A stretch of 64,000 nt of DNA from Phoronis australis. Its lineage: Eukaryota > Animalia > Phoronida. The notes beneath the pieces were generated by a model that was not told the DNA's origin, made no database searches, and saw only the letters and a list, made by a program, of their open reading frames with translations. Below are positions 1 to 64,000 of this stretch, piece after piece. Where the stretch lies: contig NMRA01000029.1 in assembly GCA_002633005.1 (NCBI GenBank), forward strand, positions 1,345,796-1,409,795, given 5' to 3'. Every line of letters starts with the position of its first letter. Position 1 is the first letter of the stretch. The position numbers and the translations under genes are program-made.

Positions 1-1214
1 CCCAAACATGTATTACCTGTTATTTCCACACATTCAGTTGTACCAAATATTACAACCCCCCATGCCAATCCGCCCTCGGGACCTGAATAAGTAATTTAAC
101 AAAATGACTTTAAAAATAGCTGATCCTTTTCAAAGGTTTTGTTCGCAGTCTCCAATATTGAAAGTAGGCTTTGACAACAGATCTGCACTGGATGGGAAGA
201 TCTTGTTGGTTAGTTGCAGTCAAATGCTAAAAAACAATTTTTGTCCATTCAGGGACGGTGCAGAAGCGCTGCATATCTCCTCTGCACGGTACAAGCCTTC
301 ACACCTAAAAACCAAAAGTTACGTGAAAACTGACGTGACAGATTTCCATTTCAACGTGTAATAGATTTCCAGAAGACATATGATAGGGAGTAAACAAATA
401 GTCTAATGCAATGGATATTTATCACTCACGTACCCTTTGCCATTGGGATTGGATTGTAATCTTAAATAAAATTTAACCTGTATCGAGTTGACAGCATAAA
501 TTTTCAGCATTGATTGATGTAACTGTCACTGATAAGCTTTTAGAAATCATTCCAAACAATAATAATGCTTTGATGTACGAAAAGATCCCGATTGCTACGT
601 CCAGTATCGTATCACATATCACAACATACAAAGATTAACCAGACTCTGGCTGGCGACTGACTGCCACGAAGTCGACATCGGCGAGTGCCTCAGTTAACAG
701 GCATCGGTAGAATAATCATGGAATAATCGTTAAAATGATCACAAACCTTACCTTTGTATGAGGTCGTGCTTACTTCCCCTCATAGAAGCACCCTTTTTAC
801 GCAATCTCAGATTCAGTTGGCACGGCTGCAAGCCATTTCACCATGTATTTAAATTGCTCGCGAAATCGAGGCTGTTAATCTATCACCACTAGTACACGCA
901 CGCCCTCTTGTTGTTGTAGATTTTCCGAATAGCCCCATTAAGGCCGAGATATGACAATTTCCATTTTTGGCAGCGGCCATTTTGGATTGTGTGCATAGCA
1001 CCCACCAGGGACACATTTTGTTTGTCGTGTTTTTTATTTATGTTAAACATTTCACTAAGACTGTACCAAATTGCAAAAACTTGTCACAAAGTGCTCGATT
1101 TTGATAAATTTCCTTCCCGCTCTTGCGCAGAAGGCATCAAACGCTATCCGCTCGTAAAAACTTTAAAAAGACCACAAATTAACACTCATCAAATAAGAAG
1201 TTTCGGAAAATTAC

Positions 1215-1409
1215 CACAACAGATTCCGACGATTTCGATGCTGACGTGTTTCACGATGTAAAGCGCTTGTAAATCGACTTTCCACCAAGAACTACTGTCT
1301 TCGGTAGTTTTGGAGCACGTTGAAAGTGTGTCGTCTATCGCCAGAGCAGCATAAGATACATCCCTGGTGCTTGACTGTTCGGCGGGCTTATCGAGCAAGT
1401 AAATGGCAT
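1215..1409 (-). CDS. Gene A exon: F-type lectin (FTP)-like domain 2, N-half
   Basis: ttgaag|AT...TGT TGT G|gtaatt, 195 nt, phase 1-1; DAIYLLDKPAEQSST...ALAIDD...TCSKT...SSWWKVDL...GICC matches the FTP pattern KPAxQSS / AxDG / WWxVDL / CC. Confidence 0.85.
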
Positions 1410-1437
1410 CTTCAAATATGGAAAGCATTGTCATGAC

Positions 1438-1439
<2 letters not shown>

Positions 1440-1498
<59 letters not shown>

Positions 1499-1500
1499 AT
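1440..1500. repeat. (CA)n microsatellite
   Basis: Directly visible; a second, shorter (CA)n tract lies at ~1735-1770. Confidence 0.98.
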
Positions 1501-1738
1501 CATTGTATTTCATATAGTGCTTTAAGACATCAAACAGTTATTGTGTTGAGAAGTGCAAATTGGCCTCTGGGGCTGAGACATGAAAGCTGTAAGGTATCAG
1601 ACCTTGTTTTATGTTTTGGCTCAATGGAAGCAAAAGAACCTTACACAGGCAGTATACAAACAGATGCACTCGCGCACTTACATACAAGCGCACACGCACA
1701 CACACGTACCTACCCAGCCAGCCGCCCACCCGACACAA

Positions 1739-1769
<31 letters not shown>

Positions 1770-1803
1770 CATATATCACTGGAACGTGGCTAGCTAGACC
1801 TAC

Positions 1804-2052
1804 CTTGTTGTCTACTATCTTCGAAACTCGCCCACAATTGTTTACCATGGATTTGTATTGAACAAAGCTGTAAAGAAGTCTTTATTCCATTAGACTTGAA
1901 AGTCACGAAGCGTCCATAAGTGTGCGGTGGGCAGCTGACGTGAGGTACAACTCTGTCTTGGTTTGATGTTCTATAGGTGCCGCACAGACAGTCGTCCATC
2001 GATGGAGTGGTCGATTTCGACAGAGTTATAGAAATAGTTTTTTCCTTAGAAT
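1804..2052 (-). CDS. Gene A exon: F-type lectin-like domain 1, C-half
   Basis: tcgcag|AT...CAA G|gtaggt, 249 nt, phase 1-1 (an alternative donor gtaaac near 1846 is possible); DSKEKTISITLS...CG...C...YGRFVTF...LQLCSIQIHG matches the FTP GRYV...LxLCEVxV motif and parallels exon 25229-25453. Confidence 0.8.
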
Positions 2053-2204
2053 CTGCGAAATATATCACATGAGTATCTACTTCTTCGCTGCTGAACTCGA
2101 CACCATATTATTGCCACCGTCACTGCATTAAATAGCCAAAGCAATATTCAACCCCGTTCTGTGTGATTTCTATCAAAACAGATATTGCATAATTACCATT
2201 TCCC

Positions 2205-2635
2205 CACAGGCATCCTCAGCTTCTGACCGTCTCCAACACACTATACATGTATATACTACAAGGTATGACACTCGGGACTAGGAATTCCACGGGTGCTTCA
2301 TTTCAGCCGTCCATATCAAACACAAAACTCAATAAATTTACACAAAACAGGGTTCAACAAACCATGAGCAATTGCTCTTTCTTTTGATAGCGTTTACGGT
2401 GTCCTGCTCCAGCGAGTTCGCAACAAATTCGGGGTCAAAAAATCTTTCCAAAAATCCGATGCCTACTGTCAATGTCCCCCAACAATTTCTCATGCTTGGC
2501 TGAACCCCGATTTATGTGAATTTATTGAGTTTTGTGTTTGATATGCACAGCTGAAGTGATGCACCCGTGGAATTCCTTGTCACGAGTGTCATTATATAGT
2601 GTATTGTGGACGATCAGAAGCTGAGGACGCCTATG
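2205..2635. mobile_element. Foldback/MITE with ~160 bp imperfect terminal inverted repeats
   Basis: cacaggcatcctcagcttctga...ggaattccacgggtgc...caaacacaaaactcaataaatt at left is mirrored by aatttattgagttttgtgtttg...gcacccgtggaattcc...tcagaagctgaggacgcctatg at right. Confidence 0.8.
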
Positions 2636-2966
2636 CATTTCCGCTGTCTGATAGAAGCATTAGTGAACAGATGTGCCCGGAGTGTACACATTACACATAT
2701 CTTCGAGTGGAAGAGTAGGTATTCCTGAAGTGTCACTTGTTTGTTAACCCGTCAATATTTGTTGCAAGAAGTCGATAGAAGTCTGTTGAACTATGCTATA
2801 TTAGCGATTCCCATTTCTACGCCAGCGTGGGACCGCATTCTGTGGTTTTGAATGGAAAAGGTACATCACTAACGAAAAAGGGTTTTGTCTACTAACAAGG
2901 AAGTTGCAAGAAAAGGAAAAGATACACGCCCGTTTCAGCAAAATGTCGTATTTAACGACGCATTCA

Positions 2967-3989
2967 CAGTGGCGGATCAAGGATATCACAAGGGGGGCCC
3001 AACACTTTGTCTGAAAACATTTGTGCAACGCACGATTAGATGCGCATAGCACCGAATGGGGGGGAGGTCGGGAGGGGGTTCCGCCCACCTCCCGCCTAGG
3101 AAAATTTTTCTGTTTTTCCTCTAAAAATCAAGCATTTTCCTTGATTCCTGAAGTATTATCCAAGAAAAAAGGCAAAGAAAAAGAAAAGAAAAAAGAAAAA
3201 GAAAAACGGCACGTGTCAAACATGAAAAAGGGCAATGACCACATACTCGAACTCACGATCTGACGATTAGTGCGCGCGTGCTTTACCAATGTACCACCAC
3301 GACTTCACTCACGTTCTTAATAATGAGAGATCTAGTTGTTTATGGTCCACAGCGTTTGCGCGCGAAACCTACTTCCTTTTGTAATGCTTATTACACTTTT
3401 TATATTTGTGCAATCAGTTCGTAACAAGTTTTTTGTATTTAAAATAGTCTTCAATTGCCCAAAAGACCAAATCCGTTTTTTGTGTTGGCATTAATGACGC
3501 GATTGCTTTGGAAATCGTCTTAAGTTAAGGTTTGACAAAGAGAGAATTATGAGTTTCTGAGTGATTCACTAAGGCTTCGATTAAAATTGACATCTTAGCA
3601 GCAGCTTCTGGTTTTTCATCTTCACTCAGATACCATCTTCTTTAAAAAAAGGAAGTAATTTTCTTCATTGCACAGTGAAGCAGACGACGGAAACGGAGTC
3701 GTAGTGCGCAGCGCCACTGCCGGTCGCCTGGGATATCGGGGGAGAGCCTACATGTATAATTAGCCATAGTTTCGTTGACACTTGAAATTGGATCTGAGCC
3801 CCCCCCCCCCCCAAACACATTAAAACTGCACACATTTAAGTCTTGTTTTCGCAGTATAATGTTAATTACCGGCCGGGTTAATTAATAAACTCAACATTTC
3901 CCTAAGTTCTTGCTTTTTTATCTTTTACGGCAGCCAAGGGGGGGGGGCTGGGCCGGGCCCCCTGGGCCCCCCCTATAAATCCGCCTATG
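2967..3989. mobile_element. Non-autonomous DNA transposon with CAGTGGCGGAT...ATCCGCCTATG termini and 5-bp TSD ATTCA
   Basis: Short TIRs, G/C-run subterminal tracts, ATTCA at 2962-2966 and 3990-3994. Confidence 0.7.
3242..3302 (-). repeat. tRNA-derived (SINE-like) head remnant
   Basis: Minus strand reads TGGTACATTGG (A-box-like)...GAGTTCGAGT (B-box-like) at tRNA spacing; no intact cloverleaf. Confidence 0.4.
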
Positions 3990-5870
3990 ATTCATATAGT
4001 CTAGACGGAGACTTTGGTATATACAGTAAGGCACCAGCCTTACTCTGTATGCCATCTGAAATTATACAAATGCGATCGTATCTATTACATTTTTGACCTC
4101 TGATACTTCTTTCTTCCTTCCAATATATGTACGTGTATTCATCATTGGGTTCGCGTTTTCTTGCCAGCTCTCTTTTACCAACATTGCCTTTTCGTTTTGT
4201 TGCCATAATGTCATGGTTCATTCGTCGATTTGTCGCAAGTAAGAACTAAACGCTTTTTCATTCGAAAGCATTTGTCAATCAGAGAGCAGGCATACCAGTA
4301 GTCTTGAAATAATATAAAAAGATGTATCAATCCTGTGGGGATCATGAGGTCATACGGACTGGAGAGCCATAAGGTAAGGTACATATATCCTGATAAGCCC
4401 CCCGGATCGGGCTACATGTACATGCATACATGTTTTTGTCTTATTACACGGCCACCGATGCTATCCCTGATTTGTTGATGGGCTTGTTCTTATCTGCATC
4501 AATGAAACGACATCTTATGCTCGCTTCGTAATCAGGATGTATCTTGCTGATTCGTTTCCTGAGCAGGAGCTAAAAAGGGATAATTATATCGTGGGAGGAA
4601 ATATGATGAAATACAGAAACGCATTTCTAGTTGGTAGAAACAGCCCCGTTTAATCGTGGACGAAGATGGAGGCCACATTAAACATAGCCAGCCAGCTAGC
4701 TGTATGAAAACTATCGTCAAAATACAGCTAGGTACCACTACGTGTTTTTCTTCCACAGACCCCGAAATTGCACTCAGCCATGGTAGTTCTGCTCGTCAAC
4801 TAGCCGTTAAACCTGTATCAGCATGTAGAGCTAAAGACCGGACGGGGTGCATGCAAAATCTGGAAATCAACCGACACTCACCTTAGCCGTTACAACCGTT
4901 TAAGTGAAAAACAATGCTACAATAGTCATTTTCTTGCGTCATTCTCGACAATGAAAAGTATACGTTGTTGTTTTGAAAAGAGTACGCTCGTGTCACGCGC
5001 ACGCGCCATTTCCTGAATTTTTGTGACAACTTCGCAGCAGGAAAATTTGTTCTGAAATTCGGTTTTTCGGTATCGAAATTTTAAAATTTTATAATGAAGT
5101 GACACCAGTTCCAATAATTCGTTGTGTCGTGTACGCAACCTTGTGAAAGAACAACAGTTGACTGAAGAATCGGCGAAAAAGAAACTGGCCAATAGGTGAC
5201 GCAATGTTTCATGGCGCCGAAAGCCGACGCGGAAGATCGCTCCAAAACTTAAGCAGCAGAATAACGGTAGAACGCCAGTTTTTGCAACACCGTTAAATAA
5301 TTTAGTTTACTCAAAGGAGACAGTAGTTTTTAATGACACTAATTTTGAGTCAGATTCTATCTTACCACTTTGACCCACATCGGCGCAAAGCTGTATATTT
5401 AGTATACAGCTTTGTAGCAAGGCTACATTAAACACAGACTGAAATAAACGAGCTTCCTTTTGATTTTTTTTACCGGATATATTTAATTTCGGTTACTGCA
5501 TTGCTGATAAATTACTTGTCAAAAAGTGGCTCACTTTTTGGACACCTGATATACGTACCTCGTACGGAAAATGCTAAATATTGACTATTGTATCGAATGA
5601 GCGTGGAATCAAGATCATCTTCAGTGGTCGCCGTAGTGTCCACGAATTTTTAAGTGTTAGGTTATGCGGGACAAACACCACCACTCACTCCATTATGACA
5701 CGGCAACCATTTTGTGACATATGTTGTCACCCAGTCGACAATATGTGTCGAGTGTGACAATGTATATTACAATAAACACTGGCAACACGATAAGTAACAG
5801 CCCTGCAGTTGTGGAAATTAGCGTTACAAAGTGTCTAAATCACGGCGAGTGATCAACGAAAATACTTTAC

Positions 5871-6065
5871 CGCAACAACCCTTCGAGTATTCCACCGATA
5901 CCGATTCAACGACGTGGAAAGTTTCCAAGTCCAATCTCCACCATGATGAGTTCCCTTGTGCTGTCTCAGCGCACGTTTGCTCGAGTCCATCGGTTGCTAG
6001 TTCTGCTTTCAAATCTCGGTAAGTACTCGACTGATCTGCAGGCTTTTTACTGATGTCAATTATAT
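5871..6065 (-). CDS. Gene A exon: F-type lectin-like domain 1, N-half
   Basis: ttgcag|AT...TGT TGC G|gtaaag, 195 nt, phase 1-1; DIIDISKKPADQSST...LATDG...TCAET...SSWWRLDL...KGCC. Confidence 0.85.
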
Positions 6066-6550
6066 CTGCAAAACTTATTCTTTGTTCATGTATTATGATG
6101 CCATGTGCTCATACACTTGAACAAATCCAAAATGGTTCGAATTGTAAAGTGTTCTCACCCAGAAGTTCATCTAACGATTCCACACAAAATGATGCTGATC
6201 ACGTACATTTAGCGAGCCCTCTCACAGAATGAGCTGATCTACTCCAAAATGGGATATCATTTGAAAATTTATCTCAAATTCATGATACCTGTAAATAGTG
6301 CTAACTTACTTAACACGTTATTTAGAAATTTAAGGCTATTTAACATTAATATTTCATCACAAATGTCTGATTTTTCGATTAGATAGAATTGAGAATTGGC
6401 CTTGTAAGAGATTCACGCTTGGCGCTTACCTTAAGAATTCAAACTAGACAGGATCCCACCGTAACCCGACGCCTCGGAGGCATTTACATTCACGTCCACT
6501 TGACCGATTGGCTGGCATTCGGGTCAAATCGATTGAGAAAAACAACTTAC

Positions 6551-6635
6551 CTGCAGAATGGGGGTGGATTGACAGGAGAGCTGTTAAGGCTAAAAGTGTG
6601 GTGACAAAAATGTGGTTTGCAATTGCTTGATGCAT
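6551..6635 (-). CDS. Gene A first coding exon: signal peptide
   Basis: ATG at 6635; MHQAIANHIFVTTLLALTALLSIHPHSA-G has a hydrophobic core and ends at a consensus CAG|gtaagt phase-1 donor that is in frame with the 6065 acceptor. Confidence 0.7.
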
Positions 6636-7450
6636 GATCTTTGTGAGTGCACGAGCTCGTAAACACAGACGAGAGTCGAATGGACCAAGAATCTCACATT
6701 CTCGTGAAGGAAGTGACTGTGACTTTAAATCACGAGCATAGACGCGAGTTACCACAAAGTGCACAAGTCTACGGTTCAGAGTTGAGCATGCTTACTACGT
6801 GGGCACTCATGGCGTAGATAGCCATGAAGAGTAAACGAGCCAATTTTCACGTCCGTTGGCCCCAAACAATCAACCAAAAACTTCACTCAAAACAGTTAAA
6901 TGGAGAATCCTATATTCGTCTAAGGGTTATGACATGGGCAAAACCTCTTGGAAATTTCGTCAAAATCCCAAGGCTCCACGAGTCTAAAACTTTCAACCAC
7001 ATGACGTCACTTTTGTAAAAGCACGCTTGCGCAATGTAAAGTACTTTTTGTTAATAGTTTTATCTTAAACTTGACAATTGCAAATTGCATTCGGCTTTCG
7101 TAACAATTATCAAGTTAGACTCTAATAAATGGTCTTTAAAGTTGTAACATTAAAAGTTTACAAATGTTTATGAATAACAGTCAGCAAGGCTTCCCCGCGC
7201 GTGAGTACCGAGTTGACCTTCAAGTTGAGACAGCACAGCTAACAGAGTCTCACTGCGATTCTTGAAATGGGGTTCGTCTCCTTTTGAATAAACGTGGATA
7301 TGGAATTCGTTGCCGAAGATGTGTACGTTTAAGACGTTGTTTGCATGTCCTTCCTACTCATAGCTGTTAGACACTGGGGCATTTTTGTAAGTTTTTTCTA
7401 GAATGTGATGCGCACATACATGTAATTACGTGGCTAATTCTTTTCTCGTT

Positions 7451-8240
7451 GAAGGCGAAGGCAACACTTTTTCATGATATTTTTAGCAAAAATAAGGTTC
7501 GTTGATCATCTCAGGTATGTTTTTCAATTACTTAAGCTTTTTGTAATTTAAGCAATTACTCTTCTTCTGCTCCGGAGGTGACGTTTTGACATGTCACACT
7601 GTTGCTGCGTACCGAGATGTACTCATTACCGTCTCATGGACAGAAGAACAACTATCTCACTTGCCCGAGTGTCTCGCGACACACTCCCAGTGGATAGTGA
7701 CCTATGAGCACACAAACAGCTTACATGCCGCCGTGTGACTCCCTCACCACACTCCTGGTACCTTTTAAGTAGCTCCAATACTTTAGACAAGTCCAAAATA
7801 AACTTATCAAAATTTAAATAGCTCACCGATCTTTTCATTGAACGGCGAACTGTCCTCTTCACTGGGTGTCAAACTGGGCCTGTATTCACTCCCACTACTT
7901 AACATCGCAACAGGGCTGCTTACAGGCTCTGGGCGATAATGAGTACGCTGCAACCGTGTGGCATGTTCACTGACTCGTAAACAAAAGCAAACGACGACCG
8001 AACTTATCGCAACCGAGGTAGAACAATAACTGAATCGACAGCTCCCACAGTGAGACTACATATATATGAAAAGAAATTGGCGAGAAATTCTTGCCTATCA
8101 AAACGTCACTTCCGGAGTAGAGAAGGAATAATCAATTAAATTACGAAAAGCTGTAATTAAGTGAAAAGTATGTCTGGGATAATCAACGAACCTTACTTTT
8201 TTACTCAAAACGACATGAAAAATATTGCCGTCGTCTTCAA
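7451..8240. mobile_element. Non-autonomous Kolobok-like element with long TIRs and a THAP-start remnant
   Basis: gaaggcgaaggcaa...ccggaggtgacgttttga at left mirrored by tcaaaacgtcacttccgg...ttgccgtcgtcttcaa at right; same family as the element starting at 52520; contains a CCCVPxC-coding remnant at ~7600. Confidence 0.65.
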
Positions 8241-8813
8241 ATATCAACTGGGAGCNGACCTATGAGCACACAAACAGCTTACATGCCGCCGTGTGACTCC
8301 CTCACCACACTCCTGGTACCTTTTAAGTAGCTCCAATACTTTAGACAAGTCCAAAATAAACTTATCAAAATTTAAATAGCTCACCGATCTTTTCATTGAA
8401 CGGCGAACTGTCCTCTTCACTGGGTGTCAAACTGGGCCTGTATTCACTCCCACTACTTAACATCGCAACAGGGCTGCTTACAGGCTCTGGGCGATAATGA
8501 GTACGCTGCAACCGTGTGGCATGTTCACTGACTCGTAAACAAAAGCAAACGACGACCGAACTTATCGCAACCGAGGTAGAACAATAACTGAATCGACAGC
8601 TCCCACAGTGAGACTACATGTATATGAAAAGAAATTGGCGAGAAATTCTTGCCTATCAAAACGTCACTTCCGGAGTAGAGAAGGAATAATCAATTAAATT
8701 ACGAAAAGCTGTAATTAAGTGAAAAGTATGTCTGGGATAATCAACGAACCTTACTTTTTTGCTCAAAACGACATGAAAAATATTGCCATCGTCTTCAAAT
8801 ATCAACTGGGAGC
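7699..8813. other. Probable assembly artefact: 557-bp near-identical tandem duplication across a single N
   Basis: 7699-8255 is repeated at 8257-8813, separated by the n at 8256, with only a few SNPs. Confidence 0.85.
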
Positions 8814-10339
8814 ATAGGAACAAGTATCTGTCTTAAATCTTATAAGCGATTTTCATGAAACAGGTCCCATACTTTAAATCGGTCGCCCCGTACGCTGCCT
8901 AGAAACGTAAGTTCTGAGCTCTTGCTAGACGTTTTGCCTACCTTTTGCCACCCGCCCTAAAACCAGACAGCAAACCTGCATTCGCACGCTCTGTTCCCCA
9001 ACAATACCATATTACTGGCAAACATAATATCATCGTGCATTTCAATGTAATGGTCATTACTCCTTTGACCACAGATATATGTTAGAACTCGTTTATGAAG
9101 GTTCGTTTTAAAAAGTTGATCTTTCTGCGACCAAACGACCTATAAATGTACCAATTATCCCAGTTGTCTTTCGTGTCCGTGAATACTCCATGAGCAGACT
9201 GTTTGTCATGTGCGAGTTTGCTAAAAACAACTCCTAGGATCTTCCAAAGAAATACTATTCTTAGGATACTGTAAGAGAAAGCATTGACACGTCCTTATAA
9301 AATGATCGAAAATACTACTTAGTTTCGTTTTATGAAAAGGGAATTTAGCAAAAGTGCAAAGCCTCTGAGAATGTAGACATCAATGCTACCTACAGAACTA
9401 ATTACGCAAAATTGCATGTACTTGGTTAAACCTTTACTCAGCAATTGGGAAATGGAAGCGCAAGACCTATTTCTGTCTTAAAGCCTGTCTTAAACAAAAA
9501 CAACTGTAAATTGCTACAGTATGTTAAAAGCATCTCTCTGATCCCACTAGTTCCATAAATTGCCAAATGCAATAGTTGTTAGGCGTATTGGTTTGTTTTA
9601 GTCTACGTCACTGCGAGAATCATCTTTTAATCCAAACAGCTGCAAACAACACCCGCATGCAATGGTGTTCTACTCAGACCCCTGTTCACTACAACTGTTA
9701 TCGGCCTTTCGTTGGTTGTGCTGGGATCTCACGGTGATGCAATCTGGAACGAAAAGGCAGCTTCACCTATCATTTGACAGGCCTACATTTGTGTGATTTA
9801 ACTCGCTTTTCTCATTTTGCTAGCGCTTTGCTATACCTGGTTAACCCAATAAACCTAAAATAACAACATTCCGTTGAAGTTAGGCTTTTTAAACGTCACT
9901 TTTCAAGTAACAGCCTCCTGGTACACACTTCTACTCGCTGTATTCTCTCTTTGCTGAATTGTGCTTCATTATGTATTGATAAAGTCTGTATTTTGGGAGA
10001 ACACAAAAATTAAGATGACAGAAAGGCACTTTTGATTGAAATATCTTCTGATAATAGTGCGTAGCAAATTTTATTGAGACCCATAGGTCATCGCTTTTCC
10101 CGAAAAATACAACTTCAAATCTGCGAAAGATGATGCGTAAAAATTATTTTTCTGACAGGAGCACACCAAAGACAGCAAATATACGTAGACAATGAAAATA
10201 AGCTGAAGGCGACGTCATGTTTGTAATTTTCAAAAACCCCACGTGACTCCTAAAACAAGTGAAATATTAATGGAGGCGCAATAGAAACGAAATATAAATG
10301 AACAAAATTTTATTTAGAATCGGTTTAGATATACACAAC

Positions 10340-10760
10340 TTAAAGGAGAATACCACCCGATTTAATTAGTCTTTTTTGCCGTCTTAATCAGTCTATATCC
10401 ACATCGCCTCGCATACGGTCGACCTTACTTTGCCAAGAGGTGTCGCGTTAACCTGTGAGGAAGGTGAGAATCGACGCTATCGACGTCAGTGGTTCATATG
10501 CAGAGTGAATGCTGCTATGTTGCGGTGCATCGTTACCGCTTGTCCGAACTAAGCAGCTGCGAGGAAAGCGGGTATATCGTTTTTTTACTTCCTCGAAAGT
10601 CCGAAATGCTTAGGAAGTGGCTCATGGTAGTGAAGAATGAAATCTACGCTGTAAATAGCAAGTATGAGGCCGTGAAACATCTCCGTGTCTGTGGCTTGCA
10701 GACGTCGACAGTGCCTGACGAATGCCGGTTTATCAAATAACTCCATACGTTCCGTTGTCT
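10340..10760 (+). mobile_element. Kolobok-like transposon 5' end with degenerate THAP domain
   Basis: TTAA-AGGAGAATACCAC terminus; ORF 10489-10740 has CC...F.LP...LRKWL...LRVCG, the C2CH THAP pattern, degenerate. Confidence 0.55.
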
Positions 10761-12735
10761 GAGCTTGTTCACGGCGCCTCTCTAGTATTTCTTCATCACT
10801 GTATTCCTGTTCGAATTGATAGCCTGTAAAACTTAACGATACTCCTTCGAAGTCGAGACTGATGAGCTCTAGCTCGTCCTAAGTCGGGATTGCGACTGAG
10901 TTGCCATGCTGACGTTTATTACTGAGCGTACTGTTTCAAAATGAATTATTCTCACCCTAACCAATACTTGTATAAAACTGAAACAAAGTCTGTCTCATTA
11001 GATGCAATTTGTAATGCCTTTGGAGTGTTCATGAGTGCATATGATTTGAGAAGCCAGCAATGAATAAATCACTGCGTTGCCGGCTTTAGGTGCAAATAAA
11101 ACTAATTGACGGGACATCGAAGCCGTGTGAGCTCATGCTAATTTAGTGTTTGCTGGCAGAAACTGTTGTGAAACAACTCGATTTCCATCCCACGGCCAGG
11201 TGGTAGGAGAATCCTTATTTACATTTACATTACTCAAATAAAGATTGTCAATGTACAACTTCTGCCGTGACGTTGCTGTGGCCAAAACGGAACCTGAATT
11301 TGCGGCCCTCGACGAGTAAGTAGATTTGCAGTTTCTTGATTAATTCACCAACATGATCAGGTGCACATTACTTTGGCTCACTAGTATAGTATTTTCTTGA
11401 CTAGAAGTTTAGTTTCCACTGAACTTTGGCTGGTTTATGTTCGTGATGTCTGATCAGTTTCCGAGCCACTGGCCGGGATGAACGAGTCAATCCGGCCGGC
11501 CGCCGACGTGCCTGATCGGGCTCCGAGACACTGGCTAGGATTACAAGCGTTTTGAGTTTAGAAATCGAAAAACCACAACTCTAAACAACACAGATCTAGG
11601 TTCTCCTGTCTGTAGCCCACGGAAAATACTTCGACATTATCTCCGAACAGACCCCAAACTCCTGCTACGGACCTTATTGGCCTGCCGATCTTTGTAGGCT
11701 ACGGTGTGTCCAAATACCAATAAATCCATAAGAGCGAAATAAAACAACACGTTTTTATAAGAACTCAGTGTATTTTTAAGGGTTTTACATCGGAGTTTGA
11801 TGATTTATTTGTGTTAAACGATAACTTCAGTAACCCGTGTTGTGAACTGCTGAACAAACTGCGTGTGAAACCGATGACGTCATTGGATAATTTTAACACC
11901 TCCGTCTGCCGTCAGGTGTCAGGTAAGGCAACCGTACGTGTCGTTTTGGAGTAGAACTACTAGATCTAAATTGATACAAATTAGGCTGTTTTTTGGGTGG
12001 CATGCTCCTTAATGTTTACAGTGATGCAAATAATGAATTCTTTAAATAGAATAACTAATGTTACACAACCCTGCGTCTCCAATCAAAACCAAAATAGTGT
12101 GAATCTGAACCCATCTTGTAAATCAAACAAAATGAAGATGAGAGAAAGACGCCGACGGCGGAAATGGAGTGTCGAAGGCTTGAAACTTTTGCCATGCCAA
12201 ATGTAACATATTTGGATATTCGAGGACTTCCAAGCCTGAGCACCTGATGGCGGGTGTCGTAACGAATACTATCGCAACTTCCATAACTTGTTGTTCACTA
12301 TCTAGTAACGCATGTTCATTTTCAACGCATGCAAAATTCAAACTGCTACATGCAGATAAGTTACCTCTGCTCATCGATATGGCTTAGAAAGGTTTAGAAA
12401 TGTAGTACCGGCAGCAACTTTAATAAAAAGTTGGCAACATATAGTAGGCAGATTCTTAATCCATGTGTCTGCAAACGTCTAAGTCACATTTAAAAATGTA
12501 CATTTCGAGCCCCGACGGGTTATAAGAGTACGGGCGTAGCCCTATACATCAAGCTCTCGTAATAAAGCACCTCGCCGAACTTACAGCACTGGTCTAGAAT
12601 CAGTAGCCGTGCTCGCTTTAGCTTTCACTGTCTGCACGTTTGTAGTGAGCTGAAAAACCTCATTGGCGATGTTACTGTATAACCGAATTAACACAAGTTT
12701 CACCTGTTTTATCACATCCGTGTTTCGTCGTCTTG

Positions 12736-15700
12736 CTACAGTTCTAAGTGTCGACTGTTAAATTTGAGTGGTCTTTTGAGAAGAGCTGTTAATACTAAAA
12801 CTATGAAAACTGTTTTAGTCGGTTGGAGGCAGAATATATTGAAAAGTAACCCAATGGTGAAAGCAGAAATCCACTGAATACTTTGGTGGTACCCATGCTG
12901 TATTCCGTAAAGTATTGAAAAAATTGACGACAACACGCATACTGCTGCTAGAATGGTCCACGAGATGATAATGGTCCACCAAGGCAACCTGCAACTACTA
13001 CCTTTCTTCCGATACCGATTGACTGAGTCATTGGGTAAAGCTTGTTTAGCCACTGTCGCAGACGACCGAGCATTGGCATTTTTCAATTCACTAGCCTTAA
13101 CCAACTTTAAAGCAACTTCACCGGCACTAATGGACGCCTCAGCCGAAGTCACGGAAAGTTCACTAACAGTAACGGAGTCTAAATAACTACTTGATGACGT
13201 GTCATTGGAGTCATCACATTCATTGGGAAGATATTGTGGGCTGTTGTTAAGGTTCACGTTGCATGTTCTGAAACGGCTGGCACTGGCGTAGACCGTGGCA
13301 TGTGTAGAAGAGTTACCCCAATCACGCAATGCCATAACATGTTCTCTAGTAGAGCTCGTGTCCTCGGTTTGATCTTTGGCGTTTGCATCTCCAGATGACG
13401 CCTCCAGGTCACACGTTTGAGCATCCAACTGATCATAGATTCCCATTTTTTTTCTCGGTTCGGTCAACCGAAACAGAGACACTATTGCCAGTTCAAAAGG
13501 CAAGGCGAACACGCTAGAATTTAACCCAAACAATATCACTGCCCACGCATTAACACGCGTTTCTAGCCTTGTCCAGTCAGCAGCATCGACGTTAACTTCA
13601 AAGCAAGCTATATCGATACACATTGTGACAAGGAGAATCATCCCAGCACAGGACAGCCGCTCCACACAAGTGAAGTGACTTTCTGGCGGTCTACCGAAGA
13701 CGCTGTAGAATATATGTTCATCGCAAAACCCTCGCTTCATATTAATATTATACGTATTGCGGAAACCTCTCATATCATCCCGCGTGGCCGCACAAAGTTC
13801 CCTGGCGGTCAGACCGCCGTCCTTGTCCTCTGCCAGCCAATTATTGCACAAGAAATACCAAATCTGCCTCGAGTGCATGTCCTGTACACACATGCTGTGA
13901 AGATACCAGGCTGGTGCATTACCGGTGTTGTCGTGCCAGATGTGCACTTTGCCCACAACACCCAGGCATTGATTCGTCTTCATTATGAACGCGTGCTCTG
14001 TCCCACGATACATGCTGCTATTTCTATTTATGTTATTTAAGTGGTGTGTAAGACTGACGCCTTTGTTACCCACAAGACAGATGTAGACTCTGGCCGTCGT
14101 GGATGCACCTCGATGCCAACCCGTGAGCACAACTATCAAGTAGCAGTGGTTATATGAATCGTTGCTGTCACACAAATAAACTATTTCATTACACCTTTTG
14201 TAATAATTGTCAAGTCTTCGGGCAAACGGAACCAGGAGGATGAATAGTAACCAAACTACTCCAACGGATAGGGCAACGACGAAATTTTCTCGAATTTTAT
14301 GAATAAAAGAGACTGCATCTGGTATATGCAACGGATTTGGGAGCTTAAACCACCCGGCAGCCACGGATGTCAGATGGTTGCAAATACAGACGATTTTCCT
14401 CCGTGAAGTTCTTTGCGACGGCCAACAACCGTAGTTCGACCATCTGTCTTCATCGGCGTTGAAGTAGTAACAAGCCAAGTAATTAAGTTCGTATTTTAGG
14501 ACCATCACGTCCTTTTTGCCTGATACACATCTTTTGTCGGTGTTGTTGATCATTGGTGTCAACATCACTTTGTATCGACATTTGCCGTGTTCGGTGAACA
14601 AGTTGTGTTCAGAACTTCTTTGCAGCCACACTGTCCAATTATTCGACAACGAAAGGCTATCATTTATGATCGGAACACTATTTATTTGTGTTTCGTCCGT
14701 TGCAACAATTCCAATGGCAAGGTTAAGTTCTTTTGCATTGGGAAATTGGATTATAGCAGCGTCTAGTCTCAGAATTTCTACCGTCCAGTTAATTTTTTTT
14801 GTCCGTGTTGACACGCTCTCTGCATTTGTGCATGCTAATGGAACAGAATACGTGAAAGTGTAACCTGTACGATTTCCTTCGTCGTCTATAAAGTATGTAA
14901 ACTCTGTTACTGGCGTGTTTCCATTCGGTTTCACAGACACGGGCTCCTTCTTGTCGACCAATTGATACTTTACGGAGATGATCCCTGTTGTTATTTTGCC
15001 AGAGTCTGTAGACCAATTGTAAAGATTGTCAGCTATCCATACAGATTTCGAAATGACAGCTGAATTAAAGCCAGGTTGAAAACCGACAATTATGTCATTC
15101 GCTTGAGAAAGTTGCACGGAGCAATATTCAAAGTCAACGGAATTCTCGAGGTCAGCTGGATCCTTCACATCAACATGGATTGCTATCTTGTTGTTGGACA
15201 TCTGAGTTGGCGCTTCTCCTACTACCTTGATCAAAGAAATGCCGTCAGCTATTAAGTCCACAACTTCAGCTATCTTTTTCGTGGCCGCCATAGGTTTGCC
15301 ACTTTTCAGTACTGGATTTTGATCACCGACTTTCAGAGCATTTTGCAAAACGGTGCTGGTCGCGTTCAGAGCTTCAGTCAAGATTTGTAACGTTTCTTCT
15401 CGGTCACGAGCATCGCGCCCTACCTTACTTGTTATAGCCCTTACAATTTTATTCAATACGGTGGCAGCCATGGAGACAGATTCTATCGTCTCTGTGAATG
15501 ATTCTGTAATCCTTGTCAGTGACAGCACGGCCAATTCACTCGCCAGCACCGGTGGTGGAAGTTTATCAAAGACGGAGAGCAACGTGTTACTTCCATTCCG
15601 CAAATCTTCGTTCTGATCTGCCACTTCATGTACCATGCTTGATGTATAACAAATTAAAGACAGAACACGTGCAAAGTTTCCTTCCGACAGCAGCTTTTCT

Positions 15701-16415
15701 ACATTGCCTGTCGTGTGTTGAAGGACGCTTCTTACACAATCAGCAGTGCTTAAATTCCGTTTAATATATGGGAATTCAATGTCTTTTGTAATTGAAGTTC
15801 CGCAACAATCCATAGCCTTAACGCGGATGTAGTTGCTTCTGTTTTGCATAAAAGGAAACCTACCTGTAAACGTGGGCTCTTTCGACTGACCTAAAAATAA
15901 TGCCGGACCGTTGTGTCCAGTCACTGAGTAGAACTCGTAATTCACCCTAGATGCACTAACTACATTTGAGACGAAACGGGTGCATGACACTGTAAACGAA
16001 ACAAATAGTGTTTGCGTTATTTTTGGCTCAATGCTGCACGTGCCGGCGGTCAGAAGATAATTTTTCGCAACAATAGTAAAACTCCTTAGCAACTTTTCAT
16101 GAGGAAAAATATATGCCTTGAATATGTATTGAAGATCAGGCTTGAGAGAATGAGCCACGATTTCCAAGATGTTTTTCTCAGGGCCTGATGTCTGCAATGG
16201 TATCCGTTCGTTGCTTTTCTCCCTAATGCTCGCTGTCCAGTTATAAATGAGAGGTCGCAAGTGTGAACACCTGGTACAAGTCGCAACAAGCACAATCGCA
16301 CGATCTGTGCGAGCGTATTCCCTGCGATCCATAACACAGTTTGTGGCGCAACGTATCTGAACTTCAGGACAGTTTCCTTTCCCATCCACGCCAGGACAAA
16401 CAAACACTGGGGAAG
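12736..16415 (-). CDS. Gene B terminal exon: polycystin-1/REJ-like (partial REJ, GAIN/GPS, TM1, PLAT/LH2, TM2-TM5); no channel domain
   Basis: 3680-nt exon from the phase-1 acceptor ttccag|CT to TAG. GPS: CYYF...WSNYGC...VCICNHLT. PLAT: YLIVVLTG...TTARVYI.LVG...WHDNTG..PAWYL...WYFLCNNWL. Post-PLAT: RPPESHFTCVERLSC. TM4: LPWW...ILYG. TM5: WISAF...CLQPTK. Confidence 0.93.
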
Positions 16416-17197
16416 CTGGAAAGGAAGAAGGAAATCTCTGTGTGAGCAGTCATGAGAAAGTGAGTCGAAGGAGCCCAGACATACAGATTCATTAGTAATG
16501 GCCGGTTCGATGGGTAAAAAACTCGTCAATCTATCATTTTACCTGAGTATAGCCTCTCAAAACAAGGACAGCTTTTTAAAGTTGTTTTCCTTATTTTGTG
16601 AGGAACCCTCCCAGAGAAATTAAAATTTTGAAGTCATGCCAATGGGCAGCTTATATGTAGGCGTGAACTCCACAATGTCGGCCCGGTTTTTATTTTCGTG
16701 CTCGACATTATTTTTTAGCTCAATGTCAGCGTCGATTATCCTGTTCTCGAGTACAATCTCATTTACGCAGGTGGATTTCTAGTCAAACTTTGCACTTGAT
16801 GATCCCTAGATAAAACCTATAGTAAAGACTCGAGTTTCTGAGAAAAAATAAGGAATCCAGACTCGAACCTATAACTCCAGTCATGGGCCATCAGGTGTAA
16901 ATTGTAGGATAAGACAGTTGTCCGTGTAAATCATATTGTACTCAGGCACACAATGACAGGGACCTGCCTGGAGGCCGTATAACAAGCAATGGGTTTTTTT
17001 CTGAAGCGACTATTTAAAGTCTATAAATTGACTTGTCATCGCGGTTCTCAGGTAATGAATAAAAAGGATATTTTTTAAAAGATCAGAAGTCAGTTCTCGT
17101 CTGTGTCGGATTTACGCTGGTAAGTCATCTCATTCAAAAGTTTGCTATTTGACAAATTCTGTTTTCACCAATGTTTTATTAAATTTGTACATGTTAC

Positions 17198-17455
17198 CAG
17201 TTCTTATGTATAACGAGGCGCTCGACACGTCTTTAAATACTTCTTTAACTGTGTGCACTGCAACCTGGTACGATGTGTTTGGTTGGAGACCTCGGCAAAT
17301 TCCCTGCAATCCTTCCACCTCATAACTATGAATAGTCCCAGAGCCCATGCACGTGAGGCGGTACTTGTCCTTGCTGCCCTCTGCCTCTTTCCAAGACAGC
17401 TGAATCGAGTCCGTGGTTACTACTCTAACGACGACGCTAGTCACTCTTGCAAGGT
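17198..17455 (-). CDS. Gene B exon: fibronectin type III domain
   Basis: ttgaag|AC...ACT G|gtaaca, 258 nt, phase 1-1; SIQLSW...Y...GLQPNTSYQVAV. Confidence 0.85.
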
Positions 17456-17969
17456 CTTCAAATAAAAATTGAGGAATGTCAAATTCGTGTTAAATGCCTT
17501 CAAGGCTACCTACATGCATGTATACACTACACCGTGAAATCGTTCGAACTCGATTTCGTGAGCGCGGAATAAATATACGTGACTTAACAAAGTATGGAGA
17601 TTGATAGACCTTTTGTCAGATATGAAGCAAGAGGGATTCTTGTCGTCATGGTGCTAACAGGGATATACCTAGACTTTAAACCAATATCTGGCAGCGGAGT
17701 CGAAAAATCAAGTTGACCAGGTCAAATATTGATACCTGTAGCACACTTTTTCAAATAATGTACATTGCAAGACTGAAAGTCCCGTGAAAGGTAACCTCCC
17801 TACTTCATTTTGATTAAAACAACGGATGTTAACGCGTTAGTCGAGTTGAAGCTATTAAGCCCAAATATCGCCAAACTCCTATATGCCAAATACATGTATT
17901 TTCAAAATTAATTGCATTTGATGTGAATTTCTGGTTTTATTTTTGGTCGTGCGCCGTAATGAATGAGAC

Positions 17970-18062
17970 CTGATTCGTGCGTTATGGGTACTCATGCAAC
18001 TGATTCGGGCATTATGGGTACACACGCAACTGATTCGTGCTTTATGGGTACTCATGCAACTG
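17970..18062. repeat. 30-bp minisatellite, 3 copies
   Basis: ctgattcg(t/g)gc(g/a/t)ttatgggtac(t/a)ca(t/c)gcaa repeated three times, no spacers. Confidence 0.9.
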
Positions 18063-18125
18063 TCACCATTTGTAGAAAAGTGACGAAAAAAAAGCCGAAA
18101 GTTACGAAATGCACATGGGTGTGTT

Positions 18126-18667
18126 CATTACGGCGTTTTCCCGTTGCTCTCAACTTGTTCGATTCTATAGCCCAACAACAAGTTGGGAAGTTTACCCCGG
18201 TAGCCAATATCATAAATGACTGATTAACTCCATTCTGACATTCATGGTTGGAGGGTCAGCTCTCTTTTGTTCAATAGTTGCTCTAATCTTCAATAAGATC
18301 GCACATGTATCTAGCCTGACTGGGCTCTTCTGTTAAAAATAAAAGTTACGTTATTACATAGTTAGACATAAACCAATAGAATTTCTGAAATCTTCGTCAA
18401 ATGGTGATAACATTTAGTTTTTGAATCGCCAAAATCGCCCAACTGGAACCGAAGTTACAACAATCTATTCTTTCCGAATACACCAATTCACTTTGAGTTT
18501 GACTGTGTTCACACGTGGTCTGTAATAAGCCCGGTAGATAATTGACCTGCTGGTTGTCATACCAGACAAAAGAGTGTGCTTGGTAGTTAACAAAGAAGCT
18601 AGATGTTATCACACGCTCAGAACCCCCTACTTCTTGTAAAGCTACTCAACTGGAAAACGCTGCCATG
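18126..18667. mobile_element. ~540-bp MITE, copy 1
   Basis: TIR cattacggcgttttcccgttg / caactggaaaacgctgccatg; homologous to 41531-41962 and 58490-59032. Confidence 0.85.
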
Positions 18668-20848
18668 TTAGGGATCTGTTTTGAATGACAAAATTATTCG
18701 TGTGCTCGCACTTGGTGATAGTAAGAAAAAGTAATTTTAAGCGTTGAAAGGCGGGTTCTAGTGAAAATGATATTGGTATACCACAGAGTGAAACCTTGTA
18801 ACTGCCTACGGTCTTGGGAACTTTACCTTCCAACAAAGGGAATATGCTGACGACTTGTAATCCTTTACATTAGAGTTAACGCACAGGAAGACGACGACTA
18901 CTGAATCGCTCTGAAATTTGCCCGCTACTTGGGAGACCAGTTACTGAACTCTGTTTGACCAGCGCCTTTTTAGCCGCACTGGCAAGTGCCTAAGCATATC
19001 CCTGCTGCTAACCAGAAACTTCACAGCGAGCGACACTGTGCTGGTTTTCCCGGTGCAGAGCTAAAAGCCTTATCCACAGTTGTACAACAAAGTGACGATT
19101 TTGTCACACTTTTCTGCCAAGTCTGCACATTAACGGTAATTATAGCAAATTCCTGAAAGTATTCCACAGTTACACTGACTGTAACTGCAGCTGTAATGCC
19201 ACGAGAACATATGCCTTTACAGCAATCGTATAATTATTACTTTCGAAAATAAACTAGACGGAATTCGACACAGCTCTCTGGGAACTGCCAAATTTAGATC
19301 AGAATTTTCACCTAGTTCGGAAGAGATTTTGTCACAATAAACTAGTTTTCTTCCCCAATTTTAGGCAGTATTTAGTGTGACGTCACTGCGGCTTGCCGTT
19401 AATTGTTTATGTTTCTGCAATTGCAAGACAAAGAACTTGGAGCAATGCAGAACCTGCCGATTTCATTGACAATTACTCAGATTTGTCGAATTTGATTCCA
19501 ATCCGTGGTTTTAGGCAACGCAACTGACCAATTTCGACTTTGCACAGTTTATTTTCAAGTATACCACAAGGTAAAGAAAAGCGTTCTTGGTCCTTGTTTC
19601 TATTCATTTTGAGACATGCGCTCTCCAAAAAATCATCTAACGCCCGCTTCCATGAATTTAAGCAATGAGGGCATGGTGTCTTTTTGAAAAGTTTCGCAAA
19701 GACACGTAACATCTGAAAGCAACCTTAAAACACCCTGATTGCCAAGCGTTGAGTTAAAATGCACCCTACATCATATTTATTCTTCCCAGGTGGATTTTCT
19801 TTTTTGAAAAAGTGAGCAACTCAAAGGTTAGCGCACCACCAAATAGCTTTCCAAAAACACAGACCAGATTCAAATATGTCTTTTTAGCTAACTGTCAACG
19901 CAATATTACTGGCAGATCAAAGATATCGAGTGCGGGACAACAACGACGTTCTAAGGCAACGTGTTTGGTCCTTCACGAACTAAACGGCGTGAAGTTTATT
20001 GGCCCTACCCAGTCTGCATATGAATAAGTGCAATTCATGGATATTTTCAATTCGGGGTCATACAACTTATTGTGAGTTTGCTAAGAACTTATAATGAACA
20101 ACGGCAATACAGTGTACAGTAAATGTCCTTAGTAAAAGTCGACTATCATTTCACTGTTTACAGAGCATGCATAGGTGAGTGTAGGCAAAATATGGAGGGA
20201 TCGGATGGGAAGCCAGTTGCACCACAATGCACAAGAGAATAGTTACAAACAGTAGGTCACCATAGACACTCGTCGACAGAGCTTTGTGTGGGCGAATAGT
20301 GAGGCTGGTGCTGTAGTTTTCTCTTTGGCTATTCCAGGTAATAAGCCCAGCATTACCATCTAGGGCACCAGTCTCTGAACTGTGCCTCAATACATTACTG
20401 CTGTGTTTTCTCCTCAATTGAGATTCAAATGATTCCTACCTGTTCACTCATTGTTTTACCTGCACTCTCCTGCAACAAGTTTGTATCCAATATTGTGTTC
20501 CGCCATGAATGACTTTTTTATTGAGGATATTTATGGATTGTTGATTCTGACATGGCCATGGACTAAAGTCATTACAGTGTAACTTTGGCTTCCGTCTACA
20601 CACGCTACCGCTGAACTGTTTTCCATTAAAAATTTGAGAGGGGAATGAGCAAACAGAAATTTGGTTTGTGGCGCCGGTGACGCAAGCGACTGTCCAGCGG
20701 CATGTACTGTACATGTATGCAATGGGGCTGCATGACATCACCCATGACTTGTTTGCTAACAGTTATTCAAATCAAAAACATGGGCCCTCGTCTTCTTAAG
20801 CACCATGTTTCCAATGATATGGAGTCATCCACGACATCGTACGCTTAC

Positions 20849-21100
20849 CAGTCTTGATGGCAATGACTTTGCGAGCAGGTCGGAAGTGTCCGTGGATCGT
20901 CGACAGGGTTATGTTGTTACTAGTGCCTGGTATCAAATCACTGAAAGTAAATTTCCTGGCCAAGGGGTCCAAATTGTAAACTCCGTCAGGGTATTCCAGC
21001 TGATAACCCTCCCTGATAGCATTGCGCGGTTCAGTCCACGTGAGTACAATGCGACCATCGCGGCGTTTGTATGGACGGATACGTCGAACTGGTTGGATTG
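20849..21100 (-). CDS. Gene B exon: fibronectin type III domain
   Basis: tttcag|CA...ACT G|gtaagc, 252 nt, phase 1-1; IVLTWTEP...GYQLEY...FSDLIPGT. Confidence 0.85.
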
Positions 21101-22381
21101 CTGAAAACGACAAAGGTTTAGAAATTAGCATGACTGCTTTGGTCAATCTTTTGCTTTTTGACAATGTTACTCGTATTAAGCGATTCCTTAGGAAAGAAAC
21201 GTAATTCTTCTCCGAAATTCTTATATTTTGAAAAAGAGTAACTTACGGTATGTGAGGAAAAAATAAGTTCTTACATGAAACTTCAAAGTTTTTAACACTT
21301 CATTTTATTTAAAGTAAAATTTTCCGAATAATTTACGTTTCACCGAAAAAATGCAAAACACGTAAAACAAAACAAGTACTGCTCTAAGAAATGTTGTTTT
21401 CCTCCGAAATGTACAGTACGTGTTCAACATACGTCACTCAAAGCTAAATTTTGCTGGCTTAAAACAAAAATTGATTGAAACCTTTTGCGCTCATAAAGCG
21501 ACTCAAAATGTCTCGGATTTTAATGCATTTCATAAAAAAATTCACTTAAAATTGCAAATTCGAGAAAACGATCTACAATTTTGAAGTAATTATTGTTACC
21601 TACATGTACCAGCGGCCTGATTATGTTTGAAAACTGGGCTCTTAAGTATAACTTTGCCGCCGATAGGTACATGTACAGTGCACTGTGTGACGGAGCCAGC
21701 TATAAACATTCATTTCACAATCTACAGTTTGTAGGAAAAAATTCCGTTGATGAGAAAAGGACTTTGTTTAAATCAGGTTCCCCGCGCGGATGGCATATGC
21801 ACGCAATTACGGGAACAACTCACTACTCCGAAGGTTCACTGCTCCGAAGATAATAAAAATATCGGACTGTGATCGTTATATTTTTGTGTGTAAAAAATAA
21901 ACGATACTTCAATCTAATACACTTTGGTTTCCTTCGCAGTCTTGTGAAGTTGGCCTCCAAATCCTGTCGTAATGAATTCAAAAAATGAGTTCGTACTTAC
22001 ATTTCAAAAAGAACATGACCTAGAAATATTAATGAACCATCATCCACGATACGTTCACCAAATCCATTCTCCGCTCGCACCATTTCGCAGCACGACAGGA
22101 AAATTTATCCGCTGCACCTAAACCTCACGCACAGAACTGGAAACGGGTTAAAACTTCCTGCAGTAGCCTACCCTGTCTCTGCCAATCCTCGATCAATGGA
22201 AACTGGTACAATACCTCCAAGAGTATCCAAAATGTCCTTGTGTCTCAAAAAATGATTTTATTAATGCAACTTAAAAAAATTAATTGCCTTTAGTATACAT
22301 TTTGCTAATAAACAATCAAAAAAGTTTTGAAATATATTTTTCTATTATCGGTGTGGTACGCCTTGTTTTTACAAGTACGAT

Positions 22382-23463
22382 ACTGAGGAGTATTGAGGAA
22401 AGCCTTTTTCAGACATGAAATGTTGCGTTTGTGGAGGCTGTAGTCACAGCAACTTAACTGAGAAGGTCTTTGTGTTTAAAAATTCCCAAATGCGTGAAAG
22501 TTGCACAGAAACGGCATTGGTTGGTTCGCCGCACGATAGTGTGGAATGTCAGAGTGCAATAGCGACTCAGTTGTGAGCCACACTTTGTTCGCCACATTTT
22601 AAGGAATCGTGTTTCGACCAGACACAAAGACGGCGTTAAAATGATGGACTCGCCACCTTATTACTGTATTTGCATATTTTATACATAACAAGCAAACTGC
22701 TTCCATTCTGTGGCGAGTGATGCCTGGTCCTCTACCCTGGTCCAGATCGAGTGCTACGACACGTATGTTTAGACATTGCGTTTAAATCGTGCTCATTCCA
22801 TCATGGCAATAGTGAATACGAGTGACCCGGGTTTACTGTGGCCTTTGTCAGTGATNNNNNNNNNNNNNNNNNNNNNNNNNNNNNNNNNNNNNNNNNNNNN
22901 NNNNNNNNNNNNNNNNNNNNNNNNNNNNNNNNNNNNNNNNNNNNNNNNNNNNNNNNNNNNNNNNNNNNNNNNNNNNNNNNNNNNNNNNNACTGAGGAGTA
23001 TTGAGGAAAGCCTTTTTCAGACATGAAATGTTGCGTTTGTGGAGGCTGTAGTCACAGCAACTTAACTGAGAAGGTCTTTGTGTTTAAAAATTCCCAAATG
23101 CGTGAAAGTTGCACAGAAACGGCATTGGTTGGTTCGCCGCACGATAGTGTGGAATGTCAGAGTGCAATAGCGATTCAGTTGTGAGCCACACTTTGTTCGC
23201 CACATTTTAAGGAATCGTGTTTCGACCAGACACAAAGACGGCGTTAAAATGAAGGACTCGCCACCTTATTACTGTATTTGCATATTTTATACATAACAAG
23301 CAAACTGCTTCCATTCTGTGGCGAGTGATGCCTGGTCCTCTACCCTGGTCCAGATCGAGTGCTACGACACGTAGGTATAGACATTGTGTTTAAACCGTGC
23401 TCATTCCATCATGGCAATAGTGAATACGAGTGACCCGGGTTTACTGTGGCCTTTGTCAGTGAT
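22382..23463. other. Probable assembly artefact: 474-bp duplication flanking an N gap
   Basis: 22382-22855 is repeated at 22990-23463 on the other side of the N run 22856-22989. Confidence 0.85.
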
Positions 23464-23905
23464 TAAGTATATATTTTGTGAATATTGATCACCTCTTGGT
23501 TCAGTTGATTGTGGCTCACATATGTCTGCACGTCTAACATTTCATCACGGCCTCAAAACCAACGGAAGTTCGTTAAGTGGGGAATCGAATTTATCGTCTG
23601 ATTCTTCAAATACTTGAGTGTGATGCCCATGTCAACCCTCTCCTCTCTATCTCTTGCTCAAACCTGTCATCGTCTGCTGATCTGCTATGATCCCGCCATT
23701 GCAATAATTGTCAAGTGACCAAACGCCTTCCAACCATTACATCATTTGGCGGGAAATTTAGAAATAAATAATATTTCTTCAAAATTAAAAAATCGTGGCT
23801 ATTTGGCACAAAAAGTAATTATTTAGTTGGAATGTATAGTACTTATTTCATATTAGCTAACTGAAACCTCAAAAACTAAGAAAATGCATGACGGGAGCTC
23901 TTTAA
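23022..23905 (+). mobile_element. THAP-bearing Kolobok-like transposon remnant
   Basis: MKCCVCGGC...(frameshift)FP...W...LCSPHFKESCF THAP motif; the element ends gggagctct-TTAA. Confidence 0.55.
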
Positions 23906-24659
23906 TTTTGCTTGCCAGATTCACCTCATTGGCAGACATTGAAAGAAGTGAACTTTCGAAACAGTGAATCTTCGGAGCAGTTAACTTTTGAAGTTGTGTA
24001 TCTTCGGGTCAGTGAAGTGAATGAAACTAACGAGAGCATCAATTATAGACATAGAATGCAAGTTATTAGTTACGGGTCATGAAAATACTGACATACTTTT
24101 GGGTTACAGACATGTTAACGGAAAAATATGAATAGGTAAAACAGGAAAAAAAAACTAACTAACTAGGTGCATGTACGGAATACGTGTGGAAAAGTTAAAA
24201 ATAATGACACAAATCGCAGTCGAATCCTTTTGCATAGCCATAACATGGGACATCGACGGAAACGTCGCAGGACACTACGGTGGAAGATTGGAAATTTATT
24301 TACTAAAATATAATGAATTCAACATTTCACGTCTCCACTTGTTCAAAGTTTGCTTGCAATAATGGGCGATTCCATCTTGTTAAAAGACCTGGCGGCTTTT
24401 GCCCAAAGTCGCCTTCGCCGCTGACTGGAACGTTATTTTCAGTGTTTTCACCAACTATCCGAATATCTTTAGTATGTTGCAATTTTACTTAAATATGAAT
24501 GTTCGTTGTTGTATGTTTACTCAATGTATCCACCATGTCAATCACGCTTATCAAACCCGGTTCCAGATCATGACAGGTATTGGTGGCCTCTTTAGAAAAT
24601 GTTTTATACCTAAAAACTGTTGAAATCACGTACACCTTGGTCTTTAAGACTTTGCTTAC

Positions 24660-24908
24660 GTTCACAAGGCTTGACACTGCACCTTTCGAGCTGTGTGTGT
24701 GCCCCAAGGTCTACGTAACACCAAACTCCACTAACTTTATTACCCTCTTCCGGATGACGTCGGCAGTAGTTCTTACTTCTTTGTACATCTGGTTTAACTG
24801 CTTTATCGGTTACAGACTTCCACCATTGACAAGGATTGCCCAGATGGTCTTCTCCGGTGAATCCTTCGTAGTAGTTGTCTGTCGGTCCATAGCAGACGTG
24901 GAAATTTG
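24660..24908 (-). CDS. Gene B exon: kringle domain
   Basis: attcag|CA...GAA C|gtaagc, 249 nt, phase 1-1; CY...Y.G...G.PCQWW...NYCR...WCY...C...C with six Cys. Confidence 0.9.
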
Positions 24909-25228
24909 CTGAATCAGAAATCGTTAGGGGATGTTTAAAATTCAGCAAAATACTGTTTACGCTACTTAAATGGGGCATGATTCGTCAGACGCACAAGAGT
25001 TCTTTGAACAGACAAAAGCAACCTGGATATGTTCTTCGTTAACCTTGCCCAGCATTTACAAACGTGTGTTCGATCTAGTGAAGTGTTTTCTTTTTTGACA
25101 CGCCAACGGGTGTCTATTACTCTCCTACTTTATGATGTATTTCTTCAATATTAGATGAGAGATAGATTTGTAATGTCTCCGGATTATATGTAAAATCATT
25201 TAACTACAGGAATTGCAAAACGACGTAC

Positions 25229-25453
25229 CACCCAATCGTCTCCCTGCAATCTCTATCTCGCAAAGACCAAATGAAGCTTGGTGGTTAAATTTGACAGTGA
25301 CGTATCGGCCATAGCTCTTGTCGCTCTCTCGGCACAAAACCGTAACGGAATCTTTGATGTCTCTCTGGCTGGAGGATATACCACACACATCGTCCTCTTC
25401 AGATGGTACAGCCGACATTGAAAGGGTGATGACAAAGTTTTGTTTTTGGGAAT
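25229..25453 (-). CDS. Gene B exon: F-type lectin-like domain, C-half
   Basis: ttgtag|AT...GGT G|gtacgt, 225 nt, phase 1-1; VCG...LC...YGRYVTV...LCEIEIAG. Confidence 0.85.
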
Positions 25454-25599
25454 CTACAATAGTCCATCTCAAAGACGGAGTTTTCACAGCCCTAGCACCT
25501 GACTATCTTGACATGAAAGTAACAATAAATAGTTCTTGAGCCATTCAGGAAATGCATAGTTTTACTTGAACAAGTTCTGATGAGCTGTTTTATCACATC

Positions 25600-25830
25600 C
25601 CTAGATCCTTGGGCACGTCTCATCTCCTTCAATGGGATGATGACAATCACTAGTAGTGGTGGCGGGAATTCGGGTCACGTGAAATCTCATTTTCTTGTTA
25701 CGTTGTCAACAATCTCATTTCATGTCGACGTTCATTTGAATTCGGCACCACCATGCTGACTGAGAGGTTTTAGGGCTTGGATGTAGATAGCCTCCTGAAC
25801 CCCTCTGTCGAACAAATTTTTCATCGCATT
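25600..25830 (-). mobile_element. Penelope-like element 3' fragment (end of GIY-YIG endonuclease)
   Basis: FDRGVQEAIYIQALKP...GG resembles the PLE C-terminal consensus FERGVKEAIYI..LKP.LN.DGG. Confidence 0.65.
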
Positions 25831-26597
25831 GGATCTCCAAATGAGTTTATCAATGAAAATGGTTTCTGATATGACTTTTGAAACTGTGCCTGACATTCCA
25901 AAACCAGGCAACCGTTTTCTTTCATTCGGGACAAAGGAAAGCTCTATCGCTGTGTCATTTGGGACAGCTATTTTAAGTAAATTCGGTCGAGCAAAATATG
26001 GTTCAACTAAAAATAATTGACATGAAGATGTAAAACGATTAGTCATAAAGCCATCATAATCCTGACAAGTAGCTTCTGGGTATGAAAATGGGGGGAGGCA
26101 GTTCCTTATTGCTGGAAGCCATACTTCTTTCATTAAATGACTCGCCGTGACAAGTGTACTTGTTTCAAGAAAGTCAACCGGCCTTCACGAATATCACATG
26201 CGCGAAAATTATAATCTCTCCACTCGAACTCTAACTCCAACTTGAGTAAATTAGCATGCATATACACAGAGTATGCGTTTGCACTTGATGACCGCGAAAC
26301 TATAAGCTATGTAATTCTAATAAGATTGTTTGAACTTCAGCCTGTAGCTTGAATTTAGAAGTCATCAAGCACACATTTGGTTTAGATATGCGTTATTCAA
26401 CTTTTATCCACCTGGTATGGAACCACAGTTACGCATATACAGTATTGAAGTTGAAGCTGGGCTTGGAATTCGACTTGGAGAATAGAAATGCATGCCCTAA
26501 ACTTTTGCAACCCGCCTTGAACACGGCTGACTTAACATTATTGCCAAAGCTGGTTTTTGCAAACAAGAGCGCAGCAAATACTGAGCAAATACGTTAC

Positions 26598-26771
26598 TGC
26601 AGCAGCCTGTTAGTTTTCTCAAGGTGACGTGTTCAATGTGGTGCATTGAACGAAGGTCGACTCTGAACCACGGCTCCTCCTTTTCTGCCGTACGAGTGCA
26701 CGTATCTGTTCTCCCGTCTACCAGTTTGTAACCGTGGCTACTTCCATACATGTAGGTGCTGGACTGCTCAA
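26598..26771 (-). CDS. Gene B exon: F-type lectin-like domain, N-half (5' boundary uncertain; may start at 26835)
   Basis: VEQSSTY...LVDG..DTCTRT...PWFRVDL...GCC, ending TGC A|gtaacg in phase 1. Confidence 0.8.
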
Positions 26772-27916
26772 CTTGGATGTAAAATAGATTTACACGTATT
26801 TTACATAAGCACACATTCGAGATGTCTATCGTCATCTAAAAAAATTCCACACACTTTCTTATGGAGGACATTTACATGTATAGTGTCGAAATCCAATGTC
26901 AAAGAGTAGATAATTTGAATATTGACGTAGCTCGAAAACTTGACAATCTTATGAGTTCCATTAACGGGTGTTAAGTTTCGTACAACGTTCGCTGAACAAA
27001 GTAAATCTGTCACTAGAAAGTCTCTGGTGGGACTAAATTTTATCGCAGGGTCACGTGTCGCTGTTGAAGAGTACAATCAGGTTACTTTTTGGTTGAGATC
27101 CTCCCCACAAAAGGCAGATATGTCAGAGCTACTACTGGGTGTATCACCATCACCATTCAAAGTTACATGAAGGTCAATTAGCCCGTCCACCCGCAGGGTC
27201 ATTACGTCACTTTTGTGCGCTACTTGATTTTAGACAATTGCCAGCACGGATGCATATGCGGTTCAGTCAACGGCCTTAGTCACTCGAAAGTGCGTCTCGT
27301 TGGAGTAGGAACAATCTGGGACCAATTGTATGAAATTAAATGGACTAAATTAGAAAATTCGATTTTTTTGAACGAAACAAGAGGTTTTGGCCGCTTATGT
27401 GACTTGGCAGACAGGCCTCTCTGCCCATTTATCATAACATCAGAAATGGCGGAATAAAAAATACATTTTCTGAATGTCAATTTTGAATTGATATCAATGG
27501 GGCATTGATTGAGTCACGTGACCACGTTTTTCTGGTAAAATCAAACGTAAAGGCACATTCGTAGAGACAAATGGTTTCAATAAGGCGAACAAATTTCTAG
27601 TGATAAAAATATGGAAGATGACATCCCTACGGGGCTGGAAAAGGATTTAGGCAGTCTGTTAGCTGTATGAAGAATGTCATATACAGCTTTGTACCACGGC
27701 TAGGAAAAGACATGCTCAGTTACTTTATTGCCAACTCGAGCGCGCAACTCATACATGTAAGTCGAGTTCCAAACCTGGTAGTCGAGCTCTCGACTTATAA
27801 GTCGGGCGACAGATTTATTTCACGAGCTTAACAACGACTGTGATCGTAAACATGGAAGTTGCCGTGACCACTTTCTTTCATCTCGGGCTCAGCCAAGTTG
27901 AAATGTGCACTGTTTT

Positions 27917-28238
27917 CTGGGGCGGATTTAGGGGGGGGGGAGCAAAGGGGCCATGACCCCCCTGAAATTCTCCCACATTCCATTTGGAAGATCTGGCTGC
28001 GAATTGCTGACTGGCATACACGCGCACCAAGGGGGCTCCGGGGGAGGGGGCAAATGCACAACGCATAGGTCTTGAACAAACGCCGGTTACCTTTTTTATT
28101 AATAAGGTCCGCAAACCCAAAAATTCGAGACCCTGCATGCATCCCTACATTTTAGGCCGGGTTTGCGCGTGTAGCAAAATTCTGGTTATTCCTGTGCCCT
28201 TCTCCCCTCCCGAACTCAAAATCCTGGATCCGTCCCAG
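27917..28238. mobile_element. MITE with CTGGGGCGGAT...ATCCGTCCCAG termini
   Basis: Short TIRs, poly-G subterminal tract, near-TSD gtttt/gttct. Confidence 0.6.
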
Positions 28239-30416
28239 GTTCTCGCTCGCTCAGAGATTCAGTTACTTCGTCATTGGGTGGTAATAACGTCGTGTCCTTG
28301 TTAAGTTAGGGTTATGCAAACGAAAAACATTTACTGATATGGATGTAGTTGAAATTGTTACCAAGCAAGTTGCAGGGTCGGGTCAGTTGCATTGGATGAA
28401 GATTCATGCATTGGAGCTGTGTCACAAAGGTAGATGTTTTCAGTAAAGAGACTTATTTGTGTTATCTTACGTTGCTACACACATGAAAGTAATTTTAGAT
28501 TGTTCCAAAAATGTTCCCAAACATACTATGAATAGTGACTCTGCTTTACTGGAAAACAAGGATGTTTTTCGTATTCCAGAAAAGCACAGAATTCAAAAAG
28601 AATTCCACAGTTAACACTGATTGTAGGGATGTGACAAATTGGGCTTTCAAACTAACTCTCTTACACATACTCATACTCAATTATTATTCTCCCATTCCTC
28701 TGATTTATGTCCATTCCACGTGAGAAACGTTTCGATAGCCCATCAGGTCTGTTTGAGTAGTGACTACGACATAAGGAAAATTTGTCCCATCAGTTAAGGA
28801 TAAGGAATCTTAAGTCAAGACTTAACTCAAGGAAAAATACGGCCCCTGTGGGTTGGTCNACTGAGTCGGTTAGCTTAGACGAACGCCCCATTTTCTTGCC
28901 CAGCTTTCCACTGTCCGACATCTTGTCTCGTATTGTCTTGCAAAACTGCGTCACCGATTATTAGCGCAGCACCGTTCTCTGACACGTAGTGTAAATGAAT
29001 AATAGTCCACTGCAGATCAGCATGATCAAATCTCAAGTAATGGTCCAATCATGAAGAATCGTAGAGGTAGGCACAAAATACACGGCACGATGTATAAAGC
29101 ACATTGGGTGGCAAAGTATTCACTCCACAACACTCTTGACATTGAATCAGCTGTTCGTTTGTCGAATGACTGAGCGCATGCGCGCATTTATAATAAGTGA
29201 AAGGAAGATAGGCAGGTATAAGTGGTTACCATACAAGCTTTTCTTCGTACTTCTTTCAAAAACCATGAATTGGGTCATTTTTTCTGGAAATTCCATCTCA
29301 GGGGGAAGTGAATAACTTTTTAGTAAAGGTTGAAGGAAGGTACTTTGGTTAGGGATCGTTTAAAACGTATTTTTCACTAGTTTTCGCGGTCCATGCCACT
29401 TTAAAGTACATGTGTACTTTACCACTGGTTACTGAGTGTAACGTCCAAGTCAAGATTCCCGACTACATGTTACTCACATTTAAATTGGACATGGATGATT
29501 TACAAGATTACGAGTGAGAGAACATGACAGACATGGTTTACTGAATGAAATAATGTCGTTTTTATTGAAATTGTACGTCTTATTTGTCAGAGCTTATAAA
29601 TGTCGGTACAATGCTGTTTGTTGAAACAGACGTTTTCTGCGCGTTCTCATTTAAGTATTCAATTTTCACGAGACATGACGTCGGCTGTCGTCACACGAAA
29701 CGTGAGTGAAGCCTATTCGATTCCGGGGGCTGGTCCCCGCCAAAATGGTAATCAACAAAATTAGTTAATACGCGGTTGTAATGGCCATGCCAGGCTGACG
29801 TAACATAAGTCGGACAGGATCGACAAAATTCAGTGACAATTGGATGCTATCAGCATTAAATAGTTATAACCTTTTTACGCTTTTCCTTTTTAAGTGACAT
29901 TTTGTGCGATAAAAGTGGTTTCCTGATATCGGTTCTAAGGGCAGGAATCAATCCCACAATCCCAGCAGTCGCTACCCAAAACAGGCCCGTAGCCAGCATT
30001 GCGCAGGGGGTGGTTCGAATTTCTGGAACATTGGACCTTTGATATTTTGCAAAGATCGACCCGCCAAACTTTCAAATCAGGCATGCTTAAACACATATTC
30101 AGACGGAATTGTTTAGTCTGAGAATGACTTTACGAAATTTTAAACTGGTTGTATTTTTGCATGTTACTTACATCGCTGCACACTGTTGTGAAGGTCCACT
30201 ACTCCGAATGGTCACTACTCCGAAAACATCGAAATTTTCGAACCCAGGTTTAACTTTTATACTCTTGCATGCAAAAGTAGACGATACTTCGGTTATTAGA
30301 TGCTGCGAGTGGTGTACCTATACCGAAAACAACGTCCGGGTACTATCGATTTCATGCACATAGGGAATTGCCTGCATGTCTTATGAATATGGAAAACTAT
30401 GCATGTTCTTGAATTT

Positions 30417-31060
30417 TTAAAAGGATACCAAATCCAAGCTTGGCCTATTGACAAATACTACAAGCGACTTTCCCATCCAGTTCCCTAAAAAAAATAATAC
30501 TCTGTAACCACTGACAACCCTCAAAAGTTTGCTGAAAAATTTGAACACTTGTTTCAAAGTTTGCTAAACGAACAAGCGTAACCTACCGTTTTTGCGAATT
30601 ACACGGCAACTGTGAGAAAGGTCCACCCACCAAGGACCATATTGTCCGAACTTTGACAAGGGGTGTATGAATTTTCACGTGATTTCTTCCTTAAAAATAT
30701 TTCTAAACCCTATTTTGATGATTTCAACGAATCCTCGTTCTCTCAATTGCTGTTGCATCATTCGCGTCTCTTGAAAGATAAAGCAGGAATCAACTAAGAA
30801 TTCGTACACACTATCTCATAAATTGGACATCATGGTCCTTGGTGGGTGGTATTTTCCCACAGATGCCGCGTAACTCGCTAAAATCGTAAGTCACGCTTCC
30901 ATATTTATCAAAATTTGTAAGTTTTCTGATTTTCCTCAACAAAACTTTGTAGGGTTGTCGAGCCGTTACAGAGCATTATTTCGTTTCAGAGAACAGGATG
31001 GGAAAGTCGTTTTTAGTATTAATTTGTTAATTGGATAAAACCGGGTTTGGTATACTTTTT
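30417..31060. mobile_element. Foldback element with ~270-bp imperfect inverted arms
   Basis: gactttcccatcc...ctctgtaac...ccacccaccaaggaccat at left is mirrored by atggtccttggtgggtgg...gttacagag...ggatgggaaagtc at right. Confidence 0.75.
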
Positions 31061-31999
31061 ACTTGGAAGATTGACACCAGAGATGCATTAACAGGTGACA
31101 GAATAAGGATTGATGGAAATCATCTCAGGGTTTACTATCCCTTTAAAAGAATACGAAGTACATAAGGATATTGATGAATTATTACCTCACTACACGGAAC
31201 TGGTGGAAACTAAATGTACTTAGAAGGCTACCCTGTCCCTGCCAGTAGTCAAATGTATGCAATGGTTACTAAATGGACAAAAAACAATAATTAATGCATG
31301 TCTGTTCTGACTCATTTTCAGACAATCAGAGTAATGAATTGTCGGAGTAGTGAAAGTTCAGAGTAGTGGACTTTACGAGAAGTGAACCTTTGGAATAGTG
31401 ACACGTAACCCTAGAAATCTTTTGCATCGTGTTTGTTGCCGAATGAAGTCATATTTTCTGCTGTTTTGTTTCATGGTCGATTTTAAGACATTCACACCAC
31501 ACTACTTTTTGAGAGCTAGTTCGCTATTTTAAAACTTAACTAGTTATAGACATTTACATCTAGACTCCCTTGTTACACTCTGATGTATCGTTGGCCAGAA
31601 GCAAATTCGTCTAACGCCAGTAGCTGCAACAGTTTTGTTGTTGTTGTCCAGCTGTAACCTATCTCTAACGGATAGCTGGGGGGGGGGGGGNNCCCCCCCC
31701 CCCGCCCAGCTACGGGACTGCACAACTATGTTGGTGAAGATAAATTTCATTTGAAAAGCGGTACAGTATTCTAAGCGAATTGAACTGGAAAAGTTGGCTG
31801 TCTTCATTTCAGCAAATGATTGGCAAACAAGGACGGGATCTGGCGATTTGTCGCTTTTATTATTTGATAATATATGCAAGAAGAAAAGTTAACATGGTTG
31901 TTGTTTTCTTTTGAATGTATTCTACCTACTCTCATAAATTGCAGTGCCACACGTTCGTGAATACACTACGTAGGTTGACTAGCGCCAGTTACTGTGATG

Positions 32000-33810
32000 C
32001 TAGACATGCGTTATGGCACTTTTGTCGAAACATATCGTAGCCTAGCCAGTCATTCACCTGGTGATTGATGAGCCTGAAGCACACATGACCTTTTTGGCAC
32101 CACTGTTGCGATTTCGTTAAGTTGGACTTGGTTGCTAGACAGGAGTTTCAAGCGTTTCCTTTGGTTTTTGCAAGATGCTGTCAGGGTGTAGTTGCTATGG
32201 TGTTGTTAACCATGATTTAAACAAATGTGATGAAGATGTGGTGTTCTTGAAGCTTCCTGCGGAGATTCTTGAAGTTCTTCCGTTTTACGGAGACGTACAT
32301 TAAAATAGAGGCGTCCTTTGACGTTGTGCTAGACGAACGAGGCAAGATAACACCAGAAAGGTGAGGTGGAATGATGACACGTATGACCAGGAGATTTGGT
32401 AAAGCAGAATGCGCAGTAGGGATGTTGTCAGCTGTGGCAGTGGATTTGTGTTGGTTTTCGAGTCACTCTGATTTCGGGGATAGATTCAATTACGTTGGAA
32501 GAGTTAACTATACTGGATCGTAATCTCTTAGAGATGGCGTACTGCATGTTCCGAAGAAAATGTTCCTCAGTTATGTTATGGAGACCTCCCTACTTGATGT
32601 TGATGGTAGTTCTAGCGAAATATAAATCGAGTATTCTAAAATACCCTTTGTCCAATACTTGAAGAAGGTGGCTTGAGCAAAAAAAGTAATTTCAGGCGGT
32701 GTGGTAGACTGGTACACGTTGTACCAGACGTGCGCAGGCCGTGCAAGCGGGCCCATTGCCATGCTCACCTGGAATTATTTTTGTGCTTTATTAATGTATA
32801 GTTAAAACCGAGCTGAGGAGCTAGAAACCCGACTCAATGGTCTAGCAGTGTGTCTCAGTGGGACTCGAACCCACGACCTCGAGTAAAGAAGGCGGGAACC
32901 GTCACACTAGGCCAAACTGCCTCCTCCTTCTGCTTGAGTAAGAAGGTACACATGCATGTAAAAGGGTCGCCTTGCATTGACGGGAGGATCTATTAGCTGT
33001 TGGTTAAAGCGATTTGGACGATTATGCATGGATAAGATACTTGGTTTGCTTGTGTCAGTATTGGATAGGAAACCAAATGTTGTGAAACACAATAAGATTG
33101 TACCAATGTTTATCCAACCATAAGTTATGGCTTTTAATGTCAAGCCAGGTAAAGCTGATGATAGAATGACTGTAGTATGGCTTTCTGATATAGTGCGCAT
33201 GACAAGAGTAGGAATCTGCCACCGTCTGCATTGCACACGTATACAACTGAAGGATGGACATTCTGTTGTTTCTGCAACGTTCTTTGTCTGACCCTTTTTG
33301 GTGAAGATGTTGACTTTAAAGTTGACTTTGGGAGTGGAAAACAGTTCTCCGTCAACGTTGCATATTTGTCTGTTTTGATGCAAGTTGCACTTCTTGGTAT
33401 GATTTTTGTAAAATAGCATCTTGAGTGAGAAATACTCTTTGCTTATAGTGTGAGTCTGGCGTTGTGTATGCCAGTTGATCCTTGTGCCTCATTTTAGTAA
33501 TCCATTTCTCCGAATTGGCTAGGTGCTCATATTTTAAAACGACTACCACTGAACGAACCTTTGATCCTGTGAGACGCAATCCAATTTCTCGTATAAACAC
33601 CAAACATTTCTCAAAATTTCTTGTTGGTATCGTCGCTCAAACCAAACCAATGAAGAATTTTCCGCAGTCTTTGGAATCTCACTTGGTCTCATAATAGCGG
33701 AATTGTGGAAGTTGGAATGCCTTTCCACTTTGTTGACATTGTTGACCTTGATTTTGGCTTTGGACATTTGGCTCTTGGTATAGACGGAGCCCGGTTTTCT
33801 TGGCATTCTG
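32000..33810 (-). mobile_element. Heavily degraded Penelope-like retroelement
   Basis: Frameshifted remnants YEKLD / RVFLT-RCYFTKIIPRS (PLE N-terminal type) and NLRRKLQEHHI...NNTI (pre-endonuclease type); many stops; assignment is by motif recollection only. Confidence 0.45.
32775..32923 (-). mobile_element. tRNA-derived SINE
   Basis: Minus strand GAGGCAGTTTGGCCTAGTG (A box)...GGTTCGAGTCCCAC (B box), followed by a body and an A-rich tail with aataaa. Confidence 0.65.
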
Positions 33811-34045
33811 AAGTCAGGTACTAGAATTTATGTTAAGAAAATGACGTGTTGTATTTTAAAACACTCGTTTCATTCTAAATTCAATTACAATTTTAACAAT
33901 ATGAATACATTCATCGTACGATCAGTCGTAGGTGACCGTACGTCCACCCATCTTATAATTAACAGGGATGGCCAAAAACGTTAATAGCACTTACTTCGAT
34001 TACATTTGATTTAGGCCAGAACAGAAGCACGAACTTAGAAGTACG

Positions 34046-34325
34046 AATTAGCGCGTAAGTAAATAACGACATACAGTGTATCTATCCAACGTTTCGGTTT
34101 ATTACTCCAAACCTTTGTCAAGGAAACGATTCACATGCTCAAAACAGGCGACACAGGAAGAGAAAAGACTGTACAGGTACACGTCAAAATGCATTGTGAG
34201 GGGGAGAGACCAGAAATCAAAACAGTTGGAGCTCAAATGAACGAATGTTTCTATTGAGGTAACGCTCAGCATGAATTATACCGAAACGTTCGATAGATAT
34301 GTTTGTATTTACTTACGCGCTAATT
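34046..34325. repeat. Inverted repeat containing a hammerhead-ribozyme-like motif
   Basis: aattagcgcgtaagtaaata...tatctatccaacgtttcggt versus accgaaacgttcgatagata...tatttacttacgcgctaatt; minus strand 34123-34086 reads CCTTGACAAA-GGTTT-ggagtaat-AAACC-GAAACGTTGG. Confidence 0.6.
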
Positions 34326-34959
34326 TTATAGTTAGCACTAACTTCATGTTTTAGCAGGTGACAAAAGAAATTGACTGTACTGTTCGAAGATTACGTCCAG
34401 TCGTATGATCTCAAATCGTGCTATGCCGTAGGACTATGGTTTCATACAATATCTTTTATTATAAGTTGGTTGTACATTTTCTTATAGACAAATCTGATTG
34501 AATAAACGTGAAGCTAGTCAAGTAAACTAATGGAGGTTCTATCATGAACTTTGAAAACAAAGCCTAATGTTCAGCATTTTAGCAGGGGGTGTGCAATACT
34601 TTTAAGAATTTCATTTGAACAACCATTTTCGAAGTGTTATTAAATACCAAAGTCCTTCCAGATAAACAAGGAAGTTCGGAGATAAAATCAATCTACTTTT
34701 GTGTATTTGTCCAACCGATCACTATTGCTAAATAGTCACTTTTCCGTCTTACAAGTACTTTCACTGAACTGCAACACATGTGGTCATAAACTCGTCATTT
34801 ACCGCCGAGTGAACACCAGCGACGTGAAACGGGTCGTACGTGTGTAAGATTTATTGGGAGACCTGGCTCCTTAATAAAGCTATAAACTGCTATGCTCCGT
34901 GAGTAACGACCAAGTCCAGATCCCCTTTGCAGGTGCGTTGTCTGTTTTCACCCGTCATG

Positions 34960-37900
34960 TCACTGTAATTTCGGTACGGCGGACGAAACAACACGATAAC
35001 TAATAAGCTTGATAGGTTTCCTCAGTATCAAGGTTACCACCATTATAATCAGCATGGTTTTCAGCCACTCAACACAGAAAACGCTGATCAGCATTCCGAT
35101 AAGAAACGAGACCAACCACTGTAAACTTCTGTAGTATCCGTATTCAAGCCCGTAAAGCACTGTGAGGAAAGAGAACGTAAAACTCATCGTGAACAGTACC
35201 AACCATATGACGTAAAGGGACCAACGAGGCAACAGGAGGCGCGTCGTTGTCTCCTTTACGTTCATCTGAGAAACATTGGGCACACTGTAGTTGTTGTTGT
35301 TATTTTGTCCAGGGAGACCATGAAAAGACTTTCTCGTATCTTCACAAGGGGACTCTGATACTTCATATGAGATAGACGTTGTCACAATATCACTTGAGAT
35401 TGTATCAGGCAAAATCAGTGCCGTCGATAATTGACTGTCTTGCAAAGAGATTTTATCATCAGCAGTTTCTGTATCGAACGAATTGCCAGATTTAGAATAT
35501 CGCGGAAACTCGGCCTTCTCGCCGGTGTTGTCGGCAGATTGTGTTTGGTTCCAGGCAGCTGACTGGATCAACACAGGAGTTTCTGGTGGAGGTTGGACGC
35601 GTTGAAACAGCACGGTGAAAATAAAAATCAGAGGAAATACTATCAGACTCACTGGAAAACTAAAGGAAACTGCCGCCATGATATCAAAAGTTTCACCAAC
35701 GTTTTCACGAAGGGAAAACTCCGCAGAGGAAATATCTGCAAACATGGTCGACAGCACCATCAATAGCGCACACGAGAGACGTTGAACATAAGTGAAATCA
35801 CTGTCTGGTGGCCTTTCTATTATACTTATCCACAAATGATAGTTACGTGGTCCTCGGTTGGTTTGTATTGGGAATACATTCTTCAACGCAGTTAGTTCCT
35901 TGGGTGAAGCAACAGCTAGTTCCCGTATCGTTGCACCGTCCCCTTTGTCAGTACCCAACCAGTTGTTGCATAAGAAATACCACAATGCTCCTGTCTGGAG
36001 ATCACACACGCATAGAGCGTGGAGGTACCAACTAGGGGATTCACCTGAGTTGTCGTGCCAAATCGTAGCTCTACGCAAATGTCCTAGGCACTTTTCGGTC
36101 GTCAAAATGAAAGCACTTGCAGAACCGCGCATCATCCCGTTACCTATCCCGCCGCAAATATGGCGAGACAATGTCTCACCACGATCTCCAACGAGCGTTA
36201 GGTAGACATTGGCTTTCGTTAGAGCATCCGTTTGCCATCCAGTGAGCACAGCAACAACGTACACATAGGGATATGACCTATGGTTGTCTCTTGCACGGAA
36301 AGTACGTAAAATTCTCTCGCACTTTTTGTCCCTTCGTCTCACCACGGGAAGAAGTAGAAAGTACAATCCCCACACAACACAGACTGCAGTTAAAACAATA
36401 TAATTTGTATCCACTGACTCCAGCAGTTCCACCGCCCTCTCAACATGTAGAGTGTTCGGCAGTCGAAGAAGCCCGCCTGCGTAAGTCGATAGGTGGTTGC
36501 ATTGGCAGTAAAGGGAATCTTTGGTTGGCCTGCGTGATAACCAGCACCCAGACGTATTCCAGACTGCAGCTTGCGTTTGCCAATATAAGCAAGCGTACTG
36601 TTTTATCTCTAATACAAGTTTAATGTTTTTTGCAATGTTGGACCTACACCTTTTGTCTCTTTTATTTATTTCTAGACCAACTGCCGCAGAAATGACGTTC
36701 TTTTTATTGTTTTCCAGTAAAAATGACCAATTAGATTGCCTTGAAATTACAAACAGCCTTTTTCCGCGCAAGTCCTCAAAGTCCTTTCCGGTTATATTAG
36801 TACTCGCTTCTTTCGCAATTGCCCAAATGGTGGCGTTGATGTCATGACCGTTCGCAAATCGTATCAAAGCAGCACCTTTGCCTTGTAGTAGAGTTTGGCT
36901 CTGTATGAAATCGAAATAGAGACGTCTTTTAAGACTCTCACATGCCGACGGTATAGAGTAATTCAGGTGAACAAATTCTCCCTTTTGACTTCGATTTATG
37001 GAGAATTTGATGCCTATCGAGATTCCATTGTCCCTCTTAGTGGTTAAAATGTCGTTCTTGAATTTGTCTTGATACTCCAAAGACATTATTCCTGTAGCAA
37101 TTACGGCGATATTTCTTGACCAAAAGTAAGGGTTGTCAATGAACCCTAAAACTTTGCACATCACCGTCAAATTATGTCCATGGTGTTGACGTAGGAACAT
37201 TTTAACTCTTCCAGTATCCAGAATACCTCCTTTAAAGGGAAGAAATCTCTTCAAATCATTAGCCGCGGTGAATTCCGCTAAGACTGAAACGCGGTCATAA
37301 GCTATTAATGTCGGTTTTTCGCCGAAATTCATCACCTCCAGTGTGGCATCAGCTATAGAATTCAGAACACCGACAAGTTCTTTAGTCAATGATTTTCTCC
37401 TCCAAATATTCAACTCCTCACCGTTCGTTGAACGATTGCCCAACGCATTAGCAAAAATGTTACTCGCCGTTTGAGTTGCTTCTTTTAACACCTCGGTACT
37501 TTGGGAACGGCTTTGGTTTTGGACCAGGTCATTCCTTAACATATTAAGGTAGTTCGTTAATGTCTTTGCCGCAGCTATTGAAGGTTCAGCGCTGACGACG
37601 CCGGTCATAGACGTAACCTTCATCATTGTGCTGATAGCCTGCTTTACTCTTTCAGCAGATACCCGTAAAGCGGTTAACATCTTGAGTAGCTTTTCTCGTT
37701 CGCTTGCTTCTGTTGACGTAAACGAGCTGAACTCGATCAGCGCCAGCGCCTGACCTATATGTCCGGTGTTTTGGAGACTTTGAAGCAAACCTTCCAAGGA
37801 TTCCATCGATGAACGCGGGTCTCTTGGATCCTGAATTGAGACACGTGGAAACTCGATATCTGTCCCGTGCCTGGCTCCGAACTTATCGATGACGATAACT

Positions 37901-38477
37901 GTTAAAATATTCTTGCAATCTTTAAAGTATGGGAAGATGCCAGCGTACTCGGGTGCATCCGTGCGTCCAAGAATCACTTGAGTCCGGTTTCCGCAACGCG
38001 CCATGTACTCGTATGTCAAATCTGGAACTTCAAAGATGACGTTCGGGCAAGTTACGGTGAAGTTTACCAGAGATATTCTTGGAACGTCGACGAGTATGAT
38101 ACACCCATCCGCTTCAAATTGAAACTTCTTCACCTCTACTTCGTAATCTGCTGAAATCGACATGTCATTAATTCTCATTCCTACTTTGAATGTGTACTTC
38201 GTATTTGGGGTCAAAATCTGGGACTCGATTTCGAGAACTTTGCCTTCAGTCAGTGTGCTGTCAGCCTCTATGTTAGGCACATCTATATCGTCTCTAACTG
38301 ACGTCTCTATCTTCCAGTTGTAGGTCACATACTTGTAAAATTTGCAGTTGACACACACGGCACGTAGTTTCAACAACTTGCCAGGTCTTATATGAGAAGT
38401 CTGGTCAATGGGGCAGTTCGTGAGGCACACCACAAACACGCGAGGACATAGGCGAATGCCCTCTAGGATAGCACAAG
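34960..38477 (-). CDS. Gene C terminal exon: polycystin-1/REJ-like (partial REJ, GAIN/GPS, TM1, PLAT/LH2, TM2-TM5); no channel domain
   Basis: 3518-nt exon from the phase-1 acceptor ttgcag|CT to TGA. GPS: CLYW...WNTSGC...YCQCNHLS. PLAT: YVVAVLTG...ANVYLTLVGDRG...WHDNSGESPSWYL...WYFLCNNWL. Post-PLAT: RPPDSDFTYVQRLSC. TM4-5: LPRW...VLYG...WLVSF. Collinear with gene B. Confidence 0.93.
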
Positions 38478-38805
38478 CTGCAAAGAGTAAGCGGTATACT
38501 GGTCAAACCCATATTTGCGAACAATGGATAATGTTCGTAGATTCCATTGGAATAGGGTCCAGTTGCATAAAAATACAAGAGCATTTGACGTTTTGCAATA
38601 AACAACTCATCGAAAAAAAAGTTCATTCAACTCAATTCCGGTTCTTTCACTTGGCTCACATCAAAACAATTTACCTATAAACCAAAGTTTCCAAGCAGCC
38701 ATACATTGCACGAAACTCACAAAGACAGTTTGCTTGGAACTCACACGAACATTTTGCGAGGATTCAAATATTTTCCTGGTTGATTAAGCAATGTAAGCTA
38801 TGTAC

Positions 38806-39087
38806 CTGTTTTTGTACCGTTGTACTTCTTCAGAGCACTTGAGACCTCAGTCCAGCCCGCTTTTTTCGTTGTCACCGAAACAAAGTACCAGGAGGCTGGT
38901 TCTAATCCCGCGCAGATACCGTGATTGCTGATGTTGTTGACAACGGCGGTACTTGCCACTCGTCCAGAACGAACAGAAATGCAGGAGATCAAGTAGACGT
39001 CTTTCTTTCCTCTGGCATGTGTCCAAGTTACACTGAGCGAAGAATATGTCTGGCTCATAGCGCCGACGTCTCTCACCACAGCCAGTT
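38806..39087 (-). CDS. Gene C exon: FN3 domain 7
   Basis: taccag|AA...ACA G|gtacat, 282 nt, phase 1-1; SLSVTW...Y...GLEPASWYFVSV. Confidence 0.88.
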
Positions 39088-39331
39088 CTGGTACATATAC
39101 AACAGTGATTGATAAACGTGGTCATTGGGCAAACATACTAAACGGTGATGTGCAAGTAGCTCTTGGAAGAAGGCATGATCTTTTTTTTCTGAATTTGGAA
39201 GTGCCTTAAGATAAGGCTTGCATTCCCTGTATACTGTTACTTGACAAGGCAATTCAAAGCACTTACCCAGACTTTTGACAACACCAATTAACCCTTAGTT
39301 TGGAGTATCATGCTTATGCAAGTATATTTAC

Positions 39332-39610
39332 TTGTTTTGGTCATCTCATCTTTCACGAAATTCCACGAATCTTTCCATCCGTCTTTTTTCGTGGATATCT
39401 TTACAGAATACCAGACGCCCGCAGTCAACCCGCCACATGAGGCAAAATTAGCTGAAGAATTAACAATCTGTCTACTAGACCTCGCAATTTGTTCGCCAGG
39501 AACACAGTTTACCGAGTAGTAGTCCTTTCCTCCTTCAGCATGCGTCCAGTTGAAACTAAGTAACGACTGCGTCTGAAGTATCACCGTAATATTCCGCGGA
39601 CAGTCCAATT
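39332..39610 (-). CDS. Gene C exon: FN3 domain 6
   Basis: ttgtag|AA...ACA A|gtaaat, 279 nt, phase 1-1; PRNITV...FNW...GLTAGVWYSV. Confidence 0.88.
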
Positions 39611-40271
39611 CTACAAACAATTATGTGACGCACGAGAACATTATATAGAAGCAAGGTGACACCCTGGGTTCCCATTTAGAAAACACTTACATGACCAGGA
39701 AGTATGCAAGTGCATATCCACGAGTGAAACGTTAAAGCCGTTGTTAAACCAAGTGAGGGGATATAATAATAGTAGTCATCATTCCGTGCTTCCGTCATTT
39801 GGTCCATTCGTCCGTTCGTCCACTCCGTCGTGCCGAAAAACGCTTTTTGTCTAACTCCATCTAAAGCTGTTATCGAATGACGACTAAACCCTAAAAAGTG
39901 TTCTTACGAATTAACATAGCGCAACGTGAAGCGATTCTGCTTAACTCCTTAAATTATGACTCGTTTTTGATTTCCACAGATGCATGAAGGATATCTTACA
40001 TTTAGTATCACATGTCAATCAAAGCCAAAGGCGTTTATCACGATGAAATGTCCTACCGGATATCGTCGGCATTTTGTGATAAGATGCTTATCGTCAGCGT
40101 CTTGGGATTCAACCGTATTTCCTAAAATTATAACCGCTTTCACGCCTGTACATTTGCAGCATATAGAGAAACGTTATTTAACCCGACATTTTCAAGCCGT
40201 TACCCTAACATTTAACTACAACGATTCAACCGCAGAGTGAAGTCTGATGGTTTCGATGCAACTGTATTTAC

Positions 40272-40553
40272 TTGTTTTGGATGTTTCGTCTTTCACGAAA
40301 CTCTCTGAAGAATCGTTCCATCCGTCTTTTTTAGTGAATATCTTTACAGAATACCAGGTGCCCGCTGTCAACCCGCTACAGGAAGCAAAATTAGCTGAAG
40401 AATTAACAATCTGTCTACTGGATAGTGCACCTTGTTCGTCGGAAACACAGTTTACCGAGTAGTAGTCCTTGTCACCTTCAGCATGTGTCCAGTTGAAATT
40501 CAGTAACGACGGCGTCTGAAGTATCACAGTAATATTCCGCGGACGGTCCAATT
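40272..40553 (-). CDS. Gene C exon: FN3 domain 5
   Basis: ttgcag|AA...ACA A|gtaaat, 282 nt, phase 1-1; close paralog of 39332-39610. Confidence 0.88.
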
Positions 40554-41530
40554 CTGCAAAGGAAATTTTTAGTTTTACATCGGTCAGCGCTCACAAATAG
40601 CCTAATGAGACGTTATTCAAGTTACTTGTTGGTAAAATGCCCCTTAACAATTACAACGTGACTCGATCCCACTCCCTGTTTTCTTCCCAAAAATTGCCGC
40701 TTGTAGCCTATATGTGGAACAACAAGTGGAGGGGGAAGTACTTCATTCGTTCCTCTACGAATAAAAATCTGTTACATTTTAAATAGAATTCCATATTGTT
40801 CTATTTCAATATGAAGTAGCTATTAACTATCCAAAGTTCTTACTTCGATTCGTTTTTCTTCGGAAATTTTAAATACAAAAAAGGAGTTTCTGAACGGAAG
40901 TAATCAAAAATACAATTATTCTCCACCGCTAAAAATTATGTAATCAGGTTTTGCTCAAGTCAATGTTTAGTAAATTAAAGGTGAATAAGCAAATTGAACG
41001 TGGCTTGTTAATGTCTTCGTTCAAGCTAGAAAAGCATCTGAACGGGAAAACAGACACTCCCAACTTTCTGCCAATTAAGACAAAAGTGATCGAAGACACA
41101 TTTTCAGTAGATTTCCTTTGTTTTGCTTTGTTTTGAAGTTGACATTCGTTCTATCAATAGATCTTCAGTTCGGCTACTACTTCACCACGGTCAAACGATT
41201 ATATGACGACTCCACTGTAAGCTTGTATGGGTCGCGTCTGTGAGAAGCTTTGCGGTACATGTCCGTCTTCGGTAGCAAGTCATCGATGGCTTTAAGACCA
41301 CAATGAGAAAAAAATAACATCTAGTCACATTTTCCATACCTTTGTTCCTTGTCAGAAATGTGTGGGGTTTTTGACCCTTTTGAGAGCTTTCGAAAATCTC
41401 TGGTAAATCCAACTTTTTTCAAAAAAAATTTGATTTAGACCAAACTAGATGTGATACCGATGTTGAAAATATTTCACAATTTGCCACTGCTTGCGAGCAA
41501 GCCCTACAAGTTTGGCTATTATGTGAAACA

Positions 41531-41962
41531 AACTCCATTCTGGCATTTATGGTTGGAGGGCCAGCTCTCTTTTGTTCGATAATTGCTCTAATCTCGATTA
41601 AGATTGCATCTAGCCTGACTGGACTGTGCTGTTAGAAAGTTAAGTTATAACATATTTGAACATAAACCAATAGCATTTCTGAAATTGTCGTGAAACGGTG
41701 ATCATGTTTAGTTTTGAATCGCCAAAATCGCTCAACTGCAACCGAAGTTACGACAATCTATTCTTTCCGATCGTACCAATTCGCTCTGGGTTTGACTGTG
41801 TTCACAGGTGGTCTGTAATAAGCCTGGTAGATAATTGGCCTGCCTGTTGTCATAACAGACAAAAGACTGTGATTGGCAGCTAACAAAAAAGCTAGACATG
41901 TTATCACACGCTCACAACCCTCTTCGTCTGGTAAAGTCACTGAACGGGAAAACGCCGCCATG
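41531..41962. mobile_element. MITE copy 2 (5'-truncated)
   Basis: Homologous to 18228-18667 and ends aacgggaaaacgccgccatg. Confidence 0.8.
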
Positions 41963-42155
41963 TTACTAACAACTTGACATCAGGTCAGTTATATAATGTA
42001 GTGGTATGTGATTTAAATCAAATTACTTTGTTTGACGAATTTCGGCTTTGCAATGGCTTTAAATTGCGACCTTCAACAATGATGGAAGGTTAGGTGTACT
42101 GGGAACAAAAATAAAAGACCCAACCTGTGTTCTTTCGAAACTCACAACAACCCAC

Positions 42156-42437
42156 TTGTTTTGGTTGAGTCATTTCTCAAGGCAACCGTAGCAATCTTAG
42201 GCCAGCCGCTAACTTCCACAGACACAGAGTATTGAGTTCCTGGCGTCAACTCATGACACATCCCTTTGTTTGACGAGACATTAACCCGAGATAGCGTAAC
42301 ATTAACACTAGCCGATAAACATGGAGTGCAGGTCACGATGTACCATAACACCTCGTTATAGTTGTCATGATTCCAACCAACAAGCAGCGACTTTGTCGTC
42401 CGTTGGAGGACGGAGATTCCAGTTATTTTCCAAAAAT
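42156..42437 (-). CDS. Gene C exon: FN3 domain 4
   Basis: ttttag|AT...ACA A|gtgggt, 282 nt, phase 1-1; SLLVGW...ELTPGTQYSVSV. Confidence 0.85.
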
Positions 42438-43800
42438 CTAAAAAATGAAAAGGCGTGCTACCTGACGGCTGATCAAACATGCAACCGCGACGCAGCTACA
42501 CGAAATCAATGCTTTAGTAACAAAAGTTGATATCAAAACTCAAAAATTTTGGAACGAAGCAATCTTTTAATACTTAATGTCACAAGAAAGTTGTTGCTTT
42601 GTGGCAAACTGTTGAACCCCCGTAACAGCCAAAGCAGTCTGTACAGTTGGCGGCAATCACATGTAGCACAAGTGCTCGAGGTCTAACATTTGTACTCAAA
42701 TCTAACTCGAAATTTTTGTTGCCATTTCCCGTCCTGCTTTTATAAGATCTCAAGAAAATTGTCTGTCAAACTGTTCACTTGGTACTTTTACGGTTTGTTA
42801 GTAAAGATTTCTTGAATTTCTGTTGAAGTAGAAGAATTTTTTCTTAAGTTTGAATAACAAAAAACGTTCTGTCACTTAGTGGTTTTTTCTCCAACACGGC
42901 AAAGCACGTCTGGTTATATGTTCTGGCAAGACATAGACGTAGCGAATTTCCCTTATATGGAAATTGTGACCTTTGATCTTTGAAGTAAACTTCAGAATGG
43001 CGACTTCAAGCACCAGCCATTTTGATTCCTTTGAGCGCTTGCACACATGCATGTTGTCAGGAGTGGAGAATTTGAAAAGAGTTTTGGATGAAAGAGTTTA
43101 TATTTCGCCTGTTTCAAAAATAATGAATCTAACGACTCTCATCGAAATTCTTGCAATATTAAAAGTGCATCCCGAAAATTAGGTCTGTCGAAAATACGAA
43201 CTTTCGCTTTCTATTGCTCTTTAAAGTAGAAGGGAAAATTGAAAAAAATAATATGACTTTTACTACAAATATTATACCTCGGTCTCTGGTGTCAGTCTGC
43301 ACAACATTTTCTCCAAGGTCTTTTCCAATGTTTTTTACTCATGCTTCAAGTCATTCTCCACTTCTAAAATCACATGGAGCGCTGTTTGACTGACTTCGCA
43401 TAAGCGCAGATAAAATTCCCTTCCGAGACAGAATTTGAGGTTACCGATATAACCCAGGTGTTCCGAATTGTTCAGATTCAATTTAGAAACTCAAAAAACG
43501 AAGACGAACTCTATTAGAAAGCACTTACTTGAAGGTTTGGCATTAGGATCACCCAATGCTGAAACAAATCAACAAATCTTATCCCACGAGCGTTTTAAGC
43601 ATATGGTTGGTACATGTACAGTAGACACGGCAACAAAATCCTAATGTGCAATGCGATGCGTTATTTCCAATGCAGTTCAGGTGGCATAACCTAATCACAT
43701 ATGAACATATTCGTTTTGAACCTCTTGCATGGCTGAATGAAATTAGCACACGCTGTGTAAACAACTGAATTTACCAAGGACCACACTTGTAACTTCTCAC

Positions 43801-44067
43801 CGCTCATTACGCCGACAGTTTCCGCGTCAGGCCACTCCGCTCTCTTTGTAACAACTGTTACTATGTACCATGAGTTGGGACTCAATCCTGTACAAGTTGC
43901 TGTCTCTGAACTCGAGTTCACCACCACTGTCACGTTTATTCTAGACGTATCATTTGGAATGCACTGAACTTCGTAAAAGTCTTTGTAGCCACCAGCAGGT
44001 TCCCATTGTACCGTCATTGACGAAATAGTACTTTCATCGACTGTTACATTCTTGGCAATCTCCAGGC
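43801..44067 (-). CDS. Gene C exon: FN3 domain 3 (donor uncertain)
   Basis: ttttag|GC...AGC G|gtgaga, 267 nt, phase 1-1; SMTVQWEP...GLSPNSWYIVTV. Confidence 0.8.
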
Positions 44068-44605
44068 CTAAAAATAACAAAATCAAACAATATTCCTATA
44101 TTCAAGAGTAAAGCTGCATTTTTAGATTTTCACTTTAGTTGCTCCTAAACTGAGGCAGTTTTTTCAATCAAAAAGGAGAGTTAAATTTAGCATGCCCTGC
44201 TCGAGCAGAAATAGCAACGAGTCAAGTTACACTGAAGATGCTCATCGTGTTCCGGTTGGTACTCTCTTCCACAGATATTTCAAGCTGCCAGTGCTACGAC
44301 GTAAATCGAAATGCTACATCATCTGCAGCCTGAGGTTGTTAAAACGTCGAGGGACAAGCTTGTGAATACTGAAACGTAATGCTTGAAAAACGCCATTGTG
44401 GTGTCATTAGTACAACTAGTGCTCAGTAATAAATCTTTTTGCAGAACGTTTATTAGTGTATTGAAAACTGGGAGATGTCGTGAGCATGAGCTCCATACAT
44501 GAAGTCTCCTTCGAGGTCTAGAACACCCACACTTCCTTTTCTTTAGGACTCTCTTGAGCAAAAGACCAACTTTAGTTTTTACAGTAAACAAGCTGGAAAA
44601 CGTAC

Positions 44606-44896
44606 TTGTTTTCGTAGAGTTGTCCATAATTATATACTTCTTCGGGGACAAGAAACCTGTTTTCTTTGAACAGATACGGACAAAATATTGAATTCCCGGA
44701 ACCAATCCGGAACACGTTCCACTGCGAGACTTCGTGGGCACTACCAAAATTCTGCCGTTGGTCACGGGCAAAGCGTTGTCATAGCTCAAGCAATCGAGTT
44801 GATAGTAGTCCTTGTCTCCTTCTGTGTGCAACCACTCGGCAGTCAGCGACGTCGGTGTCTTATGAATAATCCGACCTGATTTTACAGCGGAAATCT
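44606..44896 (-). CDS. Gene C exon: FN3 domain 2
   Basis: tgttag|AG...ACA A|gtacgt, 291 nt, phase 1-1; SLTAEW...GLVPGIQYFV. Confidence 0.85.
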
Positions 44897-46410
44897 CTAA
44901 CAATAAGAAAAGGCACATTTCATGGGATGTCGGTGAAACATTTCCGTTCGCACGCGCGCTTTCGTTTTTTCACTAGTTCAAGGCTGTAGTCACGAAATTG
45001 GGTCTACACTTCAAGTGCGAGTAAAACGATCTTATGAGTTAGATGAAAGAAACAACATGGAGCGGGTGTTCCAATATATGATGTGAACCCCGGCACAAAA
45101 TTTTGCACCATTGTTAAGACATATGTGCAAGAACTCTCTGCACATATTGTCGCCCCCTATTCTTGTTGAAAGGTAACCTGTTTGTCACGGCTCATGGCAC
45201 ACGGAGTGACCGTGCGATTGTCAAAAGGGCCTAAACGAAGCTAATAGAAAGTCAAACGGGGCAAAGACGACAACGATAACGACGTTGATGAGACTTCATT
45301 TCAAACACAAAGTATCAGTGCCGCTGCGGGGCTAGTTTATGACACGCAGTTTCCATGTTTGGCATAACCACTTCGGAAGTCAGTCTCGTTTCCGGAGAGT
45401 TGATTTTGTAGGTGTCTTGTGATATTAAAAACTTTTTTACAGCGTACCAATGGACATGATCTAAATTTTTTATATTGGAAGAGTAAAATTCGTTGAATAC
45501 ACGACACTAGCTTGCTGCACATTCAAAACAGGCTTCTCGAATGCAATGAAAAAAGATTGCAATATTTTCAATCGCACCACATTGTGCTCTACACACAGAA
45601 CTGGTGTGTTTTCCACAATTTCTTGATGGGTGATTCTACGTACATGACATTGCAGTAAAAGATCATGGATGGCGCCATTTTGAAGATGCATAGATAACAG
45701 ACGGGAAAGACAGCACATCGGCTGTCCAATGAAACATTTTTGCTTGACACTTGACCGAAGACATTCGTTCATAGGGCATACAATTGCATAAACAACACTA
45801 CACTGGGCAACAGGGCGGACTTTCGCTTTAGACAAAATTGGAGGACTTCCTGTTCCGATAATAAATATTGATATCGAGGTAATCATGGGAAAACTTATCG
45901 GTGTTCAAAAAACACCGTCTCGAAAGTGACAGATTTTACTAACACGAGAAACATATTCTCAGACATGGCTTTGCTGATCTCAGGAATGAAAAATGCAAAT
46001 GCAATCGAGCAAAAACATACATGTAAGCGTCTTCTCTACATCTGAATGGAGAGTCACTGGGTAGGTAAACAGTGGAAGGCTTGGCAAAATTACGTTTTGT
46101 CAATTAAAGGTATCTGCCATAAACTGAAACAGGAGTCAAGCCGCATAAAATTGGTCAAACAATAAACCCTCACAATTATAAGCCTGGATTTCGTGTGCAA
46201 AACCAACATCAAAACCATCAGCCAGTCAAAAAAGCATAGATTTTAATGAGTGTGTACCAACTTCAAACACACCTGGAACGAGAAAATTCGTATTAAAAAA
46301 CTTTTAAATAAATAGTGGCTAATCTGCGTCTTGGTCATGCTAAAGTGAGAGTTATTCATTTTGAATATTGCTGGTCGTACTTCGGGAGCAAGTTTTACGA
46401 TATTTAGAAT

Positions 46411-49400
46411 TGATTAAACACACGACACTTTTCGTTGTTGCCTGTCTGTATTCCGTTTCGTTCATAGGTTCGGAATAAAATTCTTCTCTAAGTTACACTT
46501 GTTTGCGTGACTTTCTTGTAACCTCCCTTCATTTGTCATTCTTTGCAGTATTTTACACCTGCCGTGTCCCACTGTGAATGTTTCCAGCTTATGTTCTGCG
46601 GTGGCTGTAGTGTTGTTACATTGGAATAGTATAAATATAAGGAGTCATTTCCGGTAAGTCGATCGTCTGACATACACCATACACGTTAGTTTCTGATTTA
46701 ATACTTGTTTTATTAGACTAACTAACGATGCAACACTGGCGACGAGGATCGACAAGACCCCAATAACAACCGAGAAGTCACAGGGATACGTGTTATTCCT
46801 ACATAAACTGTCACGAACTGACATTTGCAGTATATTTGAGCTGTCCTCGCCAGTACACGCTGAGTCCGTGCTGTTGATATGACATCCCTACCTGCCTTAC
46901 CCCCGTTTCTGGTACACGCCAATGAACAGTCCGCGGGTAGTAGGTGGATGAAATGGCTAAACAAGTTTGAAAACATGCTTTTAGCCTTAGACATTACTGA
47001 CACTAAACGTAAGAAAGCCCTATTACTACATTACATAGGCGAAGAGGGGTTCGATATCTATGATAGCATGACAGACGACGCTCAACAGGGTGAAGAAGAT
47101 GCCTATGATACTGTGAAACAAAGCTTCACTACTTCACGCCTAAGCAAAACACTGCATATGAAACATACAAATTCATGCAAGCGGTGCAAGAACCATCAGA
47201 TACAATCGACTCGTTTCACACTCGCTTGAGAACACTTGCAGCCACATGTGACTTTCATGACACAGATTGTGAGATCTTAACACAGATTCTTCATGGGTGT
47301 ACCTCCACTCGACTCCGCCGTCGTGGCCTACGAGACAACATGACGCTGACACAAGCTCTTGACGAAGCGCAAAGATGAAGAGACAGCTTTCAATAACCTG
47401 AAGGATGCGCTGACAAGTACCTCAGTACTTGCATATTTCGACCATCAGAAGAAAACCGAAATACTAGTCGACGCAAGCCCAGTTGACCTAGGTGCTGTCT
47501 TGATGCAAGAAGATAAAGTCATCTCGTATGCAAGCCGTGCACTCACTGACACTGAGACACGATACTCACAGACAGACCAAGAAATGCTCGCACTTGTCTT
47601 TGGAGTTGAAAAGTTCCATATCTACATTTATGGCTCAACCTTCACGATCACCACTGATCACAAACCTTTGCTTGGTATAATCAAGAGCCAGAAGCCGACC
47701 ACAGCAAGAATGGAGCGATGGAGACTACGACTTATGCCATATGAAATGACCGTGCAGTATCGCCCAGGAAAAGATGAGAACAACCTAGCAGACTACATGA
47801 GTCGTCATCCAGTCACACAGCCGAATCGACAAAACGCAGGAGAAGCATACATTCAGTATGTAATGAAGACTGCAGTCCCGAAGTCGATGACTGTAGAAGA
47901 GGTACGTGCAGCGAGCCGAAAAGATCCAGTGATACCGGCGCTGGTAACGGCTATCGAAACTGGAATTTGGAGCACAGCAAAACTGAGCTCGTTCACATCG
48001 TTCAGGGACGAACTATCTGTCGCAGATGGAGTTGTTCTTCGAGGACACAGAATCGTCATTCCTGAGAGCCTCCAGAAGCGTGTAATCACTATTGCCCACA
48101 AGTCCCATCAAGGTGTGGTGAAAACCAAACAGCTCATCCGAGAAAAGGTGTGGTTCAGTGGTATTGACAAGGCCGTAGAAAAGGCTGTGAGCGGATGTAT
48201 TCCATGCCATGTGTCAAACCCTGGACAACCTCACAGAGAACCAATTGTACCTACTGACCTTCCAGTGGAACCGTGGCATTCTCTCGCCATGGATTTTGCG
48301 GGTCCATTTCCTACGGGAGAATATCTTCTTGTAGTTATAGATGAATAGAGCAGATATCCAGAAGTAGAAATCGTCTAATCTACTTCAGCTAAGGCTGTGA
48401 TTCCGAAACTCGAGATGATCTTTGCTCGACATGGCAGCCCCCACAAACTCAAGACCGACAATGGACCGCCATTTAGCAGCCATGAGTTCTCAGCCTTCGC
48501 CCAACAGTTCGGAATCGTTCACAAGAAAGTTACGCCGTTGTGGCCAGAAGCAAATGGCGAAGCAGAGAGATTCATGCAAACTCTGAATAAGTACATACGA
48601 GCAGCAACAACAGCCCAAGAGAATTGGAAGACGCAACTTCCCCCGTTTCTTTCCCAGTACAGAGCGACGCCTCACTCCTCTACCAAGACACCTCCGTTTG
48701 AAGGCCTCACTGGTCGAAAGATGAACATTGGTCTACCCACCATACATCAGTGTCCCAACAACGTTTCAGTTCACAATCGCATCGATGAGAATGACACCTC
48801 CAGCAAGGCCAAGATGAAGTCATATGCTGATAACCGCCGACATACACAGACTTCGAATCTGCGACCTGGATATCACGTGCTAGTGAAGCAACCCAAGTTG
48901 AACAAAACAACACCGCCGTTCCAACCGTCACCTTTCACTGTCTGATAAGAAAGTCAGCATGATTACATCACAACGAGGACAACAGATGATAACCCGTAAT
49001 TCCTCACATTTCCGACAGATCCACGGTGACATCGACACCAACGAAGACGACAAAGAAGATGGATCTACCCAGATCGATACTATAACATCTACTACATCTA
49101 CCAAGAAACTGTCTACATCTAGTCCCAGTCCCCCAAGTGATGAGATTCCAGCTACATCGCAAACCTCCAGACCCAATCGTGACCGACGTCCGCCAGACTA
49201 TTTAAAGGACTATGTACTAACCCGTTAGTTGCCGTCAATCCGATTGTGTGCGAGAGACCATTACAAACAGTGTTTATCACATAGACTTTAGAGTTAGTAA
49301 TTAAGTTCTTGTTCTTACTAGAGTTTAAGATTACTCTAGCATTCAAGTAGCATGTAGTTGTTTACTTCTGTTTGCATTTAGTGTATCAGTTTGCACTAGA

Positions 49401-49828
49401 TCCTAGGTGCCACTTAATTAACCTTTATTAGCAAGTTGTCACGTTCTGTTTAGATCTTCAGGAACTTGTATTGAGTAGGAATCTTCACTCTGTAGTATGG
49501 GAGGATCGTAGTGTTGTTACATTCGAATAGTATCAATGTAAGAGTCATTTCCGGTACGTCGATCGTCTGACATTCACAATACAAGTTAGTTCCTGATTTA
49601 CTTGACTGTTTTATTAGACTAACTAACGATGCAACAGTGGCATTACTGCGTCATTTTATATCCACTTGAGAATGAAATAAGTATGTTTCAAAATATCGTG
49701 TATTTTTTAATTATGTCGCTAGGTCAGTTACTTCATCTATGTTCCGTTGATAGTAGAGTTTTATTCCGAACTTATGAACGAAACGGAATAAAGACTGTCA
49801 ACAACGAAAAGTGTCGTGTGTTTAATCA
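46411..49828. mobile_element. Inverted-repeat (MITE-like) element interrupted by the LTR retrotransposon
   Basis: 46411-46480 (tgattaaacacacgacacttttcgttgttg...ttcggaataaaa) is the near reverse complement of 49759-49828. Confidence 0.7.
46606..49636 (+). mobile_element. Ty3/Gypsy (Mag-like) LTR retrotransposon, internally deleted and defective
   Basis: 130-bp LTRs at 46606-46735 and 49507-49636; 5-bp TSD GTGGC; PBS TGGCGACGAGGA at 46737; purine tract before the 3' LTR; gag-like (RKKALLLHYIG), RNase H (VDASP, TDHKPL), integrase zinc finger (H...HQG...C..C) and core (DF.GP, TDNGP, NGEAER), with stops and frameshifts. Confidence 0.95.
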
Positions 49829-51104
49829 GTTCTGCATTTGAATATTATAAGAATGTTTAGAAAAATCGCCAGACTCCCCACTTTTGAAACACAAAGAAAT
49901 AAACGCGGCTACTCTTAATAATCATTTTGTTTACATTAAATATCAAAGGTCACGTTTTCCATATTAGGGAAATGTGCTACGTCGTTTATGTCTCGCCGTA
50001 ACAAATGAGAAGACGTGCTTTGCCTTGTGGGAGAAAGTGACGAGCAGTTGTCGGATCCTATTTCGTTTGAAAATCGAAACTAAAGGAAAATGCTTTGACA
50101 CCAACAAAAACCCATAATCTTTACAAATATACCTTAAAACTACCTGGTGAACAGTTTTTGTTCTGTTTCAGTCGCAGAAAACCACTGTTGAATAATGCAA
50201 TTTAGTCTGTTTCCGCGTTCTTTGCCTCTTTAAAAGTGCGAGTTTGTACTTGACGCATGTGCACATTGCCTTTGAATTGAATTGCACATTCTGAAAAATT
50301 AGGATCAGACAAGTGTCTGATAAACTCCGAAGCACTTTGGTTTGCACTTCGAAATCTACACTGTGGCGAAATGTCCCTATACGTCGATCGGCTGCGATTT
50401 CATTTCTTGAAGCTGTATTTCGCCCTGTTTAGCTCGTTGAAAAACAAAAATCGAATTACATGTAGGCTTTTTGGTCTCATAAAATTTTGTCTCTTACCAT
50501 TCATTTTCACCAACTTTTGATCGCACCCTACTCGAACTCTGAATCCACGTTAAAATACCCCTATAGGCTCCACCCCATTTACCTCGTTCAAGTTTCAATT
50601 TGTCATGCCTTCGCTTAGGTCTATACGCTGTATCGCGGAGGCCTATACGTGTACACAGTCTAGTAATTCCGCTTTATATACACGTCTGTAGGCGGCGACA
50701 ACTTGTGCCGTCACAATGTGTCAGTACAGTGTACGTACATGTATTATCTCAATGATTACCGGCTGATATCAATACACATATTTTCGCACGCGCTATATGT
50801 TGTGGCACGGACGAGCAAAAGTGTCGAGCGCGACAGTTTACGTCAATTATGTTACAATTTATGTCACAACACACGCCAGAACAGAACGTCATTGAAAAAC
50901 GACGGGCAACAATACAAACTAAGGATAAGGTCTGACATTCCATCGAAAATAGTCAACTACAAGGGGCCCAGTTTGAAGATTGGGAAAAATCGGTTATCTC
51001 AAAATTCGGGACCCCTGTAAGTTATTATTACAATTTCACAATCATAAAAACTCCACACTATTATTCAAACCTGACTGCACAAGACTTTCCACTGAGGCTC
51101 TTAC

Positions 51105-51350
51105 CGGTCTTGCAACTAACAGAGACATGAACGGGATAAAAATGCGTGTGCACTGTCGAGATACGGACATTGTATCGATTCCCTGGGGTCAGGTTGAAGC
51201 ACGTGAACTTCCTCGAAGTGACTTCGACATGTCCTATCTCCTTCGGACACTCGATTATGTAGCCCTCTTTGTAACCTGGTGCCGACTGCCAACGAACTAT
51301 CACGGTGTATTTGTGGGACTCGCAGCTTACCCTGGACACTTTGGCGAGTC
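51105..51350 (-). CDS. Gene C exon: FN3 domain 1
   Basis: gcttag|GA...ACC G|gtaaga, 246 nt, phase 1-1; VIVRW...EGY...NLTPGNRYNVRISTVH, positional paralog of 20849-21100. Confidence 0.88.
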
Positions 51351-51879
51351 CTAAGCATAAATTCATGAACTATGCTACAAATCCACCTTCCGTGACGTTT
51401 TATTATCATTATTTACTGTCATAAAATTGGTCTCCATTTGTTCAAAATAAATAGTTGTGAATTCTGGCATTGGAAAGAACCGACAACTCGGCAGGGAGTT
51501 GACCTGCTAAGAGATGTCGTTGCATTCGACGAGCATAGTCTCGAGAAATGGCGAACTGTTGGCTCTTTGCAAGATCAAAAATCATTTCTTATCTGAGTAA
51601 GGAACATGTTGGGACCAATTTTGTAGTTGTAAGTGGTCTCAGCTTCTTTGAAGGAACGCGTGTGTTTTGCCCTTTTCAAGAACATAATGTTTTCGCGTGA
51701 ATCTCAATTAGGTTTACACTGACATAGGCTCTGGCACTTTAGCTTCCGACAGTTTTAAATACTGAATTGAATTTCAGAAACGAAAGTAAATCTGGCTTTA
51801 GGTGTACCAGCAGTTTACAGTAGACGGACGAGCAGATAATAGATACTGATGTGACAGTAGTTTCGCCTTGTATACCCAC

Positions 51880-52116
51880 CTGTGCATTCGCTTACTTTGC
51901 AAGGCTTCGGTTCGGCTCCTCCCACGGGGTAACACCAAGTGCCAGGACTGAGGTCATTTAGATTGGGATTTCGACAGTAGTTTTCAATCAGTTTCTGATC
52001 TTCGTCGAAAGAACGAATCCGAAAATCCCATCTTTGGCATTCATCCCCGTCCGCCGTCACGTTTACTCGGCCAGTGTAGTGAGAATCCAACGGTCCGAAA
52101 CACGACGAAAAGTCCG
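51880..52116 (-). CDS. Gene C exon: kringle domain
   Basis: ttctag|CG...ACA G|gtgggt, 237 nt, phase 1-1; CF...YTG.VNVT.DG.ECQRW...NYCRNP...WCY...C...C. Confidence 0.92.
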
Positions 52117-52519
52117 CTAGAATGAGCAAGGAGGTCTTAAGACACCTCGTACTCCCGTTTCCATTGTTTGTTCTCGAAACAACTCAAAAATAGCAAATAC
52201 ATTCCAAGCGAAGGTCCTATCAGCAGGAAAATCAATTAAATGAGATCAGCTTCTGCGGGGAAACCCGCGATCCCAATTTTACACTTTCCTGGGGTGCCGC
52301 TTAATAAATGCCAGAATATTTTAAGCGCTTTTAACTAAAAGCCACCGACCCTGAATTCAGCGAATGTCTGAAAGAATTGGCAAGTTGCACTAAAATCATT
52401 AGAAACAAAGCGGAGTTTTCAGATATGTACTGAAGCTCCGCTAATCAAAACCAACGACCGCACAAAGTCCACCTCTCCCAGTCATGATCGCATCAGCCAT
52501 AAATACGGGCAATGCCCCT

Positions 52520-53095
52520 TTAAAGGCAAAGGCAACTTTTTTTCATGTCATTTTTAGAAAAAATAAGGTTCATTGATTATCCCAGACACATTTTTCACTT
52601 ATTTACTGCTTTTCGTAATTTAATTAATTACTCGTCGTCTACTCCAGAAGTGACGTTTTGGGAGGCAAGAATTTCGCGCCAATTTCTTTTCGTTATAGTG
52701 TGACTGTGAGAGCTGTCGAGTCAATCATTGTTCTACCTCGGTTGTGATAAGTTCGGTCGTCGTTTGCTTTTGTTTACAAGTCAGTCAACATCCCACACTG
52801 TTGCTGCGTGCCGGGATGTACTCATTATAGTCTCACACGCGCTTTGGGTACCTTGCGTTGCTTTCCGAAGGATGACACACTACTTCGCCGTACTTGGCTA
52901 GCTCGTTTATGTGAAGAACGCAGCGCTACCCGTCCACGCAACGTACAAAGCAGTGGAGGGTTACCGAGTGTGTGGCAAGCATTTTCTGCCGTCAGATTAT
53001 GACAGATATGTACACTGAATTGATGAAGGTCCCTGGTTTTTAATCTTTCAGATCAATGACAAATCAACTATTAGTCCCGGCAGTCCCTACTGCAC
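52520..53095 (+). mobile_element. Kolobok-like transposon 5' part with frameshifted THAP domain
   Basis: TTAA-AGGCAAAGGCAAC terminus; CCCVPGC...FPKD..LRRTWL...(frameshift)YRVCGKHF...PAVPT is the complete THAP signature including AVPT. Confidence 0.75.
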
Positions 53096-53375
53096 CAGGA
53101 CTTAAGCTATGCAATTGATGTTAGTATTCATGATGAACAAATAAAAACAGAGGTGATAGCAAAATGCAATGAGCCACCACTGTCGAATATATCTTCAACT
53201 CGTCAACAATACGAACAGATGACCTGGTTTGTGTAGAAAGCATTTTTATCAACAATTTACAATAGGAAACGTAACGCTGCATATAGTACAATACCTAATC
53301 CGTAACACTGTGATCACGGCAATTTGGTCATATTTACTTTCATGTTTCGAACCTAGTTTTCCGAAAAACACTTAC

Positions 53376-53463
53376 ACCCTTTCGTTAGACAACTTTTTGG
53401 TGCAATGTCAACTTCCGTTTTGTTTATCGCAGTGAGCCCCGTTTCTGATTTTAATGTCCGCCA
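53376..53463 (-). CDS. Gene C putative small exon (phase 0-1)
   Basis: ttcaag|TGG...GGG T|gtaagt; WRTLKSETGLTAINKTEVDIAPKSCLTKG; frame-compatible with both flanking exons. Confidence 0.45.
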
Positions 53464-53590
53464 CTTGAATTACGTCTATACATATAGGTTCTGATCTGCC
53501 ATGTGAACGGTGTGGGGAAAGTATTTAACAGTCTGCCAAAAATGAAGGAAACTTAAGAATTCGAAGCGTGTTGGATAATTATAAACTTAC

Positions 53591-53715
53591 CTCGATTGGA
53601 GTAGACGAAGTAAGATCGCACTCGACATTATTCGTTCGGTCTTCGTTGATACGCGGAATAATGTCTCGTGGGATATTACTCCATGTGCGACACTCTCGGT
53701 ACGTTTTGTGTATTT
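53591..53715 (-). CDS. Gene C putative exon (phase 1-0), Cys-containing, possibly a divergent FTP C-half
   Basis: ctgtag|AA...GAG|gtaagt with strong splice sites; open frame EIHKTYRECRTW...NNVECDLTSSTPIE. Confidence 0.5.
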
Positions 53716-55114
53716 CTACAGAAATAATGCGGGGATGTACATTCCAATTGCTCGAAAATCAAGCTGTTCAAGCGAACTTATTCATTCAAATATTCAAAAA
53801 GTATAAAGAAGTGAAATATATTCGGTAAAACTGTTAATGGTTTCTAAATATCGTACTAGAATTCTATATGATTAGAATTTGGACGCTCAACAAGAATCAT
53901 TTCCCTCATTCCTCTGAATTACGTCCTCTTCAAACATTCATTGCTATCACAGGCGCTCGAGGTTCCTGATGACTCATAACAATATATAAGAAACATAAAG
54001 ATTGGACACTAAAAGTAAAACTTTGACGAGTCGAGGCTCCCAACTTCAACTGTCCCAAATCCAAACAAAATCTGCGTGTATCTCCCTCAGACCAGTATTG
54101 CCAAACCTTCGAAGCCTTATCTTTCCTTGATTTTATAAAATTATCCGTGTGCCTGGTGAATTTGCGACGAAATTTTCAAAACAATCTCAAAACTCGGAAT
54201 TCAAGGACCCAAAATAGTTAACATGGTGGATTCCAGTTGTGCTTTAACTTGTACGCCTGTCGAAGATAAAATTTCGAGTTTGAACAACCACTTCTATATA
54301 GATGTCAAGAAATTTATCACCAATTTAAATGATTGAGGTTACTAAAAATCCTTTCATTTCTGTGTTATGTGTTTCTTCTTATAGTTCATTTTATCACTTA
54401 TTGTAGAATTTAATTGCACGAACGGGCGTATCTTGTGTTTGATTTCGACATTATGTGCTCTTTTTTGTTGTAGCACAACGAAAGCACGGGTTTTGGTGGA
54501 AATTTCCGATGTTTTACAGCACGCTTAGTCGTGGTAAATCACCAATCGGCAATTACCGGATTTTGCAGTAGGCCAGCTCTTCAATTATAAACAACATAAT
54601 TTTTCATAACCAGAGTTCTACTACATTCAAACTGATGCTAAATTATGTGGACACTCAGATAACATTCGTGGGCGCGCGAAAACAGAGCTTCGGAATTGCT
54701 TCGGGTACGTTCACCAAAAACCCAGATGCTCGAAAGTCGTCTGCCATAGTCTATGCTGCCATGAATCTCTTACGTCACGAAATAAGGTCCTTAAATTTGT
54801 GATTTTGGTCTTTATTTGTTATTTTTGTCGTCAAAATAGCACTCGAAGACAATTTTGAAGTGACCAAGTGAAAGAAGGTATTCAAATATTTGTTCGATGG
54901 AGATACCGCAGAGTTCCATGCTCATTTGAATAGACAGTTCTGAGAAAACAGATTTTGAGTGTCCAACCTTTGTGTTTACTTAGTTGTGAGTGACGTCAGT
55001 CGTGATCGATGAATATAAACCCAGGCGCTTCGGATTACTATGGACCTTCAGCTCTCAGCTAAGTATTTGCTACAGAAAACTTACTATATAATTGTAAAAC
55101 TGCATTCTACTCAC

Positions 55115-55184
55115 CACTTTTGGACCTGGTAGAAGACCCGTCCGCGGTGACATCAAGGACAAATATTAACAAGTGGAAACCAAC
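55115..55184 (-). CDS. Gene C putative exon encoding the signal peptide C-half
   Basis: gttcag|GTT...AGT G|gtgagt; VGFHLLIFVLDVTADGSSTRSKS, hydrophobic stretch followed by a VTA cleavage-like site. Confidence 0.5.
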
Positions 55185-56639
55185 CTGAACAATTTTATAG
55201 TTTTTTGCAAGCATTCGATTTGCTAACGTTAAGGAATTAAATGCACGTGAGGAAATGAATCAAATACGTGCTGTGTACAAAATAACAGCATGCCAACCGA
55301 TTGTTTAAGCTGCTACGAGAGTTCAATTGAGTGCCACAGGTTAGACATGTACTATAGAGAAATATCTTACCAAATAACAAGGTTTTGAAAGTTCACTTTT
55401 GGTCCCATTTTAGACAAAAAAAAAACCATTCCGATTTTTTGTGTTTTAGAGATCTACTTTCCACGAAAGCGGTCACGCTCAAACGGAATGCGCTCTGAAG
55501 TCACGTTCAAGCAACTTCTTTTCCGCTACCGATTTTCTGGAAACTTTCCACAACACTCTGTCCTAAAACCACAGAACGATTGCCTGTTTGCCTCAAAAAT
55601 CACAACTTAGTCCAACAAAGCCCCTTCTGCCACTCTGTCTCAGGATACTCGGTAAAACATTAAACTTGCGCTGCTGAAAGTACACTCGATGGAGTTTCTC
55701 ACGGATGGAGAAGTCAAACGAAGTCGTGGCCTTTGGTATGGACACCGGAAAAAAATATAGAGGTAAAAAATATCCAAAAACTTGCAAACATGTTATTTTT
55801 CTTCCCAAATTCAGGACTGTCCCGGTCGTACTGCGGAGACAATGTTCCAAACGCTTTGACTCCAAAATTCCAGGAATCTAAACTAAAATAATCCGTTGCA
55901 CACCAAGGTTTTCTATTTGTCAGAACGGGATATGTTTTAACAACAAACATATGGGCCTCAATGCCGGGATTTACAGGATGGCACCGTTAAACCTTAGAGC
56001 GTAAGTCTCAGGGAACTTTTTTGTTCTAAACTTCAGCTAACTAATAAATACACTTAGCATTCGCGACAATCACTCCGGCCTAATTTAGTCCACAAAATAG
56101 CCGTCAAGCCTGTCTCAGTCTATTTCTTTCATTTTGGGAGAGCAACAGGCTGTAGACATTTTACTCGACTGAACACCTCCAATAACTCCGCAAATTTTGC
56201 CTTCGAACGATATGTTTTTAAGCTTCCGAATAAATGTCCTCATGAACGGACCTATTTTGTAAGCACGTATAAATAGATATCGCGGCCGGCTTGTGCAAAA
56301 ATATATAGGAATCACACCATAGAGTTGTAGGCCATTACTTCGCCTGTGGACGCTACTGGCTGCTGATTCTGCCGTTCTCTAGATAATCAGAACAATCATA
56401 ACACACTGGGGCTACAATAGTAGTTTCAATTTTTTGTTTTGGAAGTTTTTAGGCACACCTGAAGTACTCGTGAAAAGTACACTTAGTAAGGTCGGAAGCG
56501 AAAGGTGTCTTTTACAACCTAAAGCTTTTGGACAATGTTGCCAGCATTCTGCTTCTGATTAATTCTGCCGGTTTAGGTAACATAAATGGGCCAAACAAGC
56601 AGGCAGCAGGTGGAAATTGAGATAAGACAAGTGTCATCG

Positions 56640-56925
56640 TCCAACTTTTGACTTGGAAATTGCGAAAGTTTTGCCTGTACACAGAGGAAATGGGGAACAC
56701 AATATTGCCAACTACATGCTCGTCTCTCTACACGCTCTCATCTCAAAACTATTTGAAAAAATTACACTTGGGTCTATCTGATGACTACCGCACTACAAAG
56801 AATATCTTACAAATGTAAGTAGTTTTCACTAGAGATTGATCGCTACATATTTTCCAACATATATTTTCCAACATATGAACTAACCAATAACAATATCTGT
56901 AGACCTTTCAAAAGCCTTGATGGTA
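56640..56925 (+). mobile_element. LINE reverse transcriptase fragment (CR1/L2-like)
   Basis: AKVLPVHRG...ANY..VSL...ISKLFEKI and VDLSKA.D remnants. Confidence 0.6.
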
Positions 56926-57059
56926 TCTTGCTAGACGAAGAGACGAAAAGAGTCAATCCGCATATAATGTCAGAAATGTAAAATAGGTGACTCACTGTTT
57001 CACGAGACTCTGCTATGCTTGTTGCGTAGGGAACTGGAAAGACTGGTAATGGGATATGG

Positions 57060-57200
57060 AAATTATGGCAAATGGTGAATTCTTTGTATAAACTTGTTGG
57101 AGCGCAGAATGAAAGTCCCCGACTGAGCAAGCTCTTGCTGTGCGCAGACACCGACAACGTGACTGAAGAATCAACTTAATTGCAGTCAGGGCGTGATATG
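57060..57200 (-). mobile_element. Penelope-like RT N-terminal fragment
   Basis: KSLLSRGLSFCAPT resembles the PLE motif SLLSKGLxFCPT. Confidence 0.5.
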
Positions 57201-57999
57201 TCACCAGTCTGGAAGATAACAGCGATCGCTGCTTAATTAATGTAGGTTTCTTTAATTCTCACATTTAGAAGCAAGCTCTTGTCCACGCCGGCTGACAATG
57301 ACATGGCCTGTTCTTATTCAATGTCGCACATGCGCAGATACAAAGCAGCCAGCCGGGGGATGATATCGCCACTACGTATATCCCGTGATCCTGATGGGTT
57401 AATGTGTCCTAGAAAGAAAACTTTTGCCAGTGACGCATATCAGCCAAAATTCTCGCTTCTAAATTTTCAGACACAGAACAAGAAATTAAGTTTCTCATCA
57501 GAAGTCAAAGTGCTTGTATATGTTGGTCGGCGTTCAAGAATAGCTAAATCATACATGTACGTGAAGCCAGGTCATGCTATAAAAAATCATTGGAAATTTG
57601 ATCAATTCGACAGCCCACTCCGTTCTTCGCTCATGTTAGTGTCTGTGTGTATACTGTAGGACCGAACGGGCGCGCAGTCTTTTGCTATTCAGATACTGAC
57701 CTATTTTGTGAACGTTTCCACAGTTCCATTTTAATTTCAACGAAGTAGGCGTGGCTTTATAGAGACAAGGTTAATCAGTGACGACATGACATTGTAAAGT
57801 GGTCGCTTCCTTTTTTAATCAGAGTATATAAAACTAGAATTTGTTTACACCTATTCAAAAAACTGTCTGCTAGTGAGTTGTTTAATTGTCCTGGAAACAT
57901 TTATGATAATAGCGAAACTTTATATGACGAGTTTTATGCAGGTTCTCACTCTTTTGTTGAACATTTAGTACGACTGATAATTCATGGTCAACAACTCAA

Positions 58000-60330
58000 G
58001 ACATAGAGGAACTGAATGCTGTTGCCTGTAGCTGAATTAAATTTTGATCTTAGCAGATGAAGACCGGAAATTCTGTGAGACAGGGTGGGATACCTTTGGA
58101 GTTTTATAAATTTTGTTGAAAGTTTTTAGATTAAATATAATCATATTTGGATAGTGACACTTTTCCCCGGCGCTCAGTAGACTAGGGGTGTCATAATACC
58201 ACTGTACAAAAGTGGCTCAAAAGACTTTGCTAGCAACTACACTGTACTGAACTTTTGGATGTTGCCAGGATTTTTTTTCTAAATTGGTTTGCATTCGTCT
58301 AAACAGGGGGATAAAAGAGAAAGAAACAATGTGTGAACATCAAGCAGGCTTTAGAAAAATTACACCAGTGTTGATATTTTTGTATTGCGCAAATTAATAA
58401 CTAAATTTGTTGAGAGACAGGGGAAGGTTTTACTGTATCTTTGTCGATTTCAAGAAAGCCTTCGACTGGTTTGGAGAGATGGTTTAAATCATTACGGCGT
58501 TTTCACGTTGCTCCCAACTTGTCCAATTCTATAGCACAACAACAAGTTGGGAAATTTACCCCCGTAGCCAATATCTTACACGACTGGTTAACTCCATTAT
58601 GACATTCAGGGTTGGAGGGCCAGCTCTCTTTTGTTCGATTATTGCTCTAATCGTCAAAAAGATCGCATCTAGCCTGACTGGGCTGTGCTGTTAAAAATAA
58701 AAGTTAACTTATAACATATTTGAACATAAATCAATAGCATTTCTAAAATGCCTCGTCTAATGGTGATCGTGTTCATTTTTTTTTGAATCGGTCAAAATCG
58801 CCCAACTGCAACCGAAGTTACGACAATCTATTCTTTCTGAATGTACCAATTGGCTCTGGATTTGAAGGTGCTCGCACGTGGTCTGTAATAAATCTGTTAG
58901 ATAATTGGCCTGCCTGTTGTCATAAAAGACAAAAGACTTTGCTTGGAAGTTAACAAAGAAGCTAAATATGTTATCACACGCTCAGAATCCCCTTCGTCTG
59001 ATAAAGACACTGAACGGGAAAACGCTGTCATGTATAAGCTCCTGCGCTATAATATTACTGGAAAATGTACAGCCTATTAAGTGAAATGTATAAACAATGT
59101 TAAATCATGTGTGTCTTTGAACCAAGACGGAGAGATTACCGAGTATTTTGATTGTTTTTAGGAGTTCGCTAGGATTGCCCGCTATCCTCGCTTTTATTTT
59201 CATTGTTTATAAACGATCTTGAATATGAGTTACAAGCAAGGTACATGTGTAACTCCACAACGGGTGTATCAATTGGCATTTAAACTGATTGCCGACGACT
59301 TAATAATATTTGCAAACACAGCAGTGAATTTGCAAAGATCGATAAAAAATCTTGAAATATTTTGTAGAAAATGGGAACTGGTCATTAATATGTCCAAAAT
59401 GAAAGTTATGGTATTTTGAAGAGGCGGTTATATGAGGAGTTACGAAAATGGTTTTTAAATAGAAATAATTTTAGTGGTATCTAGCTATAAACGCCTTGGC
59501 ATTCACTTTACTGTGAAAAATGAGTGGTCGAAGACTAAAAAAATCTAGTAGCAGATCAAGCATCCAAAGCTTTATTTATATTAAAAAAAACAAACGAATT
59601 TTACACACGCCTCAGTTTGAAGAGGTACCGGTTATCTCCTGAATGCATATTTTTGATTGTAAATATTACTATATAGTGCGGAGATATGGTGTTTTCATCC
59701 CGCAGCGTTTTGTAATTTTTATTGTGTCTTGGGCAAAATGTTCCAAACGTCCACCGGAGAACTGGGAAAAATGCTATGTCATCATTACAATTTCCTAGGA
59801 TAATTAAATGCTGGTTACAATTGGTTAAAGATGGTGAAAATGGGTATACGAACATTTGTTATAATTATCAATGCGATATAGGTGAACGAAATGTCATCTG
59901 TTGGTCGTTGTGTGTTTAAGAGTTATTGGTCTGGTCGGGATCTGGCATCGTTTGGAAAATGCAGTCTGTTGGTAACGATCGAGTATGTATAATTTTTGAG
60001 TGAGTATAAGCAACGGAATTTAGACAAAGCCGGGCAGCAGTGGCAGAAGGCATTATTAGAAGTTAGTAAATTAGATACTTATGGAATACGTAAGCAGCAC
60101 TTTATTCTGGAAACCTATGTCACAAATGTAAAAAGCAGAACGTATTTGAAGCTTTTGGCAAAATTCAGCTGTTCTATCCACAAGCTACATGTAAAAGTAG
60201 AAATCGGAAGACGTGAAAACTCCTAGAGAGAATAGACTATGCACTATTTGATCTCCATGTTGTGAAAGATATCATATTTTTTCGAGTGCCTACTTACTGA
60301 CCACTTAAAACAACTTTCAATAATTTGAAC
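58000..60330 (+). mobile_element. Degraded LINE (non-LTR retrotransposon) RT region interrupted by a MITE
   Basis: GVIIPLYKSG...NY, EHQAGFR, FVDFKKAFD (58441), GVR*DCPLS..LFSLFINDL, ADDLIIF, LVINMSK.KVMVF, KL.VEIGR; many stops and frameshifts. Confidence 0.85.
58490..59032. mobile_element. MITE copy 3, inserted in the LINE
   Basis: Full-length homolog of 18126-18667; splits the LINE RDGL..YKLL motif. Confidence 0.85.
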
Positions 60331-60694
60331 TGTGTAGCCTATTTACTCTCAAAAACATAAAGTTGAAATGCAACATTATAAATTTAGCTCAGTATTTGTT
60401 TGCTGCTGGTAGAAGAGACGATGTACATGTAAATACGTAACTTTGTATAATTGAAACTATGTATATGGACTTGAGGTCTTTGTAGAAATCAACTGTTTCA
60501 ATAAGACTTTCTGATGGGCATGTACCTACCCTAAACGACCGACTGCGCGTTATTGCAAAACTGCACTTCCCCGGTGTCATCAAGTGGCGTATGCGTTGTA
60601 GGTGGAAAGTTTTTCGCACAGTCGTCCTATAACTACAGTGGCCTGACTTGAGTGTTAGACACACCGCTTGCCAACCGACGGTACCATGAATATC

Positions 60695-60914
60695 CATGCG
60701 CGCACCCGGGGAGGGGCGAAGTGGGCAACAAGGTCCGCCTCAGACAAACAAAAAGTCCGAAAAACAAGACAACAGTCCACCAAAAAGGCAGGAACTACCA
60801 AAATTCGAAATTCGGCTTACGCAGAATTCACAGCTCCAAACGTTCTTTTAGTAAAAAGCTCCACATTCTCAAAAACTCGAGCCCCCCCTACTTTTTAGGC
60901 TGGGTGCGCGCATC
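60695..60914. mobile_element. MITE with CATGCGCGCACCC...GGGTGCGCGCAT termini
   Basis: TIR visible; near-TSD atatc/atatt. Confidence 0.6.
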
Positions 60915-62249
60915 ATATTCTACCTTTTTTAGAATTGAGTTCAGATAAACAAGTGACTGTCACTAGACCAAAGCCCGGTTTAGTATCATTTTCACTTTTA
61001 GAATCTTGACACTCAACATTCGTCAGTCAAGTTTCCATCCACTGTTACCAATATGTAAACAAGCACTATGAAGTGACACTGAGGCTTGTGATGGCACAAG
61101 GCATTGAAAATATGAAAAAATAACAACTACTTAACGAGGCAAGCTAAATCATTTTATTAGAAATTGTCACAAAAATCAACGTATTGCACAACAAATACTC
61201 GCTGGAGGTTAGAGGCACCTAAAACGTACACTAGAACTGTGTAGATGACTGCCAAGATGGATAAACAAAACACAGTTGTGCCTTTAATAAAACTAGTTTA
61301 GACTTCACCAGGAATAGTGGACAATCCTTTGTCACGTCTAGAATTAAACTTGAAGTACTACTATCCATTTTCATTTCCTACAAACTTCACACCTATGAAT
61401 GGGCAGTAAACCTGGTGCCTTCTGACAAGAAACTATTGATTTAGGCCACGAACCAACGTGAAATCGGTATCACAAGCTTCCCTAATCACAAACGACATCT
61501 ATGCTCCAGTAAAAAAGGACAGGTAGTTATTGCTTTTCGCTAGGCCATAAAGTTTCTTGTTACCACAAGTTACGAGTAGTTTCAGTTGCCACTGCGATGG
61601 TGACAGGAGAATTCCAGGTCACAATGAAACTTATTTAACTTATTTGTCAATTCAACAAAGCATTTTTTGGAAGAAAAAAATACAACTGCACTGTGAAGAA
61701 AGTTTATGATAGCAGAATACAGTTGACAATGGCTTTAAGTAATCACAAAACACTTTTCCACCAAAGAACAAAAATTGCAGACTCTTGTTTAACCCTGGCT
61801 GCCCACACTTGACAAATGTACCCGTGTTAAAGCCATACAAAATGTTTTCAAATATTCCCCAGTATCGACACATTCAGGAAGAAACTAACATTTATCACAA
61901 AATTTCACACAGAAACGCTTAACATCACTCTGAGATTTCACAACTTAAAAATGGAAGTACACCCACGTATCGCAAAGTCTCACCAATTTCGAACAAAAAT
62001 ATGTGCCAAAAATGCTCTTTTTATTTTAAAAACGAGAATGCCCACAATTTCACCGAGTTATTGTCTGAAGGCAGATGTGGTACAGAACTTAAGAGTGGTA
62101 TAGCATTTACAATTCCATTTGTCGGCCATATTACGTCCTAAGCTGGAGATATTTTTACCCAGCAGCATCAGTCATATACTTCCAACTCAGACTCGGTGGG
62201 AAACTGGTGCTAAATTATGAGCAGAACGGTGTTCATATTGGCTTCAAAC

Positions 62250-62309
62250 GTCTTAAGTAACAAGATATTCTATCCATTCGTCTTAAGTAACAAGATATTC
62301 TATCCATTC
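62250..62309. repeat. Perfect 30-bp tandem duplication
   Basis: gtcttaagtaacaagatattctatccattc repeated twice. Confidence 0.9.
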
Positions 62310-64000
62310 AGGACCTACGTCAAAAGCAACCACACCAACCGACAACAAAATGGCTGACCACCTAAACCATCCTTTGCAAGTTACACAGTACTAAGTTGGA
62401 CTATAGCAGTGGCTGCAATGAGGTGTGCCCATAACACATCTTAGTAAGACTACGCACTAAACAATCTGTAAGTACAGAAATTCATCACGTTTGTGAATTC
62501 ATTTCCACAAATTACAAGATAAATTGACTGAAACAAAACTGTGCTTCTCAGTTAACAGACCACTGTACCAACAAACAAGGTTGGAAGTGTATCGTTAATT
62601 AAAGCTTGCCTACCAATGCTCAACAAAAGCAGAACGGAAAATGAGGTCTAAACACCTAATGGTAATGGTCGGATAAAACCTGGCCACATTTGGAGAACCA
62701 GGTTTCTCCACAGAATAATGGGCATCAAACTGGTTCTCAAAATATGGCCACGTCATATCTGACTATTGCCCGCCTAATCACCATACATGGTGCTTGTTTA
62801 GTAGTCAGTGTACATATCGTGTAACCACTACACAACAATTACACAATACACAGACCGCATACTCTGTACACTATAATACACATGGGAGGAAATACTGCAG
62901 GGTTCCTGTCACTTCACAGAGCAGAAAGCTCCACTTTCCACCGCCTTACTTGTGCTCTGGCATGGTGTTGCAGTGGAGTTAGCTTAGCAGTCTGCTTCTT
63001 ACTGATATTGTCTGTGTTAAATAATCAACACTATACAATATCAGTGTGCTAAATGCAAACAATAATGAGAAGTCATGGAACAGACAGATGTAGGTCATCG
63101 ACAATAAGTGGTACAAAATGCCAAAAAATAACCACAACTAAGTGTAGTTAGATTATCAAAGGCAACTTTTCACATCTCATGGCTAGGACTACTGCACTGT
63201 GAGCTACCGAAGTTTGCCTGTACATAAATTCACCAACAAATGGCTAAGGGTCAAGCGACAGACACGGCAGGGCAGAGAAAGATTCAATTCATGCGAAGAC
63301 ATCCTGAGTAATTCGTTCACAATGTGGACACAGGGAATGATGGAATAAAACACCACTGGCTCCTGCTCAATTCTCCAAACTAAGACAACTTTGCATTTTC
63401 TACATAGCTTGCGTTCAGAAAAGTCACGTTCATCCTTTTGGCTTAACCGTGAGCACAGAGCCACAACTCCACTGAGAATGATTTCAAGCCAGAAAAAAAC
63501 AAAGCCACCAGTCCCAATCTCGACTTCACAGATTGGATCGAAAACCCTTACTTGTCCGTTTCTACGAAATAATTGTGAAAGTAATTGAGATAGTCGACAC
63601 AAAACATAAAGTCAATCTAGGTATAGGTGTGCAAGTATAATCCCGCGTCTCAAAAGAAGATCGCCTTCATTTCCACCACTCAATTACCAGTGAATCAGAA
63701 GACCAGGCAAACTGCTACAGAAGTTTTTTATGCTAATGAGATAAAATTAAAGAGTTTAGGATCTTGTAAATCTCTGGGTAGAGTAATAATTTAATACCTG
63801 AACATGTTTCATTCAAACAGAACTAAATATATTAATGTTAATATTAAGTAACTAGACTGGAGTTATTTACAACTGGCAAAAACAGAACTGTCCCACAAAA
63901 CAGCGTGGACACAACAGGCTCCCGTGGGCGACGCATATTCGCCACGGGAACAACAACAGTAAACGTCAACAATATTCTCTCTTGCTCTCCACCAGAGGTC

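What the first reader, a model, noticed from the sequence alone, without database searches (positions are those of the whole stretch)
1215..55408. Tandem array of three receptors with variable F-lectin/kringle/FN3 ectodomains on a shared polycystin base
Seen, all on the minus strand head-to-tail: C = signal - unknown Cys domain - kringle - 7xFN3 - REJ/GAIN; B = FTP - kringle - 2xFN3 - REJ/GAIN; A = signal - FTP - FTP... running off the window. Established: known polycystin-1/REJ ectodomains use LRR, WSC, C-type lectin, PKD, SUEL, EGF and sometimes FN3 modules, and REJ proteins act in gamete recognition and sensing. Inference: FTP + kringle + FN3 on a 5-TM polycystin is an unusual combination, and the paralog-specific tips and stalk lengths suggest a diversifying recognition system (gamete, immune or chemo/mechanosensory). 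Membership of gene A is inferred only from its homologous FTP exons.
Basis: partly seen in the sequence, partly recalled or inferred. Interest (0 to 1): 0.8.

Follow-up and report, generated by a model that had tools for sequence, protein, structure and literature searches.

The report
Channel-less polycystin receptors with kringle tips
Two neighbouring genes encode polycystin-type surface receptors that stop before the ion-channel half and carry kringle and fibronectin arms of different length; one is spliced and expressed in RNA data, both likely act as adhesion or recognition co-receptors rather than channels, and a third gene beside them is only a possible member.

Summary
Genes B and C are real tandem paralogs on the minus strand. 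Each ends in one giant exon encoding partial REJ, GAIN/GPS, TM1, PLAT and TM2-5, then a stop 10-20 residues after TM5; the TRP-channel half is absent. RNA reads confirm gene C: the last FN3 exon is spliced to the giant exon (21+26 reads), five more FN3-region joints are seen, and coverage runs past the stop with no splice to channel exons. B (F-lectin-fold, kringle, 2 FN3) has an open in-phase model but almost no RNA and no identified signal exon. C's 'unknown Cys domain' is unsupported. A's membership is untested. The F-lectin-fold domains lack the fucose-binding triad. The 5-TM base is known (Ciona s-Themis-A; fish partial pkd1l3), and FTP or FN3 domains occur on amphioxus and mussel polycystin models. 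A kringle on a polycystin was not found elsewhere in limited searches. No v-Themis-like partner was found, and the recently duplicated FN3 pair is under purifying selection (dN/dS 0.32), so diversifying recognition is not shown. Verdict: a new variant of a known kind.

The parts
55115..55214 (-). Gene C candidate first coding exon (signal-peptide-like, phase 1 out)
   Evidence: sequence; joins kringle exon in frame; not covered by RNA lays
53591..53715 (-).
   Evidence: no Pfam hit
51880..52116 (-). Gene C kringle exon
   Evidence: Pfam Kringle E 6.5e-10
51105..51350 (-). Gene C FN3-1 (counterpart of B FN3-1, 31% identical)
44606..44896 (-). Gene C FN3-2
   Evidence: loose read ends at 44067 match this exon's 3' end (24+19 reads)
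43801..44067 (-). Gene C FN3-3
43529..43558 (-). Gene C 30-nt micro-exon (linker)
   Evidence: RNA joints 43801>43558 (13+21 reads) and 43529>42437 (17+17); in frame
42156..42437 (-). Gene C FN3-4
   Evidence: joint to 40553: 31+28 reads
40272..40553 (-). Gene C FN3-5 (recent duplicate of FN3-6, 83% aa)
39332..39610 (-). Gene C FN3-6
   Evidence: joint from 40272: 38+17 reads
38806..39087 (-). Gene C FN3-7
   Evidence: joint from 39332: 21+18 reads
34960..38477 (-). Gene C giant terminal exon: partial REJ, GAIN/GPS (HL-S), TM1, PLAT, TM2-5, stop
   Evidence: RNA joint 38806>38477 (21+26 reads), depth 31-52, read-through into 3' UTR
27086..27222 (-). Possible upstream exon of gene B (phase 1 to 0, could join an acceptor at 26835); unverified
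   Evidence: no RNA depth
26598..26771 (-). Gene B F-type-lectin-fold domain, first half (acceptor may lie at 26835)
25229..25453 (-). Gene B F-type-lectin-fold domain, second half
24660..24908 (-). Gene B kringle exon (33% identical to C's)
20849..21100 (-). Gene B FN3-1
17198..17455 (-). Gene B FN3-2
12736..16415 (-). Gene B giant terminal exon: REJ-like, GAIN/GPS (HL-T), TM1, PLAT, TM2-5, stop
   Evidence: RNA depth under 1
6551..6635 (-). Gene A signal-peptide exon
5871..6065 (-). Gene A F-lectin-fold domain 1, first half
1846..2052 (-). Gene A F-lectin-fold domain 1, second half
1215..1409 (-). Gene A F-lectin-fold domain 2, first half; gene runs off the window

Best explanation
Genes B and C are tandem paralogs of the polycystin-1/REJ family whose frames end just after TM5, and they likely work as self-cleaving adhesion or recognition co-receptors that signal without a pore of their own. 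Shown: the anatomy, C's splicing and C's natural 5-TM end. Inferred: an ancestral kringle-FN3-FN3-base gene was duplicated; C then lengthened its stalk by FN3 exon duplication, while B and C came to differ at the tip (F-lectin-fold domain in B). The GAIN domain is predicted to cut itself at HL-T/HL-S. Binding or pulling at the kringle/FN3 arm would move or free the stalk before TM1. The five-helix bundle, the cytoplasmic PLAT domain and the roughly 110-residue disordered TM3-TM4 loop would pass the signal on, most likely by modulating a separate full-length polycystin/PKD2 calcium channel, as proposed for s-Themis-A. The stalk length would set the reach. The ligand is more likely protein or matrix than fucose.
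For: Anatomy. The model (mean pLDDT 74, pTM 0.55) shows beta domains, GAIN, TM1, PLAT, TM2-3, a disordered loop at 968-1075 and TM4-5; its fold hits are GAIN domains of BAI3/BAI2/latrophilin, PLAT domains and polycystin-1. TM4-5 align weakly (not significant alone) to residues 518-604 of a 1153-residue human PC1 construct, so about 550 residues are missing. No channel-domain ORF among 44 and 50 downstream minus-strand ORFs. RNA: C is spliced and read strand-specifically in 2 of 3 runs, with no joint leaving the giant exon among 11 listed joints. Constraint: dN/dS 0.32 between FN3-5 and FN3-6, Fisher p 0.002. B and C are sisters, SH-like support 100. [quoted passage not shown]
Against: No ligand, partner, tissue or cleavage was observed. 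The parts known to couple PC1 to PKD2 or G proteins are absent, so the route of signalling is a guess by analogy. B has depth under 1, no listed splice joint and no identified signal exon. C's kringle and FN3-1 joints lay outside both read lays. All 7 listed RNA differences in C's exons change the amino acid, which fits relaxed or diversifying selection better than strong constraint (44 further rows were not shown).
Confidence: 0.6

Rival explanations
1. A Themis-like allorecognition or gamete-recognition locus: the genes would be sperm-side receptors with allele-specific tips that read a partner on the egg coat.
For: Same 5-pass REJ-GPS-PLAT base as s-Themis-A (PMC9265791 passage). C is read in 2 of 3 samples only. 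10 of 11 listed exonic RNA differences in B and C are non-synonymous. About 11 fixed differences lie in 1 kb around B's tip, against 4 listed in C's 3.5-kb giant exon.
Against: No fibrinogen-like antisense ORF among 150 of 201 plus-strand ORFs of 52 aa or more (most of those left out overlap minus-strand exons). The tips are ordinary folded domains rather than a hypervariable region. C differs little between reads and assembly. dN/dS 0.32. 7 of 7 non-synonymous is compatible with neutrality (p 0.15). Tissue is unknown.
Confidence: 0.15
2. Autonomous five-helix adhesion receptors that signal through PLAT and the TM3-TM4 loop (arrestin, kinases, lipids) with no channel partner at all.
For: All known PKD2-contact parts are missing (PMC9672506, PMC8357825 passages). 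GPS consensus is intact in both genes. Truncation at the same point recurs in a separate fish/frog group.
Against: No signalling by an isolated TM1-5 unit was found in the papers read. The only functional precedent was interpreted as a channel helper (PMC7018956).
Confidence: 0.15
3. Decaying or dominant-negative remnants: truncated copies of an 11-TM gene on their way to loss, B perhaps already silent; or B's exons are an alternative 3' module of gene C's transcript.
For: B is nearly unread and lacks an identified signal exon. Fish partial pkd1l3 was read as being lost (PMC5318412). All exons are phase 1, so C's FN3-7 could splice to B's FTP exon.
Against: Both giant frames are intact at only 27% identity, so the shared truncation is old. 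C is well expressed and constrained. No C-to-B joint is listed.
Confidence: 0.1

Closest known systems
Ciona s-Themis-A (PMC9265791, PMC7018956; passages read)
   Same: REJ, GPS, PLAT/LH2, 5-pass membrane domain, no PKD channel; a functional receptor
   Different: s-Themis-A has a hypervariable N-terminus and an antisense fibrinogen-like v-Themis in intron 1; here kringle/FN3/F-lectin-fold tips, a single giant base exon and no such partner found. Its sequence was not in my tree, so kinship is untested.
Ray-finned fish partial pkd1l3 (PMC5318412; passages read) and the fish/frog database group P0067, P0155, P0049, P0052, P0088, P0162
   Same: GPS-PLAT protein lacking the channel domain; the database proteins end 15-27 residues after TM5. 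Plaice P0052 has the same length and domain positions as zebrafish pkd1l3.
   Different: Separate branch from B/C; C-type lectin tip in zebrafish, no REJ, kringle or FN3.
Sea-urchin SpREJ1-10 (PMC1934368; parts 1-2 of 4 read)
   Same: Expanded REJ/GPS family with mixed ectodomains and 0-11 TM
   Different: 20-52 exons, CTL/SUEL/WSC/PKD/EGF modules; none listed with five TM; no kringle or FTP named in the text read.
Amphioxus and mussel polycystin-1-like database models (P0002, P0133, P0123, P0085, P0051, P0142, P0183)
   Same: F5/F8-type or FTP-like domains, in two cases with FN3, in front of GPS-PLAT; P0142 also ends 57 aa after TM5
   Different: Most keep the channel half; none has a kringle; unverified gene models.
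Mammalian PKDREJ
   Same: Intronless REJ-GPS-PLAT-TM coding block (PMC1934368)
   Different: 11 TM with channel; no spliced ectodomain exons in front.

Membership tests
Polycystin-1/PKD1 (REJ) family | GAIN domain with GPS before TM1 | tested here: met
   Pfam GPS in both; fold hits to GAIN structures; HL-T/HL-S
Polycystin-1/PKD1 (REJ) family | PLAT/LH2 directly after TM1 | tested here: met
Polycystin-1/PKD1 (REJ) family | Full REJ domain | tested here: inconclusive
   C matches only profile positions 208-406 of 452, below cut-off; B has no Pfam hit but aligns to C; partial REJs occur in SpREJ8/9 (PMC1934368)
Canonical 11-TM polycystin-1 channel subunit | TM6-11 TRP-like channel half with TOP domain and C-tail coiled coil | tested here: not met
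   stop 10-20 aa after TM5; no channel ORF downstream; no splice out of C's giant exon. For B, RNA was too thin to test.
s-Themis-A-type 5-pass polycystin | REJ-GPS-PLAT with five TM and no channel | tested here: met
s/v-Themis self-sterility locus | Antisense fibrinogen-like gene in the first intron | tested here: not met
   no Fibrinogen hit in 150 of 201 plus-strand ORFs; short or highly diverged exons could be missed
s/v-Themis self-sterility locus | Hypervariable N-terminus among individuals; sperm expression | tested here: inconclusive
F-type lectin | F-type fold homology | tested here: met
   best PDB hits FBP32 (E 3.9e-19) and eel agglutinin 1k12; second half hits FBP32
F-type lectin | Fucose-binding motif HX24RXDX4(R/K) (PMC5712786) | tested here: not met
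   absent in both complete domains and in A's half domain; the His position holds E, K or R and the first Arg position S, V or L; the calcium DG motif is kept in 2 of 3
Gene A as third member of the array | A giant REJ-GPS-PLAT terminal exon downstream | not testable with these tools
   lies left of position 1; no genome is held; only 37-38% FTP identity to B and shared intron position

The most novel reading that the evidence does not exclude
The TM1-5 plus PLAT half of polycystin-1 is an independent receptor class, a five-helix counterpart of adhesion GPCRs, that has been freed from the channel several times (this lineage, fish and frogs, Ciona). Here it serves as a one-exon signalling base onto which phase-1 kringle, FN3 and F-lectin-fold exons are shuffled to build a tandem array of receptors with different reach and specificity.
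Probability: 0.25. Interest if true: 0.7.

Novelty: new variant of a known kind. Interest (0 to 1): 0.45.

Why it matters
What the first five helices and PLAT domain of polycystin-1 do is still open; the channel works without them (PMC8357825). Gene C is a natural, expressed and constrained protein made of only that half, so it offers a clean test of whether this half signals alone or tunes a channel in trans. It also adds kringle to the list of polycystin ectodomain modules, as far as my searches reach. The conserved fish/frog 5-TM group suggests that 'partial pkd1l3' may be a maintained form rather than a gene being lost.

Tried and rejected
No whole genome was held, so the DNA left of position 1 could not be read. 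No indexed RNA run was listed as holder of B's stretch. The first read lay at 90% likeness was dominated by repeats and listed no joint for B; 23 joint rows were not shown. Word-based protein searches gave 4 distant hits and none for the REJ/GAIN part, so no close ortholog is known and the organism was not placed. The grouping of B/C with a Nematostella protein and three unnamed proteins may be long-branch attraction and is not used. Several invertebrate '5-TM' database models sit beside near-identical longer relatives (Pecten, Branchiostoma) and may be split annotations; they are not counted as true truncations. Atlas: the top cluster (0.93, 1362 aa, REJ and PLAT, no channel family shown, 79 members) is a lead only; the second search gave nothing above 0.83. 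A linking exon for C's 'Cys domain' was sought and not found. The first tree run did not finish; FastTree was used. No complex prediction was run, as no partner is known. Paper searches for polycystin with kringle found no description; one search was uninformative. Earlier-finding look-ups found nothing on this locus.
Full report
Setting. The window is intron-rich eukaryotic DNA of about 41% GC; the domain content points to an animal (inference). No genome is held and no close ortholog was found, so the organism was not placed.

Observation. Two giant minus-strand frames exist, 12736-16449 (B) and 34960-38502 (C). Both have GPS and PLAT, C a weak partial REJ, neither a channel domain. They are 27% identical end to end. 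Upstream lie phase 1-1 exons with canonical ends: in B an F-lectin-fold domain in two exons, a kringle and two FN3; in C a kringle and seven FN3; in A a signal exon and one and a half F-lectin-fold domains. The chains are open: B 1612 aa, C 1937 aa, A 227 aa to the window edge. B FN3-1 pairs best with C FN3-1 (31%), and C FN3-5 and FN3-6 are 83% identical, which suggests a kringle-FN3-FN3-base ancestor and later stalk growth in C (inference).

The 5-TM end is real for C. Hydropathy gives five segments after the GPS in both genes. The model of C's giant exon (39-sequence alignment, mean pLDDT 74) shows beta domains, GAIN, TM1, PLAT, TM2-3, a disordered loop and TM4-5; it matches GAIN, PLAT and polycystin-1 structures. 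Human PC1 matches at E 1e-29 over TM1-PLAT-TM2, and the last two helices align weakly to its TM4-5 region, leaving about 550 residues without counterpart. None of 44 and 50 downstream minus-strand ORFs has a channel domain. In RNA, C's giant exon has depth 31-52 on one strand in runs X1 and X2 and under 0.5 in X3. The joint from FN3-7 to the giant exon has 21 and 26 reads. The joints among FN3-3 to FN3-7 and a new 30-nt micro-exon are seen, loose ends tie in FN3-2, and a rare alternative donor at 41186 has 4 reads. Coverage continues beyond the stop, and none of the 11 listed joints leaves the giant exon. C's kringle, FN3-1 and signal exons were outside both lays.

What is weaker. B's giant exon has depth under 1 from both directions and no listed joint; no signal exon was identified. 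C's 'Cys domain' exon ends in phase 0 with no good partner, and a THAP remnant lies in that intron. A shares FTP homology (37-38%) and intron position with B, but its base, if any, is off the window. The FTP domains are true F-type-fold homologs but lack the fucose motif defined in PMC5712786 (passages).

Selection. FN3-5 versus FN3-6: dN 0.10, dS 0.32, ratio 0.32, p 0.002, so the stalk has been under purifying selection. Against that, 7 of 7 listed RNA differences in C's exons and 3 of 4 in B's change the residue. This is compatible with neutrality (p 0.15) and is a small, partial list (40 of 84 rows shown). Diversifying selection is neither shown nor excluded.

Comparison. A profile of the GPS-to-end region found 5418 proteins; the best 150 were listed. 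Of 96 held proteins with a detectable TM4-5, 9 end within 75 residues of TM5; they come from fishes, a frog, amphioxus, a hemichordate and molluscs. In a FastTree of 101 rows, B and C are sisters (support 100), the fish/frog short forms lie in a separate group of 9 rows (6 short, support 100), and the 5-TM label needs 10 changes. Two long members of that group are fused models with two GPS units and one has a channel; some invertebrate cases may be split annotations. Published precedents: s-Themis-A is 5-pass and lacks the channel (PMC9265791 and PMC7018956, passages); fish pkd1l3 lacks it too (PMC5318412, passages); sea-urchin REJs have 0, 1, 2, 6 or 11 TM (PMC1934368, parts 1-2 of 4). Planarian PKD1-likes were described with channel domains (PMC11448475, passages). 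F5/F8-type domains occur on 8 and FN3 on 2 of 37 polycystin models scanned. A kringle was found on 0 of those 37, on 0 of 200 held proteins with a two-sequence profile lacking a positive control, and 0 of 40 kringle hits carry GPS or PLAT; paper searches found no such pairing. This is weak evidence of absence.

Mechanism. Shown: anatomy, C's splicing and end. From literature passages: TM1-5 is a separate domain and the channel half suffices for current (PMC8357825); the coiled coil and G-protein motif lie in the tail that is missing here, while PLAT binds lipids and arrestin and the stalk can act as tethered agonist (PMC9672506). Inferred: C and probably B cleave at the GPS, hold a kringle-tipped FN3 arm outside, and relay binding or force through the five helices, PLAT and the long cytoplasmic loop, most likely to a separate polycystin channel (about 0.6 overall; the anatomy alone about 0.9). 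Rivals are a Themis-like gamete locus (0.15; no antisense fibrinogen-like gene in 150 of 201 ORFs), fully autonomous signalling (0.15), and decay or an alternative 3' module (0.1).

Verdict. Observation mostly right for B and C, unproven for A. A new variant of the known channel-less polycystin design, with a kringle tip and a one-exon base. Interest 0.45.

Noticed in passing
window 46406-49833: In C's intron, a gypsy-type LTR retroelement (LTRs 46607-46740 and 49508-49641, 90% alike; RNase H and integrase pieces on the plus strand, no RT hit in the three ORFs scanned) is nested inside an element with 82-nt inverted ends.
   Followed up: partly
window 24400-25500: Unspliced RNA runs in both directions from about 25.1-25.2 kb inside gene B in X1 and X2: minus-strand over the kringle exon (depth up to 50), plus-strand over the second FTP exon (about 20), with about 11 fixed differences from the assembly. 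It may be an internal promoter, a short kringle-only transcript, or reads from a close copy.
   Followed up: partly
database proteins P0067, P0155, P0049, P0052, P0088, P0162, P0016, P0031: A 5-TM pkd1l3-like form appears conserved from bichirs to frogs, and two fused models place a 5-TM unit directly before an 11-TM unit, which recalls the s-Themis-A/B pairing and argues against simple loss.
   Followed up: partly
window 52558-52999 and 7945-8759: THAP-transposon-like repeat, with inverted copies upstream of gene A.
   Followed up: no
window 7699-8556 and 22382-23289: Near-identical direct duplications flank N runs (8256; 22856-22989), probably assembly artefacts.
   Followed up: no
window 28860-29400: Strong mainly minus-strand RNA in all three runs (depth 42-116) that continues into sequence absent at the N at 28859; probably a repeat or a mis-join.
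   Followed up: no
window 34960-35020: C's short cytoplasmic tail contains an IxYxxV string resembling an ITIM (consensus recalled, not from a call); B's tail lacks it, and such strings are common by chance.
   Followed up: no
window 59213-59416: Reverse-transcriptase fragment on the plus strand.
   Followed up: no

Follow-up and report, generated by a model that had tools for sequence, protein, structure and literature searches.

Two genes on the minus strand of the window (the 64-kb stretch of DNA analysed here), designated B and C, have polycystin-1-like products that terminate directly after the fifth transmembrane helix (TM5), leading us to propose, with a probability of roughly 0.55, that they represent channel-independent cell-surface receptors. 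Retained receptors without a channel are the best reading because the truncation of C is seen in RNA, B and C are sister paralogs and both bear marks of long purifying selection.

Open reading frame B spans 12736-16449 (1237 codons from stop to stop) and open reading frame C spans 34960-38502 (1180 codons). In each gene, a single long last exon encodes a partial REJ region, GAIN/GPS, TM1, PLAT and TM2-5 (Table 1), and the TM1-TM5 N-terminal membrane domain is present in both proteins. Pfam matched GPS (above the cut-off) and PLAT (E-values of 1e-18 and 1e-16) in B and C, respectively, together with a weak partial REJ in C (positions 208-406 of 452, below the cut-off) and no REJ in B. The cleavage-site motifs are intact (HL↓T in B and HL↓S in C). 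B ends in LLKRPLKFNSRHLEL and C in ILRKPIKLISYRVVSSAVPKLQ, with the stops 12 and 19 residues beyond TM5, in agreement with the 10-20 residues of the first-pass annotation; its description of GPS-TM1-PLAT-TM2-5 in long uninterrupted last-exon frames is borne out by the open reading frames, Pfam and the predicted fold, and RNA shows its end coordinate, 38477, to be the acceptor of the last exon of C, the sequence of which is corroborated by a 5228-bp DNA contig.

Table 1. Features of genes A, B and C (positions in the window)
Feature	Position	Strand	Remarks
Gene B terminal exon	12736..16415	-	3680 nt; acceptor 16415 predicted; FN3-like REJ part, GAIN/GPS, TM1, PLAT, TM2-3, Ser/Thr-rich loop, TM4-5
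Gene B GPS	about 14359-14475	-	CICNHL↓TS
Gene B PLAT	about 13816-14142	-	
Gene B TM4-5	about 12775-12987	-	
Gene B stop	12736-12738	-	TAG
Gene B FN3 exon 2	17198..17455	-	predicted, phase 1-1
Gene B FN3 exon 1	20849..21100	-	predicted, phase 1-1
Gene B kringle exon	24660..24908	-	predicted; Pfam score slightly under cut-off
Gene B F5/8-type (galactose-binding-like), second half	25229..25498	-	predicted from position and likeness to gene A exon 1790-2107; without Pfam match
Gene B F5/8-type, first half	26598..26771	-	predicted
Gene C 3' UTR	34000..34959	-	end approximate; stranded RNA depth
Gene C terminal exon, coding part	34960..38477	-	3518 nt; acceptor RNA-proven; two FN3-like REJ domains, GAIN/GPS, TM1, PLAT, TM2-3, Ser/Thr-rich loop, TM4-5
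Gene C GPS	about 36478-36594	-	CQCNHL↓ST
Gene C PLAT	about 35941-36261	-	
Gene C TM4-5	about 35020-35232	-	
Gene C stop	34960-34962	-	TGA
Gene C FN3 exon 7	38806..39087	-	donor RNA-proven
Gene C FN3 exon 6	39332..39610	-	acceptor RNA-proven
Gene C FN3 exon 5	40272..40553	-	both ends RNA-proven
Gene C FN3 exon 4	42156..42437	-	donor RNA-proven; predicted acceptor (alternative: 42461)
Gene C FN3 exon 3	43801..44067	-	acceptor RNA-proven; predicted donor (alternative: 43750)
Gene C FN3 exon 2	44606..44896	-	RNA support at both ends
Gene C FN3 exon 1	51105..51350	-	loose-end reads at 44897 (32 reads, one run) map to 51106
Gene C kringle exon	51880..52116	-	predicted
Gene A 5' exons	1180..6640	-	likely third paralog; 3' end outside window
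Gene A signal-peptide-like exon	near 6550-6635	-	by eye
Gene A F5/8-type exons	near 5830-6065, 1790-2060, 1190-1410	-	

The six exons of B form one continuous open frame of 1626 codons and the nine of C one of about 1893 codons. The first exon of C was not found in the window, nor was a signal-peptide exon for either gene; the automatic scan also missed the one visible in gene A and is thus uninformative on this point. A 6.2-kb intron containing an LTR retrotransposon separates FN3 exons 1 and 2 of C, in which FN3 exon 5 is a recent duplicate of exon 6 (81% DNA identity).

A model of C residues 600-1180 contains five long membrane-type helices, with two FN3-like sandwiches in the REJ region, and aligns only to residues 3063-3624 of human polycystin-1 (PC1; Z 18.4, r.m.s.d. 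5.0, 295 residues). According to this alignment, the truncation point coincides with the structural NTD/CTD border, as drawn in the accessible part of PMC8357825. The GAIN domain of the model matches those of BAI3, BAI2 and latrophilin (Foldseek E of 1e-7 to 1e-5). Adhesion GPCRs likewise combine a GAIN domain with a modular adhesion ectodomain, but B and C have five helices with an inserted PLAT instead of a 7-TM bundle (the model shows no seven-helix bundle and Pfam no 7tm match) and no known G-protein pocket.

Neither TOP nor the six-helix polycystin cation-channel domain was found in B, in C or anywhere in the 64-kb window. Pfam gave no match to Polycystin_dom or PKD_channel in either protein. 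A channel HMM from 77 relatives, which detected 137 of 149 40-residue channel pieces in a leave-out control, returned nothing under E 3.8 from 3335 six-frame open reading frames of at least 12 residues; a tblastn search with the 77 channel relatives gave one match (60695-60802, plus strand, E 0.012), which was judged to be noise. The short tails after TM5 also contain no C-tail G-protein motif or coiled coil. RNA-proven donors of gene C score 2.3-2.6 under a simple donor matrix, whereas no GT lying between TM5 and the stop exceeds 0.1 in C or reaches -5 in B. The genes next downstream start within 6-8 kb. The earlier observations that no strong donor precedes the stops and no channel frame follows them therefore hold. 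Neither protein can by itself conduct ions or supply the TRP-fold fourth subunit.

In other respects, the two proteins resemble the 11-TM PKD1 family (PKD1/PC1, PKD1L1-3, PKDREJ and sea urchin SpREJ3-6), which is characterised by 1:3 assembly with PKD2-type subunits, in having what may be REJ-type FN3-like domains, GAIN with HL↓T/S, TM1, PLAT and TM2-5, with the best relatives at 26-36% identity over GPS-TM3. They differ from this family in being without TOP, S1-S6, the G-protein motif, the coiled coil and the acidic TM5-TM6 linker, in carrying kringle (B and C) and F5/8 exons upstream and in encoding the REJ-to-TM5 block in a single exon. The basic-basic-P-x-K tail noted in the first-pass annotation is present in both, but as proof of a common truncation it is weak and was rejected: of 100 channel-bearing relatives, 23 have [KR][KR]P after TM5, the longer [KR][KR]PxK being found in just two channel-bearing proteins among the relatives collected. 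The apparent loss of the acidic linker is a more telling commonality, with a median of six Asp/Glu in the 20 residues past TM5 in 100 11-TM relatives versus one in B and none in C.

B and C are sister paralogs in quick trees, with 27% identity. Synonymous sites between them are saturated: four-fold sites are randomised (28/101 identical) and third codon positions are near random (identity at positions 1/2/3 of 0.61/0.69/0.36 in PLAT and 0.41/0.77/0.35 in TM4-5). At the 62 columns conserved across 125 11-TM modules, the conserved residue is retained at 54 in B and at 52 in C, compared with a median of 59 and a fifth percentile of 49 for the 11-TM modules themselves; C has lost a few residues that are universal in other groups, such as QP in TM5, which reads EW. 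Judged from these alignments, both genes carry marks of long purifying selection. Since the two are sisters, have diverged this far with third positions near random and have nevertheless kept their core residues, TM6-11 were likely lost once, before the duplication, and the truncation was retained despite divergence, as the first-pass annotation had supposed. No ortholog of B or C was found in another species: the best single-stretch relatives are near 30% identity, and further searches gave 15 matches and 48 matches (45 of the latter LOXHD1-type PLAT repeats), none of them an ortholog.

That the architecture might be undescribed was not sustained. A vertebrate PKD1L2/L3-like gene (database label 'PKD1L2') kept across fishes and amphibians shares GPS-TM1-PLAT-TM2-5 and an early end without a channel; from bichir to frogs, its proteins stop about 30 residues after TM5 (median 30, 92 proteins). 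It differs in being nested in the PKD1L2/PKD1L3 clade, in keeping the acidic tail and in often carrying a C-type lectin domain, whereas B and C branch far off, outside the vertebrate clade in all four trees. The trees favour independent origins, and an AU test, based on a quick 25-row tree that has long branches, modestly rejects a single origin (p 0.041). The vertebrate gene is probably the channel-less 'partial pkd1l3' of fishes, viewed as decaying in the consulted portion of England et al. 2017 (PMC5318412), given its architecture, its stickleback and gar members and its adjacency to PKD1L3-type modules. In the open literature (subscription journals being outside the scope), only PMC5318412 and PMC1934368 were relevant to a five-helix class. 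In the excerpted text of the latter, sea urchin SpREJ1, 2, 7, 8, 9 and 10, known from full cDNAs, resemble B and C in falling short of 11 helices and lacking a cation-channel domain; however, they have 0, 1, 2 or 6 predicted helices (six in SpREJ7, by description) and none is described there with five. Six channel-less invertebrate matches (Pecten, two Branchiostoma, Patella, Ptychodera and Romanomermis; tails of 39-109 residues) were not counted as 5-TM because they keep the acidic linker, nest among 11-TM relatives and in some cases continue into TM6; they may be incomplete gene models.

The adjacency of the vertebrate 5-TM gene, which lies immediately 5' of an 11-TM gene in the gene models of sturgeon, frog and lizard, is compatible with a split subunit, in which the receptor half joins a separately encoded six-helix TRP-fold subunit or PKD2 in trans, a gene-level copy of the PC1 cleavage in the TM5-S1 loop (described in the sections consulted of PMC9672506). 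The C-terminal half of PKD1L3 alone is a working channel with PKD2L1 (PMC8357825, in part). We nevertheless consider such an assembly unlikely for B and C: the window holds no channel half, the known assembly surfaces (TOP, S1-S6 and the coiled coil) are all absent and most teleosts retain the 5-TM gene with the channel part of the locus gone (PMC5318412, partial text).

The ectodomains of B (F5/8, kringle and two FN3) and C (kringle and seven FN3) differ by phase-1 exon shuffling, and all variants checked in C, among those listed, change an amino acid (4/4 in the last exon and 3/3 in the FN3 exons), a small sample that hints at relaxed or diversifying selection today. Both observations would suit a non-signalling role, in which the helices merely tether a sheddable lectin or adhesion ectodomain (in defence, mucus or adhesion) or the proteins sequester the ligands of full-length polycystins; a parallel is offered by sea urchin REJ proteins that have 0, 1 or 2 helices (PMC1934368, as excerpted). 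A role as decoy or anchor seems rather improbable, however, since a single helix would suffice for anchoring, whereas no region is better preserved between B and C than PLAT (49% identity, the ectodomain showing 25%), and TM2-5 have likewise been preserved.

Three raw RNA runs labelled as the same species show that the early end of C is real. Stranded coverage does not end at the stop but extends over a 3' UTR about 0.9 kb long: in two runs, the stop-spanning bin has depths of 40.9 and 39.4, which amount to 89% and 104% of the respective coding means (46.0 and 37.8), and all reads lie on the expected strand. Depth remains at 21-29 down to about 34000, partly from a repeat, and falls to 1-4 below 33834; AATAAA occurs at +105, +500 and +857 after the stop. 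Upstream FN3 exons are spliced onto the long exon, the acceptor of which is supported by 47 reads in two runs, and the gene has at least four GT-AG joints plus one loose-end joint. C is expressed in two of the three runs and essentially absent from the third, which suggests that its expression is regulated. B yields no more than a trace of reads (depth below 1.3; two runs have none), too few for joints and not evidence of silence. A second transcript leaving the long exon before the stop for channel exons outside the window, so that an 11-TM form also exists, could hide as a minor form, as two expected C joints are absent from those listed (15 out of 30 joints, 24 out of 414 loose ends) and B is so sparsely covered; the steady depth across the C stop, the poor donors past TM5, the close downstream genes and the lack of channel sequence in 64 kb make it very improbable. 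Decay of truncated duplicates towards loss, as proposed for the fish gene, might be read from the seven of seven non-synonymous C variants among those listed, the near silence of B in these runs and the long B/C branches, but is scarcely credible given that both frames, 3.5-3.7 kb long, and every predicted exon have remained open in spite of randomised four-fold sites, that core residues are kept and that C is spliced and expressed.

Under the preferred reading of channel-independent receptors, B and C are likely self-cleaving adhesion or lectin receptors acting through PLAT. The lectin/kringle/FN3 ectodomain is predicted to bind glycans or matrix at the cell surface, where the proteins would be located; the GAIN domain would cleave itself, and the five-helix bundle may transmit load or ligand binding to PLAT in the cytosol and to the Ser/Thr-rich loop between TM3 and TM4, with PLAT as the putative output. 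In PC1, PLAT binds lipid and arrestin, the G-protein motif is part of the C-tail and the target of the stalk agonist is TOP (PMC9672506, in the passages available). With the C-tail motif and TOP both absent, G-protein signalling, which the first-pass annotation had entertained, has no anatomical basis in B and C and was rejected as the best mechanism.

The receptor half likely works on its own, as the short form of C is transcribed and a gene of matching short form has persisted in fishes and amphibians alike. Frog and plaice proteins of the same architecture are 50% identical, a degree of sequence conservation which shows that a five-TM protein can be kept very long. On balance, we favour the view that five-helix polycystins are a separate class of working receptors, with at least two origins through cuts at the NTD/CTD border, one in an invertebrate-type lineage and one in bony vertebrates, the vertebrate gene standing beside an intact 11-TM gene; GAIN-TM1-PLAT-TM2-5 would then be an autonomous signalling unit requiring neither channel nor G-protein tail. 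The C-terminal half alone can build a channel (PMC8357825) and TOP and the C-tail contain the known PC1 signalling elements (PMC9672506), as far as the consulted parts of these sources go. Natural proteins consisting of the N-terminal half only isolate the question of what the first five helices and PLAT of PC1 do, and the vertebrate 5-TM gene makes the role of this half testable in zebrafish or Xenopus. The answer may also bear on how truncating PKD1 alleles could behave.

With GT-AG introns, about 40% GC and an LTR retrotransposon, the window has the features of animal DNA. It contains a tandem array of three minus-strand genes: the polycystin-1-like B and C, and A, a likely third paralog. 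The predicted exons of gene B join into a single open frame of 1626 codons (F5/8, kringle, two FN3 domains and the long last exon) and those of gene C into one of about 1893 codons (kringle, seven FN3 domains and last exon), with phase kept throughout the internal exons of both models. The block from REJ to TM5 is a single exon with shuffled phase-1 exons upstream, which may point to a retrocopy origin, as for the intronless PKDREJ (PMC1934368).

Features of the window (window-relative coordinates)
Feature	Position	Strand	Remarks
Gene A, 5' exons only	1180-6640	-	Likely third paralog; signal-peptide-like exon and F5/8-type exons; 3' end beyond window
Gene B	12736-26771 or beyond	-	
Gene C	about 34000-52116 or beyond	-	
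Non-synonymous variants, gene C coding exons (7/7 checked)	35716, 37011, 37201, 37670, 40409, 40465, 42276		
LTR retrotransposon	46607-49641	+	Pfam matches to RNase H and integrase, each in its own frame; two terminal repeats of 134 bp that are 90% alike; within RNA-supported gene C intron 44897-51104
Tandem duplications	7699-8813 (557 bp), 22382-23463 (474 bp)		Copies 99% identical; an assembly gap lies at the centre of each duplication; probably artefacts of the assembly
Multi-copy repeat	10340-12010		High RNA depth, both strands
Second repeat family, three copies	18125-18668, 41531-41965, 58489-59033		High both-strand RNA depth

The first-pass annotation described B and C as long reading frames that stop shortly after TM5, and this description is correct: by a TM4-TM5 block profile, the stop follows the end of TM5 by 12 residues in B and by 19 in C. 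Both proteins have Pfam matches to GPS and PLAT, and neither has one to a channel domain. A channel profile that recovered 137 of 149 control pieces gave zero matches among the 3335 six-frame ORFs of the window. In the AlphaFold model of C residues 600-1180 (pLDDT 76.6, 60 sequences), five long helices surround the PLAT sandwich, and the TM3-4 loop is disordered; the model's best structural match is human polycystin-1 (PC1) residues 3063-3624 (Z 18.4), which fall under the definition of the TM1-TM5 N-terminal domain in PMC8357825. The C ectodomain model (pLDDT 74.3) resembles GAIN domains and FN3 pairs.

Following PC1 topology, the ectodomain of B and C would lie outside the cell, with PLAT, the short basic tail and a TM3-4 loop rich in Ser/Thr (23-25%) on the cytosolic side. 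According to PMC9672506, the G-protein motif and coiled coil of PC1 are located in its C-tail, TOP is the proposed target of its stalk agonist, and phosphatidylserine, PI4P and arrestin are ligands of its PLAT. Of these elements and the GPS site, B and C retain PLAT and the GPS site alone, which favours (probability roughly 55%) a putative self-cleaving adhesion or lectin receptor acting through PLAT over a split subunit, a tethered decoy, hidden splicing or decay. That B and C are split subunits rejoining a channel half appears unlikely, and a tethered decoy slightly more so.

Three raw RNA runs and one DNA run were mapped onto 33000-45500 for gene C. It is transcribed from the expected strand in runs X5 and X6 (depth 29-53 over the last exon), with essentially no RNA in X7. 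The bin spanning the stop has 89% and 104% of the mean coding depth. Beyond about 33830 the depth drops to 1-4, in keeping with the AATAAA at +857 after the stop, the transcript end being placed by depth and not by a direct poly(A) read. At least four GT-AG joints were found, and a loose end ties 44897 to 51106. Hidden splicing to a channel is highly improbable. No joint leaves the last exon of C among those listed (15 of 30 joints, with 24 of 414 loose ends), a sample that leaves room for a minor form. A 5228-bp DNA contig, from a run that may be the source of the assembly itself, spans this exon with two substitutions and the stop unchanged. For gene B, four runs mapped onto 8700-22800 gave a last-exon depth below 1.3 in X5 and X6, whereas X7 and X8 had no reads there; no splice joints were seen in that interval.

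B and C are 27% identical over 1230 alignment columns, with PLAT the best-kept part (49%). Four-fold sites are randomised (28/101 identical), second codon positions retain 0.61-0.77 identity in GPS, PLAT and the helices, and 54 (B) and 52 (C) of 62 columns conserved across 125 11-TM modules are kept; beside these values, decay of the two genes has very little to recommend it. The variants in gene C stand against this reading of constraint, in a small sample: all four listed in the last exon and all three checked in FN3 exons change a residue, which may point to diversifying selection, with 142 further variant rows beyond these.

No close relatives of the B and C proteins were found in the sequence collections searched. 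The TM4-5 block is present in 97 of the best 150 of 3427 matches (the other 53 were left out); of the 97, a channel is present in 86 and missing from 11, five of the latter being vertebrate (bonefish, bichir, plaice, frog and newt). The frog protein as query gave 218 matches; among the 120 listed, 92 stop a median of 30 residues past TM5, 27 have a channel and one has no TM4-5 block, counts that do not represent frequencies since the length filter (567-1805 residues) removes most full-length proteins. In a 236-module tree, a single clade (support 0.995) unites 97 such 5-TM modules, five modules from fused models and one bowfin model that carries a channel. The fused models of Pelobates, Acipenser and Phrynocephalus comprise a module of this clade and then an 11-TM module. 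The second module is placed with or beside PKD1L3, and the first is annotated by itself in Pelobates fuscus (1123 aa). We read the fused models as two adjacent genes; an 11-TM PKD1L3-type gene apparently follows directly downstream of the vertebrate 5-TM gene.

This conserved vertebrate polycystin, about 1000-1100 aa and labelled PKD1L2 in databases (P0043, P0050, P0056, P0066, P0106, P0175, P0182-P0297), ranges over bichir, sturgeon, gar, many teleosts, caecilian, newts and frogs, with a diverged copy in a lizard model. It is probably the 'partial pkd1l3' of teleosts and gar, channel-less like B and C, which England et al. 2017 (PMC5318412) did not consider bona fide, described as possibly in the course of loss, and studied no further. 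Sequence comparison suggests a separate, conserved gene, known from database models and not from proven transcripts. In every tree B and C are sisters (SH-aLRT 100, site-mixture model), on a branch distant from the vertebrate clade; a tree constrained to unite the pair with that clade is worse by 18 log-likelihood units (AU p 0.041), and the exact position of B and C is unsure because the branches are long.

PKD1-family members with fewer helices are known among the SpREJ proteins, with 0, 1, 2 or 6 (as given in PMC1934368). No paper treating five-helix polycystins as a functional class was found in the literature searched, and the available sections of PMC11448475, PMC6294549 and PMC13197933 add nothing. 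The channel-less state of B and C is real; expression holds for C, and vertebrates provide convergent support.
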